This document shows positions 1 through 64,000 of a DNA stretch of 64,000 nt, one piece after another. Both the position numbers and the translations under genes were made by a program. The DNA is from Candidatus Micrarchaeota archaeon (GTDB lineage: Archaea; Micrarchaeota; Micrarchaeia; Anstonellales; JAGGVH01), in assembly GCA_021158105.1 (NCBI GenBank), contig JAGGVH010000038.1, forward strand, positions 11,387 to 75,386. Direction: 5' to 3'. Below the pieces are notes generated by a model. It saw nothing but the letters and a program-made list of their open reading frames with translations. It made no database searches and was not told where the DNA came from. How positions within the stretch are numbered: position 1 is the first letter of the stretch; the number at the start of each line of letters is the position of its first letter.

Positions 1-1
1 T

Positions 2-493
2 ATCAACGACCCATTAAAATATGTTAAAGATGTTATTAATTCACTGGACATAAACAATAAAACAGTCCTTGATACGTGCATGGGATTGGGATACACTGCA
101 ATAGAAGCTTCAAAAAAAACCAAATCCGTGACAACATGTGAAAAATATAAAAGTGTCTATAATATTGCAAAGGTTAACCCGTGGTCAGAAGAACTTTTTA
201 AAAACAAAAATATTAATGCGATCAATAAAGATGTTATTGAATACCTAAAAAATAATAAAAAATTTGACATTATCATTCATGACCCTCCAACTATAAAATT
301 TTCACCAGAATTGTATTCAAAGGATTTTTATGAATTAGTGAACAATGCATCCCATCCCAAAACAAAGATGTACCATTACTTCGGCGACTTAACAAAAAAA
401 CAAAACATGAATGCATTTGAACACGCAAAAAAAACATTAAACTGGAAAGTCATCAAACAAGGAAGCATGGGAGCAATATTCTTAAATTCTTAA
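2..493 (+). CDS. Class I SAM-dependent methyltransferase (RsmD/Trm-like), 5'-partial; ORF runs off the window start
   Basis: Reading frame is open back to nt 2. Motif I-like VLDTCMGLGYTAIEA and a post-beta4 IIIHDPP motif typical of N6/N2 amino-methyltransferases. Confidence 0.5.
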   Translation: MNDPLKYVKDVINSLDINNKTVLDTCMGLGYTAIEASKKTKSVTTCEKYKSVYNIAKVNPWSEELFKNKNINAINKDVIEYLKNNKKFDIIIHDPPTIKFSPELYSKDFYELVNNASHPKTKMYHYFGDLTKKQNMNAFEHAKKTLNWKVIKQGSMGAIFLNS

Positions 494-495
494 AC

Positions 496-1302
496 TTAGA
501 ACAACTGAGTAGGCAATACCTTTTTAGCTTCATACAGTTGCCGGTCAATCTTTTCAATAAACCTATAATAATTCTTATCCACACCTATCCTAAACTTTGT
601 TCCCACAACAGGTTCAAACTCATATTTCATACAGATGTCTAACAGTTTTCCGATGTAATAATCATTATTCTGTGGTGTGAACACTTCTATGTGTTGTATG
701 CCCATATCCCTAAGTTCTAATAGCATAGATCCATTAAATATTTCTTTGTTTGGGATTATGATAATCATGTTCTGCAACTCAGCAATCTTGTCAATGGTCA
801 AAAGTGAAGATTTTAGTATACTGATGTACCTATGCTTAATCTGGCGTGCAAGTGAACGCAACTGTTGCTTGCTAAGTTCAGGGTTGACCATCTTTGCAAT
901 CATATAAAAATTAGGGTTTTTGTCATAATATATAGAACGAAATATGTGATATTCCTCCTTGTTTGAAAACTCTTTTGGCAATGTTGCAAGCAGATATTTT
1001 AAAGCTGTCAACCTCTGAATATGTAATAACTTCATTAGTTTATCAGCAAATTCTTCAGAAGGATAAACCAAAATATCAAACTCTTTACCTTTCCATAATA
1101 CCCACGTCCTTGCTCCATAAATTATGTTTGCACTTCTATTATTGATGTCTATCTTTGGTATAAGAGTATTGCCAACCATCCCTATCATTGGCAAATTAAA
1201 CCGATCAATAAATGCTTTAACCTCATGCTTCTTAGCATGAGATACTGAAACATGATAATCTCTTATTTTAAATTTGCACATCTTAACCACTCTCATATTC
1301 AA
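496..1302 (-). CDS. Hypothetical protein
   Basis: 268-aa ORF with a 4-nt ATGA overlap to the downstream PHP gene, suggesting an operon. No recognisable motif. Confidence 0.45.
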   Translation of the reverse strand: MNMRVVKMCKFKIRDYHVSVSHAKKHEVKAFIDRFNLPMIGMVGNTLIPKIDINNRSANIIYGARTWVLWKGKEFDILVYPSEEFADKLMKLLHIQRLTALKYLLATLPKEFSNKEEYHIFRSIYYDKNPNFYMIAKMVNPELSKQQLRSLARQIKHRYISILKSSLLTIDKIAELQNMIIIIPNKEIFNGSMLLELRDMGIQHIEVFTPQNNDYYIGKLLDICMKYEFEPVVGTKFRIGVDKNYYRFIEKIDRQLYEAKKVLPTQLF

Positions 1303-2306
1303 CCTATAGCTTCAGCTCGTAAATCTTTTAAGCTCCTTATTATATTAACATATTCATTCTTGTTATTATCGTAATTACCATGAAAATCACTGCCCATTGT
1401 AACTCCAATGCTGTTTTCTTGTGCCAACTCATCCATAAACTTGACGTCCCATGGTCTGCCAAGCATTGAAGGATGTAAAACTTCAATCGCATCAACACCC
1501 ATCTCTGAAAACTGTGCAAATATTTCATATTCAAGTTTAATGTGTGATAATACGGGATGAGCGATTATAATCTTACCGCCTGCATTGTGCACTTTTTGGA
1601 TTAAATCTTCAAGTGGCCACCTCGCCATACCAACAACATGGTTAACCTTGCGTCTTAATACATAGAATAACTCACTTGCAACACCTTCTATGTCCAACGT
1701 CCTCTTTCCAGATCTATTGAATGTGTAAGGAATATGTTTAATCATTCTCAATACTTTATGCGCCTGTGTCCTCGCAATATGCCTTGCAATGTCCCCTATC
1801 AGCATATTAGATGTTTTTCCGGCAACATCAATCTTTCCAATGTTGACCCCATACTTTCTCAGTTCATACCTTAACGCATCAACAATATCTTTCCTTGCAT
1901 TGGCAAGCTTAATCAACCCCCTTATTACTCCTTCATCACTCGGTTCAAACCCCACTGCCAACACATGAGCCCAGTGTTCATTATAATCATTCTCAAGCAT
2001 ATAACTAACAGTGATTTCAACAGAAGGTGTTATTGAAACTCCATCAATATAATTCGTTGTGATCCATGATAACGTTTCATGGTTTGCAAAACCTACCACA
2101 TTGGGTGTGCCACTTAAAAACACCATATCAATAGCTTCTGCCAAGTTTAGATTACTGTCAGCAGAGACGTCTGTGTGTATATGAAAATCTGTATTCAATA
2201 TCTTAGGATTTCTCATACTTTCAACAATAGGTTTAAGATAATCTGTTTTCCTTCTCATTTTTTTCTTCTTTTTGCTTCCACCCACATAACATACACCATT
2301 TCTCAT
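1299..2306 (-). CDS. PHP-family metal-dependent phosphoesterase
   Basis: FHIHTDVSAD, HET, AHP and GSDFHG histidine/aspartate motifs of the polymerase/histidinol-phosphatase fold. The true start may be an internal Met (MRNPKIL). Confidence 0.6.
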   Translation of the reverse strand: MRNGVCYVGGSKKKKKMRRKTDYLKPIVESMRNPKILNTDFHIHTDVSADSNLNLAEAIDMVFLSGTPNVVGFANHETLSWITTNYIDGVSITPSVEITVSYMLENDYNEHWAHVLAVGFEPSDEGVIRGLIKLANARKDIVDALRYELRKYGVNIGKIDVAGKTSNMLIGDIARHIARTQAHKVLRMIKHIPYTFNRSGKRTLDIEGVASELFYVLRRKVNHVVGMARWPLEDLIQKVHNAGGKIIIAHPVLSHIKLEYEIFAQFSEMGVDAIEVLHPSMLGRPWDVKFMDELAQENSIGVTMGSDFHGNYDNNKNEYVNIIRSLKDLRAEAIG

Positions 2307-2473
2307 GTGTATATTTATGGTTTAAAGTGTTTATAAATATTGTGGTTGAACGTGGAAAAAATCAAAAGGTTCAAATATTGTTTTGAACTTAATAGAATCA
2401 TGACACTTAAAAAAACAAAAAAAAGATTGAAAACTAAATTCTCAAAAGTATTGCCCTTTTTTTAATACCGGTT

Positions 2474-2818
2474 ATGGTGCCACCATTGTTTGCTGAACAG
2501 GACAGCATAAAAAATAAGAAAAGATATTATAGGGGTATAGATTACATCATGGAAAATCAAAATGAAAAAGCTTTTGCAATTTCAGATTCGCTTGACAAAG
2601 AAATAAGGTTTGATTTCTTAAAATTATATTATGAAGTAACGTATGTTCAATACATTGAAGGCGACACGACCATTACTGAGATAGATAAAAAAATGTTGGA
2701 AAATATGCTGATATGTGCATGGAAAAGGAGTTATATGATAAAGCAAGAAAAGTGTACAGTTTTCTTGGTGATAAAAAAAGGAAAGAAAGTGTTTAAAAAA
2801 GATTATACAATACATTAA
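2474..2818 (+). CDS. Hypothetical small protein
   Basis: 114-aa ORF in an AT-rich region with no motif. Could be spurious. Confidence 0.25.
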   Translation: MVPPLFAEQDSIKNKKRYYRGIDYIMENQNEKAFAISDSLDKEIRFDFLKLYYEVTYVQYIEGDTTITEIDKKMLENMLICAWKRSYMIKQEKCTVFLVIKKGKKVFKKDYTIH

Positions 2819-3075
2819 TGAAAAATCAGAAAATAGAAATGGTAAAAATAATGAGCCCAGTGGTTCAAGAATTAAAAAATAAAGAAAAGGAGTTCATTAA
2901 AGAAATTCAAAAACCCAAAATAATCAATCTGTCACCAGATAAAAAGATAAGGTTATACTTAAAAGAAGCGATAGATCATAATAAACCTGAAAAGATTCTT
3001 GGTGTATTAGATATTTATCAAAAAACATTGGACTTACAAAATATGTTACTAAAATATGTGCATTTTAGCAACTAA
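2818..3075 (+). CDS. Hypothetical small protein
   Basis: 85-aa Lys-rich ORF whose start overlaps the previous stop (TAATG). Confidence 0.25.
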   Translation: MKNQKIEMVKIMSPVVQELKNKEKEFIKEIQKPKIINLSPDKKIRLYLKEAIDHNKPEKILGVLDIYQKTLDLQNMLLKYVHFSN

Positions 3076-3139
3076 ATTCACCAAAATGCATACATTTTAG
3101 GGGATTAATTAACCAAAATGTGGAAAAGTTTATAAATAT

Positions 3140-4378
3140 TTGCATTTAGATAATATTATGGAAAAACAAATTTTAGAATTTAATGAAATTGCAAAAAAAG
3201 AAGGGAAAAAATACCCAAAAAATAGATTTATTTATGCAGACATTAAAAAAAGATTAGGCAAAAAGATTTTCATAGGTATAATAGGTCCGAGAGGGGTTGG
3301 TAAAACAGTTTTACTTAAGCAGTTTAGTTCATTATTGGATGATTCATTTTACATTTCTTTAGATACAGTTGTCTTAGGAAGACCATTATTTGATGTTGCA
3401 AAAGAATTAGAAAAAAGAGGAATTAATTATTTACTATTAGATGAAGTGCACTTTCTACCAAATTTTGCGAGAGAAATTAAAAAAATTTATGATTTTTTAA
3501 GTATACAAGTAATATTTACTGGTTCTGTTTCAATTTCTCTTTATGATTCTGCATATGATTTGTCCAGAAGAGTTATGGTTTTTCATCTTTATCCTTTTTC
3601 TTTTAGTGAATTTTTATACTTTACTAAGAATATGTCTTTGAAACAAATTGGGCTTTCAGACTTCTTGGATTTAGGAAAATCAAAACAATATTATGGTAAG
3701 GTTATACAGTTTGAACATCTTTTTGATGAATATCTCAAAGGTAATTTATTTCCATTTACTTTAGGAAGCGGTCTTGAAAAATCACTTTTTTCCAATCTTT
3801 TGAATACAATACTCCGCAAGGATTTTATCGGAACTGGGGCAATCAAAACAAATGAACTGGAAGAAGTATGGAAAGTAATAAGATTTATAGGTCTTTCATC
3901 TGTTGATGGTATAAGTTATTCCTCAGTTTCTTCTAATACTGGAATAAATAAATATCGTGTTAAGAAATATATTGGTCTACTTGAGAAATCATTTATTTTA
4001 AATGTTATATGGCCAAGAGGTACAAATGTGACTAAAGAACCAAAGATACTAATGGAACTTCCTTTTCGTTTGTTATATAAAACATTTGACAGTTGTTTAG
4101 GTGAGATTAGAGAGGATTTTTTTGTAGAAGCATCAAAAATGAATGGTTTAAAAATTAATTATTTAAAATCAATACGTGGTGAGAAGGTCCCTGATTATTA
4201 TTTACCAGAAAAAGATATAATATTTGAAATTGGAGGTAAAGGCAAAACAACAAAACAATTTAAGGGTTTTCCCCTAAAAAGAAAATTAATTCTTACACAC
4301 CCAGGTAAAATAGGTGAAAATTACCGTCCCCTATTTATGTATGGGATGTTAGAAAATGAGATTAATAATTTAATATAA
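3140..4378 (+). CDS. AAA-type ATPase (AAA_14/DUF4143-like)
   Basis: Walker A GIIGPRGVGKT and Walker B LLLDEVH, followed by the typical DUF4143-like C-terminal region. Confidence 0.6.
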   Translation: MHLDNIMEKQILEFNEIAKKEGKKYPKNRFIYADIKKRLGKKIFIGIIGPRGVGKTVLLKQFSSLLDDSFYISLDTVVLGRPLFDVAKELEKRGINYLLLDEVHFLPNFAREIKKIYDFLSIQVIFTGSVSISLYDSAYDLSRRVMVFHLYPFSFSEFLYFTKNMSLKQIGLSDFLDLGKSKQYYGKVIQFEHLFDEYLKGNLFPFTLGSGLEKSLFSNLLNTILRKDFIGTGAIKTNELEEVWKVIRFIGLSSVDGISYSSVSSNTGINKYRVKKYIGLLEKSFILNVIWPRGTNVTKEPKILMELPFRLLYKTFDSCLGEIREDFFVEASKMNGLKINYLKSIRGEKVPDYYLPEKDIIFEIGGKGKTTKQFKGFPLKRKLILTHPGKIGENYRPLFMYGMLENEINNLI

Positions 4379-4557
4379 TATTGAAGCGGAGAAGCTCCTT
4401 GCTCTAAAGAACGAGTATGCTTCATCCGTTCAATAGCTGTTAAATTCGGCTTCGGAATTCATCCAACAACTAAACCAGTTGGTTTTCTGCTGAATTTAAC
4501 ATAAACTGCATTTCCTTTTTTTATCAAAGCGTGTAAAACTCACTTAAAAACTTTTAA

Positions 4558-6243
4558 TTATTCTACAAACATATCAATGGGCAACATATCACTGACTACT
4601 CCAAACCTGTTTAATGCCTTTTTAATTGTTGTTATCTCAATCTTTGTAAACGGTCTTTGTAACAGCCACGAGAATACATAAACCATCCCACCGAATAAAA
4701 CCAAAATCCCAAGCAATAATATCGTAACATACTTCACAGGTTGAATGATCACTGAACTGATATGTATAGTTGGAAGAGTTAAGGGAAATATTCTTAACAC
4801 CCATTCTGAAATTGACTCAACATTTGTAAAATATTGTACAAACAACAAGAACAATAACATCAACAGCCCCGATATAAATATTTTGTAAACGCCTCTTGAG
4901 AACCATACACCATAATATTTATGTGAATAATAAATGAACAGTGATTCTGACGAGATAAACGCAAACATTGTAGCGATCGCACCACCCAATAATCCATAGA
5001 CTGGTATAAGAATCACATTAAGAATAAAGTTAGGGATAATTATTCCAAGAGTAACATACATAAAAATCTTGGTTTTGCCCGCCGCCCATAACACACTCCT
5101 AAAAGGTGATGACAAAATCGTAACAAAAAATGTCGGACCCAATATATAAAACAACCAGTATGAGTCAACATACTGAGGAAATGCATACATTAAAATCTGT
5201 TTAGGAAATGTTAAGATTAAAAGCAAGATCGGCAGTGCAAAAAAGATATACCATTTTGTCCCATACTCTGCAATCTTCTTAAAAAGCTTCATATTTTTTT
5301 TACCATAATAATATGCCAACACAGAATTTAACATTCCTGTAAACATTGATGTTATGAACGAACCAATGTTTCTTGCGATCATCCCAACTGAATTATACAT
5401 TGCAACGAATTCTGGTTGCATAAAATAACCAATACACAATGTATCAATCTGTGTAGATATTGACCCAGCACTTGCAGTTATGTATATTGGAATGCCGTAT
5501 GAAAATAAATCAATATATTCTTTCATGCTTATCTTTTTCTTATCGTGCGCCATCTTTCCAATCATTTTAACATAATCATACAACACTACCAGTAGTCCGA
5601 TTATAAACATGGCAAATATACTTATGATATGTGCAAGCAATGCATAGTACGCAGTCTTAAACCCATGAAGTATAAAAAAGGTTAAAAGCAACAGTCGCAA
5701 GCCTGGTGAGATGAAACGCAACGCTGACGACATCACAAACCGTTGTTTTCCATTGATGAACGAAGTGACCACTGCAGACAGTATTGTTAAAAATGAACCG
5801 ATTGCGATCAGAATAATCAAACTGTTCAACTCCTCCTGGCCATACAATGCGACCAGCTGCCCCCTAAAATATAATATGCTTAATGCTATTGCTCCAGAGA
5901 AGATAAACGTTAATGCACCACCCTTTATCAGAAGGTCTTTTAATTTTCCATACTCTTTTCTTCCATAATAATATGCAGTAAACCTGTTGATTGTTGCAGG
6001 AAGACCGAGCGATAAGAATGCACCGATTATCCCAATAAAACTCAAACTTAGAAGGAACAGGCCGGCATCTTCTTTTGTTAAGAACCAGAAGATTAAAAAA
6101 TAAAACAATAACGTTAAAACCTTTGTCAATCCTGTTGATAATATCCCGCTAATACTACCTATACTGATACGTTTGGCAGCTTGTGCAGCTTCAGTTTTAT
6201 TTCCTATACTCTTTGTAATGTGCCTTTCATCCACCGGTTTCAT
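4558..6243 (-). CDS. Polytopic membrane protein, Wzx/MOP-superfamily oligosaccharide flippase-like
   Basis: 561 aa with about 14 predicted hydrophobic helices and a size and architecture typical of polysaccharide biosynthesis/flippase proteins. No diagnostic motif. Confidence 0.45.
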   Translation of the reverse strand: MKPVDERHITKSIGNKTEAAQAAKRISIGSISGILSTGLTKVLTLLFYFLIFWFLTKEDAGLFLLSLSFIGIIGAFLSLGLPATINRFTAYYYGRKEYGKLKDLLIKGGALTFIFSGAIALSILYFRGQLVALYGQEELNSLIILIAIGSFLTILSAVVTSFINGKQRFVMSSALRFISPGLRLLLLTFFILHGFKTAYYALLAHIISIFAMFIIGLLVVLYDYVKMIGKMAHDKKKISMKEYIDLFSYGIPIYITASAGSISTQIDTLCIGYFMQPEFVAMYNSVGMIARNIGSFITSMFTGMLNSVLAYYYGKKNMKLFKKIAEYGTKWYIFFALPILLLILTFPKQILMYAFPQYVDSYWLFYILGPTFFVTILSSPFRSVLWAAGKTKIFMYVTLGIIIPNFILNVILIPVYGLLGGAIATMFAFISSESLFIYYSHKYYGVWFSRGVYKIFISGLLMLLFLLFVQYFTNVESISEWVLRIFPLTLPTIHISSVIIQPVKYVTILLLGILVLFGGMVYVFSWLLQRPFTKIEITTIKKALNRFGVVSDMLPIDMFVE

Positions 6244-6353
6244 AACAATAAAAAAGAAGTTAATGTTTTAAAATCCATTTGTTTTATGAAATACATTAAT
6301 AACAACCAATCTCCCCCAGAAGATTTTTAAATTCTTTCTTTGTTTGAATTATA

Positions 6354-7625
6354 ATGACAAATATAAAGTTTTATTTATTATTTATATTTTCTTTTTTTAT
6401 ACTGATAAACATCTCATCTGCAACCAGTGGGACAACAGTCAACATGTGGTTATACTATGCGATTACAGTCATAATCTCACTACTCCTTGCAGGAATTTAT
6501 TATGCATTGTCACAGGTTGCACAATCTCCACAGGTTGCTGCACAGGCAAAGAACGAGTTCAAATCAGTAATTGGCACAATTATATTAGGAATTATATTGT
6601 ACACTCTAATTTTCGGGACAGATATAACATCTAAAATCATTGGCGGCAGCAGTGATGCAACACTTTGGACTACTGTTCATAACAATGTAGGTTACCAATT
6701 TAACATCTTACAAAAAGGGTTCAGACAATTGCACAGAGGATATTATTTAATAGGCAAGATTGTAGGGTATTCGTACACTGCTACAATTTCATTGCCTTCA
6801 CTTGCAACAAAGTTTGAGTCTGGAATGCCGGGAATAGGATTGAGTACAATCTATGGTCAGTATGGCCAGATTTTCCAAACACTTTCACAAGGCATGCTGT
6901 TCATCATAGGAGAACTTGTCATAATAAAGTTTGCAATATTTGCAGTGCCACTGTTCATATTTCCATTAGGCCTAATCCTCAGATTATTTTCGCCAACACG
7001 AAGATGGGGGTCAACAGTGATTGCATTAGGTATTGGAATGTATTTCATATTACCGTTCAGTGCAGTATTTAACTCGTTGATATACAGGTCATTGGAGGGT
7101 GTTGAACCTGTTGACGGTGCAATTGATGAGATGAATCAGAACATAATGAGCGTTATGCCGATTGATAAACAACCACCGAACAGGTGGCTTATATGTTCAC
7201 CGGTTGTTGTGCCGTTTGCAGCACTCGGTCATTTAGGATTTAGAGCAGCGATAGTATGTGGCCCATTATGTACAATAGAACATGCTGCTGACTTAGGAGC
7301 AGGTTGGTTACCATGTTATATTGGATGCGTTTCTGGGGGAACACCAGAATCTGAATTTTCAGATTTTCTATACTACGTTGCACAACCCGGATATCAATGG
7401 GGATTATCGGGTCCATTAAAGAATTTTATATCAATAAGTGATGCACAGGTTGAACAAATTGGGAAATCAGTGGCGAATGTAATACTTCCAGTCATTTCAT
7501 ACCAATGGATGCTTGCAATGATGTTACCAGTTTTAAATTATATAATAACGATTGGGTTTATACGGTCATTGTCAACCGCTATAGGCGGTGAGGTGTACTT
7601 TTATGGGATTACAAAGATACTTTAA
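6354..7625 (+). CDS. Member A1 of the novel 12-paralog polytopic membrane protein family (N-terminal TM + SPQVAAQAKNE motif; LPxGxxLRxFxxTRxxGG core)
   Basis: N-terminal TM followed by QSPQVAAQAKNEF. Core FPLGLILRLFSPTRRWGSTVIALGIGMYFILPF. C-terminal SLSTAIGGEVYFYGI. An A/T-rich TATA-like element lies about 30 nt upstream. Confidence 0.7.
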   Translation: MTNIKFYLLFIFSFFILINISSATSGTTVNMWLYYAITVIISLLLAGIYYALSQVAQSPQVAAQAKNEFKSVIGTIILGIILYTLIFGTDITSKIIGGSSDATLWTTVHNNVGYQFNILQKGFRQLHRGYYLIGKIVGYSYTATISLPSLATKFESGMPGIGLSTIYGQYGQIFQTLSQGMLFIIGELVIIKFAIFAVPLFIFPLGLILRLFSPTRRWGSTVIALGIGMYFILPFSAVFNSLIYRSLEGVEPVDGAIDEMNQNIMSVMPIDKQPPNRWLICSPVVVPFAALGHLGFRAAIVCGPLCTIEHAADLGAGWLPCYIGCVSGGTPESEFSDFLYYVAQPGYQWGLSGPLKNFISISDAQVEQIGKSVANVILPVISYQWMLAMMLPVLNYIITIGFIRSLSTAIGGEVYFYGITKIL

Positions 7626-8538
7626 GATCACATTACTTGTTGTCATTATGATGATAACAAATACGTTTGCATACAGTTTTAATGATATGAAATCAGACAC
7701 AATTTTATACATGGCGTTTGCAAGCATGCTTTTATTGGTTATACTTACAGGTGCATACATTATCGGAAAAGGATTAAACAATCCGCAACTCGTTGCATGG
7801 GTTAATGTTGAATGGGTGAATATAATCGTTTCAATACTCTTGGGATTGTTTGTTCTTGGGATGTTTTTAGGGATTAATCAGTTTGTTGTTGACAATTATG
7901 GTGATGACATTTACACCACATCATTCAATTATATTGACGGGCTGACTAACGAGGCGTTATCGTTTGCACAGACCGAAACCAAGAGAAGTTTGACTGACCA
8001 GTTTAAGACGACTGCATATGCATTCATCGGCACGCCGATGACTGAATCTGGCGGGTGCGGCAAGTCATACATGGCATATTTTATGGCATCTGCACAGCAC
8101 AGGGACATGGTTGTTGACCTGTTGACAACTGCAGGAATCAGTTTACAACTGCAGAAGTATGTGTTGTACGGTGGGATGTTGGTTGTGATGACGTTTGCCT
8201 TGCCCGTTGGTATAATGTTGCGCATGTTCCCAGGAATACGCAAACTTGGCAATTTCCTGATAGCTGTGGCGTTTGCAGTGGGCATAGTATTCCCGTTAAC
8301 TTATGTAGTCAACAGTGACATGCACAGGAACATATTCAGTTATTCTGGTGGGTCATGCCCTGTAACGACATTGGGAGCTGACGATGAAGTGTTTCCCAAT
8401 GATCCCGCGCATGGGTGTGTACTGTCAAGGATGGCACTGATATTTCCACAGGCGTTCTTTTTCCCGAACATTTCAATGATAATAACCGGTGCATTCGTAG
8501 CAGGACTTATGCAGGCATTGGAGGGGATTAAGGCATGA
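7588..8538 (+). CDS. Family member A2 (likely true start ATG 7603 after GGTGAGGTG)
   Basis: NNPQLVAWVNVEW motif after the first TM. Core LPVGIMLRMFPGIRKLGNFLIAVAFAVGIVFPL. Stop overlaps the next start by 4 nt. Confidence 0.65.
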   Translation: MRCTFMGLQRYFKITLLVVIMMITNTFAYSFNDMKSDTILYMAFASMLLLVILTGAYIIGKGLNNPQLVAWVNVEWVNIIVSILLGLFVLGMFLGINQFVVDNYGDDIYTTSFNYIDGLTNEALSFAQTETKRSLTDQFKTTAYAFIGTPMTESGGCGKSYMAYFMASAQHRDMVVDLLTTAGISLQLQKYVLYGGMLVVMTFALPVGIMLRMFPGIRKLGNFLIAVAFAVGIVFPLTYVVNSDMHRNIFSYSGGSCPVTTLGADDEVFPNDPAHGCVLSRMALIFPQAFFFPNISMIITGAFVAGLMQALEGIKA

Positions 8539-11441
8539 GGAAAAACTGCATGTTAAGTATTATACTTATAATAACACTCTTGACAATGTTAATGCTTGTC
8601 CATACTATGCACGCAACAGGTTATGAAATCTGCGACAATGGTATTGATGATAATGGTAACGGGGAAACTGACGAGTCAGACTGCATACCTGAAAGCATGA
8701 GCGATTATGTTAACAGGATATATTCTGAATGTCAATCAAACTGCTCATTCACTCCAGAATGTGAATACCTTGATATATGTAACTATACCCACAACCATTA
8801 TTGTGCATGGCCCGGTGAAATTGGACAAACATATACAATAACATTCGATGACGGAACTACTACAACTGTCTCAGATTGTGAGAATGATTGTACAGATGGT
8901 CATGATGATGACGGTGACGGGTTGATCGATTGTTCTGACCCGGATTGTATGGGCAGGGAATGTGATTGGTGTGTATTATATGATGATGAGACTCGGATAT
9001 ACTATGATGATGGAGGTATAGGACCTGGACTAGGAGTTGTTTATGCAGACGGTCGTAGAGTAGAAAGTCGGGTAGAAACTAGAATATGTACTGCTCCTGG
9101 CCAACGCAATAATAGTGAAAAAGGACATTGTGATGACAACTTTGATAATGATGGTGATGCATACAATCAACTGTACTACAAAGAAATTGGAACAGGATAT
9201 ATAATGATATATCCTCAATCCGCACCGGTTGACTGTGTAGACTCAGACTGTTATCTTGATCCAATTTGCTGCGGTGATCATGTTTGCAGACCGCACGAGC
9301 AATGCCCTGCAGATTGTGTTAATGAAACATGGTGTCATGATGGTGTTGACAATGACGGTGACCATTTGATTGACTGTGACGACCCTGACTGTAATTCATA
9401 CTTCTTATGCCAAGGGATACACTTTGAATGCCCAACTGGCAACTGCTCAGTTGACATGATTCATGAGATTGAACAGGGCAACCTGTTCCCGTTCAGTCCT
9501 GCGATCAACAGCATGTTAATGGACTGGAAACTTGTATCAGTAATCCTAATCATGTTAGCACTGGTCATCATTGCACTGATTTACATGGCAGGAACAACAT
9601 TCCAAAACCCGCAACTTATTGCGTTTGCAAAACATGAGCTTGGCCAGGTCATTGTGTCAGCAATCTTCTTAGCAATCATAATAGGTGTATTGTTATTATT
9701 AGAAGTTGTATCGTCATACGTCGGCGAACAGGTGTTCGGGTCAGAGTTTGTTTTCACGTCTAACATGAGCAAACATTTTACGATTGCACACATTTATATT
9801 GAGAATGTTAAGGACGTTGGTGTTACAAAGAGCATAGAACTGTTAAAAGAGAATGTTAAGCTTGGCAAACAGATGACACATAGGAAAGGATGGTCTTTGC
9901 AAACATATCCTTATATTTCATATTCCCAAGCACCTGATGCAGGATATAGAATGAAGTATGAAAGGAATAACCAGATCATGCAAGCATACTCTGGCATGAT
10001 TTCAGCATTGAGCGTCCAGGATGCAGTCCTGAGAGGGTTTGCATGGGTGATCGGCCCGTTGCTTATCATGCTTGGAATAATATTCAGGTCATTCTCGTTC
10101 ACGCGTAAGATTGGTGGCATGCTGCTCGCAGCAGGATTAGGTTTATTCTTTGTTTATCCGTTGACATACTCGCTTGCACTGTTTACTCTTGCAACAACAA
10201 TCTATGGCAATTCGCATGCCATGCCACCGCCCACTGACTGCCCAAGCGAATGCTTAATGGAGCTTCCTATTGCATACAACGGGTCAACAAAGTATTACCA
10301 AGAAGACCTGCTCAACCTAACACCGTCTGGCCATTTCTGGAACGACCCTGAAGCAAAAGAGCATATGAAGGATTTAGGATTAAAGTTCTGTGATGATAAC
10401 ATAACTGAAGGCGGATGTTGTCATAATGACATGTGCAATGATACTCAATCGTGCCCGCGGGAATGCAGGAACAAGCCTTTGATGGGCAACCAGTGCGGAT
10501 GCCCATTTGAAGGTTGCGGGAACTGTCCTGATGAATGTAAGATTGTAAGGAACATGAGCGCGTGCACAGACAGACAAACAAGGTTTGTTGAGGACTATTG
10601 CCCTCAAACATTATGCCCTGACGAGTGCAAAAAAGACATAACTGATGCAATAAACGGTAACGAAAGCGGGTGTGGGAATTGCCCGTGGATGTGCAGATGG
10701 CAAGATGATTCTACAACAGGGTGGAACATCTCAACAGACCCAATATGCAAAAATTATGCAAGTGATTGTATAGGGTGTGATGCTAAGTATAAAATGCCAA
10801 ACACAAATGTAATAGAAAAACAATGTGAAGACAACTGTACATGTCCACATTATGACAGGATATTACACGGAGATCACCCATTACCTGGCCACACAAGAAC
10901 AAATTGTGGCAGTTGTCCTGATGACTGCAAGTATGACATGCGTTTTGACCAGTGGCACTTCACATGCGAAGATGCATGCACCTACATTAACGAGACAACT
11001 GATGAAGAAGTAGTGTGTCCTGACGAGTGCAGGTTTGACGAGCAATACATGGCACCTGAATGTTTTGATAATGATTCAATAATCAAAGCATGTGAAAACT
11101 GTCCAAAGTATTGCAAGGTTATGGAAGTTAAACGAACACCGTGCTCAGCATGCATACAATGCAACAATGACTGCACACGAAAACCTGCAGTGCGCACTGA
11201 CTGTGCAGGGTCATGCTTAGCATATGAGGGCGAGTTTACATTAAACCCAGCAGTCCTGGTCAAAGACCTTAGCAAGGTTGCTGCTGACGGCGACCCTGAC
11301 CTGCAGGCAGCAGGGGTATTGATGGTGCCGGCATACATATTACCATTGTTTAATGTTATTTTAACATTAGCATTCATACGAGGGTTCTCCAAATATCTTG
11401 GTGGTGATTATGAAATCCCTGGGATTGAAAAGGTCATCTAA
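8535..11441 (+). CDS. Family member A3 fused to two large Cys-rich ectodomains (968 aa)
   Basis: Signal peptide. N-terminal domain with CxDGxDDDGDGLIDCSDPDC-type Asp/Cys repeats. Then TM + FQNPQLIAFAKHELGQ, core LGIIFRSFSFTRKIGGMLLAAGLGLFFVYPL, a second Cys-rich domain (CPDEC/CGNCP repeats) and a C-terminal TM + FIRGFSKYLGGDYE. Confidence 0.7.
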   Translation: MRKNCMLSIILIITLLTMLMLVHTMHATGYEICDNGIDDNGNGETDESDCIPESMSDYVNRIYSECQSNCSFTPECEYLDICNYTHNHYCAWPGEIGQTYTITFDDGTTTTVSDCENDCTDGHDDDGDGLIDCSDPDCMGRECDWCVLYDDETRIYYDDGGIGPGLGVVYADGRRVESRVETRICTAPGQRNNSEKGHCDDNFDNDGDAYNQLYYKEIGTGYIMIYPQSAPVDCVDSDCYLDPICCGDHVCRPHEQCPADCVNETWCHDGVDNDGDHLIDCDDPDCNSYFLCQGIHFECPTGNCSVDMIHEIEQGNLFPFSPAINSMLMDWKLVSVILIMLALVIIALIYMAGTTFQNPQLIAFAKHELGQVIVSAIFLAIIIGVLLLLEVVSSYVGEQVFGSEFVFTSNMSKHFTIAHIYIENVKDVGVTKSIELLKENVKLGKQMTHRKGWSLQTYPYISYSQAPDAGYRMKYERNNQIMQAYSGMISALSVQDAVLRGFAWVIGPLLIMLGIIFRSFSFTRKIGGMLLAAGLGLFFVYPLTYSLALFTLATTIYGNSHAMPPPTDCPSECLMELPIAYNGSTKYYQEDLLNLTPSGHFWNDPEAKEHMKDLGLKFCDDNITEGGCCHNDMCNDTQSCPRECRNKPLMGNQCGCPFEGCGNCPDECKIVRNMSACTDRQTRFVEDYCPQTLCPDECKKDITDAINGNESGCGNCPWMCRWQDDSTTGWNISTDPICKNYASDCIGCDAKYKMPNTNVIEKQCEDNCTCPHYDRILHGDHPLPGHTRTNCGSCPDDCKYDMRFDQWHFTCEDACTYINETTDEEVVCPDECRFDEQYMAPECFDNDSIIKACENCPKYCKVMEVKRTPCSACIQCNNDCTRKPAVRTDCAGSCLAYEGEFTLNPAVLVKDLSKVAADGDPDLQAAGVLMVPAYILPLFNVILTLAFIRGFSKYLGGDYEIPGIEKVI

Positions 11442-12513
11442 CATTAAACCTATAATAATGTTTATGCTGATTGTGACCAGTGTTAGCTTTGCAAGTTTTT
11501 GGGATTTATTCTTCTTCCCTATAAACAATTGGATGTTAGTGTCAACCATTGCAGTGTTATTATCAGGAGTGCTCTTAGCACTCACATACATGGTCGCACA
11601 ACTTATGAACAACCCTTATATGACAGCAGCAGTCAAGAATGAGCTTGTGCAATGGGCGATAACATCTTTCATTGTCATGGCGTTTGTTATAATACTTCCG
11701 TCCTTGCTGATGATAGTTGCTTCAGGAAGTTTATCTTTTGGACAGGAGTATACTCCACCAACTGGGTTAAGTGGTGAAGAAGTTGGACCGTCAGGTGTAC
11801 TTGTAACATATGTCCAATACGCTGCAGTAAACATAATCAATCAGACAACCGATAACCTCAAAAAATTAGCCAACAGTCTTGACCGTAGGATTCAAGAGGT
11901 CAGTGAACAATCTGCGATGACAGGAATATGCAACTTTTGGCAGGTAGGGTTTTCAATGAGTTTCTGTGGTGCGCTCGGTGCATTGCAAGGCCCGTTGACC
12001 AACGGGTTTAATGTTGTCAACATGGGAATCGCAGAACTTGAAATGTTAAAGGTGCTGGTTGTGATGGGTGGCAACATTGGACTGCTTATCCTGTTCCCTG
12101 CAGGCATAATCCTGCGAACATTTTCAATGACGCGCAAAACTGGCGGGATATTGATTGCATTGGGTTTGGCGCTCGGGATAATCTTACCATTGAGCGTAAT
12201 ATTCTTAAGGTTTACAGTTGACCAATACTATGCACATTACGGTGGGACTAGAATGTATCATGTCCCATATTTTTATGAACATGATGATGACACATGCGAC
12301 GAATTCTCTACAAACTATGACAAACACATGAAGGTTCCCATATATAGATATACTGATGAAGGTTTTCTGCTTAATGTGGCAGAACCGTTCATCTTAGAAT
12401 CTGTAATAATAACACTGGGCTCATTGTTTTTCACATTAACATTCATTACTTCAATGGGTGCACTGTTTGGTATGCCTGTTGACGTATCAGGACTTGTGAG
12501 GTTAGTGCAATGA
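11398..12513 (+). CDS. Family member A4 (likely start ATG 11410 after GGTGGTGA)
   Basis: NNPYMTAAVKNELVQW. Core FPAGIILRTFSMTRKTGGILIALGLALGIILPL. C-terminal LFGMPVDVSGLVRLV. Confidence 0.65.
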   Translation: MVVIMKSLGLKRSSNIKPIIMFMLIVTSVSFASFWDLFFFPINNWMLVSTIAVLLSGVLLALTYMVAQLMNNPYMTAAVKNELVQWAITSFIVMAFVIILPSLLMIVASGSLSFGQEYTPPTGLSGEEVGPSGVLVTYVQYAAVNIINQTTDNLKKLANSLDRRIQEVSEQSAMTGICNFWQVGFSMSFCGALGALQGPLTNGFNVVNMGIAELEMLKVLVVMGGNIGLLILFPAGIILRTFSMTRKTGGILIALGLALGIILPLSVIFLRFTVDQYYAHYGGTRMYHVPYFYEHDDDTCDEFSTNYDKHMKVPIYRYTDEGFLLNVAEPFILESVIITLGSLFFTLTFITSMGALFGMPVDVSGLVRLVQ

Positions 12514-13646
12514 AAAGGGTTATGATATTATTATTGATGATAAACATAACAAATGCAACATTCTGTGAAGTGCCAGAGGCAAACTCATGGCTGTTACCAG
12601 TGTTCATTGCATTATTCATTGGACTTTTGTTGTCAATCATTGGATACTTTGTAAGCTTATTCTTAAACTCTCCAAAAATGGCGGCATGGGCAAAGGTTGA
12701 AGTCAGTCATCTGGGTACTGCAGCGTTTGTTGCAATATTAATATATGGTGTGATGACATTTTCATGTGATAATAATGCAACACTGGTCTTAGGCGCGTCG
12801 TTCTGGCCCACACCATATAACGAATCGATAACTCCTCAAAACTTCTTTAATGCATCAGCAGACTACTTTGACGGAGTAGCAAATACATCTTATAAAGCAA
12901 TAAAAATGATGAGGTATAACTTAGCAGTGGCTTATGTTCGCGCGTCAATCAGCGCGTTCGGTTCACACCCGCACAGTGGTGGAGCATACGGAATAATACA
13001 ATTGTTGGGTGGGCCGTCAACGTCATGGTCAAAGTTCCCTGATGCTTATGTCCAGGTTTCAATGTTTCAGATGGTGCTGCGCACTGCAACTGTTGCATTC
13101 TTTAACATATTGTTCTTGAAAGCAGTGTTTTCATACATATCAACAGGCGTGTTAACAGTAATGCTGCCAGCAGGGATAGTACTCTATGCAATCCCGTTGA
13201 CAAAAAACATTGGTGGTGCACTCATAGCATTAGCAGTCGGCCTGTTTGTGTTCTATCCTGCAATGTTTGCAATATTAGACATTTATTGGCTACCGTATGT
13301 CCAGAGCGAATGGGAGGTTGCTGACGTTCCAACATTAACAGAAGTTACAGGGTTTACATCCCACATTGCACTCAGTGACTTAGTAAGTGCTGACGTGTGG
13401 GACTGGTGCAAACAACCTGAATATATCTACCCAGTAGGCACATATTCAACATGCGACAGCGGTGATACTGGATTTAATAATTGTTATATAAGAATTTATG
13501 ACTTTATGAGTTATACAGGAATATTGACATTGTCAACAGTATTCTTCCCATACCTTGCAATAATCGTGGCGGGCGCATTGACAAGGGAAGTATCAAAAAT
13601 CATGGGGCAGGAGCTTGACATAACACGACTGGCAACCATGTTGTAG
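12510..13646 (+). CDS. Family member A5
   Basis: LNSPKMAAWAKVEVSH. Core LPAGIVLYAIPLTKNIGGALIALAVGLFVFYPA. C-terminal TREVSKIMGQELD. 4-nt overlap with the upstream gene. Confidence 0.65.
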   Translation: MKRVMILLLMINITNATFCEVPEANSWLLPVFIALFIGLLLSIIGYFVSLFLNSPKMAAWAKVEVSHLGTAAFVAILIYGVMTFSCDNNATLVLGASFWPTPYNESITPQNFFNASADYFDGVANTSYKAIKMMRYNLAVAYVRASISAFGSHPHSGGAYGIIQLLGGPSTSWSKFPDAYVQVSMFQMVLRTATVAFFNILFLKAVFSYISTGVLTVMLPAGIVLYAIPLTKNIGGALIALAVGLFVFYPAMFAILDIYWLPYVQSEWEVADVPTLTEVTGFTSHIALSDLVSADVWDWCKQPEYIYPVGTYSTCDSGDTGFNNCYIRIYDFMSYTGILTLSTVFFPYLAIIVAGALTREVSKIMGQELDITRLATML

Positions 13647-13648
13647 AA

Positions 13649-14746
13649 TTGGGTGGTGAGATGAGGAAGGCATTATTGTTTTTGTTTGTGCTCGGAACAG
13701 TACTGTTTGCACAGGTTGACACAGGCGTAGAATTTAACCAGACAGGTAACGTTTCAACAATGTTGGGGATCAATACACCACCCGGCAGCAGTAGTTATGG
13801 GTGGGCATTGTATGCAATCCTATCATTATTCTTTGTCCTCATGCTTGCTGCGATAGTTTATATGTTAGGAAAATCGTTCAATATACCACAGGCAGAAGCA
13901 TGGGCAAAGGTTGAATTATTAAACATCTTTGGCTCGTTCTTGTTGCTCATTATGATATTAGTAATATTGAACGCAATATATTCAGTGTTTATGGGTTCAA
14001 TGCTGCAAGGCAGTGCATACTGTTTAAAAGAGGGGTATGACGGCAATCATACTATGGACTTTGCAATGTGTAAGGTGCAGGCGCAGATTACTACGCTTGA
14101 CAACCTATGGGCACAGGCTAATGAAGCCAACAAACCACAAGAGGTTGAAGCATCAACATGTTATTCATTATGGGGGCTTACATTATGGTGCGGGGATTGG
14201 TACGGTGACCTGAGGCAGAGGATCGAATCTGCACATTATGTCGGCACAAAAGTTTTAGGGTTGCTGATCCCGTTGCACGCAGAATTTGTCTTGATGCGGT
14301 ACATTGCACAGAACATGTTGGCAGTGTTCTTGCCACTGGGAATCGTACTGCGATGTTTTCCGCCAACCCGTGGACCGGCAGGGTTATTGATTGCGATGAG
14401 TATAGGATTATACTTTGTGTTCCCAGCATTAAACTTTGTCCTTGACCCGTCAACCACACAACCACAGATTGACCAGCCAATAACAAATCAAAAGACTGAT
14501 TATGCATGTTTCCAGGGGTTTAAGAATACCATAACACAAATACAGTATGAAACAGACGTTGAACAGTCACAAATAATGACATATTCCTATGAACAGGCGG
14601 CTGACATAATCGCAGATATTACAATAACAGGACTGTTCTATCCGATGGTGGCGTTTGCGGGTGCTGTGATGTTTATTTATGTCACTGCACCGTTCTTCGG
14701 TGGTGAAGTCATGGACTTCTACAGAGTAGTCAGTAAGATGGTATAG
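13649..14746 (+). CDS. Family member A6 (possible start ATG 13661 after GGGTGGTGAG)
   Basis: FNIPQAEAWAKVELLN. Core LPLGIVLRCFPPTRGPAGLLIAMSIGLYFVFPA. C-terminal FFGGEVMDFYRVV. Confidence 0.65.
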   Translation: MGGEMRKALLFLFVLGTVLFAQVDTGVEFNQTGNVSTMLGINTPPGSSSYGWALYAILSLFFVLMLAAIVYMLGKSFNIPQAEAWAKVELLNIFGSFLLLIMILVILNAIYSVFMGSMLQGSAYCLKEGYDGNHTMDFAMCKVQAQITTLDNLWAQANEANKPQEVEASTCYSLWGLTLWCGDWYGDLRQRIESAHYVGTKVLGLLIPLHAEFVLMRYIAQNMLAVFLPLGIVLRCFPPTRGPAGLLIAMSIGLYFVFPALNFVLDPSTTQPQIDQPITNQKTDYACFQGFKNTITQIQYETDVEQSQIMTYSYEQAADIIADITITGLFYPMVAFAGAVMFIYVTAPFFGGEVMDFYRVVSKMV

Positions 14747-14754
14747 GTGGTATC

Positions 14755-17700
14755 ATGAAAAGATTATTGATCATTGGACTGTTGGTTGTTATGTTTTTTA
14801 TATTGGGCTGTGGCAACAAGCCGGCCTATGTGCCGTGCTGTGTTAATGTCAGTGATACAATTACTTGTTATTATGGTGAAGACCATTTCACAGTCGACCC
14901 TGCGAACTGTACAGGTGAAGGAGTTAACATGACATGCAATGCAACAAACATTGACATCAACGGGACATTAATGAATTTTACTAACATGCGCGCATGCAAC
15001 ACTGGCAAGGAAAACCCGTGCGTTCACCACGGGTGTTATGCAATGGTGTGCGGGGAAAGTTATTATGACCCGAGGGAAGACCCGAGCTATTGTATGCTTG
15101 TCAAGAATCAGACTATAACACCTAACACTAATGCACCAACTGGGCTGTACGGGTCAAAGTGTGCATTCTATGAACTTGATGAGATTACACAAAAAAAACT
15201 TAACAAGGGCGCATGGGTCAATTCGTTCCGCGCAGGAGTTGGAGAAAATTATGATGACTTTGAAGAGGCGAAGTGGTATTTCCCAATAACTGACAGGTTG
15301 ACTTATGCAAACCCGTCAGGGTTTGTTGACAGGTATGCAAACTATCTTCCAGGTAGGCAGAGTCCGTGGTTTCATAAGAAGGAAGATTTTGTAAATATCA
15401 TAAAATTCCAAACCGGTGCAGGCCTGTGCGAACTTAACACTTCGCTCAATGCTTATGTGTGCGCGCTTGAACCAGACATAAAAGTTTACTTGGACGCATA
15501 CCATGGTGCAAAAGGCACTGCACAGGCATGGTGCAACCATCTATGTTTTCACATGACACAGAATAATGTGTCAAAGTGCACTGCAGATGTTCCAGAGGGA
15601 TGGCGGGCACCATGGTTAGCTACATCATACATATATTATCCTGGGGGTATTAATGATTATCCTGATTTTAATACTACAATTCCAGAGTATAGCTTCACTT
15701 TACCTTATTTATATAGAAATTATACAGGATTTGAATATGTAGAGTTCTGGGCATGGGGATATGAAAATGAATTGGAGAAGGGAATGGTGAGGACATCTAT
15801 CGGAGTGGGAGATGACGGTGACCCCTACTACGAGAACACCAGCGGTTGGACAGACGGAAAAGGCACACCGCACATCGGCATGCCATTTGAATGCCTTAAA
15901 CACAGCGACTGCATATCAGGACACTGCACGTGGAATGAATATAAACGGTTCTCATGTGTTGATAAAAATACTGGCAAGGAGATTGACTGCGGGATTGAAC
16001 TTGATTATGAAGACAAGCCAGTGTTCAGAACAATTCAGACTTATGTAAGATGGCATAAATATAATGATTGGGAGGACACCGAGGAAGATGTGGTGGGGGG
16101 TTTGGCAAACGGTGATACCACACTAGTTTCACAAGGCTGCCCACCAAGGGAAAGTGGCGGGGGTTGTGATGATATTACAACTGTTGATGTTGATGAACCG
16201 TTAGTTCCTGGTTCTTCAGGAGTTGTAGAATTCAGAACAAATGAAGACCCTCACAATTTAAAATTTATTAAAGCATGTAATATGACAGAAGGAACGGATT
16301 ATGATTATGAAGTGATAAGTTATGACCATAAAGACTGGATTGATGATCCTCATGAAGGAAACATGTGGGCAGAAGTTTGTTATAATTTAATACCTTATTG
16401 GTGGCAATGCAGAGATTGGTTGGATAATGAGTGGGATAGTAGTGATTATTGTAGTTTTCCATCAAATTATGTTGCAGGAAACTGTGATTTAATACCACAT
16501 TCCACCCATATTTGCGATGCAGATACAAATACAGGGGGGTGGTGTAGTTCAACCAGTCCCATATGGGCTGGGTGTCACCCTTACTCAGGTGATTTAACTG
16601 TGTGTAGTATATGTAATAGACATAGTTGTAAAATGTATGCTAACACATATTGTAAAGTCTATGATAATATATTAAATTCATACGTTCCAGGGAGTTATGA
16701 AAAGGAAAGTGGACAATGTGATGGATGGCAGGACGTTCACGGCCGTTTTGCACGGTATAAAGTTATTATCCATTCATTCGGCAGATGTGAAATGGAGAAC
16801 AAAAGTATTGAAGGCGAAGATAAAACAGTTGTAAAGGTTAACAAGTTTGGATGGTGCGAACCTGCAACATTCTTAGGGTTTGTAGTTGATTATTTGCCAC
16901 TTAATGATATTACTATAACAACAAATGGTGGGGATACTCCCTCAATTGAAAATGAAGATGCAGAAAAAGTAACAGATTATTTTGACAAGATTGCAAATTA
17001 CCAAAAGAATAATTTGATACCTGTCTTATTCTTAGAAGATGTAACAAAAGGATATTCATATTTTCATAATGCTGGGGAGAAATATTTTTCTACACTTTAT
17101 GAAATCCCAGACTATTGGTGTGGTGTGTGGACCAATACTGAATGGGGTTGTGGAAAAAATAATGTACATGTAGCTATGAAAGAAAGTGGATATAATTGGG
17201 GAACATGTAATACTGATTGTGGGAAAGTGAAAGGAACATTTAAATATGAATGCCAACCAACAATGTGGTTTACAAATGAAGTTGACCCATTAAGTTTTGA
17301 AACAGATGATAAACCATTCACATCAGGACATGCAGACAATATATGGGATAATAATCAACACATTTCAACATGGCATAAAAAGTGCACGACTGAACCACAC
17401 CCATTATTTCCAACAACCGGTGCAGCAATTATTGTTGTTGACAGGTTTAAACCCCATGGAAGTGGAAATAGAGATAATATTAACGAATCAATAGAGAGAG
17501 CACGGTTTGTTAAAAAGGAATGCCCATTATGCCTAACTGGTATTTATGTCGGCCAGAAGCACGGTACACAAGAAGGGATAAACAACAGAAAAAAATCTAT
17601 AGACTTATTGTTCAATTACGACCCAACAACAGAGAGGTATGATCATATGGTATCATCAGCATTTGACGTTGTCCTTCTTGAAATGCCTTCAAATGAAGGA

Positions 17701-18639
17701 ATAACTGAAAACAACTTTGCTGAGATGCTCAACGTTTCTAAACATCTTGTCCGCGCATTCAACAAACCATCAATCTGGGTGTTCTCAGAATCAAGCGCGC
17801 CTCCTGACTACGAATACCTGTTTGCTCACCAGCGCGAGCTGACAGATTCAGGAGTTATAGGGATAATCCACCTGCCATGGAAAAAGAATGGTGGGAGCAG
17901 CATTTACATGAACAAACCTGACAAAGGCACAACGTTCTGCTCATTCCAGAAAGGTGCCAATAAACTGATAAGGGTCAAGGTTGACTCAAATTATATGAAA
18001 GTTACAGCAATGAACAACACAGGATGCGAATGCCAACCGTGTGAACCAACAGAAATCTCAGCAGGCGTGTGCAATCCGATATGCGCTGACGGAAAATACT
18101 GTGACGGTTACACACCGGGCGCAGACGTCAAATGCTCAAGCGGCGGGGTGTGCGCACGAATGCAGAACTGCACACCGTGCACCAACATGACACAGTATTT
18201 GAGAGAACATGATGTTCCAGACCCGCACAACCCAGTTCATCATGGCCCGATAAACAATGTCAAGTATAACTGTTCAATACTCACGCCAAACGGTTCAGTA
18301 GTTGAAGGACCGAAAGGCAACTTTGACAATCTTTCAATACTATGGCCCGACGTGATTGCTTCACTACCGGATAGTTTTAGGTGTTGTGTTGTTGAGCCGC
18401 AGACACGGTCTCCTGTAACATTTATAAAGCAAAGTTACTCATCAACTGATAGCGAACTTGACATCTGGAACAGAAAAGCTGACGACGCAGTTGAATGCGG
18501 CAAACCACCGTCCGGCACAAACTGCACATGGTGCCAGGAGGTGCCGACTTTACCGATTGATAAGGGTGAACTGATATGCAACGTGATAGTGGAAAGGGAA
18601 AGCGGAAACGAAGTAATAGAACATGGAGAAGCATATTAA
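14755..18639 (+). CDS. Giant (1294 aa) Cys-rich secreted protein with lipobox-like signal (ILGCG)
   Basis: N-terminal hydrophobic signal ending LGC. About 90 Cys spread over the whole length and many NxS/T sequons. No TM after the signal. Shine-Dalgarno TAGGTGGTA precedes the ATG. Confidence 0.7.
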   Translation: MKRLLIIGLLVVMFFILGCGNKPAYVPCCVNVSDTITCYYGEDHFTVDPANCTGEGVNMTCNATNIDINGTLMNFTNMRACNTGKENPCVHHGCYAMVCGESYYDPREDPSYCMLVKNQTITPNTNAPTGLYGSKCAFYELDEITQKKLNKGAWVNSFRAGVGENYDDFEEAKWYFPITDRLTYANPSGFVDRYANYLPGRQSPWFHKKEDFVNIIKFQTGAGLCELNTSLNAYVCALEPDIKVYLDAYHGAKGTAQAWCNHLCFHMTQNNVSKCTADVPEGWRAPWLATSYIYYPGGINDYPDFNTTIPEYSFTLPYLYRNYTGFEYVEFWAWGYENELEKGMVRTSIGVGDDGDPYYENTSGWTDGKGTPHIGMPFECLKHSDCISGHCTWNEYKRFSCVDKNTGKEIDCGIELDYEDKPVFRTIQTYVRWHKYNDWEDTEEDVVGGLANGDTTLVSQGCPPRESGGGCDDITTVDVDEPLVPGSSGVVEFRTNEDPHNLKFIKACNMTEGTDYDYEVISYDHKDWIDDPHEGNMWAEVCYNLIPYWWQCRDWLDNEWDSSDYCSFPSNYVAGNCDLIPHSTHICDADTNTGGWCSSTSPIWAGCHPYSGDLTVCSICNRHSCKMYANTYCKVYDNILNSYVPGSYEKESGQCDGWQDVHGRFARYKVIIHSFGRCEMENKSIEGEDKTVVKVNKFGWCEPATFLGFVVDYLPLNDITITTNGGDTPSIENEDAEKVTDYFDKIANYQKNNLIPVLFLEDVTKGYSYFHNAGEKYFSTLYEIPDYWCGVWTNTEWGCGKNNVHVAMKESGYNWGTCNTDCGKVKGTFKYECQPTMWFTNEVDPLSFETDDKPFTSGHADNIWDNNQHISTWHKKCTTEPHPLFPTTGAAIIVVDRFKPHGSGNRDNINESIERARFVKKECPLCLTGIYVGQKHGTQEGINNRKKSIDLLFNYDPTTERYDHMVSSAFDVVLLEMPSNEGITENNFAEMLNVSKHLVRAFNKPSIWVFSESSAPPDYEYLFAHQRELTDSGVIGIIHLPWKKNGGSSIYMNKPDKGTTFCSFQKGANKLIRVKVDSNYMKVTAMNNTGCECQPCEPTEISAGVCNPICADGKYCDGYTPGADVKCSSGGVCARMQNCTPCTNMTQYLREHDVPDPHNPVHHGPINNVKYNCSILTPNGSVVEGPKGNFDNLSILWPDVIASLPDSFRCCVVEPQTRSPVTFIKQSYSSTDSELDIWNRKADDAVECGKPPSGTNCTWCQEVPTLPIDKGELICNVIVERESGNEVIEHGEAY

Positions 18640-21600
18640 TCATATTATTCTTATTGTTACTGGTTAATCTTACGTTTTCCATACCAATAACACCAGAAAA
18701 CGAAAGCCAACGAATGTGTGGCCAGCCCACAGCATTCCAGACAAACTTGTTCCTGTCAGTCAACAGAACAAATGTTACAATCATAGGAAGTGCGGTCAAC
18801 CTTACAAACATCAGTGACAGGATCGCGCTCGACAATAAACCAATTTTTGTCAAGGCGGTATGTTCAGACGGCAGCACACACCTGTCCTTCATACAAACAG
18901 ACCCTGAAGGAACTGCAATTTATGACTTATCATCATTATCATCATGCTCAAACTGCACAATTGTTTATTTTATATTTTGCCCGAACACTGAAAATGATAC
19001 TGTTCTTAGGGATTGCTTAAATGTTAATAATACTGTTACACTGCCAGCATTGGGTGGTTCTGCATTATACACATTAAATTATACCTCAGATGTCAAATCC
19101 TACAGGTATTGCCCGCCAACTTCTGCTGACATGCCAAAAGAGGCGTGCATGTTAATCATGTTAATGTTCGGCATACTGGGCGGGGCAATATATTTGTCAG
19201 GGTCGTCGCCGTTCAGGTTCTTCACTGTCCCGCGGATGCGGATGCCAAAGACACAGATGTATCAGGTTAAACCGCAGAGTATGAGCTTTACGATGATGAG
19301 TGTTTCAAGCATTGCAGGCAAGGCAGTGGGCGGGCTTGTAAAATTGGCAGGGAAAGGACTCAAAAAGTTGGGCGTCGGAAAAAAGGGTGACAAGGCAACA
19401 AAAAAAGAAGCTGCTGCAGACCAACCCGAACAGTATAAACCCAAAACGATCTTTGGTAAAGTTTTACAAAACTATAGTGGGTTTGTTGGCATGGTGAACA
19501 TGGCAACAAAAGGAACAATCGGAAAGATTGATATCACTGGAGGTGGGAGAAGCAAAGTAGACAGCAACAGGTTAGCTGCACTTGGCATGGCAGCATTTGC
19601 ACAGGAAGGTGGGATAAACTTTGGCGGAAAAGCATTTAGTGGTGATGTTACAAAGATAAGTGAAAAAATCATTGCAATGATTATTGCAATGATTAAAAAA
19701 ATTCTTGGCATGCTTTTAATGGCACTCTTACCACGACTGTTGGCGTTTTGTCCATTGACAGCAGGAATTGCGGGTTCATTGGAAGGCACCAGTGATTTTC
19801 TGGAAGGTGTGTCATCTTTTTTCAGGTCAGTCGGACTGGGAAAAGCAGCAGATTTTATTGACAAAAACATGGTGAGTAAGATAAGGGGGATATTTAGGTT
19901 GTGGGGCTTGCTTGATAAGTTAGAAGATTTATGCTTAGGCATTGAAACAAGAAAAGGTATGAAATGGTTGGAAGAAATTGCAAAAGGAGTGGAACTTCCT
20001 GAGGAAATTCAAAAGAAACTCAAAAATGGCGAAGCCCTCAGTGACAATGACCTTGAAGAAATAAACAAAAAAATAGAAGACAAAGGATATAAAATGGATA
20101 TGAAGGATGGTTATTTCATTATTCAACACAGAAACTCAAAAGGGAAATGGAAAACTGTCAAACTAGCAAAAGAAGACTTTTCACGTATGCTCAGGATTAT
20201 GCCTGATGACATGCGTGATGCATTACAACCTTTAATAGAATCAATGATCGTAATGTTGGACAAAGGTGCATTCTTAGACAAGTTTGATGCTAAAAATATT
20301 GGTAAGATGAAAGAATGGATTGACAACTTTTCAGAAAAGTATAACAATGCAAAAACAGATAAAAATAAAGAAAAAGTGCTCAATGAATTCAAAAAGAAAT
20401 TGAGAGCACTGGGACTGAACGCAGATGACCCAACTTCAATGGGATTTGAATTTGCAGAGCTCGCAGTAAAAGCAGTAATGGGCGAGAAGGACCAAAACGG
20501 AAAACAGATAACCAGTGATACTGTAATAAATGCGATTGAAAATGCTAAGCAATCCTTAAACCTGAACACTCCCATTGTTGCCATATTATTTGGAAATGCA
20601 TTGAATGCTGCACAAGAAGTAAAAGAATTAGGACTGGGCCATCAGTATTCGGCAGCAGAAGTTGAGAGGAAGATTGATAATGCAAAAGAAGCGATTGAAA
20701 AACTGAAAAAGGAGATTGAACTGCAGACAGACATAATTGACAAAATCAAGAACTCAGATGATATGATAGATTTTGCCATTGCATTAAGAATTAGGGAAAA
20801 GATTGAAGAATTAGAGAGTAAGAAAGAGGCACATACACTATCTGATGATGAAAAGAAAGAATTGGAAAAATATGAGAAGATGTTGGCAGGCAATAAATTC
20901 AAAGATTATTCCATTGATGACTTAAAAGGTATGGAAAAAATTGTCAAAGAAAAGTTCTCTGATGGGTTGCAGCTTGCAGACAGTATTGCAGGTGCAATCA
21001 TTGACAAAAACATTGGTGTAAAACCTGAATTCTCAGACAGTGAGATAACACAGCTGAAAAACAAGCTAAGCAGTATGACAAAAGAAATACGTAAAAATGA
21101 TGTTTTTGAATATGGACTTACTGATAAAAGGGAAGAAATTAATATGTATAAAAAAGACATAAAAGATGCTGAGAAGTTTGCGAAGGGAAGAAGAAATGGT
21201 GAAAAGTTTGCTAATACATTTAAAATTGAAAGCCCAACCGCTCCACCAATCACTGTCAACTTTGATGAATACATTGACAAATTGAAGAAAGACAAGGCTG
21301 AAGCACTTGCCACTGGCGATAGTGCAAAAGCACAAGAGATAGAAACTAAAATAAAAAATGCATATTCAGAAAAGGCCAAACAGTTGCAAGACAGGTATGC
21401 AAAACTTCTCAGTAAACTGGGAAAAGCAGAAGGTGCAAAGCAGCTTAAGATTTGTGGTGAACTTTCAGCACTTGAAGAGGCAATGTACAGTCTTCAGCAA
21501 GACGGAACAACAAACTATTACGAAAACAAGATTGAAGAACTTAAACAGCAAATGATTGATTCACAAAGTAAAGGAGATATAGGAACATATCTGCAAACAC

Positions 21601-23645
21601 AGATAGATATCAGAAAATTAGAAGATGAAATGGACAAAACATTGGGCGGACCAAATAACTATGTTGACATGCAAAAATATAGGATAAACGCGATAACTAC
21701 AACTATCGGGCAATATGATGCATCACTGTTTGGCGTTTCAATCATAAGAGCATTGGACACCAGCAGCAAGGAAAGGTCGCAGTTGTTAGAACAAAAAGGC
21801 AGACTGGTTCAGAACAAGACATTGATTAAACAACAACTTGATAATATTAAACAGCTAAAACAAGTAATGTATGACACACCTTTTGCCCAGGAAAAGATAA
21901 AACAACTTGACATGGAAGAAAAAGAACTAACCAAACAATTGAAAGACATCGATTCAAAAATAGATAAGATTGATATCAAAATAAGTGCAATTGACAGCAA
22001 AGGCTCCACTGCAGCAGTTGCATGGGCAAACTCGTCATACATGCTGAGTACATATGAACTGACCAAGCATAGTCCAATGGAGGACTATTCAAAAGAGGAA
22101 AAAATTAATGTGTTGAAAACTGGCGCGTTCACTGACACATTTAATTCATACTCTCAGATTTACAACCAAACAGCAAACGACCCGTTGCTTTCTCAAACTT
22201 ATGCAAATTATATAGGATATATGACAACTGAAAACTTTATTGATTATTCTGAAAGGTTAAAAGATTCTGCAAAATGGGTTAATGAACAAACGCAAAAGAT
22301 TGAAAAAGTAAACAAAGAATTTAACACTGAAAAAGAAGACATCCTGAAGTCAGCACAAGAGATTGCCAGCAAACAAAAAGAAGTCATAACAACAACCGCA
22401 AACATACCTTGGGGCAGGATTGAACAGCAAAGAGAAACAATAGAAAACTTAAAAACACAAAGGGACGAACTGGCACAACAGAACAAGGAGATAAGAGAAA
22501 GGTTGGATACAATACAAACAGAAAAAGAAAAATTGGTTTTCATGATCGCCACATCCCCCCAACCCCAAAAAATAAGAGACAAGATTGATAAACTTAAAAA
22601 GGAAGAGCAAGACCTGCAAAAGCAGTGGGAAGACAACGATTCAGAGATTGACAGGATTGATATTGAGATAAACGCAATAAACACCAAGATAAATGATGCA
22701 ACAGAACCTCTCAATAAACTAGAAAAAGAAATAAGAAATGCGCAAACTGATTTAAGCAAGAAAGTAACAACAATTGATGTTGAAGTTAATGAAAGTTTGT
22801 TTGAAAATGAGGTATGGTATGCAACTGAAATAGTAGAAGCTGTTGAATATAAATCAAAAAGTGAAGAAAAAATATTTAGTAATATAATCACTCCTGGTGT
22901 TACTACACAGTACAGAAAAATTGGTGATGAGATAAGAAAGATAAGGGACAACTTTGAAAGTGTGAAAGAAAATGGCGGCGGGGCAATCAGTGCAGATATT
23001 TCAAGCAAACTTGCAACTACGATAATAACTGCTGACAAGGCATACTCACAAACAATATCTGCAATATATCTAAATGAACATCCAACAGGTAGCATGTTGG
23101 AAGTATTAGGTATAAAGAATGTTAGGAGTAAAGAGAAATGGTTTAAGAACTTTAATAAGAGTGCAAAGAGGATCAGTTTGGGCATTAAAAACACTTTGCA
23201 GAACATACTTGACAGTAATGTTGCCAGCAACACAATCAATTTAGAAGAAGGATTGGCTCAGAATAAAGAATTGAACAAAAAATTAGAGGACGCTCAGGCT
23301 CATGGTGATGAAACAGAAGTTGAGCAACTTGAAACAAAAATAAAAGAAGTCGACGCTCAAAACCAGTCAATACTAACAGAATTGAACAGCACCCTTAGAG
23401 GAGAAGGTTCCCAGCTGGAGCGGTTGACAAACATAAACATAGAATCAAAGATACTTGTAAACAGCACAAAGTCGCCAGCATCATCATGGAGAGAATGGAA
23501 TGAAATAAGGGAAGGGTGGATCAGGGGTGCACCAAGATTAGATACTGAAACAGTTAAACGTAAGAACGAAACTACTGATGAACATGATAAACCTGTAGCA
23601 AAAGGAAAAAATGGAAAACAGTCTTCATCTTCTGACAAGGGGTGA
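18576..23645 (+). CDS. Giant (1689 aa) signal-anchored protein: glycosylated ectodomain, TM, Gly/Lys-rich linker and ~1300-aa E/K-rich coiled coil
   Basis: N-terminal RTWRSILIILFLLLLVNLTF signal anchor. NxT/S-rich ~170-aa ectodomain. TM ACMLIMLMFGILGGAIYL. Long heptad-like E/K region with internal repeats (IDKIDIKISAIDSK / IDRIDIEINAINTK). The start overlaps the previous ORF by 64 nt. Confidence 0.65.
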   Translation: MQRDSGKGKRKRSNRTWRSILIILFLLLLVNLTFSIPITPENESQRMCGQPTAFQTNLFLSVNRTNVTIIGSAVNLTNISDRIALDNKPIFVKAVCSDGSTHLSFIQTDPEGTAIYDLSSLSSCSNCTIVYFIFCPNTENDTVLRDCLNVNNTVTLPALGGSALYTLNYTSDVKSYRYCPPTSADMPKEACMLIMLMFGILGGAIYLSGSSPFRFFTVPRMRMPKTQMYQVKPQSMSFTMMSVSSIAGKAVGGLVKLAGKGLKKLGVGKKGDKATKKEAAADQPEQYKPKTIFGKVLQNYSGFVGMVNMATKGTIGKIDITGGGRSKVDSNRLAALGMAAFAQEGGINFGGKAFSGDVTKISEKIIAMIIAMIKKILGMLLMALLPRLLAFCPLTAGIAGSLEGTSDFLEGVSSFFRSVGLGKAADFIDKNMVSKIRGIFRLWGLLDKLEDLCLGIETRKGMKWLEEIAKGVELPEEIQKKLKNGEALSDNDLEEINKKIEDKGYKMDMKDGYFIIQHRNSKGKWKTVKLAKEDFSRMLRIMPDDMRDALQPLIESMIVMLDKGAFLDKFDAKNIGKMKEWIDNFSEKYNNAKTDKNKEKVLNEFKKKLRALGLNADDPTSMGFEFAELAVKAVMGEKDQNGKQITSDTVINAIENAKQSLNLNTPIVAILFGNALNAAQEVKELGLGHQYSAAEVERKIDNAKEAIEKLKKEIELQTDIIDKIKNSDDMIDFAIALRIREKIEELESKKEAHTLSDDEKKELEKYEKMLAGNKFKDYSIDDLKGMEKIVKEKFSDGLQLADSIAGAIIDKNIGVKPEFSDSEITQLKNKLSSMTKEIRKNDVFEYGLTDKREEINMYKKDIKDAEKFAKGRRNGEKFANTFKIESPTAPPITVNFDEYIDKLKKDKAEALATGDSAKAQEIETKIKNAYSEKAKQLQDRYAKLLSKLGKAEGAKQLKICGELSALEEAMYSLQQDGTTNYYENKIEELKQQMIDSQSKGDIGTYLQTQIDIRKLEDEMDKTLGGPNNYVDMQKYRINAITTTIGQYDASLFGVSIIRALDTSSKERSQLLEQKGRLVQNKTLIKQQLDNIKQLKQVMYDTPFAQEKIKQLDMEEKELTKQLKDIDSKIDKIDIKISAIDSKGSTAAVAWANSSYMLSTYELTKHSPMEDYSKEEKINVLKTGAFTDTFNSYSQIYNQTANDPLLSQTYANYIGYMTTENFIDYSERLKDSAKWVNEQTQKIEKVNKEFNTEKEDILKSAQEIASKQKEVITTTANIPWGRIEQQRETIENLKTQRDELAQQNKEIRERLDTIQTEKEKLVFMIATSPQPQKIRDKIDKLKKEEQDLQKQWEDNDSEIDRIDIEINAINTKINDATEPLNKLEKEIRNAQTDLSKKVTTIDVEVNESLFENEVWYATEIVEAVEYKSKSEEKIFSNIITPGVTTQYRKIGDEIRKIRDNFESVKENGGGAISADISSKLATTIITADKAYSQTISAIYLNEHPTGSMLEVLGIKNVRSKEKWFKNFNKSAKRISLGIKNTLQNILDSNVASNTINLEEGLAQNKELNKKLEDAQAHGDETEVEQLETKIKEVDAQNQSILTELNSTLRGEGSQLERLTNINIESKILVNSTKSPASSWREWNEIREGWIRGAPRLDTETVKRKNETTDEHDKPVAKGKNGKQSSSSDKG

Positions 23646-23649
23646 TTGA

Positions 23650-24450
23650 ATGATTTCAAACAAGATGGTAGTATATGCGCTGTTGCTCATTGCAATAGCT
23701 ACTTTATTGTTATCATTCTACATTGGCGGCGCAATACCTTTCCTGTTCCCGTTGAACCTGATTTTGGTCCTGATAGCGCTTGCACTGTGGAAATTCGGTT
23801 ATCTGTTCACCCCAATATTGGGTGGAGTGATAAGGTCAGACATTCAGATTGGGAAATATGAAATATTGCCAAGCTTAGACGGGATATACCGAAAAGCAAA
23901 CGGGCAATATTATGTTTCAAAATTCTTGACAGCCAACATTTATGAGTCAACAACTGAAAAGACTGAAAGCCAGAAAGGGTTGATGATGGAATATTTTGAA
24001 CGTGCGATAACATCGTTTAAATATCCTGTCAAGATCTCAATGCTTGTTAGAAACATTGACCTTACAAAAAAGCTTGAAGAACTGCGCGCTGAACGTAGCA
24101 GGCTTGAAACACGGAAGGGACACCTAGCAAATGATAACCCACAAAAGAACGCTCCACAGATCTCAATCATTGACAGGAAGATTGCCATGGTTAACAAGGA
24201 ACTTGAAAGACTGACGACTGGCGATAAACCAATGGAAGTTGTATCGCTGATAATGATAACTGCAAAAGGCGCAGGCATTGATGAAGCTAAGATGAAAGCT
24301 GAAGCGCACGCAAAAGAAGTTCAAGCAGTAGTAGGCAACGCATTAGGTGTGGAGGTGTTGCCGTTGAGGGGTAATGAAATGTTGAAAGCGTTTGACTTTC
24401 AATTTTTTATCCCGAGCGACAGTGGAGAGTTTACTGACATGCTTGAATAA
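23650..24450 (+). CDS. VirB3-like small membrane protein (2 N-terminal TM + cytoplasmic domain), immediately upstream of the VirB4-like ATPase
   Basis: Two adjacent hydrophobic helices at aa 7-60, then a charged coiled region. Shine-Dalgarno AGGGGTGA. The position and topology match VirB3/CedA1-type partners of VirB4-family ATPases. Confidence 0.5.
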   Translation: MISNKMVVYALLLIAIATLLLSFYIGGAIPFLFPLNLILVLIALALWKFGYLFTPILGGVIRSDIQIGKYEILPSLDGIYRKANGQYYVSKFLTANIYESTTEKTESQKGLMMEYFERAITSFKYPVKISMLVRNIDLTKKLEELRAERSRLETRKGHLANDNPQKNAPQISIIDRKIAMVNKELERLTTGDKPMEVVSLIMITAKGAGIDEAKMKAEAHAKEVQAVVGNALGVEVLPLRGNEMLKAFDFQFFIPSDSGEFTDMLE

Positions 24451-24483
24451 CCACAAACATTGTAGACAAGACAAGGTGGAAAC

Positions 24484-26016
24484 ATGTATCTCAAACCTAA
24501 TAAGATTATAAGTTCAAAACTTGCAATGAGGCGGATTTGGGTCCATCCCCCTGAACCTCCAAAGAGTTTTCTGCTCAGTGATCCCGCAAAGGGTGTATAT
24601 CTAACAAAAACTAAACTGTTCAATGTCCCATTCTTCTGGGATTTTAGGAAACTTATAAACCCCCACATCGCAGTCGTTGGAGTTACTGGTGCTGGCAAGT
24701 CATACCTAGTAAAAACATTCCTGACCCGTGCAAACCTGACATGGAACACTAATGCAATGATAATTGACTGGGTCGGAGAATACAATGACTGGGTTAAACA
24801 GACCGGCGGTCATACTTTGCATTTTGGCAGGGGCGAATACCTTAATTTATTAGACCTGGCAGGCATGAAACCAATACAAAGAGTTAAACAGATCATCAGC
24901 GCATTAGAGATATTGACGGACATTGGAAAGTATCCTGTCCAGAAAAGGTTTACAGAAGATGCACTGATGAACACATACAAAAATCACGGGTTTGAACTTA
25001 CAAAAAAATCTAATAATAAACCGCCAGTGTTGTCAGATGTTATAAAAGAACTTGAGAAGATTAAAAACAAACAGAAAACTGAAAAGAAAAAGGATGACGT
25101 TCAAGAATGCATCCACAGGTTAAAACCCATGACAATAAAAGGTAATGATTACTTTGCACACCATTCAACCATCAACCTTGACAAGATCATAAAGATGGGG
25201 CTTGTCAACATCGACCTTCACGAACTACCATCAGAAGAGATGAGGAGTTTGGCAGGGCTAACCATCCTCCAGATGTTAAAAGAAAAGATGAGGTTTGAGG
25301 GTTGGTCGCCTGAGAAGGGATTAAAACTGTTCATTGTTGCTGACGAGGCATGGAAGATTGCAAAAGATGACAGGAGCGACCTGATAACCATTGTCAGAGA
25401 AGGAAGGAAGTACCAGTTCGGACTGATCGTGGCCAGTCAAAATCCTACTGACATTCACAAGGATATATTTTCAAACGTTGGCACATTGTTCATAATGAGG
25501 TTAATGTTTAAGGAATTTAAGGAGCATGTGCGGTCATCATTACACTATTCTGATTACATTGCAGAACAGATTGACAAGCTTGGTGTGGGCGAATCGATTG
25601 TATACTTGGGTTATGCACAAAAAACTGATTTTAGCAATGTTGTAATATTAAACAAGATTGATGGTGAAGAGCCTTTAATAAATTATACATTAAAAGGTGA
25701 TAAGATGGAAGTTACATTTATGAAAGAGAAATTTAAAAGACAATTAAAAGAGTTTGGACTGAACACGCAACAGATTAAAAATGTATGTGCAATGTTTGAA
25801 GAGCATGACAATGTAATCCATGTGCTACAACTGATTGAACAGCTTGAGAAGTATGGTTTCGGTCCGTCGTTAATCATAACATTCATGAGGGAATTGGGGC
25901 TAAAAGAAGGTGAACTGATCCCGTTATTCTCAAGATTGCAAAGGAAAAAGATGGGTATAGAGTCTGACAAACTTGTACGGTTGGTGGTTGAAGATGAAGA
26001 AACTAAAGAAAAGTAA
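24484..26016 (+). CDS. VirB4/TrbE/CedB-like (HerA-FtsK superfamily, DUF87) secretion/transfer ATPase
   Basis: Walker A VVGVTGAGKSYLVK. Walker B KLFIVADEAWK. The REGRKYQFGLIVASQNP (R-finger/SQ) region is typical of VirB4/HerA ATPases. Shine-Dalgarno AAGGTGGA. Confidence 0.75.
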   Translation: MYLKPNKIISSKLAMRRIWVHPPEPPKSFLLSDPAKGVYLTKTKLFNVPFFWDFRKLINPHIAVVGVTGAGKSYLVKTFLTRANLTWNTNAMIIDWVGEYNDWVKQTGGHTLHFGRGEYLNLLDLAGMKPIQRVKQIISALEILTDIGKYPVQKRFTEDALMNTYKNHGFELTKKSNNKPPVLSDVIKELEKIKNKQKTEKKKDDVQECIHRLKPMTIKGNDYFAHHSTINLDKIIKMGLVNIDLHELPSEEMRSLAGLTILQMLKEKMRFEGWSPEKGLKLFIVADEAWKIAKDDRSDLITIVREGRKYQFGLIVASQNPTDIHKDIFSNVGTLFIMRLMFKEFKEHVRSSLHYSDYIAEQIDKLGVGESIVYLGYAQKTDFSNVVILNKIDGEEPLINYTLKGDKMEVTFMKEKFKRQLKEFGLNTQQIKNVCAMFEEHDNVIHVLQLIEQLEKYGFGPSLIITFMRELGLKEGELIPLFSRLQRKKMGIESDKLVRLVVEDEETKEK

Positions 26017-26761
26017 AGATATTAAGAAAGTTAAAGCATCTAAGAATACTGAAAAAAACACAGTGAAAGAAAATGTCATAACACTCACCGGCAAACGTAT
26101 TAAGAGCATTAATGAACTTAAGAATGCAATTGAAAAATTAGGGTTCAGAGAAATTGACATCAAAAAGAATGTAATGACGGTTAAAGTTGTTGAGAGGGAA
26201 ACCATCAAAGGCGCTCCCTACCTTTACATATCAATCACATTCGAACCTGACAAAATGGTTGTAGAATACAATGTTCCAAAAGATTACAGTAAAAATCTTA
26301 GGGCTTTTGAAGTCGCAAGCTTGCTGCTCAGGATATTGCTCCTAACAAAAGCATATGACATTAAAAGCGAAAAGATATACAAAATGATATTTGACGTGTT
26401 TGACACTGTCAACGAGATATTAACAAAGGATTATGTCAAACTTAAGAGCAGATATGACAACCTTGCCGAGGAGCACAGAAAACTTAAAATGCAATTTGAT
26501 GAAACTGAAAAGATAAACAGAAAGATCAACAAGACGATGTTAGAAATTGAAAAACGAAACCAAGAATTTGAAGAAAGGATTAAAAAGCTTGAAAGTGTAA
26601 GTAATGAAACACTTGAAGAGATGTTGATAGACTGGTTAAAAACAAACAGTGGCAGGATTAATGTTTATGAGTTCTCAAAAGTCAACAACATTTCGTCCCC
26701 CAGAGTTGAAGAAGGGTTGGATATATTAATGAAGAAAGGTGTCATTGAAAAGGTTGAATAA
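25973..26761 (+). CDS. Coiled-coil protein with C-terminal winged-helix-like domain; start uncertain (overlaps the ATPase 3' end)
   Basis: Lys-rich N-terminus, central coiled coil and a C-terminal region (SPRVEEGLDILMKKGVIEKVE) resembling a wHTH. Confidence 0.4.
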   Translation: MYGWWLKMKKLKKSKDIKKVKASKNTEKNTVKENVITLTGKRIKSINELKNAIEKLGFREIDIKKNVMTVKVVERETIKGAPYLYISITFEPDKMVVEYNVPKDYSKNLRAFEVASLLLRILLLTKAYDIKSEKIYKMIFDVFDTVNEILTKDYVKLKSRYDNLAEEHRKLKMQFDETEKINRKINKTMLEIEKRNQEFEERIKKLESVSNETLEEMLIDWLKTNSGRINVYEFSKVNNISSPRVEEGLDILMKKGVIEKVE

Positions 26762-26911
26762 GTGGTAAGTATGGGCAAATGTTTGAAGTTTAGGTTGCTA
26801 TCATCAGAAAAGGTTTCAAGAGTGTTCATCGTCAAAGAAACAAAACAAAACCTGTTCCAGAAACTTGTTTCATTGTTCAAAAAAACTGAATAAAAGTAAA
26901 AGGTGTGTTGA

Positions 26912-28474
26912 ATGGCAGTCATAAGATATCAAAAGGAATATGTTGATAAAATATTGGGCGATTATTCTATACTCCCAGAATTGGGCGTCCAAGTCGAAAC
27001 TGAGAAAGATGAAAACAAAGGAGTTGAAGAGGTCGAGTTTGAAATCACACCTGACAGGCCAGACATGTTAAGCATTTATGGGTTACGCAGACTGCTCGAC
27101 GTATATAAAACTAAAAAGCCAAGGTTGTATGAACTAGAATCAAAAAAACCATACGGTGAAATAATCATTGACCCTTCTGTTAAAGACATCAGACCGTACA
27201 TTGTCGGTGCAGTAGTCAAAGGGGTTGACATATCAGATGATGATTTGAAAGATTTAATGCAGTTTCAGGAAAAGATTCATACAACATACGGCAGAAAACG
27301 AAGGAAGATAGCGATCGGGATACACAACTTGTCAGTTATAGAGTTTCCTGTAACTTATCGCAAGGATAAGCTTGACAGGGTAGTCTTCACACCGTTAGAA
27401 GAAACAAAAAAGATGACTGGGGAGGACGTTGTTAACAAGACTGAAAAGGGCAAAGCATACGCGCACCTGACAAAAGACGGTGAAGCAGTATTTGTTTTTG
27501 ATAAGAAAGGGGTAGTTTCACTGCCGCCGATAATCAACGCAGACAGGACCAAACTTACCCCGGGAAAGCAGGACATATTTATTGATATGACTGGCACCGA
27601 CCTTAATGCATTAACCAAAGGACTGAACATGATCGTAACAATATTATCTGAGATGGGTGGCAGGATTGAACCTGTAAAGGTAAACGGTGAAATATATCCA
27701 AAACTAACTTACAATAAATACAACATCCCAAAAAAATACATTGACATGTTTATCGATAAGAAACTAAAAGATAATGAAATCAAAAAACTTCTGATGTCTA
27801 TGGATTGGGTAGTTAAAGGCGATTATGTATGCTCGCAACCATACAGGACAGACATCATAAGCGAGGTTGACATTGCTGAAGACGTATTGATCGCATACGG
27901 CTACAAAAATATAACGCCGGAATATCCTAACCTTCCAACAATAGGCAAACAGAAAAAAGAACACATATTCCACAAAATATTAACAGGATTAGGGTTCCTT
28001 GAAATCAAGACATGGACGTTGACCAACGAGACCAAGCTCAAGAATGCAAACACAACAAGCAAAGAACTCATAAAAATATTAAACCCGCTGAGTGAAGAGT
28101 TCACTGTATTCAGGCCAACACTGCTCCCGGGAATATTAACCGTCCTGAATGAAAGCAAGAAGGTTGCAATGCCTCATAAAATTTATGAGCTTGGCGTGGT
28201 TGCACCCCCAGAGAGAGAAATGTTGGGTGTTGGCATGTGCTACCCAGGCGCAACATTTTCACACATCCGTTCCATCGTTCAATCACTTATAACAGAAACA
28301 GGTGTTAATGCAGAAATCAAGGAACATGATGACAACAGATTTATCCCTGGAAGGTGCGCAGTTGTAATGATAAATGGTAAAAGGTATGGTGTGTTTGGCG
28401 AAATTCATCCTTTAATCATTGAACGGTTTGGCATAGAACAACCTGTGTTATACTTTGAAACAGAATTATGGTAA
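26912..28474 (+). CDS. pheT: Phenylalanine--tRNA ligase beta subunit (archaeal type)
   Basis: Archaeal PheT-like length, with B3/4 and B5-like regions and a catalytic-like C-terminal fold (FTVFRPTLLPGIL, YELGVV). Confidence 0.65.
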   Translation: MAVIRYQKEYVDKILGDYSILPELGVQVETEKDENKGVEEVEFEITPDRPDMLSIYGLRRLLDVYKTKKPRLYELESKKPYGEIIIDPSVKDIRPYIVGAVVKGVDISDDDLKDLMQFQEKIHTTYGRKRRKIAIGIHNLSVIEFPVTYRKDKLDRVVFTPLEETKKMTGEDVVNKTEKGKAYAHLTKDGEAVFVFDKKGVVSLPPIINADRTKLTPGKQDIFIDMTGTDLNALTKGLNMIVTILSEMGGRIEPVKVNGEIYPKLTYNKYNIPKKYIDMFIDKKLKDNEIKKLLMSMDWVVKGDYVCSQPYRTDIISEVDIAEDVLIAYGYKNITPEYPNLPTIGKQKKEHIFHKILTGLGFLEIKTWTLTNETKLKNANTTSKELIKILNPLSEEFTVFRPTLLPGILTVLNESKKVAMPHKIYELGVVAPPEREMLGVGMCYPGATFSHIRSIVQSLITETGVNAEIKEHDDNRFIPGRCAVVMINGKRYGVFGEIHPLIIERFGIEQPVLYFETELW

Positions 28475-28501
28475 ACCACAATCAAAATTTAAGGTGATTA
28501 A

Positions 28502-29113
28502 TTGCCAACAAAAGAAGACGTCTTAGACAAGATAAAAACATGTGACAACGTTTACCCACCAAGAGAGGATACATTTTTGATGCTTAAAGCTATTGACAAA
28601 TTAAAAAATAAAATCATGGGTAATGAGAAAATAATTGATATGTGTTGTGGCACGGGAATACTGGGGATTTATGCATCACAATATGTCAAATCAGTAACTT
28701 TTGTTGACATATACAAAAACGCAATAGAATGTGCAATTGAAAATGCAAACTTGTTCAACACCACTGGGAAATTTATACAGTCAGATTTGTTTGATAAAAT
28801 AAACAGAAATGTAAAGTTTGACATTATACTGTTCAACCCCCCATACCTGCCAACAGACGAAGATACAAAAATAAACGGCCCGTTCAATATAAACTTGGAC
28901 GGCGGGCCAGACGGCAGGAGAGTGATTGACAAGTTTTTAGAGCAAGCGCCACAATATTTGTCTGAAAAAGGCAAAATATTAATGTTAGACAGTTCATTGG
29001 ACAACACAGAGAAAACAATTGATAAACTGGCAATGCATGGGTTTAAAATAGAGATAATACTATCACAAAGTTTTTTCTTTGAAAAACTCAATGTGATTCT
29101 GGCAGAAAGGTGA
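28502..29113 (+). CDS. HemK/Mtq2-family N5-glutamine (amino) methyltransferase, NPPY motif
   Basis: Motif I DMCCGTGILGIYA and the catalytic ILFNPPYLP motif. TTG start implied by the ORF track. Confidence 0.55.
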   Translation: MPTKEDVLDKIKTCDNVYPPREDTFLMLKAIDKLKNKIMGNEKIIDMCCGTGILGIYASQYVKSVTFVDIYKNAIECAIENANLFNTTGKFIQSDLFDKINRNVKFDIILFNPPYLPTDEDTKINGPFNINLDGGPDGRRVIDKFLEQAPQYLSEKGKILMLDSSLDNTEKTIDKLAMHGFKIEIILSQSFFFEKLNVILAER

Positions 29114-29119
29114 GGCAAC

Positions 29120-29860
29120 ATGGAATATTTACTAGTCGAACCCGAATTTCCCATCAACCTTGGGTCAGTTGCACGAGTGCTAATGAATTTTGGGATTAGG
29201 CATCTTCATATTGTAAACCCGAAGTGTAAGTTGGATGATAAAGAAGTCAAGATGTTTGCTAAGAAAGCCTATTCTTTAGTCCAGAACGCTAAGGTTTATG
29301 ACACAATGGACGATGCAATCAATAAAATCAAACCTAACCTGGTCATTGGAACTACAGGTGTGCATGACAGGTTCAGAAAAGGGATAATGAGAAAAAATAT
29401 AGCTCTCAAGGATGCGAAGGCAAAACTGGAACGTAAAGGCAAATTCTTAATAGTATTCGGAAGGGAAGGCACAGGACTGAACAGGCATGAGAGCGGGCTG
29501 TGCAATTTTTTTATCACTGTTCCAACTTCTAACAAATATCCTGTCATGAACCTTTCCCATGCCGTTGCAGTTGTAGGGTATGAATTAGAATATGAAAACG
29601 TTGCCAAGAAGAAAAATAAGGTTAGAAACATTGACAAGGTAGGCAACATTAAATACATCTATAATATGTTCAACTCATTTGTTGACGTATTAGCCGGAAA
29701 GACAAGACTTAGAAAAAGCAATAAGATCAAACAATCTTTTAAAAATGTAATATCGCGTGGCATGCCCACCCCAACAGAAGCTAATTCCCTGATTGCAGTG
29801 TTCAACAGGGCAAAAACAGTCATAGGAAAAGAATTTAAAGACAACCCGGGAAAGAAATAA
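29120..29860 (+). CDS. SPOUT (TrmH/SpoU-family) RNA 2'-O-ribose methyltransferase
   Basis: SPOUT motif 1 NLGSVARVLMNFG, motif 2 LIVFGREGTGL and motif 3 PVMNLSHAVAVVGYEL. Confidence 0.7.
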   Translation: MEYLLVEPEFPINLGSVARVLMNFGIRHLHIVNPKCKLDDKEVKMFAKKAYSLVQNAKVYDTMDDAINKIKPNLVIGTTGVHDRFRKGIMRKNIALKDAKAKLERKGKFLIVFGREGTGLNRHESGLCNFFITVPTSNKYPVMNLSHAVAVVGYELEYENVAKKKNKVRNIDKVGNIKYIYNMFNSFVDVLAGKTRLRKSNKIKQSFKNVISRGMPTPTEANSLIAVFNRAKTVIGKEFKDNPGKK

Positions 29861-29861
29861 C

Positions 29862-30215
29862 ATGTTATCATACCTTTCAACAGAACATAAGATAAGAGTA
29901 ATGGAGAAGGTATTAAGCAAACTTGCAAATGAAGACAAAGAAATTGAGACATTAGATGCCAAGAAACTTGAATCGCGGCTCAGTAAATACAATAAAATGT
30001 TGAAGTTGTACGAAACAAGGATTTCACAACATTGTAAAAAGATTGTGAAAGTCTCGCCACCCAGCAGGGTAAACAGACATGTTGCATCAGTTGTTGCATA
30101 TTCTGAAATAAGAAAACGGTTATTAAGAATGATCAGAAAAACCAAAAGGATGATAAAATTAAGAGAATCAGGAAAACCAGTCAACCGAAGAGGGATAGCA
30201 AAATATCTAAAATGA
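29862..30215 (+). CDS. Hypothetical basic coiled protein
   Basis: 117-aa Lys/Arg-rich ORF immediately after the SpoU gene stop. Confidence 0.35.
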   Translation: MLSYLSTEHKIRVMEKVLSKLANEDKEIETLDAKKLESRLSKYNKMLKLYETRISQHCKKIVKVSPPSRVNRHVASVVAYSEIRKRLLRMIRKTKRMIKLRESGKPVNRRGIAKYLK

Positions 30216-30218
30216 GGT

Positions 30219-30246
30219 TTCTTTCTTTTAAAAAGAAAGAACATTA
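30219..30246 (+). terminator. Near-perfect 12-bp-stem hairpin immediately after the stop codon
   Basis: GTTTCTTTCTTTT-AAAAAGAAAGAAC inverted repeat followed by an A/T-rich stretch. Confidence 0.3.
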
Positions 30247-30260
30247 AAATCTATCATGAG

Positions 30261-31553
30261 GTGGTATGTATGGAAAACTATCTTGAAATGTTAAAAAATG
30301 GTGAGATTAAACCTTACATGTTAGACCAAATCATATTCGACAAATTAAAAGAAAACATGGATGATAATGACGCATGGCACGAAGCATGCAAAACAGCATC
30401 AGAAGTAAGGCTGAAATGGATAGAATATAAAACAGGCAAGACATTCAAACATATAAAACAATGCTACATCAAAACCGAACTTGAAAACAAAAGATTGACA
30501 GGCATTGAAAATAAGATAGGCGGGATTTCTATCCCTTTGGGGTTTACAGGCCCTGTCAGGATTAACGGCGAATATGTAAAAGGCGAGGTCGTCATCCCTT
30601 TAGCAACAAACGAGGCCGCCCTCATAGCAGGGAACAATAGGGGCGTGTCAGCTATTAACATGTCGGGCGGCATCACAACTGTACTCACAAGAAATTGTAT
30701 GACGCGCGCGCCGGTTGTTGAACTCCCAGACATTAAAAGCGCGCGCGACCTTGTAAACGAAATACGCAACAAAGGTGGATTATATAACGAACTCAGGAAA
30801 ACTGTTGAGGAAAAATCAAAATACACTAAACTGCTGGATATCCAACCGTTCCAGATGGGCAGGAGGGTATGGTTAAGAAATTCGTTCAGCACTGGAAACG
30901 CAATGGGCATGAATTCTGTTACAAAGTATTCTGCATCAATACTTAAAAAACTTCAAGAACTCAGGCCAGATGTAACGGTTATCGCATTGTCCGGCAACAT
31001 GTGTTCTGACAAAAAAGCATCGCATGTTAATGTAATGTTTGGCAAGGGCAAAGGTGTAGAAGGTGAAGTTGTCATCCCGCGAGAAGTCATAGAAAAGGTA
31101 TGGAAAACAACCCCTGAGGCGATGATTAAAGTTAACAATATCAAAAACTGGCAAGGGTCTGCGTTATCAGGGACATTAACAGGGTTTAATGCCAACGCGG
31201 CCAACACAGTTGCAGCATTCTTTGCAGCAACCGGCCAAGACCTCGCACATGTTGCAACATCAAGCACATGTTTTGACATGCTTGAGATGGACGGTGACAA
31301 TCTAAGGTTTAACATATCACTTCCCAACTTAGAGGTTGGATCATTGGGCGGCGGCATGTTTTTCGGCACTGCAAAGGAATGTTTAGACATGATCGGATGC
31401 ACTGATGACGATGACGGTGAAACCAATGCTAAGAAGGTTGCAGAAATATTAACTGCAGCAGTTGCCGCTCAGGAGATTAACCTAATCGGTGCACTAGCAA
31501 ACCAGTTTGAACTTGCAGAATCACACGTCCGCCTTGCACGCGGTGAAAAATGA
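30261..31553 (+). CDS. hmgA: Class I 3-hydroxy-3-methylglutaryl-CoA reductase
   Basis: ATNEAALIAGNNRG, GNAMGMNSV and GSLGGG motifs, with archaeal class I length. True start probably MENYLEML (30270). Confidence 0.85.
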   Translation: MVCMENYLEMLKNGEIKPYMLDQIIFDKLKENMDDNDAWHEACKTASEVRLKWIEYKTGKTFKHIKQCYIKTELENKRLTGIENKIGGISIPLGFTGPVRINGEYVKGEVVIPLATNEAALIAGNNRGVSAINMSGGITTVLTRNCMTRAPVVELPDIKSARDLVNEIRNKGGLYNELRKTVEEKSKYTKLLDIQPFQMGRRVWLRNSFSTGNAMGMNSVTKYSASILKKLQELRPDVTVIALSGNMCSDKKASHVNVMFGKGKGVEGEVVIPREVIEKVWKTTPEAMIKVNNIKNWQGSALSGTLTGFNANAANTVAAFFAATGQDLAHVATSSTCFDMLEMDGDNLRFNISLPNLEVGSLGGGMFFGTAKECLDMIGCTDDDDGETNAKKVAEILTAAVAAQEINLIGALANQFELAESHVRLARGEK

Positions 31554-31579
31554 TTAAAAAATAAAAAGGTGACCTTTGA

Positions 31580-32566
31580 ATGATTTTTAAAAACTTGCAT
31601 ATGTTTGATGATGAATTCATTCCTAACAAAATCATTGGCAGGGAAAAAGAAATCTATGATATTTCATCTGCAATAAGGCCACTGTTCAATAAAATGCCCG
31701 GACAAAACCTATTCATATTCGGACCGCCCGGGACCGGCAAGACGTTATGCGCCAAGCATGTGTTAACCGAAATCTCAAAATCATCCAAAAAGATTTATCC
31801 TGTTTACATAAATTGTTGGGTTAACAGGACACGCCCTGCTATAATGTATAAGATCATGAAATCGTTGGGAGATTTTGTTCCCAGGAGAGGAATTTCGCCC
31901 GATGAAATGATTGACGATTTAAACAGGACATTATCAGATTCTTGGGGGGTAGTCATAGTCCTTGATGAGATAGACAAGACAGAGGATAGGGAGATATTGT
32001 ATGACATACTGAGGATGTTGAATACAAACATTGTACTGATTGGCATAAGCAACCTAAACAGTTTTGAGATTGACATTGATGACAGGATACTCAGCACCTA
32101 TTCACCAAAAAGGATTGAGTTTAAACCATATTCTGTCAACGAAATCAAAAAGATTTTAGAGGAGAGGGCAAAGTATGCACTTTCCCCTGGATCGTATAAT
32201 GATGATGTGTTAGGGTTATGTGCGGCAATAGGATACAATGCAGGAGGCGACGCGCGTGTTGCACTGAACGCGTTACTTTCGTCCGCAAAAGAAGCGCAGA
32301 TGAATAATATGGAAAAGATCACAACCGACATTGTTAACAAGGTTAGGCAGGAATTGTTTGTAAGAAAACATGTCAATGATTTAAAAGGTCTTGAGAAAAA
32401 AGTGTATGACTGTATAGGGAACGGCAAGACAAGCAGTGAAATACACAACCTTTTTCCTGATGTGACTGAAAGAACGATTCGCAACATATTATCAAAACTT
32501 ATCAACAAGAACATGTTGAAACGTATTAAACTAAACGGTAACAGGTACAGATATGTAAAAAGGTGA
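31580..32566 (+). CDS. orc1: Orc1/Cdc6 replication initiator
   Basis: Walker A FIFGPPGTGKT, Walker B VIVLDEIDK, sensor motifs and a C-terminal winged helix. Confidence 0.85.
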   Translation: MIFKNLHMFDDEFIPNKIIGREKEIYDISSAIRPLFNKMPGQNLFIFGPPGTGKTLCAKHVLTEISKSSKKIYPVYINCWVNRTRPAIMYKIMKSLGDFVPRRGISPDEMIDDLNRTLSDSWGVVIVLDEIDKTEDREILYDILRMLNTNIVLIGISNLNSFEIDIDDRILSTYSPKRIEFKPYSVNEIKKILEERAKYALSPGSYNDDVLGLCAAIGYNAGGDARVALNALLSSAKEAQMNNMEKITTDIVNKVRQELFVRKHVNDLKGLEKKVYDCIGNGKTSSEIHNLFPDVTERTIRNILSKLINKNMLKRIKLNGNRYRYVKR

Positions 32567-33030
32567 TTATTATGGAATGTGAGATATGCGGCAAACATGA
32601 GGCGCGGTATGTTGTAATGATAGAAGGTGCTAAACTCAATGCGTGCCCGGTATGTGCAAAGGGTGCAAAGATCATCTCGGAAATAAAAAACAATGAATAC
32701 AAAACCAAGAAAGGCGGCAAACAATATGAAACTGAGAAAAACAAAACACAGATTGAAAAAGAGGTGTCAGAAGACTATGCAAACATCATAATGCAAGGAT
32801 TAAAAAATATGACGCTCTCGGTAGACGTGCTTGCAGAAAAACTTAACATAAAATATTCTTACCTCAACCACATCGTCCATGGTAAGATCATGCCAGACAT
32901 TAAACTTGCCAGCCGTCTTGAAAAGGAACTTAACATCAAACTTATTGAAGACGTTGTGATTGAAACCGGCGGGAAACAAAAAAAGAGTGATGACAGGTTA
33001 ACCTTAGGCGACATTATAGAGGTGGACTGA
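32563..33030 (+). CDS. Archaeal MBF1-like protein (N-terminal C4 zinc ribbon + C-terminal XRE-type HTH)
   Basis: CEICG...CPVC zinc ribbon, then an HTH (DVLAEKLNIKYSYLNHIVHGK). 4-nt overlap with orc1. Confidence 0.6.
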   Translation: MIIMECEICGKHEARYVVMIEGAKLNACPVCAKGAKIISEIKNNEYKTKKGGKQYETEKNKTQIEKEVSEDYANIIMQGLKNMTLSVDVLAEKLNIKYSYLNHIVHGKIMPDIKLASRLEKELNIKLIEDVVIETGGKQKKSDDRLTLGDIIEVD

Positions 33031-34064
33031 TGGGAGTTGACATAAGAGAACTTGTAACCCATAAAACTGTCACATTTGACGACTTAGCGAACAAACCGTT
33101 AGCGTTCGACGCGTTCAACATCATTTATCAGTTCCTAGCATCTGTCAGGCAAGCCGACGGTACCCCATTAATGGATTCTAATGGCAATGTCACAAGCCAC
33201 TTGTCAGGATTATTCTACAGGAACACTAAATTTTTAGAAGCAGGAATCAAACCCATTTATGTGTTTGACGGTAAACCTCCACAGTTTAAACGCACAGAAT
33301 TGATAGAACGGCAAATGCGAAAGGAGAAGGCAGAAAAAGAATTAGAAAAGGCCGCCGAACTTGAAAAATGGAAAGAGGTTAAGAAACTTGCAAAGCAAAC
33401 TATAAGGCTAACCGATGCAATGATAGAAGAATCAAAAGAATTATTGCGCGCAATGGGGATTCCCATTGTACAGGCACCGAGCGAGGGCGAAGCACAGGCA
33501 GCATACATGGCGGCAAACGGGTATGCATATGCTTCAGTGTCTCAGGATTATGACTCGCTCCTGTTCGGCGCTCCAAGGTTGATAAGAAACCTGTCAATAA
33601 CCGGCAAGCGGCATCATGTCCGCGGCGGGATTATTGAAATCAAACCTGAAGAAGTTATACTTGACGACGTGCTGAAAACACTCGGGATAACAAGAAAACA
33701 ATTAATATGGCTTGGGATTCTAATCGGGACAGATTTTAATGAAGGCGTGAAAGGCATTGGCCCGAAAAAAGGATTAAAGATTGTTAAGGAATGTAAAAGT
33801 ATTGACGACGTAATAAGGATTGTTTATGAGAAAAAGGGGTATGAGTTTATTGAGGATGTCAAATCAATCGAACAATTCTTTTTAAACCCGCCGAAAACTA
33901 ACAAATTTAAGACTGAATGGAGAGAAATCAACAAAGAAAAAATCATTAAGATATTGGTTGACGCTCATAACTTTTCATACGACAGAATCATGTCAACAAT
34001 CGAAAAACTTAACAGGATTCAAACTGAAATAAATAAACAAACCGGGCTGGCAGAGTTTATGTGA
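33030..34064 (+). CDS. fen: Flap endonuclease 1
   Basis: N-terminal MGVDIRELV, FDGKPP, acidic active-site clusters, H3TH region and a C-terminal PIP-like tail. Confidence 0.9.
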   Translation: MGVDIRELVTHKTVTFDDLANKPLAFDAFNIIYQFLASVRQADGTPLMDSNGNVTSHLSGLFYRNTKFLEAGIKPIYVFDGKPPQFKRTELIERQMRKEKAEKELEKAAELEKWKEVKKLAKQTIRLTDAMIEESKELLRAMGIPIVQAPSEGEAQAAYMAANGYAYASVSQDYDSLLFGAPRLIRNLSITGKRHHVRGGIIEIKPEEVILDDVLKTLGITRKQLIWLGILIGTDFNEGVKGIGPKKGLKIVKECKSIDDVIRIVYEKKGYEFIEDVKSIEQFFLNPPKTNKFKTEWREINKEKIIKILVDAHNFSYDRIMSTIEKLNRIQTEINKQTGLAEFM

Positions 34065-34072
34065 TTATGCAA

Positions 34073-34699
34073 TTACCTTGTCAGCTTGTCAGCAATCCTG
34101 TCAAGTTCTGCGCCCATTATGTCGCCCAAGGTTGTATTGACAACCACTGTCGCTGACACGTTTGACGGTGCATAAAACTGCGAATTAAGTTCTGGGAACG
34201 ATGCAATCTCAGCAGAAGTTAACAATGTCTGGTCAACATCTATTGACACTGGCGCCCCCGTCCTCTTATCAATCCCTTTCAACGTCCCTTTAATAGGAAT
34301 CGTAAAAGGAACGTATATTGACTGATTAGTAAAATGGAGTTTGATATCACCGCCAATTATCACTGGCTGGCTGGTGTCCATCTGAATGACAACTCTTTTA
34401 CTTTTCAATGCACGGATCTCTTGTGCAACCGATGACATATCATGCTCAGGCGTAACAGGCGGCGCCTTTGATAATGACAAGTATAATGATACTAAGGATA
34501 TCAACAGTGCAAGTATGGCTAATAACAATGTTAAATTAAACGGATGCTTCTTGGGCACAGTCGTTTGCGGTTCAAGTTTAGGGAACGGCGTTATCTTCTT
34601 CTTAGGGATAAGGTTTTCATACCTCCCCAAATTTGGCCTACTCCTAAGTCCACTACTTTGCACATCACTCTGCCCATCAGTCATAATACTACTGAACAT
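34073..34699 (-). CDS. Hypothetical single-pass membrane protein with extracytoplasmic domain
   Basis: One TM (LTLLLAILALLISLVSLYLSL) followed by a beta-rich domain. Confidence 0.4.
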   Translation of the reverse strand: MFSSIMTDGQSDVQSSGLRSRPNLGRYENLIPKKKITPFPKLEPQTTVPKKHPFNLTLLLAILALLISLVSLYLSLSKAPPVTPEHDMSSVAQEIRALKSKRVVIQMDTSQPVIIGGDIKLHFTNQSIYVPFTIPIKGTLKGIDKRTGAPVSIDVDQTLLTSAEIASFPELNSQFYAPSNVSATVVVNTTLGDIMGAELDRIADKLTR

Positions 34700-34747
34700 G
34701 ATTTATTTAAAAATCTTATGTATATGAAAGTATTGGGGGGTGAAGGT

Positions 34748-35377
34748 ATGAATATAAACATATCATCAAACTATAACATACTAGTCGAACAATTCAACAC
34801 TATAACATCAAACGTATATGGCAACTTGGCTGTCAACATCTTGGCACTTGCAGCTGCAATGTATATTGTATGGTACCTTTACAGAAAGATTGCTAAGAGG
34901 GACATGTTTACGTTTGAGAACAAAAATTATGGGGAAGGATTTACAGGTATAATAAAACAAATATTTTCAGTTCTCATTTATGTATTTAAATATGGTATAA
35001 TGTTTCCGTTGTATTCATTCCTAATGTTTGCATTATTATCTGTGAGCATCTTTTTCTTATCAACGGGCATGACTGTGCCAAATGTATTATATATATCAAT
35101 CATTATAATTTCAGTCGTTCGTTTGTTAGCATACATAAAAGAAGACACTGCACAAGAGCTTGCCAAGATGTTGCCGTTCGGACTAATATTCCTGGTGTTG
35201 ACACGGCCCGACGTTGCACAGCAATATGCCCTGCCAAACCTTGCCAACATAACAAACTCAATACCAACCTTAGAGCAATATATACTATTCCTGATAGGTT
35301 TAGAGTTTGTGTTGCGGGTGTTATACATAATCTCAGCAAACATATTAACCAATCATAAAAAAACCAAAAAGGACTAA
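34748..35377 (+). CDS. Hypothetical multi-pass membrane protein (ORF track gives 34544; start trimmed to the ATG after GGGGGGTGAAGGT)
   Basis: 4-5 hydrophobic helices. The upstream part of the long ORF overlaps the convergent gene and lacks a Shine-Dalgarno sequence. Confidence 0.4.
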   Translation: MNINISSNYNILVEQFNTITSNVYGNLAVNILALAAAMYIVWYLYRKIAKRDMFTFENKNYGEGFTGIIKQIFSVLIYVFKYGIMFPLYSFLMFALLSVSIFFLSTGMTVPNVLYISIIIISVVRLLAYIKEDTAQELAKMLPFGLIFLVLTRPDVAQQYALPNLANITNSIPTLEQYILFLIGLEFVLRVLYIISANILTNHKKTKKD

Positions 35378-37911
35378 TATTCCTCAGTGGCCTTAACATA
35401 CCATGTGAACGCTTTGCGGACGTCAGTTGCCCCCAACTGCCCCGGTGATTCACAACGCCCCTCGCCCGTTGCCAGTACTGAATCAACAAGGTAGATTATT
35501 ATTGTGTTATCATTGGGGTTGCTACACAGGCAATCACTTGACCATGGATAATCATCATGAAGGTCTTCCAAACACCCATCATGATAATATTCACAAAATG
35601 TCAGGTATGCAACTGACCAGTCATAATCCTCAATATCTTTTATCTTAACAAAATAACGATCATTATCTTCTACCATCTCAGTCTCATACCATGACGCCCA
35701 TGCAGAACTTGCCATGTTTTCTGCCTTGTCATGCGCCTTAAACAAGTTATAAACTTTATCAGGGTTATCCCTGAGCCACTGGTTAAAATCTTTTGGGTTG
35801 AACCTGCTGGTGTCATGACTTTGCATATAAACAGCCCATAACATCCACGGGTCAACACCGTAAACGCTCGCGCTCTGGTACATCGGCCACATGTCAAACG
35901 ATGTCTGGTTATACTTATCAAACAACGTATCAAAGTCCACTGCATCAGAGTTTACAGTTTTTTCAAGGTTCTTGAGTTTATAAGTCGTTCCATCACACTT
36001 GTCCTTTGCATCACCGACATCATCGAGCATGGGCTCAATGCCCGTGGTGGATGTTAAATAATCATTGTCACTCCTCTTAGGTATGATGTGCCACTGGGTA
36101 ACATTGTAGGACCAGTTTACTACATCATCATTTTCAACATACCTGCTTATGTCCCTAAACATAAACTTGCACCCCATCGCACCGGACTCCTTTGGCATGA
36201 GCAGTCCGGACTGTGCATCCTTGCCACTCCAAAAAACTTTATACCCTTTGATTACAGGGACTGAATAATCATAAACTGTACCATTCCATGCAAACATTCC
36301 CTGCTCATGAGCAAGGTCATAATACGGGTTATACACTGAATACCCGTCACTCACTGCACTATCCAGAAATCCGCTCGGTAGTGACATTGACGGCATGACC
36401 AAACCCATCACACCTTTAACAGACATCGGGCCCACAGCATCAAGCCATGCCTTATTGAATTCTCTAATATCATCTTTGCTATAATTGCATCGCCCGCCCG
36501 GGTATCCCCCAGTATTGAACACCAGCAAAGGTTTGCCCCTTGTATCCTTGATATGTTCTGCCATGTCAAGGACATTAAACAGTTGGATATAAGGGTTGCA
36601 GTCGCCCGAATTATTATACTTCATCTGATAATTCTCAGTGGTTGCAATGCTGTCAACGCACAAAGATTCTGAAGGTGATGACAAATATTTTGACTGGATA
36701 TGGTTGGGCTCACATTTTTCAGTAATGTTAGGGTAATGATACCTTTGGCATGTTGATATCATATCATTTACTTCTGGGCTTGCAGCAGAACTGTTAGGCG
36801 CCAATATCTTCATGATATCGTCAACATCAGAATAATTAGCAAGCAGATTGTCTGATGATTTAACAGTATCAAGCGGCACATGAACAGTTATTATGCACGT
36901 GGGGCAGGCGCGTTTAAGGTTGACTGCGAGCGAACGGAGGTAACAGTATGCCTTTGTCATATTGTTAGCATTAAACTCTATGCCCGGCCCGATTACTATC
37001 ATCATCGGCCCCACACCCTTATATGGATACAACCATGTTGAAAACCGTGAACGGTTCATCTCATTGTTAACAGTTTCAACCGCCTTTGTAAGCGAATGAA
37101 TATGCTCAACCTGCTGGTCATACGTTGCACTCCCCCACCAGTCATAAGGCACAGCATAAACAGGTATGGCGCCGCGTTTCAGATATTTCTTAACAACCAA
37201 TGGTGAAGGTTTGGCTGCAAGGTGACCGTCACTGCCGACCGGTAAAAACTGCACTGCTATATTGTTGTATGTTGCAGGCGTATGGTTGTAAACGTCACAC
37301 CTTGGAATAGAATAACCATAAACGTCACACCTTGGATTAGAATAACCACTCTCATTCATTTCTAGATAAACATTTATAATATTACAAAATCTGTCTGGTA
37401 AAGGACCACGTACAGTCTCCATGGGGATGTCCTCTCCTGCGTTCATTATAGCATTCTCTGTAAACGTATAACCAGAACCCAACATAAAAATGCGCACATT
37501 TCTCATGTCTGGTGGGTTGGCTGTAAAACATTCCCAAACCCCATCACATTTATAATTATCATCCAACCAATCATCAAGTGTTTTAGGGTCGTACACATCC
37601 TGGACTGCAATAAGACTGCAACTGCTCTCTTTAAGTTCACCCCCGCTGAACAAACTCCCGAGACCGAATATCCCTCCACCGGGCTCACAGATGTAGGCAT
37701 AACACCCATGACCTTGGCACCGGTTTTCATACTGTGAAAAGTTTTTTGTAATATATTCATTCTTTGCCCATGCATCCGTAAGCATTTTAGATTGCCCGCA
37801 CATATTAAACTCTGACACACACCCGTTCAACAGGAGCAATACCAATATTGACAAAAACAACATTCCTTTATACATTGCCTTATTCACCATGCATACCACT
37901 TCACACACCAT
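35374..37911 (-). CDS. Large (845 aa) Cys-containing secreted protein with lipobox-like signal (LLNGC)
   Basis: Signal peptide MLFLSILVLLLLNGC. No further TM. Many Cys and NxS/T sequons. Contains an in-frame 30-bp tandem duplication. Confidence 0.6.
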   Translation of the reverse strand: MVCEVVCMVNKAMYKGMLFLSILVLLLLNGCVSEFNMCGQSKMLTDAWAKNEYITKNFSQYENRCQGHGCYAYICEPGGGIFGLGSLFSGGELKESSCSLIAVQDVYDPKTLDDWLDDNYKCDGVWECFTANPPDMRNVRIFMLGSGYTFTENAIMNAGEDIPMETVRGPLPDRFCNIINVYLEMNESGYSNPRCDVYGYSIPRCDVYNHTPATYNNIAVQFLPVGSDGHLAAKPSPLVVKKYLKRGAIPVYAVPYDWWGSATYDQQVEHIHSLTKAVETVNNEMNRSRFSTWLYPYKGVGPMMIVIGPGIEFNANNMTKAYCYLRSLAVNLKRACPTCIITVHVPLDTVKSSDNLLANYSDVDDIMKILAPNSSAASPEVNDMISTCQRYHYPNITEKCEPNHIQSKYLSSPSESLCVDSIATTENYQMKYNNSGDCNPYIQLFNVLDMAEHIKDTRGKPLLVFNTGGYPGGRCNYSKDDIREFNKAWLDAVGPMSVKGVMGLVMPSMSLPSGFLDSAVSDGYSVYNPYYDLAHEQGMFAWNGTVYDYSVPVIKGYKVFWSGKDAQSGLLMPKESGAMGCKFMFRDISRYVENDDVVNWSYNVTQWHIIPKRSDNDYLTSTTGIEPMLDDVGDAKDKCDGTTYKLKNLEKTVNSDAVDFDTLFDKYNQTSFDMWPMYQSASVYGVDPWMLWAVYMQSHDTSRFNPKDFNQWLRDNPDKVYNLFKAHDKAENMASSAWASWYETEMVEDNDRYFVKIKDIEDYDWSVAYLTFCEYYHDGCLEDLHDDYPWSSDCLCSNPNDNTIIIYLVDSVLATGEGRCESPGQLGATDVRKAFTWYVKATEEY

Positions 37912-37930
37912 ATAAAAACTCTAAACCCAA

Positions 37931-40900
37931 TCATTCTAATTTCTCACCACACCAGCAATGTGTCACACGCTCGCCTGAGTGGACAGGGATTAGGTGGCCA
38001 TGCTTACACACCCTATACCCAACAATAATCTGGCCAAACGTCTTGACCTCGTCTGGGACATCAATCCCTGCCCTATCCAGAGGTGAGAACAAATATTCCT
38101 GAACCTTTGACGCTGCATCCTTAAACTTTCTTTTGTCATGCTTAATTTCTTGAGATGTTCTGAGAAATGTACTGCCAAAATACCCTATCCCCATACCTAT
38201 CGGGCCCAATGTCAATGCACCAACAGTGGCAAACGGGTATTCCCCGGCCATGTACAACGGATTGATCATATACCATATTGATGAAAACTTTTTTTGATCC
38301 ATAACATATCTTAAATATTCATCCTTTGCCATCAACAATGATGGCCATAATGCACTACCCAGTTCGCCTGCAAAATGTCCTTGGTCGTCAAACTTTGAAT
38401 ATATATCCCTGTAAACATCATTTCTCAGGTCAGGATTTTCCAATGTATAATCAGGATGGATTGCAACCAATATTCTTGCTGCCTGTGGAGTATAATGTCT
38501 CCTGCCGTCCCACCCAGTATACGTAATCCTGTCCTTATTAATATTTTCAAGGTTTATGAACATGTCCCATTGTTCTGGTAAAAACTTGCGGACCCCAGTA
38601 TAATAATCCCTTCCTGCAACGCCCTGCATGTCAAAGTAATACGCATGAGTGTGATGATAAACTTTTGACGCCCATTCTGCACCAGTATATTCATGGATTA
38701 GACGGGCAAGTGTGCCTATTATTGTGTTTCCTACTTCTGCTGTCCCAACAAACGCTTCCCATTTCTTAGGGCCCGGCAGGGCAGGGTCATACATGTTTGC
38801 ATTCTTTGACGACCATGACGCGCGCTTAGCCATTGCAGTAAACTCCTGTTTAATCATTCCCAATTCATAATGCAACGGATAAAGAAGTTTCTGGAGAGGA
38901 GCATATATGTTAGAATTGGATGATAACAATTCGCTGGGCGTGGGGGCAGCATGCACACCGAACGGCAACAAACTCCATCTCTGCTCATTGTTAGGGTCAA
39001 GCTTGAGTGTCAACGGACCCATAAATCCTCCACCCCATTCCCACAATGTCAAGTTGGCATTTTTCAGTATCATGTCATCAAACTGTTTTCTTGTTTTTTC
39101 CAATGCCTTATAAACATCCTTATACTCGCCACCAGCATACTTCCTCAGCTTTCTCAAATCCTCTTCAATCCTCTGATAATTCTCATACCACAAGTCTGCG
39201 CGCGCATCAAACTCTGCATTGAGCCTTAGACGGGTGTTGAGATAACCTGCAGTCTCACTTTCCAGTTTATTCATCAACTTGTCAAGCTGCTTGTTAGCAT
39301 GGTTTACAGTATTATAATATTCCTCTTCAACAGCCCTTTTCAGTGATCCATAATCTTCATAAGATAACTGTTCATTACGATACTGTTGCAACAAATCGTC
39401 TAATTCTTTGTTCTTTTCAGTATTTACCTGTTCAATAAACTTCCGTGTATTATAAATCTGTTTTCGTATTGATTCAATCCGTGGGGGCTCCTTGCCAACC
39501 CCTGACAACATTAAATCATAATTATACATCTGGAACAGGCGAGCCGATTCTTTTGCCTGTTGGGCAGCCTGCATAACTGCAAAATCTGCAATGTCATGCG
39601 AATTTGTAAGCTCCATCTTTAACCCAGTAAACAGAACCATTAACGACCTGTCCATCTTGTCATAACCTGCTCCTATGCTGCCCAATGTCTTGGCATTAAA
39701 CCTTCTGAGGGCAGCCCCAAGTTTGGTTTGAAATATCTTGCCAGCAAGTTTTGTTGATAACCCAAAACTCATAGCATCAGCAAAAGTAATCGCAGGATTT
39801 AGCAATAACGGGACAAGAGCATTATTAAACATCTTATCCCCTTCATACATCTTCAAATACTCCTTATCAAGTTCATCCAGTGGTTTAATGTCAAAATAAC
39901 CCCAACTGTCCATCTTGCCAACAAATTCCATTCTTGGGTGGTCAGACATTATCTTTCCAAAAATACTAATCCCTTCCTCGTCTAAATATGGGTGGCCTGT
40001 TGCAATGTTTGCCTCGCGGACAAGCGGAAGATAAACATCCCTGTTTATGTCAACATATGTATTTTCATCAACCTTTCCTTTAATATCTGAAAATGTAACC
40101 TTTTTAGTATAACTTTCCGAATCATACCGATTATCTTTATAAATCCTGATAATACGTTCTGTGAACCTTTGTTCTTTATCATTATATTGATAAACATGAA
40201 CCTCTTTGAATTCAGCATTGTTCTTATCCTTGTCCTTTCCATCAACAAACTTATAAAATATTGAACGTTTATAATCCAAATCTTTAAACTCTAAAAGGTT
40301 AGGGTCATACCTTTTACCGTTGAACACTATACGTTTGCCGTTATACCCATATTCTCCTTCCCACCCCTTGCCATCAGCAAGTTGGACATTAACGCCGTTA
40401 TCCTTTAATGTCTTATACATTCTTTCCATCATTTCAACATATCTCCTGTTTACTTGCCCATTACGGTCAATACTACTTATACCAAACAATTCATTAGGCA
40501 TATAATGAGTCTTGCCGCGCGCGTTGTATACCAGAACACCGTTCTCAATCGTATCAGATTTGCCAACCGGTGCACCTTTAAAATAAGGCATAAAATGACG
40601 GCTTTCAGTAAACACCCAAACGCCCCTTTGTAAATCTTCATATGTGGGCCCGCCCTGAGAGATATACTCTTCCCAATTTTTGCCATACAACTCTTCATAT
40701 TTGTTTGCCAACTTATTATAAATTTCCCTGTCCTTTTCTACCTTGTCAACCATAAACCATGATGAATGGTCGCGGATTACTGCTTTCAATCTTAAACCTA
40801 ACATGTCATTGATTTCATCATTATACCTGTTGTTTGCTTTTAACAAATAATACATAGTTTTCATTTCAGATAATTTCTCTGGAGGGGTGGATTTAACAAT

Positions 40901-43690
40901 CTTTCCATACATTCTTTCAACAACATCATACAACTTTGAAACTATAATCATCTGGTCAGTATCTGCAAGCGTTGAATACCCATGTGTAGCATCTCTAATT
41001 TTTTTAGAAGTAGTCCATTTTAACAATTCATCATAAGATTTAAACTTCTGTAGTGCATCGATTAATTTGATAGGAATCTTATGACCGTTGTCATCATATA
41101 TGGCAACCTTTTTGTTAAGATATTTTTTCAATTTTTCCTTTTCATTACTACCATCATCCAACGAATCATAATATTCAAGGAATGTTTGTATTGCAGCCTC
41201 GCGTGAAAACGCAAAACGTCTAAAAATATCTTCAGGCTTTAATTTGCCTTTGCCCAAACCTTTAGCATATCCTAAACTCAACAATGTCTTGTTCATTACA
41301 TAATCTTCAATCCCAAGAGTCTTGTCCTCTGGTGGGAGAGTTTCTTCATGCTCAACAAGCTTTTTTTCGTTTGCAATCAATGCATCAAACGATGACAACA
41401 ACCTATCCAATTGATTGATAATCCTCTTATCAGTTGTAAGCGTCTTTGCACGTGCAACACGATCCCTGAGAACCTTGTCCAACCTGCTCAGTGTTCTATA
41501 ATTATAATCTTTTTGAAGGTCTTCAAACGTTAACCCTAAACTTTTTAATATTTGAGCAATCTCGCCTTCTTCTGCCCCCAATAACGCGTCAAGAGAATCC
41601 ACTTCTGAAAGGAACGTTGAAAACGCCTTATTATAATTGTCTATATCTTTTTGCAATACTGACCTAACCTTGCCAGTGCCAAACTTTAGCTCCTTTGCAC
41701 GACCTCGCAAAAACTCTTTTATCTTAATCTCAACATCTGCCAATGCATCATCAAAAGTTATATCTTCACCGTTTGCAACCTTTTCTGCATAAATAAAAAA
41801 TGCCCAGGCATACTTCATCTTTTCAATGCTTACTCTTTTTTTACGCGTTGTATCAGAAGCATTTTTAGTGTTCATAGTCCATTGGGGAGTAGAATCATAA
41901 TCTGTCATAAAAGGAAAGACAATTACTGGGTTTTTCCATCCCTCAACACTACCACCCAAGGTTTCAATAAATGTATCTCTGAGTGTGGTTTGAAAAGATG
42001 AAAGAAAGACTGTCAACTTGTCAAATTTATCTTTACACGAATCAGAAGAATTGATTATATTCAAGAAATCATTGTATACTGTCAAACTCCATTGTGTTTC
42101 TGATATGTCAACAATATCCATAATCTGTTTATAGAATTCTTCTAACTCCAACCTCCCGGCTATCATTTGCTGGTATAACTTATTAATCTTATCTCTTTCT
42201 TTCTTAGTTTTAATGTTTGAAAGTGCAGTGACATAAATGTATGTGCTTACCATTTTATGAATACCCCTCCTATAATCCTCAAAATTAACCTTTGCCCTGT
42301 CAACAGGATTATAGAACGCTGCAATACGCTGTTTAGGTGTTTTCTTTTTCCATAGTATTTTCTTTAAAGGTGTTGCTGCATAGTATAATCCCTTGGCAAC
42401 CAAACTATGCTTTTTGTATGCCTCTGCCCATTCTGAAACATGTTTAACCTGCTTCTTAAACCGATTCTTAGGCTTGGTCCATAACCGCACCACGCCACCG
42501 ACAAGTGGCACCTTGCCCAATGCACCAGGGCGATACCATTCAAATTCAGCATTCACACTTTCCCTATACTTTTTGACTGTCATCAACTGCGACATATAAT
42601 TTACTCCACTTTCTGTAACATTATACATCTCCATGTCAATACCATAACGAAGCAAGATCCGTTTTAACATTTCTTGGTACTCTTTCTTATTTTTCACGTT
42701 TAGGTTATGGGATTGAATGTCGCCAACCATGTTCATAGCTTCTGCTGCATACCTCTTTTCCTCATCAGTCAAAGTAAAATCTTCTTTCATCCTTGTTGCA
42801 CGACGCAACATTTCCCTAACCTTATTATGTCTTCCCTTAAGAAGCATCATGATAGCAGCAAGCTGGGCCTGTGGAGACAAATACGATATCCCCCTCATTC
42901 CTTTTGTCCCATTGAACCACATCTTAAGGTGTATGCCTCCAAAAGTAGTACTGCCAAACGTCTTCAATAAAATCTTCTTGGCCTTGCCTGCAATAACCAA
43001 CGAATTAAGATATATGCGGTTTAGACGTTTTAATCTTCCTGACTGGGATTTCCCAACAGCCCCAACCCTTTTCCGAACTGCTCTAAACCGTTTAAATTTG
43101 GGTGTTACGATATCAAGCATGGACAACGGGTTGGCACCAAAATAAAACATTGAAGCTGCAAGCACACCAACCAACAATGAAAACAATAAACATACTGTCT
43201 GGTTTTTAGAAAACAATAATGTCAACAGATTATTAACATTCTCAACATCTGTGCCTCCGGGAGCGGGAATATACACATAATTCTGTGATGTTACACTACA
43301 CTTGTCTGCCTCTGCTGACAACCTATACCATTTGCCCGGATTAAAGTGTGACCCGCTTATGATTACCTCAAGAGTCCCATTGTTGTCTGTCCTCCCAGAA
43401 CCGACCAATGTTTTAGTGGTGTCGTTCAATATGAATATGTTAACATCACAATCAGGAACAACGTTTGATACGCCAATCGTTGCAGGATTAGTATATGAAA
43501 CTGTCTCACACCCTGGGTTTAACTCACCGGCTTCAGTCATGGGCTGTTCTGTGATATTATAAACAGAAATGATTACACTTACACTGCCATTATCCAGAAC
43601 ATGAGTGGTCATGTCCATAAAATAAGAAAATGATATGGGCGATAATAAAAACAACAATGCCAACAATATTGTAGTATGTTTAACCATCAC
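37931..43690 (-). CDS. Giant (1919 aa) signal-anchored protein: ~170-aa ectodomain, TM, huge cytoplasmic partly coiled-coil region, C-terminal Zn-ribbon-like CxH...HCWC
   Basis: N-terminal signal, then an NxT-rich ectodomain, then TM VCLLFSLLVGVLAASMFYF followed by a basic patch. The architecture parallels 18576..23645. C-terminus CKHGHLIPVHSGERVTHCWCGEKLE. Confidence 0.65.
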   Translation of the reverse strand: MMVKHTTILLALLFLLSPISFSYFMDMTTHVLDNGSVSVIISVYNITEQPMTEAGELNPGCETVSYTNPATIGVSNVVPDCDVNIFILNDTTKTLVGSGRTDNNGTLEVIISGSHFNPGKWYRLSAEADKCSVTSQNYVYIPAPGGTDVENVNNLLTLLFSKNQTVCLLFSLLVGVLAASMFYFGANPLSMLDIVTPKFKRFRAVRKRVGAVGKSQSGRLKRLNRIYLNSLVIAGKAKKILLKTFGSTTFGGIHLKMWFNGTKGMRGISYLSPQAQLAAIMMLLKGRHNKVREMLRRATRMKEDFTLTDEEKRYAAEAMNMVGDIQSHNLNVKNKKEYQEMLKRILLRYGIDMEMYNVTESGVNYMSQLMTVKKYRESVNAEFEWYRPGALGKVPLVGGVVRLWTKPKNRFKKQVKHVSEWAEAYKKHSLVAKGLYYAATPLKKILWKKKTPKQRIAAFYNPVDRAKVNFEDYRRGIHKMVSTYIYVTALSNIKTKKERDKINKLYQQMIAGRLELEEFYKQIMDIVDISETQWSLTVYNDFLNIINSSDSCKDKFDKLTVFLSSFQTTLRDTFIETLGGSVEGWKNPVIVFPFMTDYDSTPQWTMNTKNASDTTRKKRVSIEKMKYAWAFFIYAEKVANGEDITFDDALADVEIKIKEFLRGRAKELKFGTGKVRSVLQKDIDNYNKAFSTFLSEVDSLDALLGAEEGEIAQILKSLGLTFEDLQKDYNYRTLSRLDKVLRDRVARAKTLTTDKRIINQLDRLLSSFDALIANEKKLVEHEETLPPEDKTLGIEDYVMNKTLLSLGYAKGLGKGKLKPEDIFRRFAFSREAAIQTFLEYYDSLDDGSNEKEKLKKYLNKKVAIYDDNGHKIPIKLIDALQKFKSYDELLKWTTSKKIRDATHGYSTLADTDQMIIVSKLYDVVERMYGKIVKSTPPEKLSEMKTMYYLLKANNRYNDEINDMLGLRLKAVIRDHSSWFMVDKVEKDREIYNKLANKYEELYGKNWEEYISQGGPTYEDLQRGVWVFTESRHFMPYFKGAPVGKSDTIENGVLVYNARGKTHYMPNELFGISSIDRNGQVNRRYVEMMERMYKTLKDNGVNVQLADGKGWEGEYGYNGKRIVFNGKRYDPNLLEFKDLDYKRSIFYKFVDGKDKDKNNAEFKEVHVYQYNDKEQRFTERIIRIYKDNRYDSESYTKKVTFSDIKGKVDENTYVDINRDVYLPLVREANIATGHPYLDEEGISIFGKIMSDHPRMEFVGKMDSWGYFDIKPLDELDKEYLKMYEGDKMFNNALVPLLLNPAITFADAMSFGLSTKLAGKIFQTKLGAALRRFNAKTLGSIGAGYDKMDRSLMVLFTGLKMELTNSHDIADFAVMQAAQQAKESARLFQMYNYDLMLSGVGKEPPRIESIRKQIYNTRKFIEQVNTEKNKELDDLLQQYRNEQLSYEDYGSLKRAVEEEYYNTVNHANKQLDKLMNKLESETAGYLNTRLRLNAEFDARADLWYENYQRIEEDLRKLRKYAGGEYKDVYKALEKTRKQFDDMILKNANLTLWEWGGGFMGPLTLKLDPNNEQRWSLLPFGVHAAPTPSELLSSNSNIYAPLQKLLYPLHYELGMIKQEFTAMAKRASWSSKNANMYDPALPGPKKWEAFVGTAEVGNTIIGTLARLIHEYTGAEWASKVYHHTHAYYFDMQGVAGRDYYTGVRKFLPEQWDMFINLENINKDRITYTGWDGRRHYTPQAARILVAIHPDYTLENPDLRNDVYRDIYSKFDDQGHFAGELGSALWPSLLMAKDEYLRYVMDQKKFSSIWYMINPLYMAGEYPFATVGALTLGPIGMGIGYFGSTFLRTSQEIKHDKRKFKDAASKVQEYLFSPLDRAGIDVPDEVKTFGQIIVGYRVCKHGHLIPVHSGERVTHCWCGEKLE

Positions 43691-43895
43691 TTCACCTATC
43701 TTTTCAAATGCTTTTCAAACAATGATTTATTTGAAGTACCAAGTTTACAGAACCAAATCATAAAAATATAAGTTGGGAACACAAATATTTAAACCTTTCT
43801 AAAAATTAAAAATGGAAATTAAATTTATACGAACTCTTTTTGCAATCCATCATACAACCAAAACTTTTTAAACATCAAAATAGAATATATTAAAC

Positions 43896-45065
43896 ATGGA
43901 AAGATTATGGGATGAAAAAGAAATACTTAATGTTATACTCATCGAAATGAACGAAAAACAATTAAAAGAATTTGTTAATGATGAAAATAAGTTATTGGAT
44001 TTGTTATTAAAAAAGATATCAAATAAGAATCGGGTCAAGTTTGATGAGAAATACAAAAAAGAAATTAACGAATATGTTTCAAAATTGATTAAAACATTGG
44101 CAGACCTTGATGACATAGTAACAAAAACTAAAGAAATCATAAAGACATACAGTGAAACATGTTCAGACAATGCGTCAACTCCCAACCTTAAAAAACTTAA
44201 TAAGAAAACCGAAGAAATAAACAAACAAATCAAAAAGATTGACCATAAACTGAAAAAGTTAGGGCTACATACTACTGAGAAAATGATGGCACTGTCAAAA
44301 CAAATCACAGAGTTTGCTGCTGATGCAATGCTGCCAGATGATGATGTTATTAAAACAATCATTGAAATCGTTCCAACATTAGAAACATTAGACAACGACC
44401 TTAAAATATTAAACGATGCAAGATATCAAGAATATAGAGGGCCAAACGATTTGCTCAACAAATGGTATGTTAAACGGATTTCGCGATGGCCGTTATTAAA
44501 CATAAAAGGAAGGAAAAAGGTTAAACAATACCTAAAAACGCCTGACATCATAATAAAATATGGTGAAATGGTGGACAACATGCCAAATGTCCCATTAATC
44601 GACTGGCAGGGGTACAATTCATTAATAATAAAAAAATCCCAAGTATTATTTAACAAAATTATAAAAACCAAAGATAAAGATGAAAAAACAGAAAACCCAT
44701 TAAACAGACTAAAAACCAATCCGTTAAAATTATCATTTGCGTTGGGTTATATTACAAACGAATTAGAATCAAAAAGAAGCAAAAAGATTGTAAGGAGAAT
44801 ACTAATAATCGGGGCAGTGGTGTTGGGTGCAGTATTAAATTACAGCATACCATCACCAAAACAGGCCCCACAATCATACCAGCCAAAGGATAAACAAGTC
44901 ACAGAAGTCATTGATAATATTAAACAGAAAAAACAAATGTTTACACAGCACAATGCTTCTAAACACGTCCAACCAACCACTAAATCATTACAAGATTCGT
45001 CATCAAACACAAAAGATAGTAAAACAAAGAACAAATTGTACAAGATAAGAAAATCTAAATTCTAA
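43896..45065 (+). CDS. Lys/Glu-rich coiled-coil protein with C-terminal TM anchor and Ser/Lys-rich tail
   Basis: 389 aa with TM IVRRILIIGAVVLGAVL near the C-terminus. Divergently transcribed from the giant gene. Confidence 0.45.
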   Translation: MERLWDEKEILNVILIEMNEKQLKEFVNDENKLLDLLLKKISNKNRVKFDEKYKKEINEYVSKLIKTLADLDDIVTKTKEIIKTYSETCSDNASTPNLKKLNKKTEEINKQIKKIDHKLKKLGLHTTEKMMALSKQITEFAADAMLPDDDVIKTIIEIVPTLETLDNDLKILNDARYQEYRGPNDLLNKWYVKRISRWPLLNIKGRKKVKQYLKTPDIIIKYGEMVDNMPNVPLIDWQGYNSLIIKKSQVLFNKIIKTKDKDEKTENPLNRLKTNPLKLSFALGYITNELESKRSKKIVRRILIIGAVVLGAVLNYSIPSPKQAPQSYQPKDKQVTEVIDNIKQKKQMFTQHNASKHVQPTTKSLQDSSSNTKDSKTKNKLYKIRKSKF

Positions 45066-45069
45066 AAAA

Positions 45070-45603
45070 TTAATCCATGTTAGTCAAATTCCTGCAATAC
45101 TCCTGCTGTGTCATCCTATCTGCTGAATCCCCAAAAATCATCTTCATAACTTCCTGGTCCGTGTCTGCATAATAATTCTCAACATAATCGCAATAATTAG
45201 AATCATTGGTTTCAGTTGCCAAAAATATAAAGCACTCATTTTTAGATTCTTTATTCTTGATATTACTGCACAGGTTTACAACCTCGGCATAATTATTGCT
45301 GCTTACAGACTGTAACGCCAAATATCTATATATTGCCGATGAAAATAAACATTCATCCCTCCCAAAAGAAGTGCTGATTTTATCACAAACATCAATAACT
45401 TCAATATAAGTGTGGGAAGTGCTCCGCGCCATTGTGTATGCCACAGTCAGGTAACATTCATCTTTGTTTAAATCATTATCTAAATGCCCGCACTGGCTAG
45501 GGTCTGATAATTGATGAAGATGAACACAACCTGTAAACATTAATAATACTAATAGTATAGCAAAACCTATCACACCAATATCACATCTTAATTTTCTTTT
45601 CAT
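45070..45603 (-). CDS. Small Cys-rich lipoprotein-like secreted protein with 3 (D/N)ECxxxxA repeats
   Basis: Signal with FTGC lipobox-like motif. Repeats KDECYLTVAY / RDECLFSSAIY / KNECFIFLATE. Its start abuts the stop of the upstream family gene. Confidence 0.5.
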   Translation of the reverse strand: MKRKLRCDIGVIGFAILLVLLMFTGCVHLHQLSDPSQCGHLDNDLNKDECYLTVAYTMARSTSHTYIEVIDVCDKISTSFGRDECLFSSAIYRYLALQSVSSNNYAEVVNLCSNIKNKESKNECFIFLATETNDSNYCDYVENYYADTDQEVMKMIFGDSADRMTQQEYCRNLTNMD

Positions 45604-46761
45604 TTATATCACCTTTGCCAACCCTCTGGCAATCTCAGTAAGGTCAGCACCCAGCAACAATCCTGCTGAACGTATAAACGTATACAGGCCTGTAAGTGCA
45701 ACAACTGGATAAATCAAAGTGCGGTATATCCACACCACAAACATGTTTGTTGTGATATAAGATATAACTGTCTTAAACAATTTAAACAGACTACCATACT
45801 GCCCCATTATTAAAGAAATATCATCCTTGTCTATCCTGCAATCCTCTGTAATCTCAGTCATCAACCTCACAACCTGCTGATACGACCCAGACTTTTCAAT
45901 ATTTTTATAAAATGCATTCAAAAGGTTTGAAGGATAGATGCCTTCCATTATCACAAAAACATAAACATAAATCGTATGGATAACAAACCCTAATCCCAAC
46001 CCAAACGCCACCAACATCGCACCTGCACCCCTGGTGTTTGGAAACATACGCAACACTATACCCAAGGGTAGTAAGAACGATGCAATGCATGGACCGTATA
46101 ACATCAATTCCATAAACAAATATTGTGTAAATATGATTGTATCAATCTTATCCATAATAAACTCTGTAAATGTCAAAAGCGGAAGACCTATTCTTCCTGA
46201 GAAAAATCCTTTGGGCTTACCGCTATTTTTCACTATGGACGTTTCAGATGCAACTTTTATAGGATAATATACAGTATTAAAAACCTTGTACATGTTCGCC
46301 ATAGTATGCACAGTATCCTTTACAAGAAGCACAGAATAACTGTTAACTGAACTGATATTGTATAATTTAGAATATTTAGGATTGTTGGCTTCTGCATTAG
46401 GTATCACAGTCCCTTCAACATAACCAAACACAGTCGCTGAATCGGGCCATGTGCCGACTGTCACGCCCAACCCAGAGTCATGGGCATAATCTTCGATATC
46501 AAAATCCAATTCTTTAATCACAGTGCCACTTTCAATCATGTGTGATATTGTCAGCACTCTCCCGCCAACTGCCAAAATTTCTATGAACGAAATAAGTATT
46601 ATAACTATCAACACTGTTGAAAACACATCGGCTAAGAACCCCTTTGCTTTAAACTCCAACTCAGATGACTTGAAAAACTTTGCCAACAGATACAATAACA
46701 CTGAAACAATCAATCCAGTCATCATAGAAATTACTACCAACAACATCCAATCATTGAACAT
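45604..46761 (-). CDS. Family member B6
   Basis: Core LPLGIVLRMFPNTRGAGAMLVAFGLGLGFV. C-terminal LLLGADLTEIARGL. Confidence 0.65.
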   Translation of the reverse strand: MFNDWMLLVVISMMTGLIVSVLLYLLAKFFKSSELEFKAKGFLADVFSTVLIVIILISFIEILAVGGRVLTISHMIESGTVIKELDFDIEDYAHDSGLGVTVGTWPDSATVFGYVEGTVIPNAEANNPKYSKLYNISSVNSYSVLLVKDTVHTMANMYKVFNTVYYPIKVASETSIVKNSGKPKGFFSGRIGLPLLTFTEFIMDKIDTIIFTQYLFMELMLYGPCIASFLLPLGIVLRMFPNTRGAGAMLVAFGLGLGFVIHTIYVYVFVIMEGIYPSNLLNAFYKNIEKSGSYQQVVRLMTEITEDCRIDKDDISLIMGQYGSLFKLFKTVISYITTNMFVVWIYRTLIYPVVALTGLYTFIRSAGLLLGADLTEIARGLAKVI

Positions 46762-46773
46762 TCATACCACCAT

Positions 46774-47895
46774 CTATATCATCCGGGTGAGGTTTGCAAC
46801 ATTTAAACTTTCGCCTAATATTCCAGAGATTGTTGTGCTGATGCTTGAAAGGATTAAGATATTAAGCACCGGCAGTAACACACCCCCAATGAATAATGAG
46901 CCGATTATCCCAATCAAGAATACTATATAGAAAAATACTGACAATAATATTGAAATCAAAACTGCATAGTGCAAACCCTTGTCCAACTTTATAAGCACAT
47001 CTGCTATTTTCATTACTCTGCCAGTACCAATATGGCCTTGGAGCCAATGTGCAATGGTTGGGTTTTTCATGGCAGACATTGCAATCTTATTACCACTTAG
47101 CGCCATCCATGACAATACAACAGAACCCGATGCAAGAGTTGCAGGGCCAAGATAATTCTCAGGCATGATTGTCTTCATTATCAACCCGTCCAACATCAAC
47201 AATAGAGGATAAAATATTGATAATGTCAAAACTGCCCCGATGATTGCACCGCCGATAGTCCTTGTTGGCGCGAACGACCTGAACAGAAAACCTATTGGTA
47301 AGAACACCCCAACCATCGGAGACCATGAGAAGTAAAGGATAAATATCTGTGTCATGGCAGAAAGCAACATTACGACAATACTCATCGCACCCAGCCCTAT
47401 AAACAAGTCAACAAATGACTTGACACCGCCGAACGGTGAGAGTGAATTAGTTTCAATGTTGACGTTAGTTCCTGCCACACCACCGGCGGTTGAGTATGTT
47501 ATTGTTGTGACAACAAACATGTCAGATGACCATGTCAAGAACTTTTTAAGGTATGCCATTCCAAAATCAAACGGTGAAACACAATCTGATGTGCCGCAAT
47601 AATAACTCTCATAGTTGCCATCTGCACCAGGCAATGAATCCATCATAGGACCTAAATCAAACCCACACATCCCGGAATATAACATTAAGATAACAATGAA
47701 CAAACCGGTTGTGAAAAACATCTGCATGATCTCATGAGACACCCGCGATGAAAGTTTAGAATTATTCATTATCTTTGACAAGAAATAAATAAACGCATAT
47801 ATCGCAGTACTTATAATCAATATTATAAATGTGTATAATGCCCATTGACCAAACGGCGCACCGCCAGAACATACAGTTTCCATTGTCGTAAACAT
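46774..47895 (-). CDS. Family member B5
   Basis: Core LPIGFLFRSFAPTRTIGGAIIGAVLTLSIFYPL. C-terminal ISGILGESLNVANL. Confidence 0.65.
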   Translation of the reverse strand: MFTTMETVCSGGAPFGQWALYTFIILIISTAIYAFIYFLSKIMNNSKLSSRVSHEIMQMFFTTGLFIVILMLYSGMCGFDLGPMMDSLPGADGNYESYYCGTSDCVSPFDFGMAYLKKFLTWSSDMFVVTTITYSTAGGVAGTNVNIETNSLSPFGGVKSFVDLFIGLGAMSIVVMLLSAMTQIFILYFSWSPMVGVFLPIGFLFRSFAPTRTIGGAIIGAVLTLSIFYPLLLMLDGLIMKTIMPENYLGPATLASGSVVLSWMALSGNKIAMSAMKNPTIAHWLQGHIGTGRVMKIADVLIKLDKGLHYAVLISILLSVFFYIVFLIGIIGSLFIGGVLLPVLNILILSSISTTISGILGESLNVANLTRMI

Positions 47896-47909
47896 TCAAT
47901 CACCAAAAA

Positions 47910-49307
47910 TCATATCAAACTTACCAATGACGCAAAAGATATTTCAGACCCTAAGAACCGTGAAATGTCCTTTGCAGCTGTCAATGTCACAGTAATATTA
48001 ACCAAAGGCAGTATTATACTTATAATCAACAGGAATGAGACCATGCGCGACATGAACAGTTCAAGTATATGGGCAAACATACCAATTATAAGGGTTGCAG
48101 ACATGATAGGTAGTATAATCTTTAATATTTTGTTAAGGATGTATGCTGCTCCTGCAACCTCATTCGTTGGGACAGGTGAGCCGCCAGAAAGTATACTCTG
48201 CGCTACCGAACTTGCAAAATTAACCCCTACGATTGCTATTATATCACGTGCGAACGATGCCACAAGATTAAGCAGAAACACAGAAGAATACGGTGGAAGA
48301 ATATTGAGTGCAATACTTTTTTTCGTAAAGAATTGTGAAAGAATTTTTAATATCTTAAACCCAGATGCATTGATTATTGCATTGCCATAGTTGACCATCT
48401 GTTTAAAACTGGCATGGAACCAGTCATTAACTATTAATGCATTCATGTATAACATTGCAGGATAGATAAAATACAATGATAACGATAGTGCTATGATCGC
48501 CCCGCCTGCCTTGCGCGTCACAGAAAAATTGCGCATTATCAACCCAAACGGAAGGAACAATTCAATCAATAATGTTGATATGAACTGTATAAACGATGCC
48601 TTGACAACCCATTCTGCCATACCAAGTGCATATGCCTGTATCAATTTACCAAAATACCCTTCCAAAACCATGTAAAAGTTGTTTATATTCAAATCAAACT
48701 GGACAAACCCAAAAGGGATGGCTGGCAGTTCAAGTGTTGACGCCAAATGAACAACAGACTGCATAATTGCCAATGATACAGTATCTACAAGCATAGAATT
48801 CCGAACTGATAATGTATAATAACACGCTGCCTGTTGCAATGTGCACGGTGAATCCAAACCATGAACAGACTGGATTACTTTGGCAATTTGTGGATTGATA
48901 AGCCCTAATAAAAATACAATAAAAAGTATCAGAAATATGTTTGCAATGATTTGATACAACTCCTTTTTCATCCATGCACTAACTGAAGGGTCATTAAAGA
49001 ACATTCTTCCAAAATAAAATAATACTCCTATCACAACACTCAATACTGCTGCAACTGCGATCGGCAGGAACCATCTGCTGCCGATCCCGGGCTGCTCACC
49101 GGGTCCTATACCCGGCGGGTCACACCCCACATTCCCTGACCAGTCAGTAATATTAGTGAAATTCATTATCATTGAAGATTGGTCTTCAGGTGTGGCACCG
49201 AGAAAGTCTGATATAAAAGAACTATGAACATTCATAATAAACAATAACAAAATGAAAAGCATGCACATTTTCAACATCCTTAATTGTTTCCGTCCCATAC
49301 ATACCAC
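47910..49307 (-). CDS. Family member B4
   Basis: FNDPSVSAWMKKELYQ. Core LPFGLIMRNFSVTRKAGGAIIALSLSLYFIYPA. C-terminal SRFLGSEISFASL. Confidence 0.65.
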   Translation of the reverse strand: MVCMGRKQLRMLKMCMLFILLLFIMNVHSSFISDFLGATPEDQSSMIMNFTNITDWSGNVGCDPPGIGPGEQPGIGSRWFLPIAVAAVLSVVIGVLFYFGRMFFNDPSVSAWMKKELYQIIANIFLILFIVFLLGLINPQIAKVIQSVHGLDSPCTLQQAACYYTLSVRNSMLVDTVSLAIMQSVVHLASTLELPAIPFGFVQFDLNINNFYMVLEGYFGKLIQAYALGMAEWVVKASFIQFISTLLIELFLPFGLIMRNFSVTRKAGGAIIALSLSLYFIYPAMLYMNALIVNDWFHASFKQMVNYGNAIINASGFKILKILSQFFTKKSIALNILPPYSSVFLLNLVASFARDIIAIVGVNFASSVAQSILSGGSPVPTNEVAGAAYILNKILKIILPIMSATLIIGMFAHILELFMSRMVSFLLIISIILPLVNITVTLTAAKDISRFLGSEISFASLVSLI

Positions 49308-49343
49308 ACTACTAATTTATAGCTAACATTTTATATGAAGATA

Positions 49344-50648
49344 TTATAGAAAGTGTGACAACCCAACAATCTTTGATTCGCCTCCCAAGATATATGAAAA
49401 ATACTTAATCGACGCCACCACTGCATACAATGACAATATTGGTGTTACTATTATATACATAGATAATCGCGCTGCCATGTGCTCCCAGCCACCATAATTA
49501 ACCATGAACGCTCCTATGCCTTTAAACATAGCAGCATCAATGAACGTGCGGAGCACAACATACCACATAACATCAATATAAAACTTAAACGTAAGCAATA
49601 CTACAAACCAAAACAAATTAACAACAAAACCTATGACAGTAGTTATTTTATCCCACAACCATTCAAAAACAGTTTCGGCACCAGTATCATTAACACTTTG
49701 TATTGTGTTATCAAACCTTCCAAATATCTGCAATGCACTCTTATAACTATCCAAATTTGTTAGGTCATTATAAAATACCTTACCCTCATCATTGGTTGTG
49801 AGGTATTTGGGATGGTCTGGATAATAAAAAAAGTGATAGTTTATCATATAAAACAACGGACCTATCAAAAACAATGCCAATGCCAATGCTGCAATAAACC
49901 CACCCAATCTTCGTGTTATATAAAAGTTACGCAATACCATGCCCAACACTAAGAACAAAGGAAATATGACTTGTGAAATTAAATCTAAAGCAAAATACTG
50001 TAAAATTACAATGACATATCCAGTCATAAGGATATCAAACAATTCCTGCATCTGTGCAATAAGTATTGTAAACCCTGCACCGGGATAACTTTTCCAACCA
50101 TACTGGTATGTCCCGAGCTGGATGTATGATTCCCTAAAAACCTTATACAAACTACCCTGGTAGAACACATATGATAATGAATCGCCCGCAAGACCCGCAA
50201 TGTCGTGAAGATTGCGCAGTGCTAAACACACATGGACTGGATAATAAACATATTTCTTGCCAGTGTCGCCTGCATATTCCTTTGTAATCAAACATGTATG
50301 ATTGACACTGTTCCATACTGCACCATGGGTCCAACCATCAGAAATATTATTATAAAGAAGAGTGTTTGCAGCATCGGCTTCTGGAAAAAACATTATGACT
50401 GAATTTTCTATCAACCCGTCTGGACCTAACAATATACCCAATGAAAAGAATATCAACCAGAAAAGTAATATGTTCATAAATGCCTGTCCAATCTCCTTTT
50501 TTGCAAACGCCTCCCACTTTGTATGCTTTAAAATGAGAGAAATAAAGTAAACTATAACAGTAATCGCAAGCGAAATGACAGTGCCAATAACCATTAATAA
50601 CGGCACATTGCCCCAATCAAACATATTCCACGGTTCAAACATTACCAC
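49344..50648 (-). CDS. Family member B3
   Basis: KHTKWEAFAKKEIGQ. Core VLGMVLRNFYITRRLGGFIAALALALFLIGPL. C-terminal FSYILGGESKIVGL. Confidence 0.65.
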   Translation of the reverse strand: MVMFEPWNMFDWGNVPLLMVIGTVISLAITVIVYFISLILKHTKWEAFAKKEIGQAFMNILLFWLIFFSLGILLGPDGLIENSVIMFFPEADAANTLLYNNISDGWTHGAVWNSVNHTCLITKEYAGDTGKKYVYYPVHVCLALRNLHDIAGLAGDSLSYVFYQGSLYKVFRESYIQLGTYQYGWKSYPGAGFTILIAQMQELFDILMTGYVIVILQYFALDLISQVIFPLFLVLGMVLRNFYITRRLGGFIAALALALFLIGPLFYMINYHFFYYPDHPKYLTTNDEGKVFYNDLTNLDSYKSALQIFGRFDNTIQSVNDTGAETVFEWLWDKITTVIGFVVNLFWFVVLLTFKFYIDVMWYVVLRTFIDAAMFKGIGAFMVNYGGWEHMAARLSMYIIVTPILSLYAVVASIKYFSYILGGESKIVGLSHFL

Positions 50649-50657
50649 ACCTTTTGA

Positions 50658-51611
50658 TTATACAAACGATTCAAACCATTTTGTAAACGCATTGATTGAT
50701 GTTGTTGTGACGATTATTGAAAACGTTGGGATGACAACGCCTTGAAATCCTATTATAGTAAACCATACTAAAACCTTATAAAACATATAAAAATATAAAT
50801 GAAACAACTTGTTAAGCCCGGGAATAAAATTTAATACGAGATACATCAAATCCCCCGGTGTTCCCCAAACATTGACAACTGATAAAATACTGGTATCAGA
50901 TATATCTTTAATTTGGTTATATATCACGCCACTTGAAATGATATTGGTCATTATATAACCATTTAATGCATACATTGATATAAAAATTACGTATGATGAC
51001 AAGCCAAGGGCAACCATAAAACTGCCAGCCCTGCGCGTCAGGTCAAAAAAACGCAATATCAATCCTGACGATATAAGGTATGGATAGAATGACATTATCG
51101 TCATGATAACCAACAACTGGACGTATAAACTGCCAAGGAGTGGCGAGATAAACATTATCATATAATTGATTAACCTGTCATACAACGTAAAATCCAATAT
51201 TGCCCCTGTGATGACTGACCCGACTGCAAAGGATACTATTGACTTCAAACTCTGGACAAGGCCAAGCAGACCTATCAACGTATTCAACAACAAAGGAACC
51301 TGATGAAAGATTAATGATGAAAGATAATTGTACACATAATCCTCAATCACTGGTGGTGATGATGGATTAATCATAAAAGAAATCAATCCCGGCGATACCC
51401 CTCTAACACCCATGAATATCATGATAAACAGCAGTATAAACCCAAACAGTAAAGAATTCATTATCGCAGTATGGAGGCGAACCTTTGCCATTGCGATGAG
51501 CTGAGGATTTTTTGTCATATTGCCCCAGTAATGTTCAATGACTGTATAACTAAGATAAATCATCAGTGCAACCACAAATATTATACTCGCCACCAGCATA
51601 CAACACACCAA
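50658..51611 (-). CDS. Family member B2
   Basis: TKNPQLIAMAKVRLHT. Core SSGLILRFFDLTRRAGSFMVALGLSSYVIF. Confidence 0.6.
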   Translation of the reverse strand: MVCCMLVASIIFVVALMIYLSYTVIEHYWGNMTKNPQLIAMAKVRLHTAIMNSLLFGFILLFIMIFMGVRGVSPGLISFMINPSSPPVIEDYVYNYLSSLIFHQVPLLLNTLIGLLGLVQSLKSIVSFAVGSVITGAILDFTLYDRLINYMIMFISPLLGSLYVQLLVIMTIMSFYPYLISSGLILRFFDLTRRAGSFMVALGLSSYVIFISMYALNGYIMTNIISSGVIYNQIKDISDTSILSVVNVWGTPGDLMYLVLNFIPGLNKLFHLYFYMFYKVLVWFTIIGFQGVVIPTFSIIVTTTSINAFTKWFESFV

Positions 51612-52913
51612 TTAAACTTTTATGAACATCCTTCTCATTCTGCCAAATCCCAACAACCCTTCCTCACCACCGATCGCAAGGGAAATGTCTTTCATTGAAG
51701 TCAAGAAAATCATCACGTCTAAAATGAATAATAATAATGCAAGCCCGAACTTCTCAGCATACACAGTATATGATGTCAACAATGTTTTTATGTACGCATC
51801 CATTGAATTCCCAAGCCCTACCTTAAACAATGGCACAAAGAAAAATGAAGCAACCTTGACAAGTGCTTTTATTACATCAATCCCGCCTGCAAAATCTTTA
51901 AGTACATCTGATATACTATCCATTGCATAAACCAATCCCACACCTTGGGGTGTTGTTGATAAAATCTCCTCAAAATCGTGGAGCAATTTAGCATGGTTGG
52001 GTTGAGGGGGATTATTATAACTATCATAACCTATCCCGCCAGTATTGGGCCGTTCAGAACTCTCAGACACTGTTTTCAAATCATTTATTATATTCTTAGC
52101 ATCATTAATGTCATCATCTGACGGCATCTTCTGGTTCATCATATTTTTTGTGTATACCGAATAATCACCCAACATATAATCCGGACCAACTATTGCACTT
52201 ATGGGTTCGCCCCAAACATAATTATCAAGCACCATACTGTTTAGGATTAACAACAACGGATATATAAAAAAACCACAGATCGCAAACGCTATAACAGTCG
52301 ACCCTGTCTTTCGTGTTATGGGAAACGCACGCAACACTACTCCTAAAGGTATGAGATATCTCCACGAAAACACTCTAAAAAAGGTTAACAGCTGCTGTTG
52401 AAAATCTATCAATAGTATTCCAGACAAAGAAAGCAAAGAATACTTTTGAAGAAAAGTTAACAGGAATGAAAACCCTGCCAATGGTGAAACATGGTATATT
52501 AAAAAGTAAAAGCCTGTCCCGCTGAACATCCCAAAATAAAAGAGCGTTATCAAGCTTACCAAGAAGAAATTATAAAAATAATGGTGTAGCGAAACAAGAT
52601 AGATGCGTGCATAAGTAAAATAAAAAGGAGCGAGAATATTACCGCCCGTAGCTGGAAACCCGAACGCTGCACGGATGATAATATCAATGAATACTACTGC
52701 AGAACCCAACAACCCAATTATGAAAATGGTTTTTAATACCTCGCCCAGCTCAGTTATCGCCCACCCTTTCATCTCTGGATAATTGAGAAGCGAAGAAATC
52801 ATGTATGCAAGTGCAACACCAATAACACTAATCATAATGCCTACAAGTATCGCCACAACTGCAAACCCTGATATTATTGGCGTGTTGCCAAGAACCGCAT
52901 AACTTATATCCAA
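51612..52913 (-). CDS. Family member B1
   Basis: NYPEMKGWAITELGE. Core IPLGVVLRAFPITRKTGSTVIAFAICGFFIYPL. C-terminal ISLAIGGEEGLLGF. First gene of the minus-strand array. Confidence 0.65.
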   Translation of the reverse strand: MDISYAVLGNTPIISGFAVVAILVGIMISVIGVALAYMISSLLNYPEMKGWAITELGEVLKTIFIIGLLGSAVVFIDIIIRAAFGFPATGGNILAPFYFTYARIYLVSLHHYFYNFFLVSLITLFYFGMFSGTGFYFLIYHVSPLAGFSFLLTFLQKYSLLSLSGILLIDFQQQLLTFFRVFSWRYLIPLGVVLRAFPITRKTGSTVIAFAICGFFIYPLLLILNSMVLDNYVWGEPISAIVGPDYMLGDYSVYTKNMMNQKMPSDDDINDAKNIINDLKTVSESSERPNTGGIGYDSYNNPPQPNHAKLLHDFEEILSTTPQGVGLVYAMDSISDVLKDFAGGIDVIKALVKVASFFFVPLFKVGLGNSMDAYIKTLLTSYTVYAEKFGLALLLFILDVMIFLTSMKDISLAIGGEEGLLGFGRMRRMFIKV

Positions 52914-53035
52914 AATACCACCATAGTCCCTATCTGTTTTGCTAAACTATATCCACTCCACACATTCAAAACAATATTAACAACAGTATTAATTTTTCAT
53001 AGAGTTAAACTATTTAAACTTATCCGTATTTATTT

Positions 53036-54205
53036 TTGATTATGTACGATGTTGCAATAATAGGTGGAGGACCCGGGGGATTATCTTTTGCAATCCATGC
53101 TGAGAACATAAAATCCATAGTTATAGAAGAACACAAAAGTATTGGCGTGCCTGTCCACTGCGGAGAATGCATCTCAGACCTGTGCCTGAGGAAGTTTGAA
53201 CTTAGACCGCCAAAGGATGCCATCGCCCGTGCAGTTAACGGTGTTAACGTAATATTTCCTGGCAATTCTGAAACTGTGTTGAATGAAAAGGGCTATGTAT
53301 TAAACAAGGACAAGTTTGAACAATACTTAGCAGACATAGCACTCAAAAAAGGAGCAGAAATCAAGACAGGCGCACGGGTAGAAAATATTGAACGCAAAGA
53401 AGGCTATTGGTCTTTAAAGACGTCAGAAGGAACGATTGATGCTAAGATGATTGTTGACGCCAGCGGACAAAACCAGTTAATATCACAGTTGTTAAACATT
53501 AACAAACCTTCAAAAAAGGTTATTGGCATCCAATACAGAATGGATAATGTTGAACTGAACGATTACCTTAACTTTTATTTATGGCAGGAGTATGCACCAC
53601 ACGGTTATGTATGGGTGATACCAAAGTCTATGAAAGAGAATGGTATGGCCAACGTCGGACTGGTCACAGACGACATCAAAAATGCTAAACAAAACCTTGA
53701 CAGGTTTATAAAAGAAAAAGGATGGACAGACATCAAATTTTCGTTTGGTGGTATGATACCGTCGTCAGGCCCGCTAAAACAGACATATTACACTGGTGTG
53801 TTGTTAGTTGGGGATGCGGCGGGGTTTACCTCTCCTTTGTTTGAAGGGGGAACACATTTAGGTTTAATGTCCGGCAAACTCGCTGCACAGGTTGCATCTG
53901 ATGCCGTCAGGACAAATGACTACTCACAGAACAAATTAAAAGAATATGAAGAATTATGGAAGAAGGAATTTCCACCATATAATACAATCATAAAAGGCAA
54001 AGATGCGTTGTATGATAAACTAACAACTGATGACCTTGAAGAGATTGGAAAGCTGCTACCGAAAAACTTTGACAATTTTGGGTGGAAAGAAAAGGTATTG
54101 CTCGGTGCAAAGATGATGATAAAGAATCCTGTCCTTTATAAAAAGAACATATTAGATGCATTGTTTGCACTTGCATATTCTGAAGCAAAATATTATGGGT
54201 GGTAA
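53036..54205 (+). CDS. Geranylgeranyl reductase family flavoprotein (digeranylgeranylglycerophospholipid reductase-like)
   Basis: N-terminal FAD-binding YDVAIIGGGPGG, later GDAAGF and a typical GGR length. TATA-like TATTTAAAC about 27 nt upstream. Confidence 0.8.
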   Translation: MIMYDVAIIGGGPGGLSFAIHAENIKSIVIEEHKSIGVPVHCGECISDLCLRKFELRPPKDAIARAVNGVNVIFPGNSETVLNEKGYVLNKDKFEQYLADIALKKGAEIKTGARVENIERKEGYWSLKTSEGTIDAKMIVDASGQNQLISQLLNINKPSKKVIGIQYRMDNVELNDYLNFYLWQEYAPHGYVWVIPKSMKENGMANVGLVTDDIKNAKQNLDRFIKEKGWTDIKFSFGGMIPSSGPLKQTYYTGVLLVGDAAGFTSPLFEGGTHLGLMSGKLAAQVASDAVRTNDYSQNKLKEYEELWKKEFPPYNTIIKGKDALYDKLTTDDLEEIGKLLPKNFDNFGWKEKVLLGAKMMIKNPVLYKKNILDALFALAYSEAKYYGW

Positions 54206-54230
54206 GAAGTAAGAAGGTTGAGGTGATAGT

Positions 54231-55577
54231 ATGAAAGTAAGATTTAGTTTTAAAACCAACAAAAAAGATATTGTATTTAAAGGCGAATATGGCGAATCAT
54301 TATACAACCCAAAAACAAAAGAGCTTACTATAGGATTGGGTGATATTAAAGATGAGCCTCTTGATGCACACAAAATCAAACTGTTGGGCGGAGTAATCGG
54401 ACAAGTCGGCAGGAAATATAATGAAACAACATTTGAGATAACACTCCCAAAAAGTATTGATAAAAGTGAAGAGGTTGTGTGGGTTAGGGAGATTGAATTC
54501 GGAATAAGGGTTTATACTCATTTGATTTCGTTCAAAACTCATGATGAAAACAAAAGATATAAAGTAAAAAAGATTGTGTTCAACAAAAAAGTAAGAACAG
54601 ATGCAAAGATGTTGGCAGATGTAGTAAACATTACAAGGGACTGGGTTGACACGCCTTCTAACATGAAAACACCTGAACTGTTCGCACAGAAAGTTAAGAA
54701 TGCTTTGAAAGGTGTCGCACACGTTGAAATACTTGGTGAGAAAAAACTGAAAGGGGTTGGCATGAACGGGGTGCTCGCAGTCGGTCAGGGAAGCAAACAT
54801 CCTCCAAAGGTTATAATCGCTGAGTATGGCAAGGAATATAAAAAAAATGGAACGTATGCTTTTGTCGGCAAAGGCGTAACGTTTGATTCTGGCGGGATCT
54901 CATTAAAACCTTCAAAAAACATGGACGAGATGAAGAGGGACATGGCGGGTGCAGCTGCAGTGCTTGGTGGACTAATTGCCCTGGCACATGCAAACGTCAA
55001 AAAACATATCATTGCAGTTGCCGGTGTTGTTGAAAACATGCCGGACGGTGGTGCTCAAAGGCCTGGCGACATAATCAAGATGTTCAATGGGAAGACTGTT
55101 GAAGTGCTCAACACTGACGCTGAAGGAAGACTGGTCTTGGCAGACCTGTTATCATACACTGAGAAACGATTCAAACCAAGAATAATGCTTAATTTTGCAA
55201 CATTAACCGGTGCAGTCATTGTAGGGTTGGGACACAGGGTTGCAGGAGTGATGTCTAATGATCAGGATTTAGTGTGTGAAATACTGAATGCCGGAGAAGA
55301 AAGTGGGGACAGGTGTTGGCAATTGCCATTGTGGAATGAATATGCTGAGAACATTGAAAGCAAGATTGCAGACATTACAAACATAGGGAACCCGCCCGGA
55401 GCAGGCAGTATAATCGGTGGGATATTCTTAAAACAGTTTGTTGAAAGAACTAGGTGGGCACATGTTGACATTGCAGGGACTGCATGGTATGACCTGAAAA
55501 AGCCGTTCAGTTTTAGCGGTGCCACAGGGTTTGGTGTAAGATTGATTTATGAATTAGTAAAGAACCACTTATCATAA
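54231..55577 (+). CDS. pepA: Leucyl aminopeptidase (M17 family)
   Basis: NTDAEGRLVLAD signature and VGKGVTFDSGG; metal-ligand pattern of M17. Confidence 0.85.
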   Translation: MKVRFSFKTNKKDIVFKGEYGESLYNPKTKELTIGLGDIKDEPLDAHKIKLLGGVIGQVGRKYNETTFEITLPKSIDKSEEVVWVREIEFGIRVYTHLISFKTHDENKRYKVKKIVFNKKVRTDAKMLADVVNITRDWVDTPSNMKTPELFAQKVKNALKGVAHVEILGEKKLKGVGMNGVLAVGQGSKHPPKVIIAEYGKEYKKNGTYAFVGKGVTFDSGGISLKPSKNMDEMKRDMAGAAAVLGGLIALAHANVKKHIIAVAGVVENMPDGGAQRPGDIIKMFNGKTVEVLNTDAEGRLVLADLLSYTEKRFKPRIMLNFATLTGAVIVGLGHRVAGVMSNDQDLVCEILNAGEESGDRCWQLPLWNEYAENIESKIADITNIGNPPGAGSIIGGIFLKQFVERTRWAHVDIAGTAWYDLKKPFSFSGATGFGVRLIYELVKNHLS

Positions 55578-55627
55578 ATAGGGATAGATAAATAGCAACA
55601 TATTTAAACTAATAAAATCATAACATA

Positions 55628-55706
55628 AATTGTGATGATCGAGGTGATCTCTGAACTCTTTGCCATGTATGCAAAGGGTTGTGATGAATGACGTGCGGTC
55701 TGAACA
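55628..55706 (+). ncRNA. C/D-box sRNA (2'-O-methylation guide)
   Basis: C box GUGAUGA (55632-38), 12-nt guide, D' CUGA (55651-54), internal hairpin, C' GUGAUGA (55681-87), 12-nt guide, D CUGA (55700-03). The canonical archaeal 12-nt guide spacing occurs twice. Confidence 0.7.
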
Positions 55707-55758
55707 TAAACAAACCCGGCAACCAAAAACTTAAAACCCTTATCATACCAACAGTATT

Positions 55759-56670
55759 ATGCGGTTGGACAACAATGATTACAAGATATTGGATTTACTG
55801 TCCAAAAATTCTAAGTTAAGGATTAAAGAAATTGCCGGGAAACTTAAATTAAAAATGCCAACTGTAGCATATCACTTATCAAAACTATCAAAACATTTTG
55901 TCAGACAACCAATAATAGATTATTATAAGTTTGGTGTTACACCTTACAATTTCTATATAAAACTTAAAGATTTTGAAGATGAGACAAAAGAAGAAATTGA
56001 AGAATTCTCAAAAAAGTTTAAAGAAGTTTATAAGGTATCACATTTAAACGGAACGTTTGATATCATGATAAGTCTGTATATCAGAAATAATGAATCATTC
56101 GCTAAATTTTATGTTCAACTCTTAAAAAAATTCAGCAAGAAAATGATATTCCGGGACATTACCATACCATACAAAAAGATAATCATAACAGGAAACATAT
56201 TCGGTACAACATCAAACAACCCAATATTAATCGCTCCAAACCGCGCTTTACAGCTATCAAAAAACGAAACAAAAATGCTGGACGTGTTTACCACACTAAA
56301 AACAACAAAACAAATAAGCATTGAAACACAACTTGACGAAAAAACCATACGGCGATACATCAGAAACAATGAAAAGAAAAAGGTTATATTGGGTTACACT
56401 ATAAACATCCTGCCCAACCTTGAACTGTATGAAAAGTATTTTGTCAGGTTTAATGTTGGAAATAAAAACGACCTGGTTGCACAGCTCGGCAGGACAAAAG
56501 GGGTAATGGCAATCGAATTCCCAATAGGCAAGTGGGACGTTGAAGCATATGTATTGGCAAAGTCGCATTATGAGTTATCAAAGATAATAAAAAACACAAA
56601 AAGTGCAGTGCCTTCAATATCAAAATATGACATATTATACATAGAAAAGGAAGTGATAAACAATATCTAA
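55759..56670 (+). CDS. Lrp/AsnC-type HTH domain protein with atypical long C-terminal domain
   Basis: N-terminus NNDYKILDLLSKNSKLRIKEIAGKLKLKMPTVAYHLSKL matches the AsnC-type HTH. The C-terminus does not look like a RAM domain. Confidence 0.45.
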   Translation: MRLDNNDYKILDLLSKNSKLRIKEIAGKLKLKMPTVAYHLSKLSKHFVRQPIIDYYKFGVTPYNFYIKLKDFEDETKEEIEEFSKKFKEVYKVSHLNGTFDIMISLYIRNNESFAKFYVQLLKKFSKKMIFRDITIPYKKIIITGNIFGTTSNNPILIAPNRALQLSKNETKMLDVFTTLKTTKQISIETQLDEKTIRRYIRNNEKKKVILGYTINILPNLELYEKYFVRFNVGNKNDLVAQLGRTKGVMAIEFPIGKWDVEAYVLAKSHYELSKIIKNTKSAVPSISKYDILYIEKEVINNI

Positions 56671-56699
56671 ACGTTTAATCATCCTTAAAAATTCGCAAA

Positions 56700-56712
56700 G
56701 GTTTATATTTTA
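56700..56712 (+). promoter_or_regulatory. BRE/TATA-like element upstream of ileS (AAAGGTTTATATTTT); Shine-Dalgarno GAGGTG 7 nt before ATG 56758
   Basis: AT-rich TATA-like octamer about 45 nt upstream of the start, and a strong Shine-Dalgarno at 56746-56751. Confidence 0.35.
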
Positions 56713-56757
56713 ATTGTTAAATAAACATTTCAATAAACAATTTTTGAGGTGTTAATA

Positions 56758-59751
56758 ATGAATATTGCCGACAAAGAAATAGAACAACTGAAAAAATGGG
56801 AAAAGGATAAGGCATATGACAAAGTTAATAACAAAAATAAAGAAGGTGAAGAATGGTATTTCTGCGACGGGCCACCGTACGCAACAGGTCAAATGCATCC
56901 CGGGACTGCTTATAACAAATGTGCAAAAGATGCGATATTGAGATATAAACGATGGAGGGGGTATAATGTATTAGCACGGGCGGGGTATGACACTCATGGT
57001 CTGCCGATTGAGGTTAAAGTCGAGAAAGATTTGGGTGTCAAACACAAAAATGATATTGAAAAGATAGGTGTTGAAAAATTTATCAAGAAATGTAAAGAGT
57101 TCGCAACTGAACATTTATCAAAAATGTCAAAAGATTTTATCAGGGCAGGAGTATGGATGGATTTTGACGACCCATACCTTACATACACAAGGGAATACAT
57201 TGAACCTGTATGGGGCGCAATAAAAAAGATTAATGATAACGGGTTGTTATATCGTGGGTCATCAGTCTTGCCATATTGCCCAAGGTGTGAAACGCCACTG
57301 GCAAATTATGAATTGGAATATAGTATGATAAAAAGCCCCAGCATCTTTGTAAAGTTTAAGGTCAAAGATACTGAAAACGAATATTTGATAATATGGACGA
57401 CTACGCCGTGGACATTAGTTGCAAACATGGCAGTAATGGTCCACCCCAGCGAAACATATGTAAAAGTCAAACCTGATGATAAGGATGAAGTATGGATTAT
57501 TGCAAAAGCCAGGATGGAGCACTTGTCAGAACTGTTAAACATAAATCTTACAGTGCTGAGTGAAATGAGCGGGAAACGCATTGACGGAACAAAGTATGAA
57601 TCACCGTTAGGCGTCAGGCCAGAAGTTGAACGCAGGGTAGTATTATCTGATGAATATGTTACAATGGATGAAGGTTCTGGGTTGGTCCACTGTGCACCGG
57701 GCCACGGACCAGAGGATTACATTATAGGAAAGAGGTATGATATTGAACCGTTTTCACCTGTTGACGACAATGGAAATTTTACTGAAGCTGCTGGGAAGTA
57801 TAAAGGCAAGAATGTTCTTGAAATTAATGATGAGATCATAAATGAATTGAAAGATAAAGGTATACTCCTGCACAGTGGCACGATTGAACATAGGTATCCC
57901 CATTGTTGGAGGTGTAAAACACCATTAATATTCCGAACTACTAAGCAATGGTTTGCAAAGATAAGCGATGTTAAAGAGAAAATGATTGACGAGATAGATA
58001 AGGTAAACTGGATACCAGACTTTGCAAGAACACGATTTTCTGATTTTGTATCAAACGCTCCCGACTGGTGCATTTCACGGCAGAGATACTGGGGCATACC
58101 AATACCAATCTGGGTAAACGAGGATGATGAAACAGATTACATTGTATTGGGAAGTTTTGATGAGTTGCCTGAAGAGATTGAAGATGTTCACAGGCCGTAT
58201 GTTGACAAAGTTATCATTGAAAAGGATGGAAAAAAATACAAAAGAGTTCCAGACGTGTTGGACGTATGGATAGACTCAGGAAACGCTGTGTGGTCCGGGT
58301 TGCACCCAGAATTACGAAAAGAGAAGAACAAAACACAATTTATCATTGAAGGTAAGGACCAAACCCGTGGCTGGTTCTATTCATTATTAGGCATGGGGGT
58401 CATGACACAAGGGTATGCACCTTATGAAAGTATTATGATGCACGGGTTTTTTGTTGATGAGAAAGGAGAAAAGATGAGCAAAAGTATGGGCAATTTTATA
58501 CCGTTTGATGAGATTGTTGAAAAGTACGGTGCTGATGCGTTCAGGGTATGGGCATTGTCATCAGTGCCATGGAATGATTTAGTGTTTTCATGGGGAGGAA
58601 TAAAAGAAGCATATTCTTTTGTGAACACTGTTGACAACATTGCAGTATACCTCAAACGTTTTGCAGATGACGTTCCATATGAAACGCCAATAGTCAACGA
58701 ACTGACAAACATTGAAGACAGATGGTTGATTTCAAAGTTTAACCAAACACTCAAAAAATGCGAAGAGGAATACGATAAATACCATTTCCACACTGCATCA
58801 CGCGAGATAGTTAAATTCATATTGGACGATATCAGCAGATTTTACATGAAACTTATAAAATCAAGGAATGACAAAGATGGGTTGAAAGTATTAAAATACA
58901 TATTTATAGAATCCCTCAAAATGTTAAACCCTATCGCGCCTTTTGTAACTGAAAGAGCTTATGCCAACATAATCCCAAATCACAAAGAAACCATCTGCTT
59001 AGAAGATTGGCCTGCACCAGTAGGCGTTGCAGACAACACATTACTGTCAGACATGGAAATCATTAAAGAGATATTCCCTGAAATAATCTCTGCAAGACAC
59101 AAGATAGGAATAAAACTAAGATGGCCGATCGACACTGTTAAAATATACCCATACGACGACATAGTATCAACTGCTGTTGAAAGATTGAGTAACATCATTA
59201 AAGTAATGGCAAACATCCACTCAGTTGAAACTGTAAAAGAACCGTTAGGTAAAATAAAAATACAATATGATTCATCATTGCCAAAAGAAGAAATTGAAAA
59301 GATTGATCATCTCGTTAAAGAAAACATGTATGAACTTGAAAAGAAGCTTAACGTTGGAAAGAGTGTAACAATAGAAGATAAAAAGATATCACCAGAATAT
59401 ATAACAATAAAAGAAGAAGCTGATGACTATTATGTAAACTATTTCTCAGGCGGAAAAATCTATGTGCACACAAAACTTCCAAAAGACGTCATTGAAGAAG
59501 GCATCGCACGGGAAGTGATAAGGAGGCTGCAGTCAATGAGGAAGGAGCTAAAACTCATTGAAAAGAACAAGATAAATGTCATCTATTCTGCTGACGATGA
59601 CGTAACCAAGGCAATTGACAAATTCAAAGACATGATAACAACCAAGGTAAACGCAGTTAAATTTGATAAAGGTAAACCAAAAGGTAATGAATGGAAGATT
59701 CAGGGGATTAAGAACGAATACATATTTAAAGCTGAAATACAAAAAATATAA
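56758..59751 (+). CDS. ileS: Isoleucine--tRNA ligase
   Basis: TTTPWTLVANMAV, DWCISRQRYWGIPIP and KMSKSMGN motifs with archaeal IleRS length. ORF track start 56749 is GTG; ATG 56758 with Shine-Dalgarno preferred. HIGH region is degenerate (QMHPGTAY). Confidence 0.75.
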   Translation: MNIADKEIEQLKKWEKDKAYDKVNNKNKEGEEWYFCDGPPYATGQMHPGTAYNKCAKDAILRYKRWRGYNVLARAGYDTHGLPIEVKVEKDLGVKHKNDIEKIGVEKFIKKCKEFATEHLSKMSKDFIRAGVWMDFDDPYLTYTREYIEPVWGAIKKINDNGLLYRGSSVLPYCPRCETPLANYELEYSMIKSPSIFVKFKVKDTENEYLIIWTTTPWTLVANMAVMVHPSETYVKVKPDDKDEVWIIAKARMEHLSELLNINLTVLSEMSGKRIDGTKYESPLGVRPEVERRVVLSDEYVTMDEGSGLVHCAPGHGPEDYIIGKRYDIEPFSPVDDNGNFTEAAGKYKGKNVLEINDEIINELKDKGILLHSGTIEHRYPHCWRCKTPLIFRTTKQWFAKISDVKEKMIDEIDKVNWIPDFARTRFSDFVSNAPDWCISRQRYWGIPIPIWVNEDDETDYIVLGSFDELPEEIEDVHRPYVDKVIIEKDGKKYKRVPDVLDVWIDSGNAVWSGLHPELRKEKNKTQFIIEGKDQTRGWFYSLLGMGVMTQGYAPYESIMMHGFFVDEKGEKMSKSMGNFIPFDEIVEKYGADAFRVWALSSVPWNDLVFSWGGIKEAYSFVNTVDNIAVYLKRFADDVPYETPIVNELTNIEDRWLISKFNQTLKKCEEEYDKYHFHTASREIVKFILDDISRFYMKLIKSRNDKDGLKVLKYIFIESLKMLNPIAPFVTERAYANIIPNHKETICLEDWPAPVGVADNTLLSDMEIIKEIFPEIISARHKIGIKLRWPIDTVKIYPYDDIVSTAVERLSNIIKVMANIHSVETVKEPLGKIKIQYDSSLPKEEIEKIDHLVKENMYELEKKLNVGKSVTIEDKKISPEYITIKEEADDYYVNYFSGGKIYVHTKLPKDVIEEGIAREVIRRLQSMRKELKLIEKNKINVIYSADDDVTKAIDKFKDMITTKVNAVKFDKGKPKGNEWKIQGIKNEYIFKAEIQKI

Positions 59752-59754
59752 CTG

Positions 59755-60030
59755 GCACGGGGAGGATCGCTGACGGTGTCCGCATGGATGCTGAGGAAGG
59801 TCCACCCACTGACCCGTTTACTAGAACGGGTAAAAAACAGGCGCCGCAAGGCACGACCGGGAGACTGGTCAGAAGAGGAACAGAAACGCTCCCTGCTCGT
59901 GTGCACTATGAAGACCGCTGAGGTTGCACGTGATGGGATGAAACGGCCTCTTCTCTGTTGCAGTGCAAGCCCTTTCGGGCGCGTAGTATAATGCGATCAC
60001 GAACAAAAGGTGGCCTACTACCCCGTGCCA
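59755..60030 (+). ncRNA. rnpB: RNase P RNA (archaeal type A-like)
   Basis: ~275-nt island of ~57% GC in a ~35% GC genome. P1 pairing GGCACGGGG...CCCCGUGCC. CR-I-like GAGGAAGGUCCACC and CR-V/P4-like ACGAACAAAAGGUGGCCUAC. The ORFs predicted inside it are spurious. Confidence 0.7.
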
Positions 60031-60603
60031 TTACAATCTCATCCAAACAGCATCATGATATCTATTCTTATGCTTGATCCATTTTGGAAATACTGCAAAC
60101 TCTTTGAACCCTATTTTTGTGTATAACCTTTCAGCTGCAGTGTTGCCTCTAATATAACTAATTGCAATGTTCTTTGGCTTCCATTTCTGTTTAGTTTTTT
60201 TTATCACTGTGGTTAACATGATATTGCCCAATTCTTTTCTTCTCATCTCTTTAGCTATGGCTATCCCAAAAGTAACATTACCCTTTTCTTTAAACTTTCC
60301 ACGTCGAGCGTCACAAGTACCTACTATCCTCCCACCCTTTTCTGCTATTAACCGTATTAATTCTCCGTGTTTTATTCTTTTACAGCCGTCCTCCACCCAT
60401 TTTTTCTCAGCCTCTAGAGTTGTTGGTTTATCCATAAGAATGTATGCACCCTCACGAATGATTGGATTGATAAAATTCAAGAACTTTTTAGGATCTTCCT
60501 TTTTAGGGTTGACACTCTGCCATCTTAAACTTACTATTGTGCCATCCTTTAGAGTGACCTTCATCCGCTCACCCCCTTTGGAAAATTTAGCGCTAAGTTG
60601 CAT
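60031..60603 (-). CDS. GNAT-family N-acetyltransferase
   Basis: Acetyl-CoA binding-like region (IVGTCDARRGKF...NVTFGIAIAKEMRRKELG) and ISYIRGNTAAERLYTKIGF. Confidence 0.55.
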   Translation of the reverse strand: MQLSAKFSKGGERMKVTLKDGTIVSLRWQSVNPKKEDPKKFLNFINPIIREGAYILMDKPTTLEAEKKWVEDGCKRIKHGELIRLIAEKGGRIVGTCDARRGKFKEKGNVTFGIAIAKEMRRKELGNIMLTTVIKKTKQKWKPKNIAISYIRGNTAAERLYTKIGFKEFAVFPKWIKHKNRYHDAVWMRL

Positions 60604-60637
60604 AAAATCGGTTTTAATGCAATTTAGGTTGCATAAG
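60597..60637. repeat. Copy 1 of a 40-bp palindrome-containing element (GTTGCATAAAATCGGTTTTAATGCAAtTTagGTTGCATA), overlapping the GNAT start codon
   Basis: 37/40 identical to 61705..61744. Contains the inverted repeat TTGCATAAAA/TTTTAATGCAA plus a third TTGCATA half-site. Confidence 0.7.
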
Positions 60638-60667
60638 CTTATAAATTTATGCTACCTAAACACAATC

Positions 60668-61687
60668 ATGTACTTTGACATCGGCCCAAAAGAAAAGATT
60701 AGGGACTTCTACAATTACAGGGAAGAGTATAAGAAAATAAAAACAGCTTTGAACAGAGGTGAAAAACTCATTGCAATCACAGGTGTAAGAAGGGTGGGAA
60801 AAACAAGCCTTATGAATATTTTGTTTAATGAACTAGATGGAATAAATGTTTGGGCAGACGGTCGGATAATAAGAAACGCAGCTCATTTAATTTCAATTTT
60901 AGAACAAGGAATAAAACAAAAGGGTGGAATCTTTGGGTCTATTAAAAGTATAGGGATATCAATAGCAGGTATAAGTCTAACCACAGAACCTTCTATCCCC
61001 AAAGCAGAAAGGTTTATACGAAGAAGAGGAAAAGTCCATCTTTTCATTGATGAAGCACAGTATGCTAATTCTTTAGAAATTGCCAAAGCCCTATCCTATA
61101 TTTATGACAGGTTACCAAACGTTCAAACAATAATCTCAGGTAGTGAAATACGTCTCATTAACGAAGTTTTAGGGGTGGAAAACAGTTCTCATCCATTATA
61201 CGGAAGAAGAGTTGAGTTGATTGAACTAAAAAGATTAACAAAGGACAAATCCTTAGAATTTCTTAAGTTAGGCTTTAAACAACCTCATAAAAGAGTGCCA
61301 AATAATGAATTAAAAGAGGTTGTCGAAAGGTTGGACGGACTTATTGGATGGCTCACCCTGTATGGTTACGAAAGAGCGATTGCCAACAACGAAAAACCTT
61401 TAGAAAGAGTTGAGTCCATTGCGATAGGGATAGTGGAAGGAGAACTTAAGCAGTTATTAAAGGATAAAAGAAACAAAAGGTTGTACCTATCAATATTAAA
61501 GTATGCTAATAACAGAAGATGGAAAGAGTTATTATCCGTTGTTAGAGATGAAATAGGCAAAGTGAACAATAGTTCATTCAGCAGAGCACTAAAAGAACTT
61601 ACAAGATACTCTTTTATTGAAAAGGTAAACGAAAAATATTCAATAGCAGACCCTATCATAAAAACTACTGTCATGAAGAAGTTTTAA
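60668..61687 (+). CDS. Archaeal ATPase (Arch_ATPase/PF01637-like), start reassigned from 60167 to ATG 60668
   Basis: Walker A ITGVRRVGKTSLMN, Walker B HLFIDEAQY and a C-terminal wHTH-like region. The upstream extension in the ORF track overlaps the GNAT gene and the repeat. Confidence 0.65.
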   Translation: MYFDIGPKEKIRDFYNYREEYKKIKTALNRGEKLIAITGVRRVGKTSLMNILFNELDGINVWADGRIIRNAAHLISILEQGIKQKGGIFGSIKSIGISIAGISLTTEPSIPKAERFIRRRGKVHLFIDEAQYANSLEIAKALSYIYDRLPNVQTIISGSEIRLINEVLGVENSSHPLYGRRVELIELKRLTKDKSLEFLKLGFKQPHKRVPNNELKEVVERLDGLIGWLTLYGYERAIANNEKPLERVESIAIGIVEGELKQLLKDKRNKRLYLSILKYANNRRWKELLSVVRDEIGKVNNSSFSRALKELTRYSFIEKVNEKYSIADPIIKTTVMKKF

Positions 61688-61704
61688 TTTAGAACCTGTA
61701 GGGA

Positions 61705-61744
61705 GTTGCATAAAATCGGTTTTAATGCAACTTGAGTTGCATAG
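61705..61744. repeat. Copy 2 of the 40-bp palindrome-containing element, immediately downstream of the Arch-ATPase gene
   Basis: GTTGCATAAAATCGGTTTTAATGCAAcTTgaGTTGCATA. Direct orientation relative to copy 1. Confidence 0.7.
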
Positions 61745-61807
61745 ATATCCAATTGAACGCAACTAAAAAACACAACCCATAAAGAAGCCATAAAAGATAT
61801 AAAGAAC

Positions 61808-62176
61808 TCATAATGGTCTCTCAACCTCAACATGTTTAATCTCTCTTATATAATCTTTCAAAAATTCTAACACCTTATCAACATCAAACTTCTTGCATGT
61901 AAATATGTCAAGGGCGCAATAACCATTTTCAAAAAAAGTGTGGAGTGCAATGTGGCTATAATCAACAATTACAAACCCTGTAAACCCATCATTATAAGGT
62001 TTGCCGCGCACGACAACTGGTCCGTAAAGAATGATGACATCAATAAACTCTGCAATATTTGTAAGGAACTGCTTAATCTTATCTTCACTGTTCAGTTTAT
62101 CAGTATATTCTCCTTCAACAATCAAATGAACCCAGCCATCACCAGTATTCTTATTAATGCTAACGCCATCATTCAT
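61808..62176 (-). CDS. speH: S-adenosylmethionine decarboxylase proenzyme (pyruvoyl-dependent, SpeH/SpeD-type)
   Basis: ~120 aa with VDYSHIALHTFFENGYCALDIFTC matching the ES|HxxxHTWPE...D.FTCG self-cleavage region of archaeal AdoMetDC. Confidence 0.65.
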   Translation of the reverse strand: MNDGVSINKNTGDGWVHLIVEGEYTDKLNSEDKIKQFLTNIAEFIDVIILYGPVVVRGKPYNDGFTGFVIVDYSHIALHTFFENGYCALDIFTCKKFDVDKVLEFLKDYIREIKHVEVERPL

Positions 62177-62229
62177 ACATAATATTTTGCCAGAATAAAT
62201 TTATAAATTCATACCACTTTACTACAACC

Positions 62230-63399
62230 ATGAAAAAGGTTGTTCTTCTGATAATGGACGGGCTAGGTGACGGACCAACAGATAATGGGTCGCTAGCAAA
62301 GGCAAAAACACCCAACATTGACAACATGAAAAAAGAACATGGTGTGTGTGGAGGAATGATAACATTAGGCAAAGGCATAACACCGCACAGTGATAATGCG
62401 CACTTAGTACTTTTTGGTTACCCTCTTAACAGGTACTACGTTGGGAGAGGAACGTATGAGGCATTGGGTGCGGGCATAAGAATGAAACCCGGAGACATTG
62501 CATTCAGGGCAAACTTTGCAACTGTAAAAGATAATATTGTAATTGATAGAAGGGCAGGAAGAATAAAAACAGAGATTGCACACAAGATTGCGCAACATAT
62601 TAAACACATAAACATTGAAGGGGTTGACATAACATTCACACCAACAATCGAACATCGCGGTGTTGTGCTATTAAGGGGAAAGGGGTTATCACACAGGATA
62701 ACTGGCACTGACCCACACAAGATAAACGTCAGGTGGGCAAGGTGCAAACCCTTAAACAAAAAAGCAAAGAAGACTGCTGAAATCATTAACAAATATATGG
62801 TATGGGTGCATCAACAATTGGAAAAAGTGAAAACCCAAAGAAAACTTAAACCAAACTTCTTACTACTTCGCGGAGCAGGGTATTATAAAAAGGTGCCAGG
62901 CATTAAAGAGAGGTTTGGAATACGTGCAGTGGCAGTTGCAGGGGGGGCGCTGTATAAAGGCGTAGCACGGTTTGTTGGGATGGATACGCCAGACATCAAA
63001 GGTGCAACAGGCGATAAACATACAGATTTGAACGCAAAGTTTAATTCTGCATACAATTACCTGAGAACAAACGATTTAGTATTCCTTCATATAAAAGCAA
63101 CAGACTCGTTTTCTCATGATAAAGATTGTAAAGGCAAACAGAAATTCATTGAAAAGGTTGACAAGCACATTTTAAAATTAACAAAACGGGCTGATTATAT
63201 CATGATAACCGGCGACCATTCCACACCTTGCACACTCGGCGAACACAGTGCAGACCCTGTTCCTTTTATGTTATGGGGCAAAGGCATTGATCCAGACAAT
63301 GTAAGATTTAATGATGTTGATGCATTAAAAGGTGCACTGAAAACATTCTATGGAAAAGAAGTCATGAAAAGCATAGTAAAACTGATAAAAAATGAATAG
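62230..63399 (+). CDS. apgM: 2,3-bisphosphoglycerate-independent phosphoglycerate mutase, archaeal type
   Basis: LLIMDGLGDGP N-terminus, ITGDHSTP metal-binding motif, ~390 aa. Confidence 0.85.
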   Translation: MKKVVLLIMDGLGDGPTDNGSLAKAKTPNIDNMKKEHGVCGGMITLGKGITPHSDNAHLVLFGYPLNRYYVGRGTYEALGAGIRMKPGDIAFRANFATVKDNIVIDRRAGRIKTEIAHKIAQHIKHINIEGVDITFTPTIEHRGVVLLRGKGLSHRITGTDPHKINVRWARCKPLNKKAKKTAEIINKYMVWVHQQLEKVKTQRKLKPNFLLLRGAGYYKKVPGIKERFGIRAVAVAGGALYKGVARFVGMDTPDIKGATGDKHTDLNAKFNSAYNYLRTNDLVFLHIKATDSFSHDKDCKGKQKFIEKVDKHILKLTKRADYIMITGDHSTPCTLGEHSADPVPFMLWGKGIDPDNVRFNDVDALKGALKTFYGKEVMKSIVKLIKNE

Positions 63400-64000
63400 T
63401 TAAAAAGACACTGTAAACCCTACAAACGGTGTAACTTCAACATCTTTAAAGTTCTCAAATTCAGTTCCTGCGGTTACGCCAATTCTTCTGTAAAAGACAC
63501 TGCCTGAAACTGAAGCCTTTGACCCTTCTGGATTGTAGGGATAGGATATTGGCAAATAATAAGACACTTCTGGTTCAAACCACCACTGACCACCAGATAC
63601 AGAACGACCCAAACCGATGTCCAGTTTAATTCTTGTTCGCACATGTCTTAGTGTGAACGAATATTTTGAATCCTTTAACATGAGAGGTTTATAATTTACA
63701 GGGTCCTTTCTCTCATGAACAGTACTGACCACAGATGCATCAAACTGTATTCTAGGCGTTGCAACGCCCATCCCAAACAGATATTCGCTTGTTGTTAGGG
63801 ATATACTATCATTTTCGATTGCCCCACCAATTATAAACGAAAATATATTGCCTGTCTCAAACTCAAAAGATGTATTACTTTCAGACGCATGAACATCGAA
63901 CCTTATCTTTCTAACAGGTGCCCTTGCCAACTTTTCTACTCTTTTTTTGGATTCTTCCTCCCTTCTTAATATACGTGCAGTTAACTCTCCTGCAATTTCA
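63400..64000 (-). CDS. Hypothetical protein, 5'-partial (ORF is open beyond the window end); beta-rich C-terminal domain
   Basis: The annotated TTG/Met at 63930 is internal. Upstream codons ...EIAGELTARILRREEESKKRVEK are in frame with no stop up to nt 64000. Confidence 0.45.
   Translation of the reverse strand, partial: EIAGELTARILRREEESKKRVEKLARAPVRKIRFDVHASESNTSFEFETGNIFSFIIGGAIENDSISLTTSEYLFGMGVATPRIQFDASVVSTVHERKDPVNYKPLMLKDSKYSFTLRHVRTRIKLDIGLGRSVSGGQWWFEPEVSYYLPISYPYNPEGSKASVSGSVFYRRIGVTAGTEFENFKDVEVTPFVGFTVSF

What the first reader, a model, noticed from the sequence alone, without database searches (positions are those of the whole stretch)
6354..52913. Twelve paralogous polytopic membrane proteins in two six-gene arrays share three signature motifs; candidate novel envelope-channel family
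All twelve ORFs share the same architecture. These are 6354, 7588, 8535, 11398, 12510 and 13649 on the + strand, and 51612, 50658, 49344, 47910, 46774 and 45604 on the - strand. Each has (i) an N-terminal TM followed directly by an N-P-Q-[LVM]-x-A-[WFM]-A-K-x-E-like motif, (ii) a hypervariable middle region, (iii) a TM segment carrying L-P-x-G-[IL]-[IVM]-L-R-x-F-x-x-T-R-x-x-G-[GS]-x-[LI]-I-A-x-x-[LI]-G-[LM]-x-F-[IV]-[YF]-P, and (iv) a C-terminal [FI]-x-R-x-x-S-x-x-[LI]-G-G-E-like tail. The motifs are visible directly in the translations, for example FPLGLILRLFSPTRRWGSTVIALGIGMYF, LPAGIILRTFSMTRKTGGILIALGLALGII and LPFGLIMRNFSVTRKAGGAIIALSLSLYFIYP. Genes within each array are translationally coupled by 4-nt overlaps. 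Member 8535..11441 is the same fold with two large Cys-rich ectodomains inserted. I do not recognise these motifs as any named Pfam signature. The nearest organisational analogy is the tandem, size-variable VirB6 paralog arrays of Rickettsiales rvh type IV secretion systems, but that is analogy only, with no homology shown.
Basis: seen in the sequence. Interest (0 to 1): 0.88.

Follow-up and report, generated by a model that had tools for sequence, protein, structure and literature searches.

The report
Six-paralog membrane arrays of archaeal secretion-like machine
Two sets of six related membrane-protein genes in a tiny symbiotic archaeon (Micrarchaeota) belong to a large, unnamed protein family that sits where the channel protein sits in conjugation-like (type IV secretion/Ced-like) gene clusters, so they probably build the membrane core of a cell-to-cell transfer machine not yet described for these organisms.

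Summary
Twelve ORFs at the stated coordinates are paralogs of about 20% identity with the described motifs. None matches Pfam, NCBIfam or PDB sequences. The 4-nt overlap claim holds at only 2 of 10 junctions, and the position-2 genes lack the C-terminal motif.

The window is a chromosomal contig of a Candidatus Micrarchaeota MAG. A profile of the twelve finds about 3,100 clusters (50% identity) in public data, almost all from Micrarchaeota.

In other genomes the family is either single-copy or a six-gene array. The single-copy form is flanked by a VirB2/TrbC-like pilin, a 2-TM protein and a CedB/HerA-like ATPase. All six arrays whose two ends are visible have six genes. Gene position is conserved across genomes, so the six are old, ordered subfamilies.

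One MAG has pilins, six paralogs, 2-TM proteins, ATPase and a coiled-coil protein in one operon. In the window, array A leads through two giant envelope proteins to the same 2-TM/ATPase/coiled-coil module.

Topology is 5 TM, N-out, C-in, with a large outside loop, like VirB6/CedA. Homology to VirB6 or CedA was tested and not detected.

Best reading: the membrane platform or channel of a Ced/Ted-like, T4SS-derived apparatus, possibly hetero-hexameric. It is a new variant of a known kind.

The parts
6354..7625 (+). Array A, position 1 (423 aa): signal-like N-terminus, 5-TM family member
   Evidence: NCBI locus tag J7J90_03415, annotated 'hypothetical protein'. The N-terminal hairpin (residues 22-85) weakly matches the pilin HMM (domain iE 0.003) and NF045849 pilin-like model (E 0.0067).
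7588..8538 (+). Array A, position 2 (316 aa by longest ORF; likely start at 7603 or 7648): short subfamily without the GGE tail
8535..11441 (+). Array A, position 3 (968 aa): family core with two Cys-rich ectodomain insertions, one N-terminal and one in the TM4-TM5 loop
   Evidence: True 4-nt overlap with the upstream gene.
11398..12513 (+). Array A, position 4 (371 aa by longest ORF; alternative starts at 11410 and 11458)
12510..13646 (+). Array A, position 5 (378 aa)
   Evidence: True 4-nt overlap.
13649..14746 (+). Array A, position 6 (365 aa; the 361-aa database entry P0001 starts at the ATG at 13661). This is the member modelled with AlphaFold2.
14755..18639 (+). 1294-aa Cys-rich (65 Cys) lipoprotein-like secreted giant directly after position 6
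   Evidence: Homologs lie directly downstream of arrays in L013, L056, L104, L103 and L092. No Pfam or PDB match.
18576..23645 (+). 1689-aa giant: signal peptide, ~150-aa ectodomain, a TM at 190-208, further hydrophobic segments at 365-394, then a long K/E-rich, predicted cytoplasmic region
   Evidence: Weak homologs next to arrays in L039, L099 and L061.
23650..24450 (+). 266-aa protein with two N-terminal TM helices and a soluble domain. It is the conserved partner gene immediately upstream of the ATPase. A VirB3/VirB4-N-terminal-like role is only a guess.
   Evidence: No family or fold match.
24484..26016 (+). 510-aa P-loop ATPase of the HerA/VirB4/CedB clade (Walker A GVTGAGKS, Walker B IVADEAW)
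   Evidence: Pfam DUF87 9e-18 and AAA_10 1.9e-12. NCBIfam best hits: CedB 1.6e-24, VirB4-like CD1110 3.2e-19, CedD 1e-18, all far below the curated cut-offs. Best PDB hit is HerA at 6e-13.
25973..26761 (+). 262-aa K/E-rich coiled-coil protein, conserved downstream of the ATPase. A C-terminal winged-helix-like segment is my own reading of the sequence.
51612..52913 (-). Array B, position 1 (433 aa)
50658..51611 (-). Array B, position 2 (317 aa): short subfamily without the GGE tail
49344..50648 (-). Array B, position 3 (434 aa)
47910..49307 (-). Array B, position 4 (465 aa)
46774..47895 (-). Array B, position 5 (373 aa)
45604..46761 (-). Array B, position 6 (385 aa)
45070..45603 (-). 177-aa Cys-rich lipoprotein-like protein abutting array B position 6
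37931..43690 (-). 1919-aa bitopic giant with the same architecture as 18576..23645: signal peptide, ectodomain, TM at 166-184, long K/E-rich region
35374..37911 (-). 845-aa Cys-rich lipoprotein-like secreted protein. It shares a short 'HGCYAxxCE' motif with the 1294-aa protein.
   Evidence: Not detectably homologous otherwise.

Best explanation
The twelve ORFs are two complete sets of six ordered paralogs (positions p1-p6). They belong to a large, unannotated family of 5-TM membrane proteins centred on Micrarchaeota. The family occupies the VirB6/CedA position in chromosomal, T4SS-derived (Ced/Ted-like) gene clusters.

The inferred topology is N-terminus outside, C-terminus inside. TM1, a short cytoplasmic loop (NPQxxAWAKxE) and TM2 form a pilin-like hairpin. 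A variable helical ectodomain of about 100-130 aa follows. TM3, the invariant basic cytoplasmic loop (LRxFxxTRKxGG) and TM4 come next. Then comes a hypervariable outside loop that is the hotspot for Cys-rich insertions, then TM5 and a cytoplasmic LGGE tail.

I propose that the six paralogs assemble, most simply one copy each, into the membrane platform or channel of a cell-surface conduit. The CedB/HerA-like hexameric ATPase at 24484..26016 and its 2-TM partner at 23650..24450 would dock on the conserved cytoplasmic loops. The variable ectodomains, together with the adjacent giant Cys-rich secreted proteins and bitopic giants, would form the extracellular part that crosses the envelope and contacts the host cell.

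Shown: the family, its motifs, six-fold position-specific orthology, and genomic linkage to pilins and the ATPase. Inferred: topology, channel or platform role, hetero-hexamer, substrate (DNA or other macromolecules) and direction of transport.
For: Family and motifs.

Organism and chromosomal setting: the contig is from a Candidatus Micrarchaeota archaeon, and the arrays are flanked by PheRS-beta, Cdc6, FEN1, HMG-CoA reductase and IleRS-type genes.

ATPase: HerA/VirB4/CedB clade.

Context elsewhere:
- The single-copy member P0006 sits between a TrbC/VirB2-like gene and a 240-aa homolog of the window's 266-aa protein. A CedB-like ATPase and a second 726-aa ATPase follow.
- 25 of 43 single-copy loci show the pilin and 27 of 43 show the ATPase within an 8-kb block.
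- The small proteins are VirB2-like. 16 of 19 hit PF18895 T4SS_pilin and 9 of 19 hit PF04956 TrbC. The top PDB hit of their profile is the R388 pilin TrwL, in the right register, at a non-significant E 0.048.
- Arrays are directly followed by the 266-like gene, the ATPase and the 262-like gene in many MAGs.
- One contig has 2 pilins, exactly 6 family genes, 2 copies of the 266-like gene, the ATPase and the 262-like gene in one strand-contiguous block. Another has 6 family genes with the window's array-A size pattern followed by a 266-like gene.

Six-ness: all six arrays with both ends visible have six genes (window A and B, L001, L078, and the two merged contigs). No intact array has more.

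Position-specific orthology: in the best-hit matrix the same-position cell is by far the largest in every row (145-240, against at most 54 for any other position).

Topology: hydropathy; AF2 model with pLDDT 78.6 and pTM 0.74, whose long helices are consistent with TM2/TM3 extending beyond the membrane; loop 3 carries 1-3 K+R (2-3 in 11 of the 12) and no acidic residue in 11 of 12; disulfide-rich insertions occur only at the predicted outside positions.

Link between pilin and the N-terminal hairpin, as reported for CedA/CedA1 and VirB6/VirB2 (PMC9905601):
- Some array members carry two bona fide pilin domains fused in front of the core (iE down to 4e-12).
- The family HMM N-terminus recognises these domains at iE about 1e-6.
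- The pilin HMM hits the family's own hairpin in 5 of 414 members, with 0 hits on reversed-sequence decoys.
Against: - No detectable sequence or profile homology to VirB6/TrbL. hhalign against a TrwI profile gives probability below 1%. None of 81 members hits PF04610. PDB profile searches at E<=10 return no VirB6 chain.
- No match to the NCBIfam CedA/CedE models, apart from one hit at E 0.0045 (P0017). None appeared among the 46 members scanned, so after multiple testing this is chance level.
- hhalign of the pilin profile against the family profile is not significant (E 0.019, probability 2.4%).
- No separate pilin gene was found in the window. Only 2 of 74 array loci show a separate pilin within 1.5 kb, although the 8-kb blocks hide most flanks.
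- Array B has no ATPase of its own.
- By PDB sequence the ATPase is closer to HerA than to VirB4.
- Nothing here shows transport, a substrate or the oligomeric state.
Confidence: 0.6

Rival explanations
1. The arrays encode a Micrarchaeota-specific envelope scaffold. It would anchor or export the adjacent giant Cys-rich surface proteins (adhesins or an S-layer-like coat) and would not be a translocation channel. The linkage to the ATPase would then reflect assembly or secretion of surface proteins, not a T4SS-like conduit.
For: Each window array is followed by lipoprotein-like Cys-rich proteins and a bitopic giant. Homologs of the 1294-aa protein follow arrays in five other loci. The ectodomains are hypervariable and often Cys-rich. 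No homology to VirB6/CedA was found.
Against: Many arrays, and all single-copy clusters, lack the giants but keep the pilin, 266-like and ATPase genes. VirB2-like pilins and pilin-domain fusions point to a T4SS-type apparatus. The most conserved parts of the family are the cytoplasmic loops and TM helices, not the surface parts.
Confidence: 0.2
2. The tandem copies are a diversification cassette: redundant, fast-evolving surface-exposed paralogs used for antigenic or host-range variation. The proteins would act singly or as homo-oligomers, as has been discussed for the Rickettsiales VirB6 paralogs.
For: The middle and TM4-TM5 loops are hypervariable. The window holds two deeply diverged arrays. 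Sizes vary from 316 to 968 aa.
Against: Position-specific orthology holds across genomes. The number is fixed at six in every complete array. Size patterns are conserved by position: p2 is short, and p3 often carries the Cys-rich insertion. These features indicate six non-redundant subunits rather than interchangeable copies.
Confidence: 0.08
3. The family is a small-molecule or lipid transporter/permease, for example an ABC-exporter-like membrane domain, unrelated to secretion machines.
For: Profile searches against PDB sequences give a weak hit to an ABC exporter transmembrane region (E 5.4e-4 with A3, 7e-3 with A2) over the TM4-TM5 stretch.
Confidence: 0.04

Closest known systems
Ced/Ted DNA-import systems of Crenarchaeota (CedA/CedE or TedA channel, CedA1/TedC pilin, CedB/CedD or TedB ATPase)
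   Same: - Chromosomal, minimal T4SS-derived gene set: VirB2-like pilin, polytopic membrane protein and HerA/VirB4-clade ATPase.
- CedB is the best NCBIfam match of the window ATPase.
- CedA and CedE are 5-6-TM proteins, and CedA's N-terminus is pilin-like (PMC9905601, PMC11868833). The family likewise has a pilin-like N-terminal hairpin, and some members carry fused pilin domains.
- CedA and CedE are paralogs that may form a hetero-oligomer (PMC11868833). This is a two-paralog precedent for the six here.
   Different: - No detectable sequence similarity to the CedA/CedE models.
- Six ordered paralogs instead of one or two.
- The host lineage is DPANN (Micrarchaeota).
- Extra conserved partners: the 266-aa 2-TM protein, the 262-aa coiled-coil protein, and giant Cys-rich and bitopic proteins.
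- No UV or DNA-repair context is known.
Bacterial VirB6/TrbL (PF04610), e.g. TrwI of R388
   Same: - Polytopic inner-membrane protein with about 5 TM, N-out/C-in, and a large extracytoplasmic loop after TM2. The VirB6 topology is from my own knowledge of the literature.
- Encoded between the pilin and VirB4-type ATPase genes.
- Proposed base of the translocation channel and pilus assembly platform.
   Different: Sequence, profile and fold comparisons are negative. VirB6 forms a homo-pentamer in the R388 structure (my recollection of PMC9259494, not re-read here). No VirB5, VirB7, VirB8, VirB9 or VirB10 equivalents were recognised here.
Tandem VirB6 paralog arrays of Rickettsiales rvh T4SS (RvhB6a-e; Anaplasma VirB6-1..4)
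   Same: Tandem, size-variable paralogs of the channel component, some with very large extensions, in obligate host-associated organisms with reduced genomes (titles and abstracts of PMC2653234 and PMC7648143).
   Different: Different domain of life and no sequence relation. The number here is fixed at six, with position-specific orthology across a phylum. Insertions are Cys-rich ectodomains in a defined loop.
Chromosomal T4SS of Patescibacteria/CPR (MPF-FATA-like)
   Same: Ultrasmall episymbionts that encode a chromosomal, non-plasmid T4SS with VirB4, VirB2-like pilins, VirB3/PrgI and VirB6. The genes are reported as essential for epibiotic growth (PMC12102498). This is a functional and ecological parallel to a DPANN lineage.
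   Different: Bacterial, with recognisable VirB6/PrgH and VirB4 profiles. No six-paralog arrays are reported.

Membership tests
VirB6/TrbL (Pfam PF04610) | Significant sequence or profile match to PF04610 or to a bona fide VirB6 such as TrwI | tested here: not met
   The window paralogs and 81 family members have no PF04610 hit, even at E<=10. hhalign of a TrwI-family profile (21 sequences, narrow) against the family profiles gives probability 0.6-0.7%. Family profiles searched against all PDB sequences return no VirB6 chain at E<=10.
VirB6/TrbL (Pfam PF04610) | Fold similarity to a solved VirB6 | tested here: inconclusive
VirB6/TrbL (Pfam PF04610) | Polytopic (about 5 TM), N-out/C-in topology with a large extracytoplasmic loop after TM2 | tested here: met
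   Hydropathy profiles. AF2 helices at 43-72, 76-115, 182-231, 234-260 and 310-342. Basic loop 3 with 1-3 K+R (2-3 in 11 of 12) and no acidic residue in 11 of 12. Cys-rich insertions only at the predicted outside positions. The topology is inferred, not measured.
VirB6/TrbL (Pfam PF04610) | Encoded with a VirB2-type pilin and a VirB4-type ATPase | tested here: met
   Single-copy clusters. Pilin identity. An operon with pilins, six family genes and the ATPase. In the window the ATPase module is present downstream of array A, but no separate pilin gene was found.
CedA/CedE/TedA (archaeal Ced/Ted channel proteins) | Match to the NCBIfam CedA/CedE models, or profile homology to CedA/TedA | tested here: not met
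   One weak CedE hit (P0017, E 0.0045). None in the 12 window paralogs or the 34 single-copy members. This is chance level after multiple testing. A profile-profile test against CedA/TedA alignments could not be run because no seed sequences were obtainable.
CedA/CedE/TedA (archaeal Ced/Ted channel proteins) | N-terminal TM hairpin homologous to the cognate VirB2-like pilin (PMC9905601) | tested here: inconclusive
   For: 17 extra pilin-HMM domains fused N-terminal of the core in family members (iE down to 4e-12); the family HMM N-terminus hits these at about 1e-6; the pilin HMM hits the family's own hairpin in 5 of 414 members with 0 decoy hits. Against: hhalign of pilin against family gives E 0.019 and probability 2.4%.
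CedA/CedE/TedA (archaeal Ced/Ted channel proteins) | Required for DNA import or export between cells | not testable with these tools
   Needs genetics in a cultivated Micrarchaeon-host system.
Type IV secretion system (as a system) | VirB4-family signature ATPase | tested here: inconclusive
   The ATPase has Pfam DUF87 and AAA_10. Its best NCBIfam matches are CedB, VirB4-like CD1110, CedD and VirB4_plasma, but all are far below the curated cut-offs. The best PDB sequence hits are HerA helicases. No phylogeny was made.
Type IV secretion system (as a system) | VirB2/TrbC-type pilin | tested here: met
   In related loci, not in the window. 16 of 19 small proteins hit PF18895 and 9 of 19 hit PF04956; for the one member whose row is shown, the TrbC score is just below gathering (25.9 vs 27.9 bits). 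The top PDB hit of their profile is TrwL at a non-significant E 0.048.

The most novel reading that the evidence does not exclude
The six ordered paralogs form a hetero-hexameric, VirB6-like ring matched to the six-fold ATPase. Their ectodomains, together with the giant Cys-rich and bitopic proteins, build the intercellular bridge through which Micrarchaeota (DPANN) cells exchange DNA, lipids or proteins with their hosts. That would be the molecular identity of the DPANN-host connection and an archaeal counterpart of the Patescibacteria T4SS. The window's organism would carry two such machines with different surface specificities.
Probability: 0.25. Interest if true: 0.9.

Novelty: new variant of a known kind. 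Interest (0 to 1): 0.72.

Why it matters
DPANN archaea depend on host cells, yet the machinery of contact and exchange is largely unidentified. This finding defines a very large, un-named protein family (about 3,100 clusters at 50% identity) that is a hallmark of Micrarchaeota. It ties that family by conserved gene order to VirB2-like pilins and a CedB/VirB4-like ATPase.

That gives a concrete, testable candidate for a T4SS-derived conduit in DPANN. It parallels the T4SS that Patescibacteria need for epibiotic growth and the Ced/Ted DNA importers of Crenarchaeota.

The fixed, ordered six-paralog array is unusual for any T4SS-type channel protein. It makes a specific structural prediction, a hetero-hexamer, that AF-multimer, cryo-ET or pull-downs can test. 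It also supplies seed alignments for a new Pfam/NCBIfam model that would annotate thousands of 'hypothetical proteins'.

Tried and rejected
- **Family libraries.** Pfam and NCBIfam scans of the 12 paralogs, 10 distant representatives, 34 single-copy members and 81 mixed members found no family. The single CedE hit (E 0.0045) and the two Mbov_0395 pilin-like hits (E 0.0067) are too weak to count.
- **PDB sequence searches** with three family profiles gave only a weak, hydrophobic match to an ABC-exporter TM region. I rejected it as compositional.
- **hhalign.** Against a TrwI/VirB6 profile the result was negative, but that profile was narrow (>=50% identity). Pilin against family was not significant.
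- **Locus searches.** The search for related loci with the 12-paralog alignment failed because no stretch was conserved enough. I used a degenerate DNA motif instead.
- **Viral contigs.** The motif scan gave one chance match (no HMM hit, GC 58%). The family is not seen on IMG/VR contigs.
- **Giant proteins.** No Pfam or PDB matches, no internal repeats and no BLAST similarity to each other.
- **Literature.** Searches found no paper describing this family or a T4SS-like system in Micrarchaeota/DPANN. The library is incomplete, so prior description elsewhere cannot be excluded.

Full report
**1. The observation**

ORF listing reproduces all twelve ORFs at the stated coordinates. Six lie on the + strand (6354-14746) and six on the - strand (52913-45604).

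A multiple alignment shows 19-23% pairwise identity.
- a TM helix followed by NPQxxAWAKxE;
- a poorly conserved middle region;
- the core LPxGxxLRxFxxTRxxGGxLIA...YP;
- a C-terminal LGGE tail.

The position-2 gene of each array lacks that tail.

Only two of the ten intra-array junctions (8535 and 12510) are true ATGA overlaps. The rest are 0-36 nt apart, or depend on the start codon chosen.

The 968-aa member carries 72 cysteines in an N-terminal insertion and a TM4-TM5 insertion. One of the twelve, presumably this member, matches the NCBIfam acidic double-disulfide repeat model.

**2. More than chance, and not a named family**

A profile of the twelve finds 3,100 cluster representatives (50% identity clusters) at E<=1e-3 among 1.84 billion proteins, and 2,530 at E<=1e-10.

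In 156 of the retrieved homologs the core reads P-x5-G-[IVL][VIL]-L-R-[TS]-F-x-x-T-R-[KR]-x-G-G-x-L-I-A-...-P. G, R, F, T, R, G, G, A and P are 84-100% conserved.

Pfam, NCBIfam and PDB-sequence searches with single members and with profiles give no family.

**3. Whose genome**

The proteins are identical to 'hypothetical proteins' J7J90_03415 onwards of a Candidatus Micrarchaeota archaeon MAG, on a 90.5-kb contig.

The window is chromosomal. PheRS-beta, rRNA/tRNA methyltransferases, HMG-CoA reductase, Cdc6, FEN1, an M17 aminopeptidase, a class I aminoacyl-tRNA synthetase (IleRS-type domain set) and phosphoglycerate mutase surround and separate the arrays. There are no tRNA genes, and no Pfam integrase or transposase domain was found in the ORFs scanned.

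Nearly all titles are Micrarchaeota, Micrarchaeia, Anstonellales, Bilamarchaeaceae, Fermentimicrarchaeum or 'ainarchaeum', plus two 'Marsarchaeota' bins. One match, in an Acetobacteraceae contig, has no family HMM hit and is probably chance. A MAG labelled only 'bacterium' (L029) does carry a four-gene array, so that label is probably a mis-assignment.

The same motif found only one match, a chance one, in 2.9 million viral contigs.

**4. Context in the window**

Array A is followed on the same strand by five genes:
- a 1294-aa Cys-rich lipoprotein-like protein;
- a 1689-aa protein with a signal peptide, a small ectodomain, a TM at 190-208, further hydrophobic segments at 365-394 and a long K/E-rich region;
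- a 266-aa protein with two TM helices;
- a 510-aa P-loop ATPase;
- a 262-aa coiled-coil protein.

The ATPase has Pfam DUF87/AAA_10. Its best NCBIfam matches are CedB (1.6e-24), VirB4-like CD1110, CedD and VirB4_plasma, then HerA. All are far below the curated cut-offs. PDB sequences give HerA as the best match.

Array B is followed by a 177-aa Cys-rich lipoprotein, a 1919-aa bitopic giant built like the 1689-aa protein, and an 845-aa Cys-rich lipoprotein-like protein. It has no ATPase of its own. The two blocks converge on a stretch of housekeeping genes.

**5. Context elsewhere: the key evidence**

*Single-copy form.* A distant single-copy member (P0006) lies in a cluster that reads: TrbC/VirB2-like 126-aa protein, family member, 240-aa protein (homolog of the window's 266-aa protein), CedB-like ATPase, small proteins, and a second 726-aa HerA/VirB4/TraD-like ATPase.

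*Family census in the fetched loci.* I scanned the 120-odd fetched loci with a family HMM. The family occurs either as one ~350-aa gene or as tandem arrays. Among single-copy loci, 25 of 43 show the pilin and 27 of 43 show the ATPase within the 8-kb block.

*The small proteins are VirB2-like.* 16 of 19 hit PF18895 and 9 of 19 hit PF04956. The best PDB hit of their profile is the R388 pilin TrwL, though at a non-significant E of 0.048.

*Arrays and the ATPase module.* Arrays are often directly followed by the 266-like gene (one or two copies), the ATPase and the 262-like gene.

*Merged contigs.* The genome loci are fixed 8-kb blocks, so I joined adjacent blocks.
- A Micrarchaeia MAG contig has, on one strand, two pilins, exactly six family genes, two 266-like genes, the ATPase and the 262-like gene.
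- Another contig has six family genes of 428, 407, 978, 409, 354 and 392 aa, close to the window's array A pattern. They are followed by a 266-like gene.

**6. Six ordered subfamilies**

Every array whose two ends are visible has six genes: window A and B, L001, L078 and the two merged contigs. Fifteen further blocks show six with one end cut. No intact array has more.

I ran an all-against-all comparison of 19 arrays. The best hit of a gene in another array is overwhelmingly at the same position: 145-240 for the same position, against at most 54 for any other position.

The two window arrays are deeply diverged from each other. Each is closer to arrays in other genomes: L013 to A and L001 to B. 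So these are six ancient, non-redundant subfamilies in fixed order, present here in two versions. They are not recent tandem duplicates.

**7. Anatomy and topology**

Three lines of evidence agree on N-out/C-in with five TM helices:
- hydropathy;
- the AF2 model of position 6 (pLDDT 78.6, pTM 0.74; helices 43-72, 76-115, 131-165, 182-231, 234-260, 310-342, 350-360);
- the charge of the invariant loop (1-3 K+R, 2-3 in 11 of the 12, and no acidic residue in 11 of 12).

On this reading the NPQ...AKxE and LRxFxxTRKxGG loops and the LGGE tail are cytoplasmic. The helix lengths are consistent with TM2 and TM3 continuing into a helical bundle outside the membrane.

The distance from the N-terminus to the core is tightly conserved (median 234 aa). 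The distance from the core to the C-terminus ranges from 136 to more than 1,000 aa. All 71 representatives longer than 600 aa have more than 20 cysteines. The TM4-TM5 loop is therefore the insertion hotspot for disulfide-rich ectodomains.

This is the topology described for VirB6 (my own knowledge) and for the 5-6-TM CedA/CedE proteins (PMC11868833).

**8. The pilin link**

Beltran et al. reported that the N-terminus of CedA is homologous to the CedA1 pilin, and likewise for VirB6 and VirB2 (PMC9905601).

Here, several 520-550-aa array members carry two bona fide VirB2-like domains fused in front of the family core (domain iE down to 4e-12). The N-terminal part of the family HMM recognises those domains at about 1e-6.

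The pilin HMM also hits the family's own hairpin in 5 of 414 members, with no hits on reversed decoys.

hhalign of the two profiles aligns TM1-loop-TM2 in register but is not significant. I count this as suggestive only.

**9. Membership tests that failed**

- hhalign of a TrwI/VirB6 profile against the family gives probability below 1%.
- There is no PF04610 hit in 81 members.
- There are no CedA/CedE hits beyond one at chance level.

The family therefore cannot be filed as VirB6/TrbL or CedA. The claim is that it works in their place.

**10. Mechanism proposed**

The six paralogs form the membrane platform or channel, most simply a hetero-hexamer matching a hexameric ATPase. They would present the conserved cytoplasmic loops to the CedB-like ATPase and its 2-TM partner.

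The variable ectodomains, the Cys-rich secreted proteins and the bitopic giants would build the extracellular part. Pilins, separate or fused, would assemble on it where present.

The substrate (DNA as in Ced/Ted, or other macromolecules as in effector T4SSs) and the direction of transport are unknown.

Confidence is about 0.6 for 'membrane core of a T4SS-derived apparatus' and roughly 0.3 for the hetero-hexamer.

**11. Rivals**

- A surface-protein anchoring or export scaffold (0.2).
- A diversification cassette (0.08). Position-specific orthology and the fixed number six argue against it.
- A transporter or permease (0.04). It rests only on a weak hydrophobic PDB hit.

**12. Novelty and literature**

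Full-text searches found Ced/Ted papers, a T4SS nomenclature review and the Patescibacteria T4SS paper. They found nothing describing this family or a T4SS-like system in Micrarchaeota/DPANN. The library is incomplete.

I rate the finding as a new variant of a known kind: a Ced/Ted-like, T4SS-derived system with an unrecognised channel-position family expanded into a fixed six-paralog array. Interest is 0.72.

Noticed in passing
window 18576-23645 (+) and 37931-43690 (-): Two giant proteins (1689 and 1919 aa), one after each array, share an architecture but have no detectable sequence similarity to each other. Each has a signal peptide, a 150-190-aa ectodomain rich in N-X-S/T sites, a TM helix, and then a long K/E-rich, predicted cytoplasmic region of more than 1,000 aa. 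This recalls the membrane protein with an Smc-like domain noted in Sulfolobus conjugative plasmids (PMC12857230).
   Followed up: partly
window 14755-18639 (+), 35374-37911 (-), 45070-45603 (-): Three Cys-rich, lipoprotein-like secreted proteins (65, 28 and 10 Cys; lipobox-like LGCG, NGCV and TGCV). The 1294- and 845-aa proteins share a short 'HGCYA(M/Y)(V/I)CE' motif near the N-terminus but are otherwise not detectably homologous. There are no Pfam or PDB matches. Homologs of the 1294-aa protein follow arrays in five other MAGs.
   Followed up: partly
loci L053:5460-7058, L115:6501-8000, L122:5222-6871, L057:5387-7003, L023:3957-5612, L117:5812-7374: Some array members carry two tandem VirB2-like pilin domains fused N-terminal of the 5-TM core. 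This is a natural pilin-channel fusion.
   Followed up: yes
L030+L025 (JAVZHX010000002.1, 184001-200000), merged coordinates 2487-5636 (-): In this MAG the ATPase ORF is 1050 aa, twice the window's 510 aa. The 266-like gene is duplicated there, as it also is in L034 (Ca. Fermentimicrarchaeum limneticum) and L009.
   Followed up: no
window 43896-45065 (+): A 389-aa, very lysine-rich (16.7% K) protein with one TM helix near its C-terminal end. It is encoded on the opposite strand, inside the array-B block, between the 177-aa lipoprotein gene and the 1919-aa gene. The overlapping - strand ORF 43868-44395 looks like an antisense artefact.
   Followed up: no
window 6323-6330 and the junctions at 14746/14755 and 52913: A TTTTTAAA TATA-like box lies about 25 nt upstream of the ATG at 6354, which suggests a leaderless or short-leader transcript for array A. 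GGTGGT Shine-Dalgarno-like motifs precede the gene at 14755 and the TTG start of array B at 52913.
   Followed up: no
window 1-64000: GC skew and AT skew follow the coding strand. Cumulative GC skew peaks at about 34 kb, where the two convergent gene blocks meet. I read this as a strand-of-transcription effect rather than a replication signal.
   Followed up: no
window 3140-4378 (+) and 60167-61687 (+); L001:4176-5402: AAA_14/DUF4143-type and ATPase_2-type orphan ATPase genes lie outside both arrays. The six-gene array in L001 is also preceded by an AAA_14 gene. This may be coincidence, because these genes are common in archaea.
   Followed up: no
L071 (CAVSOP010000006.1, 24001-32000): An array that appears as eight short, overlapping family fragments. 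It is probably a frameshifted or decaying array, or carries assembly errors.
   Followed up: no
protein P0160 (RLG25809.1): One family member is deposited under 'Methanosarcinales archaeon' and two arrays under 'Marsarchaeota' bins. These are either mis-binned contigs or occurrences outside Micrarchaeota.
   Followed up: no

Follow-up and report, generated by a model that had tools for sequence, protein, structure and literature searches.

The region described here is best explained, with moderate confidence, as a chromosomal envelope translocon of the Ced/type IV secretion system (T4SS) kind, in which two anciently en-bloc-duplicated sets of six paralogs, A and B, would have one motor in common. 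The window, i.e., the whole stretch of 64,000 nucleotides that was analysed, belongs to a MAG of Candidatus Micrarchaeota with locus tags J7J90. It contains twelve genes of a five-transmembrane (5-TM) family. These lie in two six-gene arrays that converge, and behind each array come one or more Cys-rich lipoproteins and a giant protein anchored in the membrane. The trio of a 2-TM partner, a VirB4/CedB-like ATPase, and a coiled-coil/winged-helix protein is present in half A only. The first-pass annotation had described two convergent half-clusters around an island of pheT, hmgA, orc1, and fen. All genes and sizes it quoted were reproduced by the ORF map, and the gene contents of the island were confirmed as housekeeping. 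Its map of half B is corrected in two places, as this half also includes an opposite-strand gene between the small lipoprotein and the giant, and reaches as far as a 208-aa single-TM gene. The features are, in order of position:

6354–7625, +: A1, position-1 paralog, 423 aa (family HMM, 203 bits)
7588–8538, +: A2, position-2 paralog, 316 aa (family HMM; orthologs in L082 and L091)
8535–11441, +: A3, position-3 paralog, 968 aa (family HMM)
11398–12513, +: A4, position-4 paralog, 371 aa (family HMM; orthologs in L082 and L091)
12510–13646, +: A5, position-5 paralog, 378 aa (family HMM; orthologs in L082 and L091)
13649–14746, +: A6, position-6 paralog, 365 aa, same sequence as NCBI J7J90_03440 (P0121, 100% identity)
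14755–18639, +: half-A Cys-rich giant lipoprotein, 1294 aa, 65 Cys, lipobox-like LGC
18576–23645, +: half-A giant, 1689 aa (orthologs in L082 and L091)
23650–24450, +: membrane partner of 266 aa with two TM segments and a cytoplasmic domain, immediately 5′ of the ATPase gene
24484–26016, +: VirB4/CedB-like P-loop ATPase, 510 aa (Pfam DUF87, AAA_10)
25973–26761, +: 262-aa protein with a coiled coil and a winged helix at the C-terminus, third member of the trio
26912–34064, +: housekeeping island, not part of the machine
34073–34699, −: 208-aa single-TM protein, last half-B gene (49%-identical ortholog in L085)
35374–37911, −: half-B Cys-rich lipoprotein, 845 aa, 28 Cys (L085 ortholog, 39% identity)
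37931–43690, −: half-B giant, 1919 aa, identical to J7J90_03525
43896–45065, +: opposite-strand gene, 389 aa, coiled coil and C-terminal TM, place kept in B-type halves
45070–45603, −: small Cys-rich lipoprotein of 177 aa with 10 Cys, next gene after B6
45604–46761, −: B6, position-6 paralog, 385 aa (family HMM)
46774–47895, −: B5, position-5 paralog, 373 aa (family HMM; orthologs in B-type arrays)
47910–49307, −: B4, position-4 paralog, 465 aa (family HMM; orthologs in B-type arrays)
49344–50648, −: B3, position-3 paralog, 434 aa (family HMM; orthologs in B-type arrays)
50658–51611, −: B2, position-2 paralog, 317 aa, most divergent member
51612–52913, −: B1, position-1 paralog, 433 aa (family HMM; orthologs in B-type arrays)

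The 5-TM family is previously undescribed and uncharacterised. Applied to the window ORFs, the family HMM retrieves exactly the twelve array members and no other. None of the twelve matches Pfam, no Pfam family recurs among 83 family members, and the family profile found nothing among PDB sequences. The family extends to 3072 clusters at 50% identity and carries the motif NxPxxxAxAKxE between TM1 and TM2, the motif LPxGxxLRxFxxTRxxGG between TM3 and TM4, and LGGE at the C-terminal end. Hydropathy, the Arg-rich TM3–TM4 loop, and the position of Cys-rich insertions suggest an N-out topology with five TM segments, a large outside loop, and the C-terminus inside. A6, for example, shows a signal sequence followed by five TM segments, and its AF2 model (pLDDT 79.8, pTM 0.74) is all-helical with long helices, without a match in the PDB at E ≤ 0.001 in Foldseek. 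A3 (72 Cys) carries a Cys-rich N-terminal extension and a Cys-rich insertion in an outside loop; its split core is common to many relatives of 600–1683 aa.

The lipoproteins have lipobox-like N-termini (LGC, NGC, and TGC), read from the sequences. The 1294-aa lipoprotein has no Pfam match and is predicted to be extracellular. Its orthologs come after the A6 counterpart in L082 (1320 aa) and L091 (1069 aa). The half-A giant consists of a signal/anchor, an NxS/T-rich ectodomain of about 150 aa, a TM segment at approximately 189–211, and a long K/E-rich coiled-coil region, which is presumably cytoplasmic. The half-B giant shows a signal, an ectodomain rich in glycosylation sequons, a TM segment at approximately 163–187, a long stretch in the cytoplasm, and a Cys/His cluster at the C-terminus; its ortholog in L085 has 2314 aa and 30% identity.

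The ATPase ranks CedB first among NCBIfam families (1.6e-24), followed by VirB4-like conjugation ATPases, CedD, and then HerA, although its 86 bits against CedB are far under the curated cutoff of 700. The top Foldseek match is VirB4 (4ag5, 1.6e-16, TM 0.78), with HerA and DndH as close structural seconds. In the HerA matches, the P-loop domain comes after a long N-terminal region (at about HerA model position 140 and later), whereas the ATPase in the window has no long N-terminal domain, and its Walker A motif lies at residues 66–73. The 2-TM partner had been labelled "VirB3-like", a name that reflects position and architecture only, as the protein matches neither NCBIfam nor PDB sequences. 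The winged helix of the 262-aa protein matches the CdvB winged-helix domain (2xvc, 2.4e-4). The trio is kept at 72–80 of 80 Micrarchaeota loci, with the partner at 74 and the coiled-coil/winged-helix gene at 72. In minimal loci, a single family member and an 81-aa 2-TM ORF accompany the genes for the partner, the ATPase, and the coiled-coil protein, a content like that of Ced (PMC9905601, PMC11868833). No small 2-TM pilin-like ORF was found in the intergenic spaces of the window.

A HerA-type ATPase and a membrane family doing work unrelated to T4SS/Ced is a less likely reading, yet one that deserves consideration. Such work could consist in exporting surface or S-layer proteins, building a surface filament or a nanotube dock, taking up lipids, or dividing the cell. 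It would fit the membrane family, for which no VirB6/TrbL or CedA similarity is detectable, the lack of VirB2 or VirB3 similarity, the structural proximity of the ATPase to HerA and DndH, and the resemblance of the winged helix to the protein-binding one of CdvB. Furthermore, cryo-ET of a Micrarchaeon has revealed a 21-nm barrel, without assigned identity, that docks host nanotubes (PMC11329633). However, the placement of CedB and VirB4-like families above HerA, the absence of the long HerA-type N-terminal region, and the Ced-like content of the minimal loci favour the translocon as the putative function.

The nearest named families being conjugation ATPases, and archaeal T4SS-like genes often being plasmid-borne (PMC9905601), an integrated conjugative or other mobile element could also be envisaged instead of a core cellular machine. 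This is very improbable: the ATPase has more than 1000 homologs, and all named ones belong to Micrarchaeota or a Micrarchaeota lineage, with 45–86% identity; flanking housekeeping synteny (pheT, geranylgeranyl reductase, M17 peptidase) is kept; the window contains no integrase, relaxase, coupling protein, or tRNA gene; and the GC content, 28 to 44% across the window and 34–44% in the halves, shows no clear compositional break at the halves.

Each of the eight complete arrays seen comprises six genes, no more and no fewer. The A-type order with lipoprotein and giant is kept in L082 (38–56% identity) and in L091 (25–33% identity, E 1e-30 to 1e-53 against the A member of the same position); for A1, these orthologs show 42% and 27% identity (E 6e-35), respectively. 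The B-type order is kept in L085, L086, L087, L089, and L094, and B6 has orthologs of 36–47% identity in the first four. Among the accessory genes, the small lipoprotein has orthologs in L086 (179 aa) and L087 (168 aa), the opposite-strand gene has counterparts of the same place and orientation in L084 (340 aa), L085 (654 aa), and L087 (471 aa, 25% identity), and the ortholog of the 208-aa gene in L085 comes after an 853-aa lipoprotein. The ORF at 34544–35377 (+) is a conserved neighbour of half B; since its ortholog has 203 aa, its true start is probably near 34766. Both array types occur together in at least three genomes, namely that of the window, JAHKLX (L002 and L089), and CAYOKY (L001 and L086). 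That only half A carries the ATPase holds within the window, where there is no second ATPase, second partner gene, or pseudogene, and all five B-type arrays seen likewise lack an ATPase in the surrounding DNA read. Judging by the distinct A- and B-type arrays of distant relatives, the A/B split is old, and it predates the separation of lineages with 54%-identical ATPases.

The sequence comparisons support A and B as en-bloc duplicates with positional correspondence. When all 720 pairings were scored with profiles, the identity permutation ranked first for A–B with enriched profiles (second with thinner ones) and first for both A and B against a third array, C. The strongest diagonal cell is A5–B5 (centred score +55); A2–B2 scores +33, and A4–B4 is weak and positive (+11). 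B3 pairs strongly with A3 and C3, while positions 4 and 6 are weakly resolved. In an NJ tree of 116 members, clades form by position for positions 1–5, albeit with low bootstraps (18–57; A2, its L082 counterpart a2, and B2 reach 57), and A1 groups with B1 and C1 in both tree and profile comparisons. Members of held-out arrays had their best HMM at the same position in 6/6 (L094) and 5/6 (L072) cases, and for each array the top-scoring HMM from the other type lay at the same position in 4/6.

The alternative, an independent tandem duplication of each array with parallel sizes arising by coincidence or convergence, draws on single-sequence BLAST and shuffled z-scores, neither of which yields positional reciprocal best matches, so that the proposed A1–B1 to A6–B6 pairing emerges with profiles only. 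Profile scores within A also exceed those of A–B positional pairs, which obliges the en-bloc model to assume that B evolved faster. Nevertheless, independent origin is largely refuted and retains hardly any probability, given the best-ranking permutation in three comparisons, the clades by position, the placement of held-out arrays, and the recurrence of these six orthogroups in unchanged order in distant genomes. Moreover, the nearest relatives of B members are A members, mostly of the same position, rather than other B members, and the tree has no multi-position A-only or B-only clade, the outcome that the first-pass annotation had named as refuting. The proposed counterparts among the trailing genes show weak similarity in short hhalign segments: 92% over 46 columns around the TM segment for the giants, and 88% over 59 columns for the half-A and 845-aa lipoproteins.

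The earlier proposal of an ancient inverted duplication of a ~20-kb module thus stands for the en-bloc duplication of the six-gene array and falls for a local inversion creating the mirror image. The non-chance element is the positional correspondence; convergent orientation alone is not significant because few arrangements are possible. An original or functional mirror, produced by a local inverted duplication on either side of the island or maintained by selection for halves that converge and are regulated together, would agree with both halves converging on one 7-kb island holding orc1 and with the conserved linkages on either side. The island comprises pheT, two methyltransferases, a small ORF, HMG-CoA reductase, Orc1/Cdc6, an MBF1-like protein, and FEN1, of which pheT is also the next gene after the trio in L001, L002, and L092; geranylgeranyl reductase and M17 peptidase upstream of B1 are kept in JAHKLX. 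Such an origin or function is nonetheless improbable. The two halves of JAHKLX are on separate contigs and have different neighbours, B6 being followed by a 203-aa gene and dCMP deaminases; half B adjoins other genes in L085 and L094; the array of L091 is divergent from the trio; no DNA-level repeat connects halves A and B; and the A/B split is older than the lineages mentioned above. As the mirror-image placement is not conserved, the convergence on the pheT–fen island is a lineage-specific juxtaposition.

In the proposed translocon, the trio would form the motor, and six specialised 5-TM paralogs, in fixed gene order in this lineage, the membrane part. The ancestral array, probably with its trailing lipoprotein and giant anchor protein, would have been duplicated en bloc long ago, giving an A-type set that has kept its link to the motor and a B-type set that evolves faster and never has one. 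The six paralogs, with one copy of each, could build a hetero-oligomeric ring or platform in the membrane, and this would dock on the ATPase, which is presumed to be hexameric like other HerA/VirB4-type ATPases. The Cys-rich lipoproteins may constitute the extracellular, host-facing part, while the giants may tether the complex via their long cytoplasmic coiled coils. Sets A and B might form two variant complexes with the same ATPase, which would parallel the joint work of CedA/CedE and CedB/CedD in Sulfolobales. The second option of the first-pass annotation, two co-operating subcomplexes, is likewise hypothetical. The machine, which occurs widely in the Micrarchaeota sampled and is akin in type to the Ced/Ted systems of archaea and the type IV secretion systems of bacteria, would move DNA or other macromolecules between the DPANN symbiont and its host. 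It would represent an undescribed cell-envelope machine of a tiny symbiotic archaeon that may mediate host contact or exchange.

Each half of the window is built around an array of six paralogous membrane proteins with five transmembrane (TM) segments, named A1 to A6 and B1 to B6 by position. Every gene that the first-pass annotation had described for the two halves was recovered in the ORF list, and its count of twelve paralogs holds, as the family HMM picks up exactly these 12 in the window. Its placement of the ATPase in half A only is likewise borne out, since no further ATPase, partner or coiled-coil gene turned up in a tblastn of the window. The DNA belongs to a Candidatus Micrarchaeota (DPANN) MAG: A6 (365 aa) and the giant of 1919 aa have the same sequence as the NCBI proteins J7J90_03440 and J7J90_03525, respectively, which are encoded on a 90.5-kb contig.

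Gene content of the two halves and of the island between them.
Half A array, + strand: six polytopic membrane proteins of 423, 316, 968, 371, 378 and 365 aa
Half A trailing lipoprotein, + strand: 1294 aa, lipobox-like LGC, 65 Cys
Half A giant, + strand: 1689 aa, signal-anchored
Half A trio, + strand: 266-aa protein with two N-terminal TM segments, 510-aa ATPase, 262-aa coiled-coil protein
Island between the halves: pheT, two methyltransferases, HMG-CoA reductase, Orc1/Cdc6, MBF1-like protein, FEN1
Half B array, - strand: six membrane proteins of 433, 317, 434, 465, 373 and 385 aa
Half B trailing genes, - strand: 177-aa Cys-rich lipoprotein, 1919-aa giant, 845-aa Cys-rich lipoprotein

Two genes missing from the earlier map are added to half B. 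One is the opposite-strand gene at 43896-45065, a conserved component of this half; the other is the 208-aa gene at 34073-34699 (- strand), included because its ortholog in L085, a locus of a relative, ends the B module. The ORF at 34544-35377 (+ strand) is a conserved neighbour that, in its longest form, runs across the 5' end of the oppositely oriented 208-aa gene. Its true start probably lies near 34766, as the ortholog in the related genome JAHKLX has 203 aa.

Further features of the window include an archaeal RNase P RNA at 59754-60029 (+ strand; Rfam RF00373, 126.9 bits, full length), while no gene for a tRNA was detected there. Two copies of a 40-bp direct repeat (92.5% identity), at 60596-60635 and 61704-61743, bracket approximately 1.1 kb without a convincing gene, which may be an insertion remnant or a degraded gene. 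The + strand ORF of 506 aa at 60167-61687 seems spurious. The methyltransferase ORFs at 80-493 and 28502-29113 share 38% identity over 69 aa, and the former may be a fragment. The cumulative GC skew peaks at about 34 kb, which was considered as a replication origin; the peak is not read as evidence for one because it coincides with the switch between + and - coding strands.

The motor ATPase has more than 1000 homologs, of which all named ones come from Micrarchaeota. It matches the Pfam models DUF87 (9e-18) and AAA_10 (2e-12), and its best NCBIfam matches are CedB (1.6e-24), the VirB4-like CD1110 (3e-19), CedD (1e-18) and HerA (5e-16). All NCBIfam matches fall far below the curated cutoffs. 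The enzyme belongs to the VirB4/CedB family at superfamily level only and is not a CedB ortholog, because its 86 bits are far below the CedB equivalog cutoff of 700. Foldseek of the AF2 model (pLDDT 86) gives the VirB4 ATPase domain 4ag5 as the top match (E 1.6e-16, TM (TMt) 0.78), with DndH-C and HerA as close structural seconds. A HerA-NurA resection helicase, expected to carry an N-terminal HAS-barrel domain, was considered and rejected. The ATPase lacks a long N-terminal domain, its Walker A motif starting at residue 66, and its sequence matches to HerA span no more than the P-loop domain or the C-terminal part of that domain, beginning well inside the HerA chain or model. Its neighbours are membrane proteins and pheT, not NurA, Mre11 or Rad50.

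The trio of ATPase, upstream 2-TM partner and coiled-coil protein is kept in 72-80 of 80 Micrarchaeota loci. The 266-aa partner, with its two N-terminal TM segments, is found directly upstream of the ATPase in 74 of the 80, a placement like that of VirB3/CedA2, but resembles no sequence in NCBIfam or the PDB. A winged helix at the C-terminus of the coiled-coil protein (window 26600-26758) matches that of CdvB (ESCRT-III; 2xvc, E 2.4e-4). As this CdvB domain has been described as a mediator of protein-protein contact, the similarity hints at protein recruitment rather than DNA binding. The trio is often followed by pheT, which stands directly after the coiled-coil gene in the window (25973-28474) and in the related loci L001, L002 and L092.

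Several observations concern variation around the trio. Its linkage to pheT persists across lineages whose ATPases are only 54% identical. In the A-type locus L072 the 2-TM partner is present twice in tandem (271 and 274 aa; L072:8341-9981), and there are two multi-TM ORFs (117 and 123 aa) upstream of its six-gene array. Several Micrarchaeota genomes contain two paralogous ATPase loci, namely L017/L073 (JBAZFC010000001.1), L019/L063, L014/L065 and L015/L024. One ATPase type measures about 478 aa and, in L017, lies downstream of one family member and an 81-aa 2-TM ORF; the other measures about 523 aa, and no gene of the family lies within 10 kb of it.

The membrane family comprises 3072 members, gathered with an HMM run exhaustively against 1.84 billion cluster representatives. 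It is assigned to no Pfam or NCBIfam model, and 83 members gave neither a TrbL/VirB6 match nor any recurrent Pfam match at E <= 1. The family profile retrieved nothing from PDB sequences at E <= 10. The AF2 model of A6 (pLDDT 80, pTM 0.74) shows five TM helices plus long helices, and Foldseek found no match for it in the PDB at E <= 0.001. Hydropathy, the Arg-rich TM3-TM4 loop and Cys-rich insertions imply that the N-terminus lies outside and the C-terminus inside, with five TM segments and a large loop on the outer side between them. VirB6 has the same topology; this likeness is a resemblance and not membership. The minimal loci of many genomes have just one family member and an 81-aa 2-TM ORF ahead of the trio, and in L017 this ORF comes before the family member. 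A hint from the tree (bootstrap 31) that these single-copy members correspond to position 6 was not confirmed by hhalign, and the assignment was dropped.

Many position-3-type members (the representatives P0157, P0179, P0263 and others) have 600-1683 aa, and a very large insertion splits their core, as in A3, which points to an extracellular domain that would vary between lineages. Outside the annotated genes, no small TM-containing pilin-like ORF was found in or next to the halves. Matches to pilin models were not significant: one member matched the Pfam model T4SS_pilin at 0.005, and A1 (residues 37-86) and one other matched the NCBIfam pilin-like model Mbov_0395, at best with 0.0067. A conjugative element (plasmid or ICE) was rejected. 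No relaxase, coupling protein or integrase domain occurs in any ORF of the region, housekeeping synteny is kept, and the ATPase is spread across many Micrarchaeota lineages. No description of this system was found in the literature.

The first-pass annotation had raised an ancient inverted duplication, or else two co-operating subcomplexes, and had proposed to look for positional counterparts by an all-vs-all identity comparison. That comparison fails at the level of single sequences, as all BLASTP pairs are 20-27% identical without a positional pattern, A2-A3 is the best pair among the 12 paralogs, and shuffled Smith-Waterman z-scores of the 12 contain no diagonal signal. Taken alone, BLASTP and z-scores would wrongly point to an absence of correspondence; profiles and additional orthologs are needed. 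Among family members, second-best BLAST matches already track position (B1~C1~A1, B3~C3~A3, B5~C5~A5, and so on), where C1-C6 denote the six-gene array of L072. For a permutation test, one profile per position was built from the orthologs of relatives, profiles were compared with hhalign, and all 720 possible pairings were scored. The positional pairing ranks 1/720 for A against C and likewise 1/720 for B against C. For A against B it ranks 2/720 with thin profiles and 1/720 after orthologs from L085, L086, L087, L089 and L091 were added. With these enriched profiles, all six row- and column-centred A-B diagonal cells are positive.

A neighbour-joining tree of 116 members groups by position, albeit with low bootstraps (18-57): A1+B1+C1, A2+B2, A3+B3+C3, A4+B4 and A5+B5+C5 form the clades of positions 1 to 5. 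Two arrays left out of profile building, L094 and L072, were compared with the 12 position HMMs. The best HMM came from the same position for six of six genes in L094 (all but one B-type) and for five of six in L072 (all A-type), and the best HMM of the other array type came from the same position in 4/6 each. Positions 4 and 6 give the weakest positional signal. Independent tandem duplications, named at the outset as the alternative, predict A members grouping together and B members together. This pattern did not occur, as the tree has no multi-position A-only or B-only clade. With it absent, the A and B arrays represent en-bloc duplicates of one ancestral hexad that correspond position by position, in keeping with the permutation, tree and held-out tests.

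Each array type is conserved beyond the window. The A-type order with trailing lipoprotein and giant is kept in L082 (38-56% identity) and in L091, whose ATPase is only 54% identical, and the B-type gene order is kept in L085, L086, L087, L089 and L094. The A/B split therefore predates these lineages. The array members of L091 match same-position A proteins with E-values of 1e-30 to 1e-53 and B proteins with about 1e-10. All complete arrays seen (8/8) have exactly six genes. Profile scores are highest within A (94-177), followed by A-B pairs of the same position (86-173) and pairs within B (46-124), and the nearest relatives of B members are A members rather than other B members. We take this ranking to mean that B is evolving faster, not that duplication is contradicted. 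No ATPase was found in the DNA read around B-type arrays (0/5 arrays), and a metagenome scan with B4 returned no matches.

A strain variant of the window (L084, JGI 3300016457; 99-100% identical) shows two local rearrangements. Segments of B1 fold back at the contig start (L084:1-870), and a 425-bp inverted duplicated piece inside B3 (L084:3215-3639, window 50145-50569) truncates B3 to 268 aa. A shufflon was considered and rejected, as the window has no flanking inverted repeats at these places. Both features are taken to be assembly or amplification artefacts, with real variation being less likely.

Similarity between the halves reaches the trailing genes over short stretches only. BLAST between their giants and lipoproteins gave nothing convincing. 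With three-sequence profiles, hhalign aligns the giants (92%, E 5.8e-7) over only 46 columns around the membrane-proximal TM segment, with a shared pattern of Cys, TM helix and then G-x-[SN]-P, and the lipoproteins (88%, E 3e-6) over 59 columns. Outside these stretches no similarity is detectable. The L091 giant matches both the A giant (6e-12) and the B giant (1.6e-6). Furthermore, both giants consist of a signal, a sequon-rich ectodomain of about 150 aa, a TM segment and more than 1400 mostly K/E-rich aa. Homology of the whole ~20-kb module between the halves is no more than plausible.

The interpretation offered by the first-pass annotation thus stands as an ancient en-bloc duplication and falls as a mirror-image origin. 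Both array types occur together in the window, in JAHKLX and in the related genome CAYOKY (L001 plus L086), but the convergent layout is not kept. In JAHKLX, half A and the pheT-orc1 island lie on contig 25 (L002), and the B array lies on the 286-kb contig 3 (L089). The latter is flanked by geranylgeranyl reductase and M17 peptidase, as in the window, and is directly followed by the 203-aa gene and dCMP deaminases, without giants. The neighbours of the B arrays in L085 and L094 differ from those in the window, and the L091 array is divergent from the trio. With the layout varying in this way and no DNA repeat between the halves found by self-blastn, the mirror image is not regarded as an original inverted duplication.

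The closest known relatives in kind are the Ced/Ted systems of Crenarchaeota, chromosomal T4SS-derived DNA exchange machines composed of CedA/CedE, CedA1, CedA2 and CedB/CedD, or TedA-C (PMC9905601, PMC11868833). Like these, the Micrarchaeota system is chromosomal, archaeal and without relaxase, its ATPase has CedB as best NCBIfam match, a small TM protein lies directly upstream of the ATPase, and a polytopic protein with five TM segments goes with it, the number of TM helices that CedE has too (PMC11868833). The gene content of the minimal loci parallels CedA1/CedA/CedA2/CedB (PMC9905601, PMC11868833). In Ced, paralogous membrane and ATPase components work together, namely CedA/CedE and CedB/CedD (PMC11868833). 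In contrast to the one or two membrane paralogs of Ced, twelve are present here in two fixed-order hexads, and searches of Pfam, PDB sequences and PDB folds detected no likeness of this family to CedA or VirB6. Other differences are the giant Cys-rich lipoproteins and 1700-2300-aa proteins in the module, the lack of a pilin-like gene in the window, and an ATPase far under the CedB cutoff. The locus is best seen as a Ced/T4SS-like system set apart by its novel membrane family and by the unusual layout of two duplicated hexads.

The rvh T4SS of Rickettsiales contains four or five VirB6 paralogs in tandem, some of them much enlarged. It resembles the present system in the tandem amplification of polytopic T4SS membrane components in an obligate symbiont, in large extensions, as in A3 and the 600-1683-aa relatives, and in the spread of its components over several chromosomal sites served by shared ATPases. 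It is, however, a bacterial, diderm T4SS with VirB7-11 whose paralogs are recognisably VirB6, and we know of no evidence for a conserved hexad duplicated en bloc. Patescibacteria/CPR epibionts keep a chromosomal VirB4-centred T4SS with tandemly amplified, highly divergent VirB2-like pilins (PMC12102498). Shared features are the ultra-small, host-dependent lineage, the reduced genome and the conserved chromosomal VirB4-centred system; domain of life and envelope differ, and T4SS HMMs detect VirB3/PrgI, VirB6, VirB2 and TrsD there, whereas here they detect the ATPase only. The SPEARE-type giants of nanohaloarchaea carry a VirB4/TraG-like ATPase domain and are proposed to act on the host (PMC10266531). 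They share the genetic coupling of giant membrane-anchored DPANN proteins to VirB4-like ATPases, although there the ATPase is fused into the giant, the ectodomain consists of Ig-like repeats, and no hexad of 5-TM paralogs is described.

A working model can be built on the demonstrated parts list, conservation, fixed hexad and duplication. The fixed number and order of the paralogs lead to the prediction of a defined hetero-oligomer, in which the six would form a ring or platform in the membrane for the VirB4-like ATPase, itself a presumed hexamer. The lipoproteins would make up a host-facing extracellular part and the giants would serve as cytoplasmic tethers. By analogy with CedA/CedE and CedB/CedD (PMC11868833), the A and B sets could represent two variant complexes served by a single motor, and the substrate passing between symbiont and host may be DNA or some other macromolecule. 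Alternatively, the ATPase may drive another envelope process, such as surface-protein export or host-nanotube docking as in ARM-1, for which cryo-ET revealed an unassigned envelope barrel and docking of host nanotubes (PMC11329633). A far more specific version of the ring model, speculative and rather unlikely, assigns the six positional paralogs to six different subunits of a hetero-hexameric ring in one-to-one register with the ATPase (a presumed hexamer). The A and B rings, each with its own Cys-rich lipoprotein and giant tether, would share one motor and together constitute a DPANN-host translocon or docking structure, e.g., the ARM-1 barrel (PMC11329633), and the membrane family would represent a novel channel fold rather than a diverged VirB6.

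The system offers a clean example, within a reduced genome, of a whole operon that was duplicated long ago and whose copies then diverged unequally. For the attachment of DPANN archaea to their hosts and the exchange of material between them, no machinery has, to our knowledge, been assigned in Micrarchaeota. The system described here provides a candidate that is conserved widely across the sampled Micrarchaeota, combining a VirB4/CedB-like motor and two fixed partners with a large family absent from Pfam (~3000 clusters at 50% identity) and a strict six-paralog array architecture duplicated en bloc.

Follow-up and report, generated by a model that had tools for sequence, protein, structure and literature searches.

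Archaeal Ced/Ted translocation machines, which are derived from T4SS and import DNA, and monoderm-type (MPF-FATA) T4SS are the closest described systems to the locus analysed in this study. CedD combines a TM part, an NTD and an ATPase, and CedE and CedA are five-TM VirB6-like proteins (PMC11868833). The N-termini of VirB6 and CedA are pilin-like. A second point of comparison is the C-rich domain of teneurin-4, whose crystal structure has nine Ca2+-liganding side chains and three calcium ions (PMC9058538). Teneurin C-rich domains have six Cys forming disulfides 1-3, 2-5 and 4-6, and their role is structure-stabilising rather than ligand-binding (PMC9058538). The S-layer protein of Micrarchaeota has PF05123/TIGR S-layer domains and is nearly devoid of sulfur amino acids.

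Organisation and distribution of the module

The window, i.e. the whole stretch of 64,000 nucleotides analysed here, comes from the chromosome of a Candidatus Micrarchaeota (DPANN) archaeon. Analysis of its + strand revealed 11 tightly spaced genes (A-K) that overlap or are separated by gaps of at most 33 nt. L numbers denote loci retrieved for comparison.

6354..7625, + strand: paralogue A, 423 aa (paralogue BLAST; L005 orthologue, 42% identity)
7588..8538, + strand: paralogue B, 316 aa (paralogue BLAST; L005_306, 56% identity)
8535..11441, + strand: paralogue C, 968 aa, 72 Cys (BLAST; TM prediction; L005_964)
11398..12513, + strand: paralogue D, 371 aa (paralogue BLAST; L005 comparison)
12510..13646, + strand: paralogue E, 378 aa (paralogue BLAST; L005 comparison)
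13649..14746, + strand: paralogue F, 365 aa (paralogue BLAST; L005 comparison)
14755..18639, + strand: G, 1294 aa, lipobox, sequon-rich, Cys-rich, predicted extracytoplasmic (Cys count; orthologue alignments)
18576..23645, + strand: H, 1689 aa, N-terminal ectodomain, TM segments, long predicted cytoplasmic coiled coil
23650..24450, + strand: I, 266 aa, two N-terminal TM helices and a soluble domain of ~200 aa (TM prediction)
24484..26016, + strand: J, 510 aa, HerA/VirB4/CedB-clade P-loop ATPase (Pfam, NCBIfam, PDB)
25973..26761, + strand: K, 262 aa, coiled coil, possible C-terminal winged helix (weak Pfam matches only)

Genes A-F encode six anciently related paralogues, all five-TM membrane proteins, in a fixed order and are followed by G and then H. 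Together with the members of a second cluster (cluster 2, below), they make up 12 membrane paralogues in the window, all of which match one another by BLAST. The signature common to the family is Y...NPQxxAWAKxE...LPLGIxLRxFxxTRxxGG...LGGE, and F was 100% identical over 361 aa (99% of the query) to a Candidatus Micrarchaeota hypothetical protein (P0005).

The A-F-G order with an adjoining H was found again in the retrieved loci L004-L008, and across GTDB species genomes it occurs at 25 loci, with Micrarchaeota-type names or from archaeal MAGs. G is present 1:1 with the membrane paralogues, at one copy per module, and an H-like gene adjoins the module in at least 16 loci. The membrane family counts 3097 representatives (E<=1e-3), and all named members are Micrarchaeota. 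Searches against Pfam, NCBIfam, PHROGs and PDB sequences gave no match above curated thresholds for A-F, G or H. The module is a conserved membrane gene cluster across Micrarchaeota that has not been described before. An earlier note on this DNA had placed Cys-rich proteins beside a secretion-like machine. All ORFs that it named are present at the coordinates given there; the cluster is machine-like, and G lies directly 3' of F, the sixth paralogue, in nearly all retrieved loci that have both.

Comparison with Ced/Ted and T4SS

Paralogues A-F resemble CedE, CedA and VirB6 in their five TM segments and in an N-terminal TM hairpin that weakly matches T4SS pilin models. When 87 family members were compared with NCBIfam, CedA, CedE and T4SS pilin-like models were among the few matched repeatedly, though weakly (each by two of the 87, with E from 4e-4 to 7e-3; best CedA match 4.4e-4), and Pfam T4SS_pilin gave two matches in the family. 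The weak pilin-model matches fall on the TM1-TM2 hairpin. Such matches were not seen in the paralogues of the window itself except in A, where aa 37-86 weakly matched the NCBIfam model of the Mbov_0395 pilin-like conjugal transfer protein (E 0.0067). No family member matched Pfam TrbL/VirB6, and no sequence or fold match to the family was found in the PDB.

Three further features are common to the module and the known machines: ATPase J belongs to the HerA/VirB4/CedB clade, as in Ced/Ted and MPF-FATA T4SS; the candidate TM+NTD piece I lies immediately upstream of ATPase domain J, as in the layout of CedD; and, as in Ced/Ted and monoderm-type T4SS, an outer-membrane core is not needed. Where Ced/Ted and T4SS have a VirB6-like protein or two, the module has six fixed paralogues. 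Nothing in those systems corresponds to the huge Cys-rich loop, to the ~1300-aa Cys-rich lipoprotein or to the giant coiled-coil protein. The window, for its part, yielded no small gene for a separate pilin, and a Pfam scan of its ORFs found neither a relaxase nor a coupling protein. Moreover, the ATPase is unlinked to the module in most lineages, and curated thresholds were not reached. A relationship of the module to Ced/T4SS machines is suggested tentatively, at somewhat less than an even chance.

Genes H to K

The N-terminal ectodomain of H contains 11 sequons in 200 aa, and H gave weak SMC and tape-measure-type matches. Protein I is 71% identical to its L005 orthologue and is a candidate to supply the TM+NTD part of a CedB/CedD-like ATPase that is divided between two genes; searches detected no direct homology.

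Analysis of J identified a Walker A motif (GVTGAGKS, aa 66-73) and Pfam matches above cutoffs for DUF87 (65.6 bits) and AAA_10 (47.4 bits). In NCBIfam, J matched CedB (1.6e-24), VirB4-like CD1110 (3.2e-19) and CedD (1e-18); the CedB score, 86.5 bits, is below the equivalog cutoff (700), and the scores for VirB4 models were far under theirs. These matches begin at model positions 251 (CedB), 393 (CD1110) and 221 (CedD), and J therefore spans the ATPase domain only. J is like the HerA-NurA helicase in its DUF87 P-loop domain, and its best PDB sequence matches are solved HerA structures. Assignment of J as a HerA helicase was rejected, as it has neither HAS-barrel nor HerA_C, whereas true HerA (L014) consists of HAS-barrel, DUF87 and HerA_C and stands beside ELP3. 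J instead lies 3' of a 2-TM protein within a membrane-protein operon, and its identity to genuine Micrarchaeota HerA is 21-25%. The tightly packed + strand cluster ends with K, which shares 44 nt with J. The I-J ATPase pair was found only in this lineage (the window and L004-6, with a partial I in L009); the ATPase near loci of the common type is housekeeping HerA, adjacent to ELP3.

The VirB4/CedB-like nature of J, whose plasmid relatives include conjugative VirB4-like ATPases, is consistent with the cluster being cargo of a mobile element (conjugative element, plasmid or virus), with the Cys-rich proteins acting as mating-pair or entry proteins. Two divergent copies within one window and a GC content of 0.42-0.44, slightly above that of the flanks, point the same way. 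However, the module is kept phylum-wide and its neighbours include the housekeeping genes Lon, ELP3 and HerA; integrase, relaxase and tRNA target are absent from the window; the Cys-rich and membrane proteins have no PHROG matches; and no relatives were found on the viral contigs searched. We consider a mobile-element origin highly improbable.

The Cys-rich membrane protein C (ORF 8535)

8616..9530, + strand: N-terminal acidic Cys-rich ectodomain, aa 28-332 (composition)
8622..8684, + strand: repeat copy 1, degenerate, aa 30-50, YEICDNGIDDNGNGETDESDC
8880..8972, + strand: repeat copy 2, aa 116-146 (NF033662; PDB teneurin-2 match at aa 114-140)
9129..9251, + strand: repeat copy 3, aa 199-239, CDDNFDNDGDA...DCVDSDC (degenerate; split by a ~23-aa insertion)
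9324..9410, + strand: repeat copy 4, aa 264-292 (NF033662; teneurin-4 7plp, E 0.0017)
10167..11315, + strand: Cys-rich extracytoplasmic loop, aa 545-927, ~380 residues (Cys conservation)

Protein C is 38% identical to L005_964 over its full length. Its parts follow in the order signal peptide, N-terminal ectodomain, TM1-TM2, helical ecto-loop, TM3-TM4, Cys-rich ecto-loop and TM5. Cys makes up 7.4% of C (72 of 968 aa), compared with 0.3-1.9% in housekeeping proteins of the window. All 16 NxS/T sequons (5.6 +/- 2.1 in composition-preserving shuffles) and all 71 non-signal Cys fall within the three predicted extracytoplasmic segments. The membrane core was modelled by AF2 with a pLDDT of 65-95; a Foldseek comparison of the model with the PDB gave nothing below E 0.4, and VirB6 was absent among the listed matches.

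The N-terminal ectodomain contains 28 Cys, 66 Asp+Glu and five sequons. Its two intact repeats, CTDGHDDDGDGLIDCSDPDC (aa 119-138) and CHDGVDNDGDHLIDCDDPDC (aa 267-286), had been quoted in the earlier note and are present exactly as given there. They had been likened to DxDxDG calcium-binding or MopE-like repeats. The calcium-binding likeness is borne out by a match of C to NF033662, the 'acidic double-disulfide repeat' of NCBIfam (32-position model; 53.3 bits against a cutoff of 41, E 1.7e-14), in two stretches of which the best is aa 264-292. The MopE likeness was not supported: no Pfam family, MopE and TSP_3 included, matched ORF 8535 at E<=0.1.

Each intact unit has four Cys (C119, C133, C138 and C143 in copy 2; C267, C281, C286 and C292 in copy 4) within an Asp/Asn/Gly run, which is the hallmark of NF033662. 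Copy 4 retains nine of the nine teneurin Ca2+ ligands (E835, D840, D843, N844, D845, D847, D851, D854, D856), and copy 2 retains the nine positions with D in place of N844. Alongside these ligands, both copies have Cys 1, 2 and 3 and one later Cys in common with teneurin-4 (7PLP); the equivalent of C858 is N287 in copy 4 and M139 in copy 2. The repeats resemble the teneurin C-rich domain and are not members of it, because they have four Cys (two disulfides) and not the six Cys and three disulfides of teneurin. The core D-x-D-x-D-G-x-x-D is also found in TSP type-3 repeats. Unlike NF033662, teneurin and TSP3 repeats, those of C occur in an archaeal polytopic membrane protein, and just two of the four are intact. 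Overall, the analysis supports the Asp/Cys repeats as predicted DxDxDG-type Ca2+-binding modules of a known kind. The acidic-repeat extension was found in only three of 20 orthologues; it is a lineage-specific add-on and not general to the apparatus.

The Cys-rich loop contains 43 Cys and 10 sequons, and 28 of its Cys are kept in 18-20 of 20 orthologues. The module C-x-x-C-P-x-x-C-[KR] occurs in it four times (aa 661, 713, 791 and 853). In the membrane family, long members have a median Cys content of 6.2% and short members 1.0%; the long members are mostly Cys-rich with 2-14 CPxxC copies, one having none.

G and the lipobox proteins of cluster 2

14800..14811, + strand: lipobox I-L-G-C of G, aa 16-19 (orthologue N-termini)
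16822..17934, + strand: central conserved region of G, alternating beta/alpha pattern (low-confidence AF2, conservation blocks)
18022..18579, + strand: C-terminal conserved Cys-rich domain of G, aa 1090-1275, 13 conserved Cys (orthologue alignment)
45604..52913, - strand: cluster 2, six A-F family paralogues (51612, 50658, 49344, 47910, 46774, 45604)
45070..45603, - strand: 177-aa lipobox (MFTGC) protein, 10 Cys (5.6%), immediately following the sixth cluster 2 paralogue
37931..43690, - strand: 1919-aa TM protein, positional counterpart of H
35374..37911, - strand: 845-aa lipobox (LLNGC) protein (Cys and sequon counts; hhalign)

G contains 65 Cys (5.0%), a count that the earlier note had overstated at ~90. 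Among 24 orthologues, 35 of the 65 Cys are conserved in at least 80%, compared with 77 of the 1229 other positions, and apart from Cys the orthologues are 21-39% identical. The variable, indel-rich blocks (aa 201-360, 561-600 and 761-880) carry lineage-specific Cys. Within the central region, C923 and C926 form a C-P-x-C that is invariant. Searches of Pfam, NCBIfam, PHROGs and the PDB returned nothing for G, and a domain search on 22 orthologues found no known adhesin domain or enzyme family. The AF2 model of G was unusable (pLDDT 32).

G18 and C19 of the lipobox are invariant in 22 of 22 full-length orthologues. As in bacterial and (halo)archaeal lipobox lipoproteins, G has a short basic N-region, a hydrophobic core and [LAIVFS]-x-G-C, and its lipidation is predicted. 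Lipobox-like [LF]xGC signals had been proposed for four ORFs; they were confirmed, in the form [ILF]-x-G-C following a hydrophobic stretch, in 14755 (FILGC), 35374 and 45070, and not in ORF 8535, whose signal ends ...VHTMHATGYEIC, resembles an ordinary signal peptide and has no lipobox. Sequons, 23 in G (11.7 +/- 3.0 in shuffles keeping composition) and 14 in ORF 35374 (6.8 +/- 2.3), are enriched two- to threefold over shuffles in ORFs 8535, 14755 and 35374, in line with the dense sequons noted earlier, and N-glycosylation of these proteins is predicted.

None of the six paralogues of cluster 2 has a Cys-rich loop. The 1919-aa protein had no BLAST similarity to H. The N-terminus of ORF 45070 weakly matched the N-terminus of the G-family HMM. 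ORF 35374 has 28 Cys (3.3%) and matched G weakly and collinearly (hhalign E 1.4e-3); the G-family HMM matched its aa 241-356, in the central region and including the C-P-x-C strand. By these profile matches it is probably a very distant relative of G. A metagenome scan found no relatives of ORF 35374.

The beta/alpha region is the part common to G and ORF 35374, and a regular beta-alpha-beta pattern at aa ~700-1060 of G (low-confidence AF2 and sequence), with conserved acidic residues at strand ends (E737, D971 and E981 invariant in a smaller alignment), is compatible with a putative (beta/alpha)-barrel-type hydrolase that would open the S-layer or glycan coat of the symbiont itself or of its host, comparable to the VirB1/PrgK hydrolases of T4SS. 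Such an envelope-remodelling enzyme is very unlikely: pLDDT in the region is 40-60, neither 22 orthologues nor PDB profile searches gave a match to an enzyme family (glycoside hydrolases and peptidases included), and no catalytic motif is assignable in G.

The Cys arrays themselves allow more than one reading. The C loop, with its four conserved C-x-x-C-P-x-x-C modules and numerous CxxC pairs, and G, with its invariant C-P-x-C, could bind metal (Zn, Fe, Cu) or form an extracellular thiol-redox relay instead of structural disulfides; disulfides are less favoured in anoxic settings, which many Micrarchaeota inhabit. However, no Fer4, rubredoxin, zinc-ribbon or thioredoxin family matched, the Cys-rich segments lie on the predicted outside-facing, sequon-bearing side, and the conserved Cys are even in number (28 in C, 34 in G besides the lipobox Cys), which fits pairing. 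A metal or redox function is accordingly very unlikely, and disulfide bonding is predicted.

The earlier note had named two results that would count against its reading. One was a lack of Cys conservation; the Cys positions are conserved in orthologues (35 in G, 28 in the C loop), and this objection therefore falls. The other was that these would prove to be common S-layer proteins or proteases with no connection to the cluster. Although the proteins are large, secreted and probably glycosylated, they contain 3-7% Cys, have no S-layer (PF05123/TIGR01564) or peptidase domain in Pfam or NCBIfam and stand in strict synteny with A-F. Domains, Cys content and synteny contradict this reading, which we regard as extremely improbable. 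Overall, virus, mobile-element and S-layer readings are rejected or disfavoured.

Proposed role of the module

The earlier note had regarded the Cys-rich proteins as candidate adhesins. As putative adhesins for a host or partner surface (S-layer, glycans), they would use the Cys skeleton to scaffold fast-evolving binding surfaces. Several observations suit this: the proteins are predicted to be extracellular and glycosylated, G orthologues diverge outside Cys with variable, indel-rich blocks, the acidic-repeat ectodomain of C was acquired in this lineage, the nearest structural relative of the repeat belongs to teneurin, a cell-adhesion protein, and Micrarchaeota are symbionts attached to hosts. 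However, Ig, cadherin, lectin, beta-helix and similar domains are absent in 22 orthologues, the C-rich domain of teneurin stabilises structure and does not bind ligand, and G is coupled 1:1 to the membrane paralogues with one copy per module. Judged from these sequence features, an adhesin role is unlikely. Integral structural subunits are preferred over free adhesins because of the 1:1 coupling to membrane genes and the phylum-wide Cys skeleton, although the variable inserts may serve in binding. The proteins of ORF 8535 and ORF 14755 very probably belong to a conserved complex as integral subunits on its extracellular side.

We infer that the module products form a complex in which A-F would build a hetero-oligomeric platform or channel in the membrane. 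Disulfides, Ca2+ and glycans may stabilise a rigid superstructure that the C loop and lipid-anchored G would form in the gap from membrane to S-layer, and H may link the complex with a cytoplasmic scaffold. In this lineage, I and J would constitute a split CedB/CedD/VirB4-like motor. The module would most likely be a highly divergent relative of the archaeal Ced/Ted machines, and may serve macromolecule exchange or cell contact with a host. The proposal as a whole, in which C and G are integral envelope-complex subunits and not free-standing adhesins and the module is a divergent Ced/T4SS relative, stands at even chances.

A quite unlikely alternative is that A-F/G/H constitute an archaeal envelope machine of a new class, with no relationship to T4SS or only an ancient one, in which a pseudo-six-fold ring built from six different five-TM subunits and a Ca2+-stabilised, disulfide-knotted cap (C loop and G) form a portal to the host. 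The DPANN symbiont ARM-1 has a 21-nm barrel beneath the S-layer at host nanotube docking sites (PMC11329633), which is one example of a structure to which such a portal could correspond. If this alternative were true, ring and cap would be a symbiont-side docking or transfer portal for the exchange of material between Micrarchaeota and their hosts.

Gene order and distribution of the module

Comparison of related contigs revealed a conserved gene order in which six paralogous five-TM membrane proteins (A, B, C, D, E, F) precede G, a lipobox protein of some 1300 aa, and a giant H-like TM protein lies adjacent. C, which in the window is ORF 8535 (968 aa), is always the long, Cys-rich member. Four tightly packed genes, H, I, J and K, come after G in this lineage.

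Genes following G (14755..18639) in the window
18576-23645, + strand: H, 1689 aa, sequon-rich ectodomain, TM segments and a long coiled coil
23650-24450, + strand: I, 266 aa, two TM helices and a soluble domain
24484-26016, + strand: J, 510 aa, P-loop ATPase
25973-26761, + strand: K, coiled coil

The first 64 nt of H are shared with the end of G, and the true start of H may therefore lie further downstream. The first 200 residues of H hold 11 N-glycosylation sequons and 8 cysteines, and more than 1200 later residues are coiled coil, with weak matches to SMC/Rad50 and phage tape-measure proteins.

A total of 25 loci were identified when one genome per GTDB species was scanned for the G family, in Micrarchaeota, Micrarchaeia, Anstonellales, Bilamarchaeum and 'ainarchaeum' MAGs or in other archaeal MAGs; this number is a lower bound, since the scan used a single peptide pattern. 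ORF calling and BLAST reproduced the A-F-G order at these loci, with B-F as positional 1:1 orthologues. A word-indexed protein search had low recall, finding four G relatives and six membrane relatives and missing ENA/JGI homologues such as L005_1320, and with alignment A3 as query it found no further relatives. Locus scans and exhaustive HMM searches show dozens to thousands of members, and the few word-search matches therefore do not mean rarity. No earlier description of the cluster in Micrarchaeota or DPANN was found in the literature searched; neither of the two families (G and A-F) nor the module as a whole appears to have been described, and all members are annotated as 'hypothetical protein'.

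At most loci (L011-L032, e.g. L014:13908-14810 and L018:13938-14861) G is followed by a protein of about 112 aa with 12 cysteines forming a double zinc ribbon, then by a conserved acidic protein of about 190 aa, Lon_C, ELP3 and a true HerA. Both the zinc-ribbon gene and the ~190-aa gene were considered as core parts and rejected because neither has a homologue in this window.

The membrane family and its cysteine-rich member

BLAST analysis showed that the window encodes twelve polytopic membrane proteins with similarity to one another, A-F on the + strand (ORFs 6354, 7588, 8535, 11398, 12510 and 13649) and six more on the - strand (51612...45604). The family members have five TM helices each and share the signature Y...NPQxxAWAKxE...LPLGIxLRxFxxTRxxGG...LGGE. 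ORF 8535 consists of this core and two outward-facing inserts, an acidic N-terminal domain and a TM4-TM5 loop of 383 residues with 43 cysteines. All 16 of its sequons and all 71 non-signal cysteines fall within three segments predicted to face outward, and the short basic loops (NPQLIAFAKHE, FRSFSFTRKIGG) are predicted to face inward.

An exhaustive search with the family HMM found 3097 representatives at E<=1e-3, of which 591 also pass E<=1e-30; all named members are from Micrarchaeota and annotated as hypothetical. Among the top 150 members, 87 are short (median 1.0% Cys) and 62 are long (median 6.2% Cys, up to 128 Cys), the long members carrying 2-14 CPxxC motifs each, with one exception. 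A Pfam scan of 87 membrane-family members gave no family assignment, T4SS_pilin matching twice, weakly. The AF2 model of ORF 8535 (17-sequence family alignment) has a helical core with pLDDT 65-95 and poorly modelled Cys-rich parts; a Foldseek comparison of this model with the PDB, for which only the membrane core was usable, gave no match below E 0.4. PDB sequence and profile searches with G, the alignments A2, A3, A6 and A7, and protein I also gave no match.

Cysteine content and conservation

The earlier note had described ORF 8535, G, ORF 35374 and ORF 45070 as Cys-rich, sequon-dense lipoproteins and candidate adhesins of an apparatus. Their positions were confirmed, as was the length of G (1294 aa); its cysteines, put at about 90, were counted as 65. 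ORF 8535 has 72 cysteines (7.4%), ORF 35374 has 28 and ORF 45070 has 10, and the window's housekeeping proteins have 0.3-1.9% Cys. A lipobox-like signal, a hydrophobic stretch ending in x-G-C, was found in G, ORF 35374 and ORF 45070 and is lacking in ORF 8535, to which it had also been ascribed. Sequons are indeed 2-3 times commoner than in shuffled sequences. Except for NF033662 on the repeats of ORF 8535, scans of Pfam, NCBIfam and PHROG gave no family for the Cys-rich and membrane proteins.

Cysteine positions proved to be conserved in the orthologues of both G and the ORF 8535 loop. In the loop, 28 cysteines are kept in 18-20 of 20 orthologues, including four C-x-x-C-P-x-x-C-[KR] modules. 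In G, 35 of 65 cysteines are conserved in >=80% of 24 orthologues versus 77 of 1229 other positions, and in a 22-sequence alignment the lipobox G18-C19 and 28 further cysteines are strictly invariant. The conserved cysteines are even in number, 28 in C and 34 in G plus the lipobox Cys, which fits a disulfide scaffold. That the CxxC arrays instead bind metals or act in redox reactions is quite improbable.

G combines conserved blocks with variable ones that are rich in indels.

Blocks of G
Conserved: aa 81-200, 361-440, 641-760, 881-1120 and 1201-1280
Variable: aa 201-360, 561-600 and 761-880

Free adhesins are an unlikely reading of the Cys-rich proteins, the least unlikely of the five alternatives considered, and one that may hold for the variable blocks. 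The AF2 model of G aa 95-1294 (4-sequence alignment) has a pLDDT of 32 and hints, at low confidence, at an alternating beta/alpha region at about aa 700-1060, which holds the invariant C923-P-x-C926. That this region acts as a hydrolase is quite improbable; G and 21 aligned orthologues matched no Pfam family, and the G family has no NCBIfam or PHROG family and no PDB sequence match. The chance that the Cys-rich proteins are S-layer or protease proteins is close to nil. The S-layer identity, which the earlier note had named as an ordinary alternative, was rejected by comparison with Gfrerer et al., whose Micrarchaeota S-layer protein is not one of these; it carries PF05123 and is almost without sulfur amino acids.

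Acidic repeats of ORF 8535

Both Asp/Cys repeats quoted for the N-terminus of ORF 8535 are exact as written, and two more degenerate copies are present. The repeats are of a known type: they match NCBIfam NF033662, 'acidic double-disulfide repeat', above its curated cutoff (E 1.7e-14), and their sole PDB sequence relatives are teneurin C-rich domains. In the 1.5-A structure of the teneurin C-rich domain, three Ca2+ are held by nine acidic/amide side chains, in a manner like that of thrombospondin type 3 and LDL-A (PMC9058538). All nine ligands are kept in repeats 2 and 4 of ORF 8535, although these repeats have four cysteines and the teneurin domain six. The suggested DxDxDG calcium binding is thus well supported as a prediction through homology (NF033662, teneurin, nine ligands), and the suggested likeness to MopE is unsupported because ORF 8535 has no Pfam match. 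Of 20 orthologues of ORF 8535, only 3 have the acidic N-terminal ectodomain (aa 28-332), which, judged from these sequences, is a lineage-specific addition.

A second, inverted module

A second copy of the module, inverted and highly diverged, lies in the same window as the first (6354-26761, + strand).

35374-52913, - strand: cluster 2, with six A-F-family paralogues, Cys-rich lipobox proteins of 177 aa and 845 aa, and a 1919-aa TM protein

The paralogues of cluster 2 lack a Cys-rich loop and have 0.2-1.1% Cys, and no ATPase is present in the cluster. Two modules also occur in at least one other MAG, PMV_4.13 (loci L017 and L022). ORF 35374 is collinear with G only in the beta/alpha region, and weakly (hhalign E 1.4e-3; the G-HMM matches aa 241-356); because of this match we treat it, at low confidence, as a probable, very distant G relative. 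ORF 45070 is possibly an N-terminal fragment-like counterpart of G, also at low confidence. A metagenome scan found no relatives of ORF 35374. Inside cluster 2, on the opposite strand (43896-45065, +), lies a Lys-rich ORF of 389 aa with a hydrophobic segment at its C-terminus; its only family match is a sub-threshold DUF892, and an antisense ORF overlaps it at 43868-44395.

Relationship to Ced and type IV secretion systems

Analysis of J revealed Pfam DUF87 and AAA_10, with best NCBIfam matches to CedB (1.6e-24), VirB4-like CD1110 and CedD. The alignments begin only at model positions of about 220-390 (CedB 251, CedD 221), so that J corresponds to the ATPase domain alone. J is only 21-25% identical to genuine Micrarchaeota HerA and lacks its HAS-barrel. 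In Sulfolobales, CedD comprises TM, NTD and ATPase parts, and CedE/CedA are five-TM VirB6-like proteins (PMC11868833). I and J together match CedB/CedD in size, order and architecture, as a split TM + NTD + ATPase protein, and A-F have five predicted TM helices, the number found in CedE/CedA. I itself gave no family evidence in Pfam, NCBIfam or PDB sequence/profile searches.

The N-termini of VirB6/CedA are homologous to the VirB2/CedA1 pilins, and between Ced and Ted components there is no recognisable similarity in sequence (PMC9905601). Few NCBIfam models were matched more than once among 87 family members; they include CedA (best E 4.4e-4), CedE and the model of a T4SS pilin-like protein, all weakly and far under curated cutoffs; the MAG1210, MamM and CrgA models also recur. 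None of the window's own paralogues matched CedA or CedE in NCBIfam, and beyond a pilin-like match of A (E 0.0067) the others gave nothing. At the common locus type no I-J pair is adjacent and the nearby ATPase is the housekeeping HerA. A 'J-like' ATPase of about 503 aa near such loci was rejected as a part of the system, Pfam identifying it as housekeeping HerA beside ELP3. Because the matches are weak, the Foldseek result is null and I-J is not adjacent at common loci, we regard the Ced/T4SS relationship as a reasoned hypothesis, plausible if somewhat short of probable, and not as membership.

Chromosomal setting

The window (GC ~38%) contains archaeal housekeeping genes identified by Pfam (Orc1/Cdc6, FEN1, HMG-CoA reductase, PheRS-beta, IleRS and geranylgeranyl reductase). 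A hypothetical protein from a Candidatus Micrarchaeota MAG, encoded on a 90.5-kb contig, matches 99% of the length of ORF 13649 (F) at 100% identity. Together with an archaeal RNase P RNA, these genes mark the window as DPANN (Micrarchaeota) chromosome. The viral-contig scan found no relatives of the G family. Mobile-element cargo is a highly improbable reading of the cluster.

59754-60029, + strand: full-length archaeal RNase P RNA (Rfam RF00373, 126.9 bits), immediately 3' of the IleRS gene

Across all 64 kb, ARAGORN detected no tRNA gene. The gene at 60167-61687 codes for a second archaeal ATPase_2 + MCM_C winged-helix protein, and a low-GC stretch (2001-4000; 0.28 versus ~0.38 overall) surrounds an AAA_14/DUF4143 ATPase gene (3140-4378). 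Cumulative GC skew has its maximum at ~32-34 kb (region ~31500-35400), beside orc1/cdc6 (31580-32566), where genes turn convergently from + to -; as the skew follows the coding strand, its value as a replication landmark is uncertain.

Proposed mechanism and significance

The module is rated as a putative Ced/T4SS-like translocon whose channel would consist of six paralogues and whose Cys-rich extracellular subunits would be without precedent. The chance that it is instead a categorically new machine is real. Speculatively, it could form the docking barrel that cryo-ET shows on the symbiont side in ARM-1 (PMC11329633).

What the sequences show directly is gene order, conservation, predicted topology and the homology of the repeats to a Ca2+-binding domain; from these we infer complex formation, disulfides, Ca2+ binding, lipidation, glycosylation and function. 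As a Ced/T4SS-like translocon, the module would have A-F as a hetero-oligomeric membrane platform, the six fixed paralogues suggesting one copy each and possibly matching a hexameric ATPase. The C loop and the putatively lipid-anchored G, both predicted to be N-glycosylated and disulfide-rich, would form a rigid superstructure between membrane and S-layer, which the predicted Ca2+-binding repeats would extend in this lineage. H would tie the complex to a cytoplasmic scaffold, and I-J, where present, would power translocation of DNA, as in Ced, or of other host-derived macromolecules.

The means by which DPANN archaea attach to a host and obtain lipids, nucleotides and other building blocks are poorly understood. 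Bridges, nanotubes and a large docking barrel have been seen by cryo-ET, and we know of no protein assigned to any of them. A module found across Micrarchaeota, none of whose proteins is annotated, makes a concrete candidate for an apparatus of this kind and offers testable targets in cultivated Micrarchaeota co-cultures. If the Ced/T4SS link is true, T4SS-derived machines would extend to DPANN, where the VirB6-like channel would be elaborated, unusually, into six paralogues.
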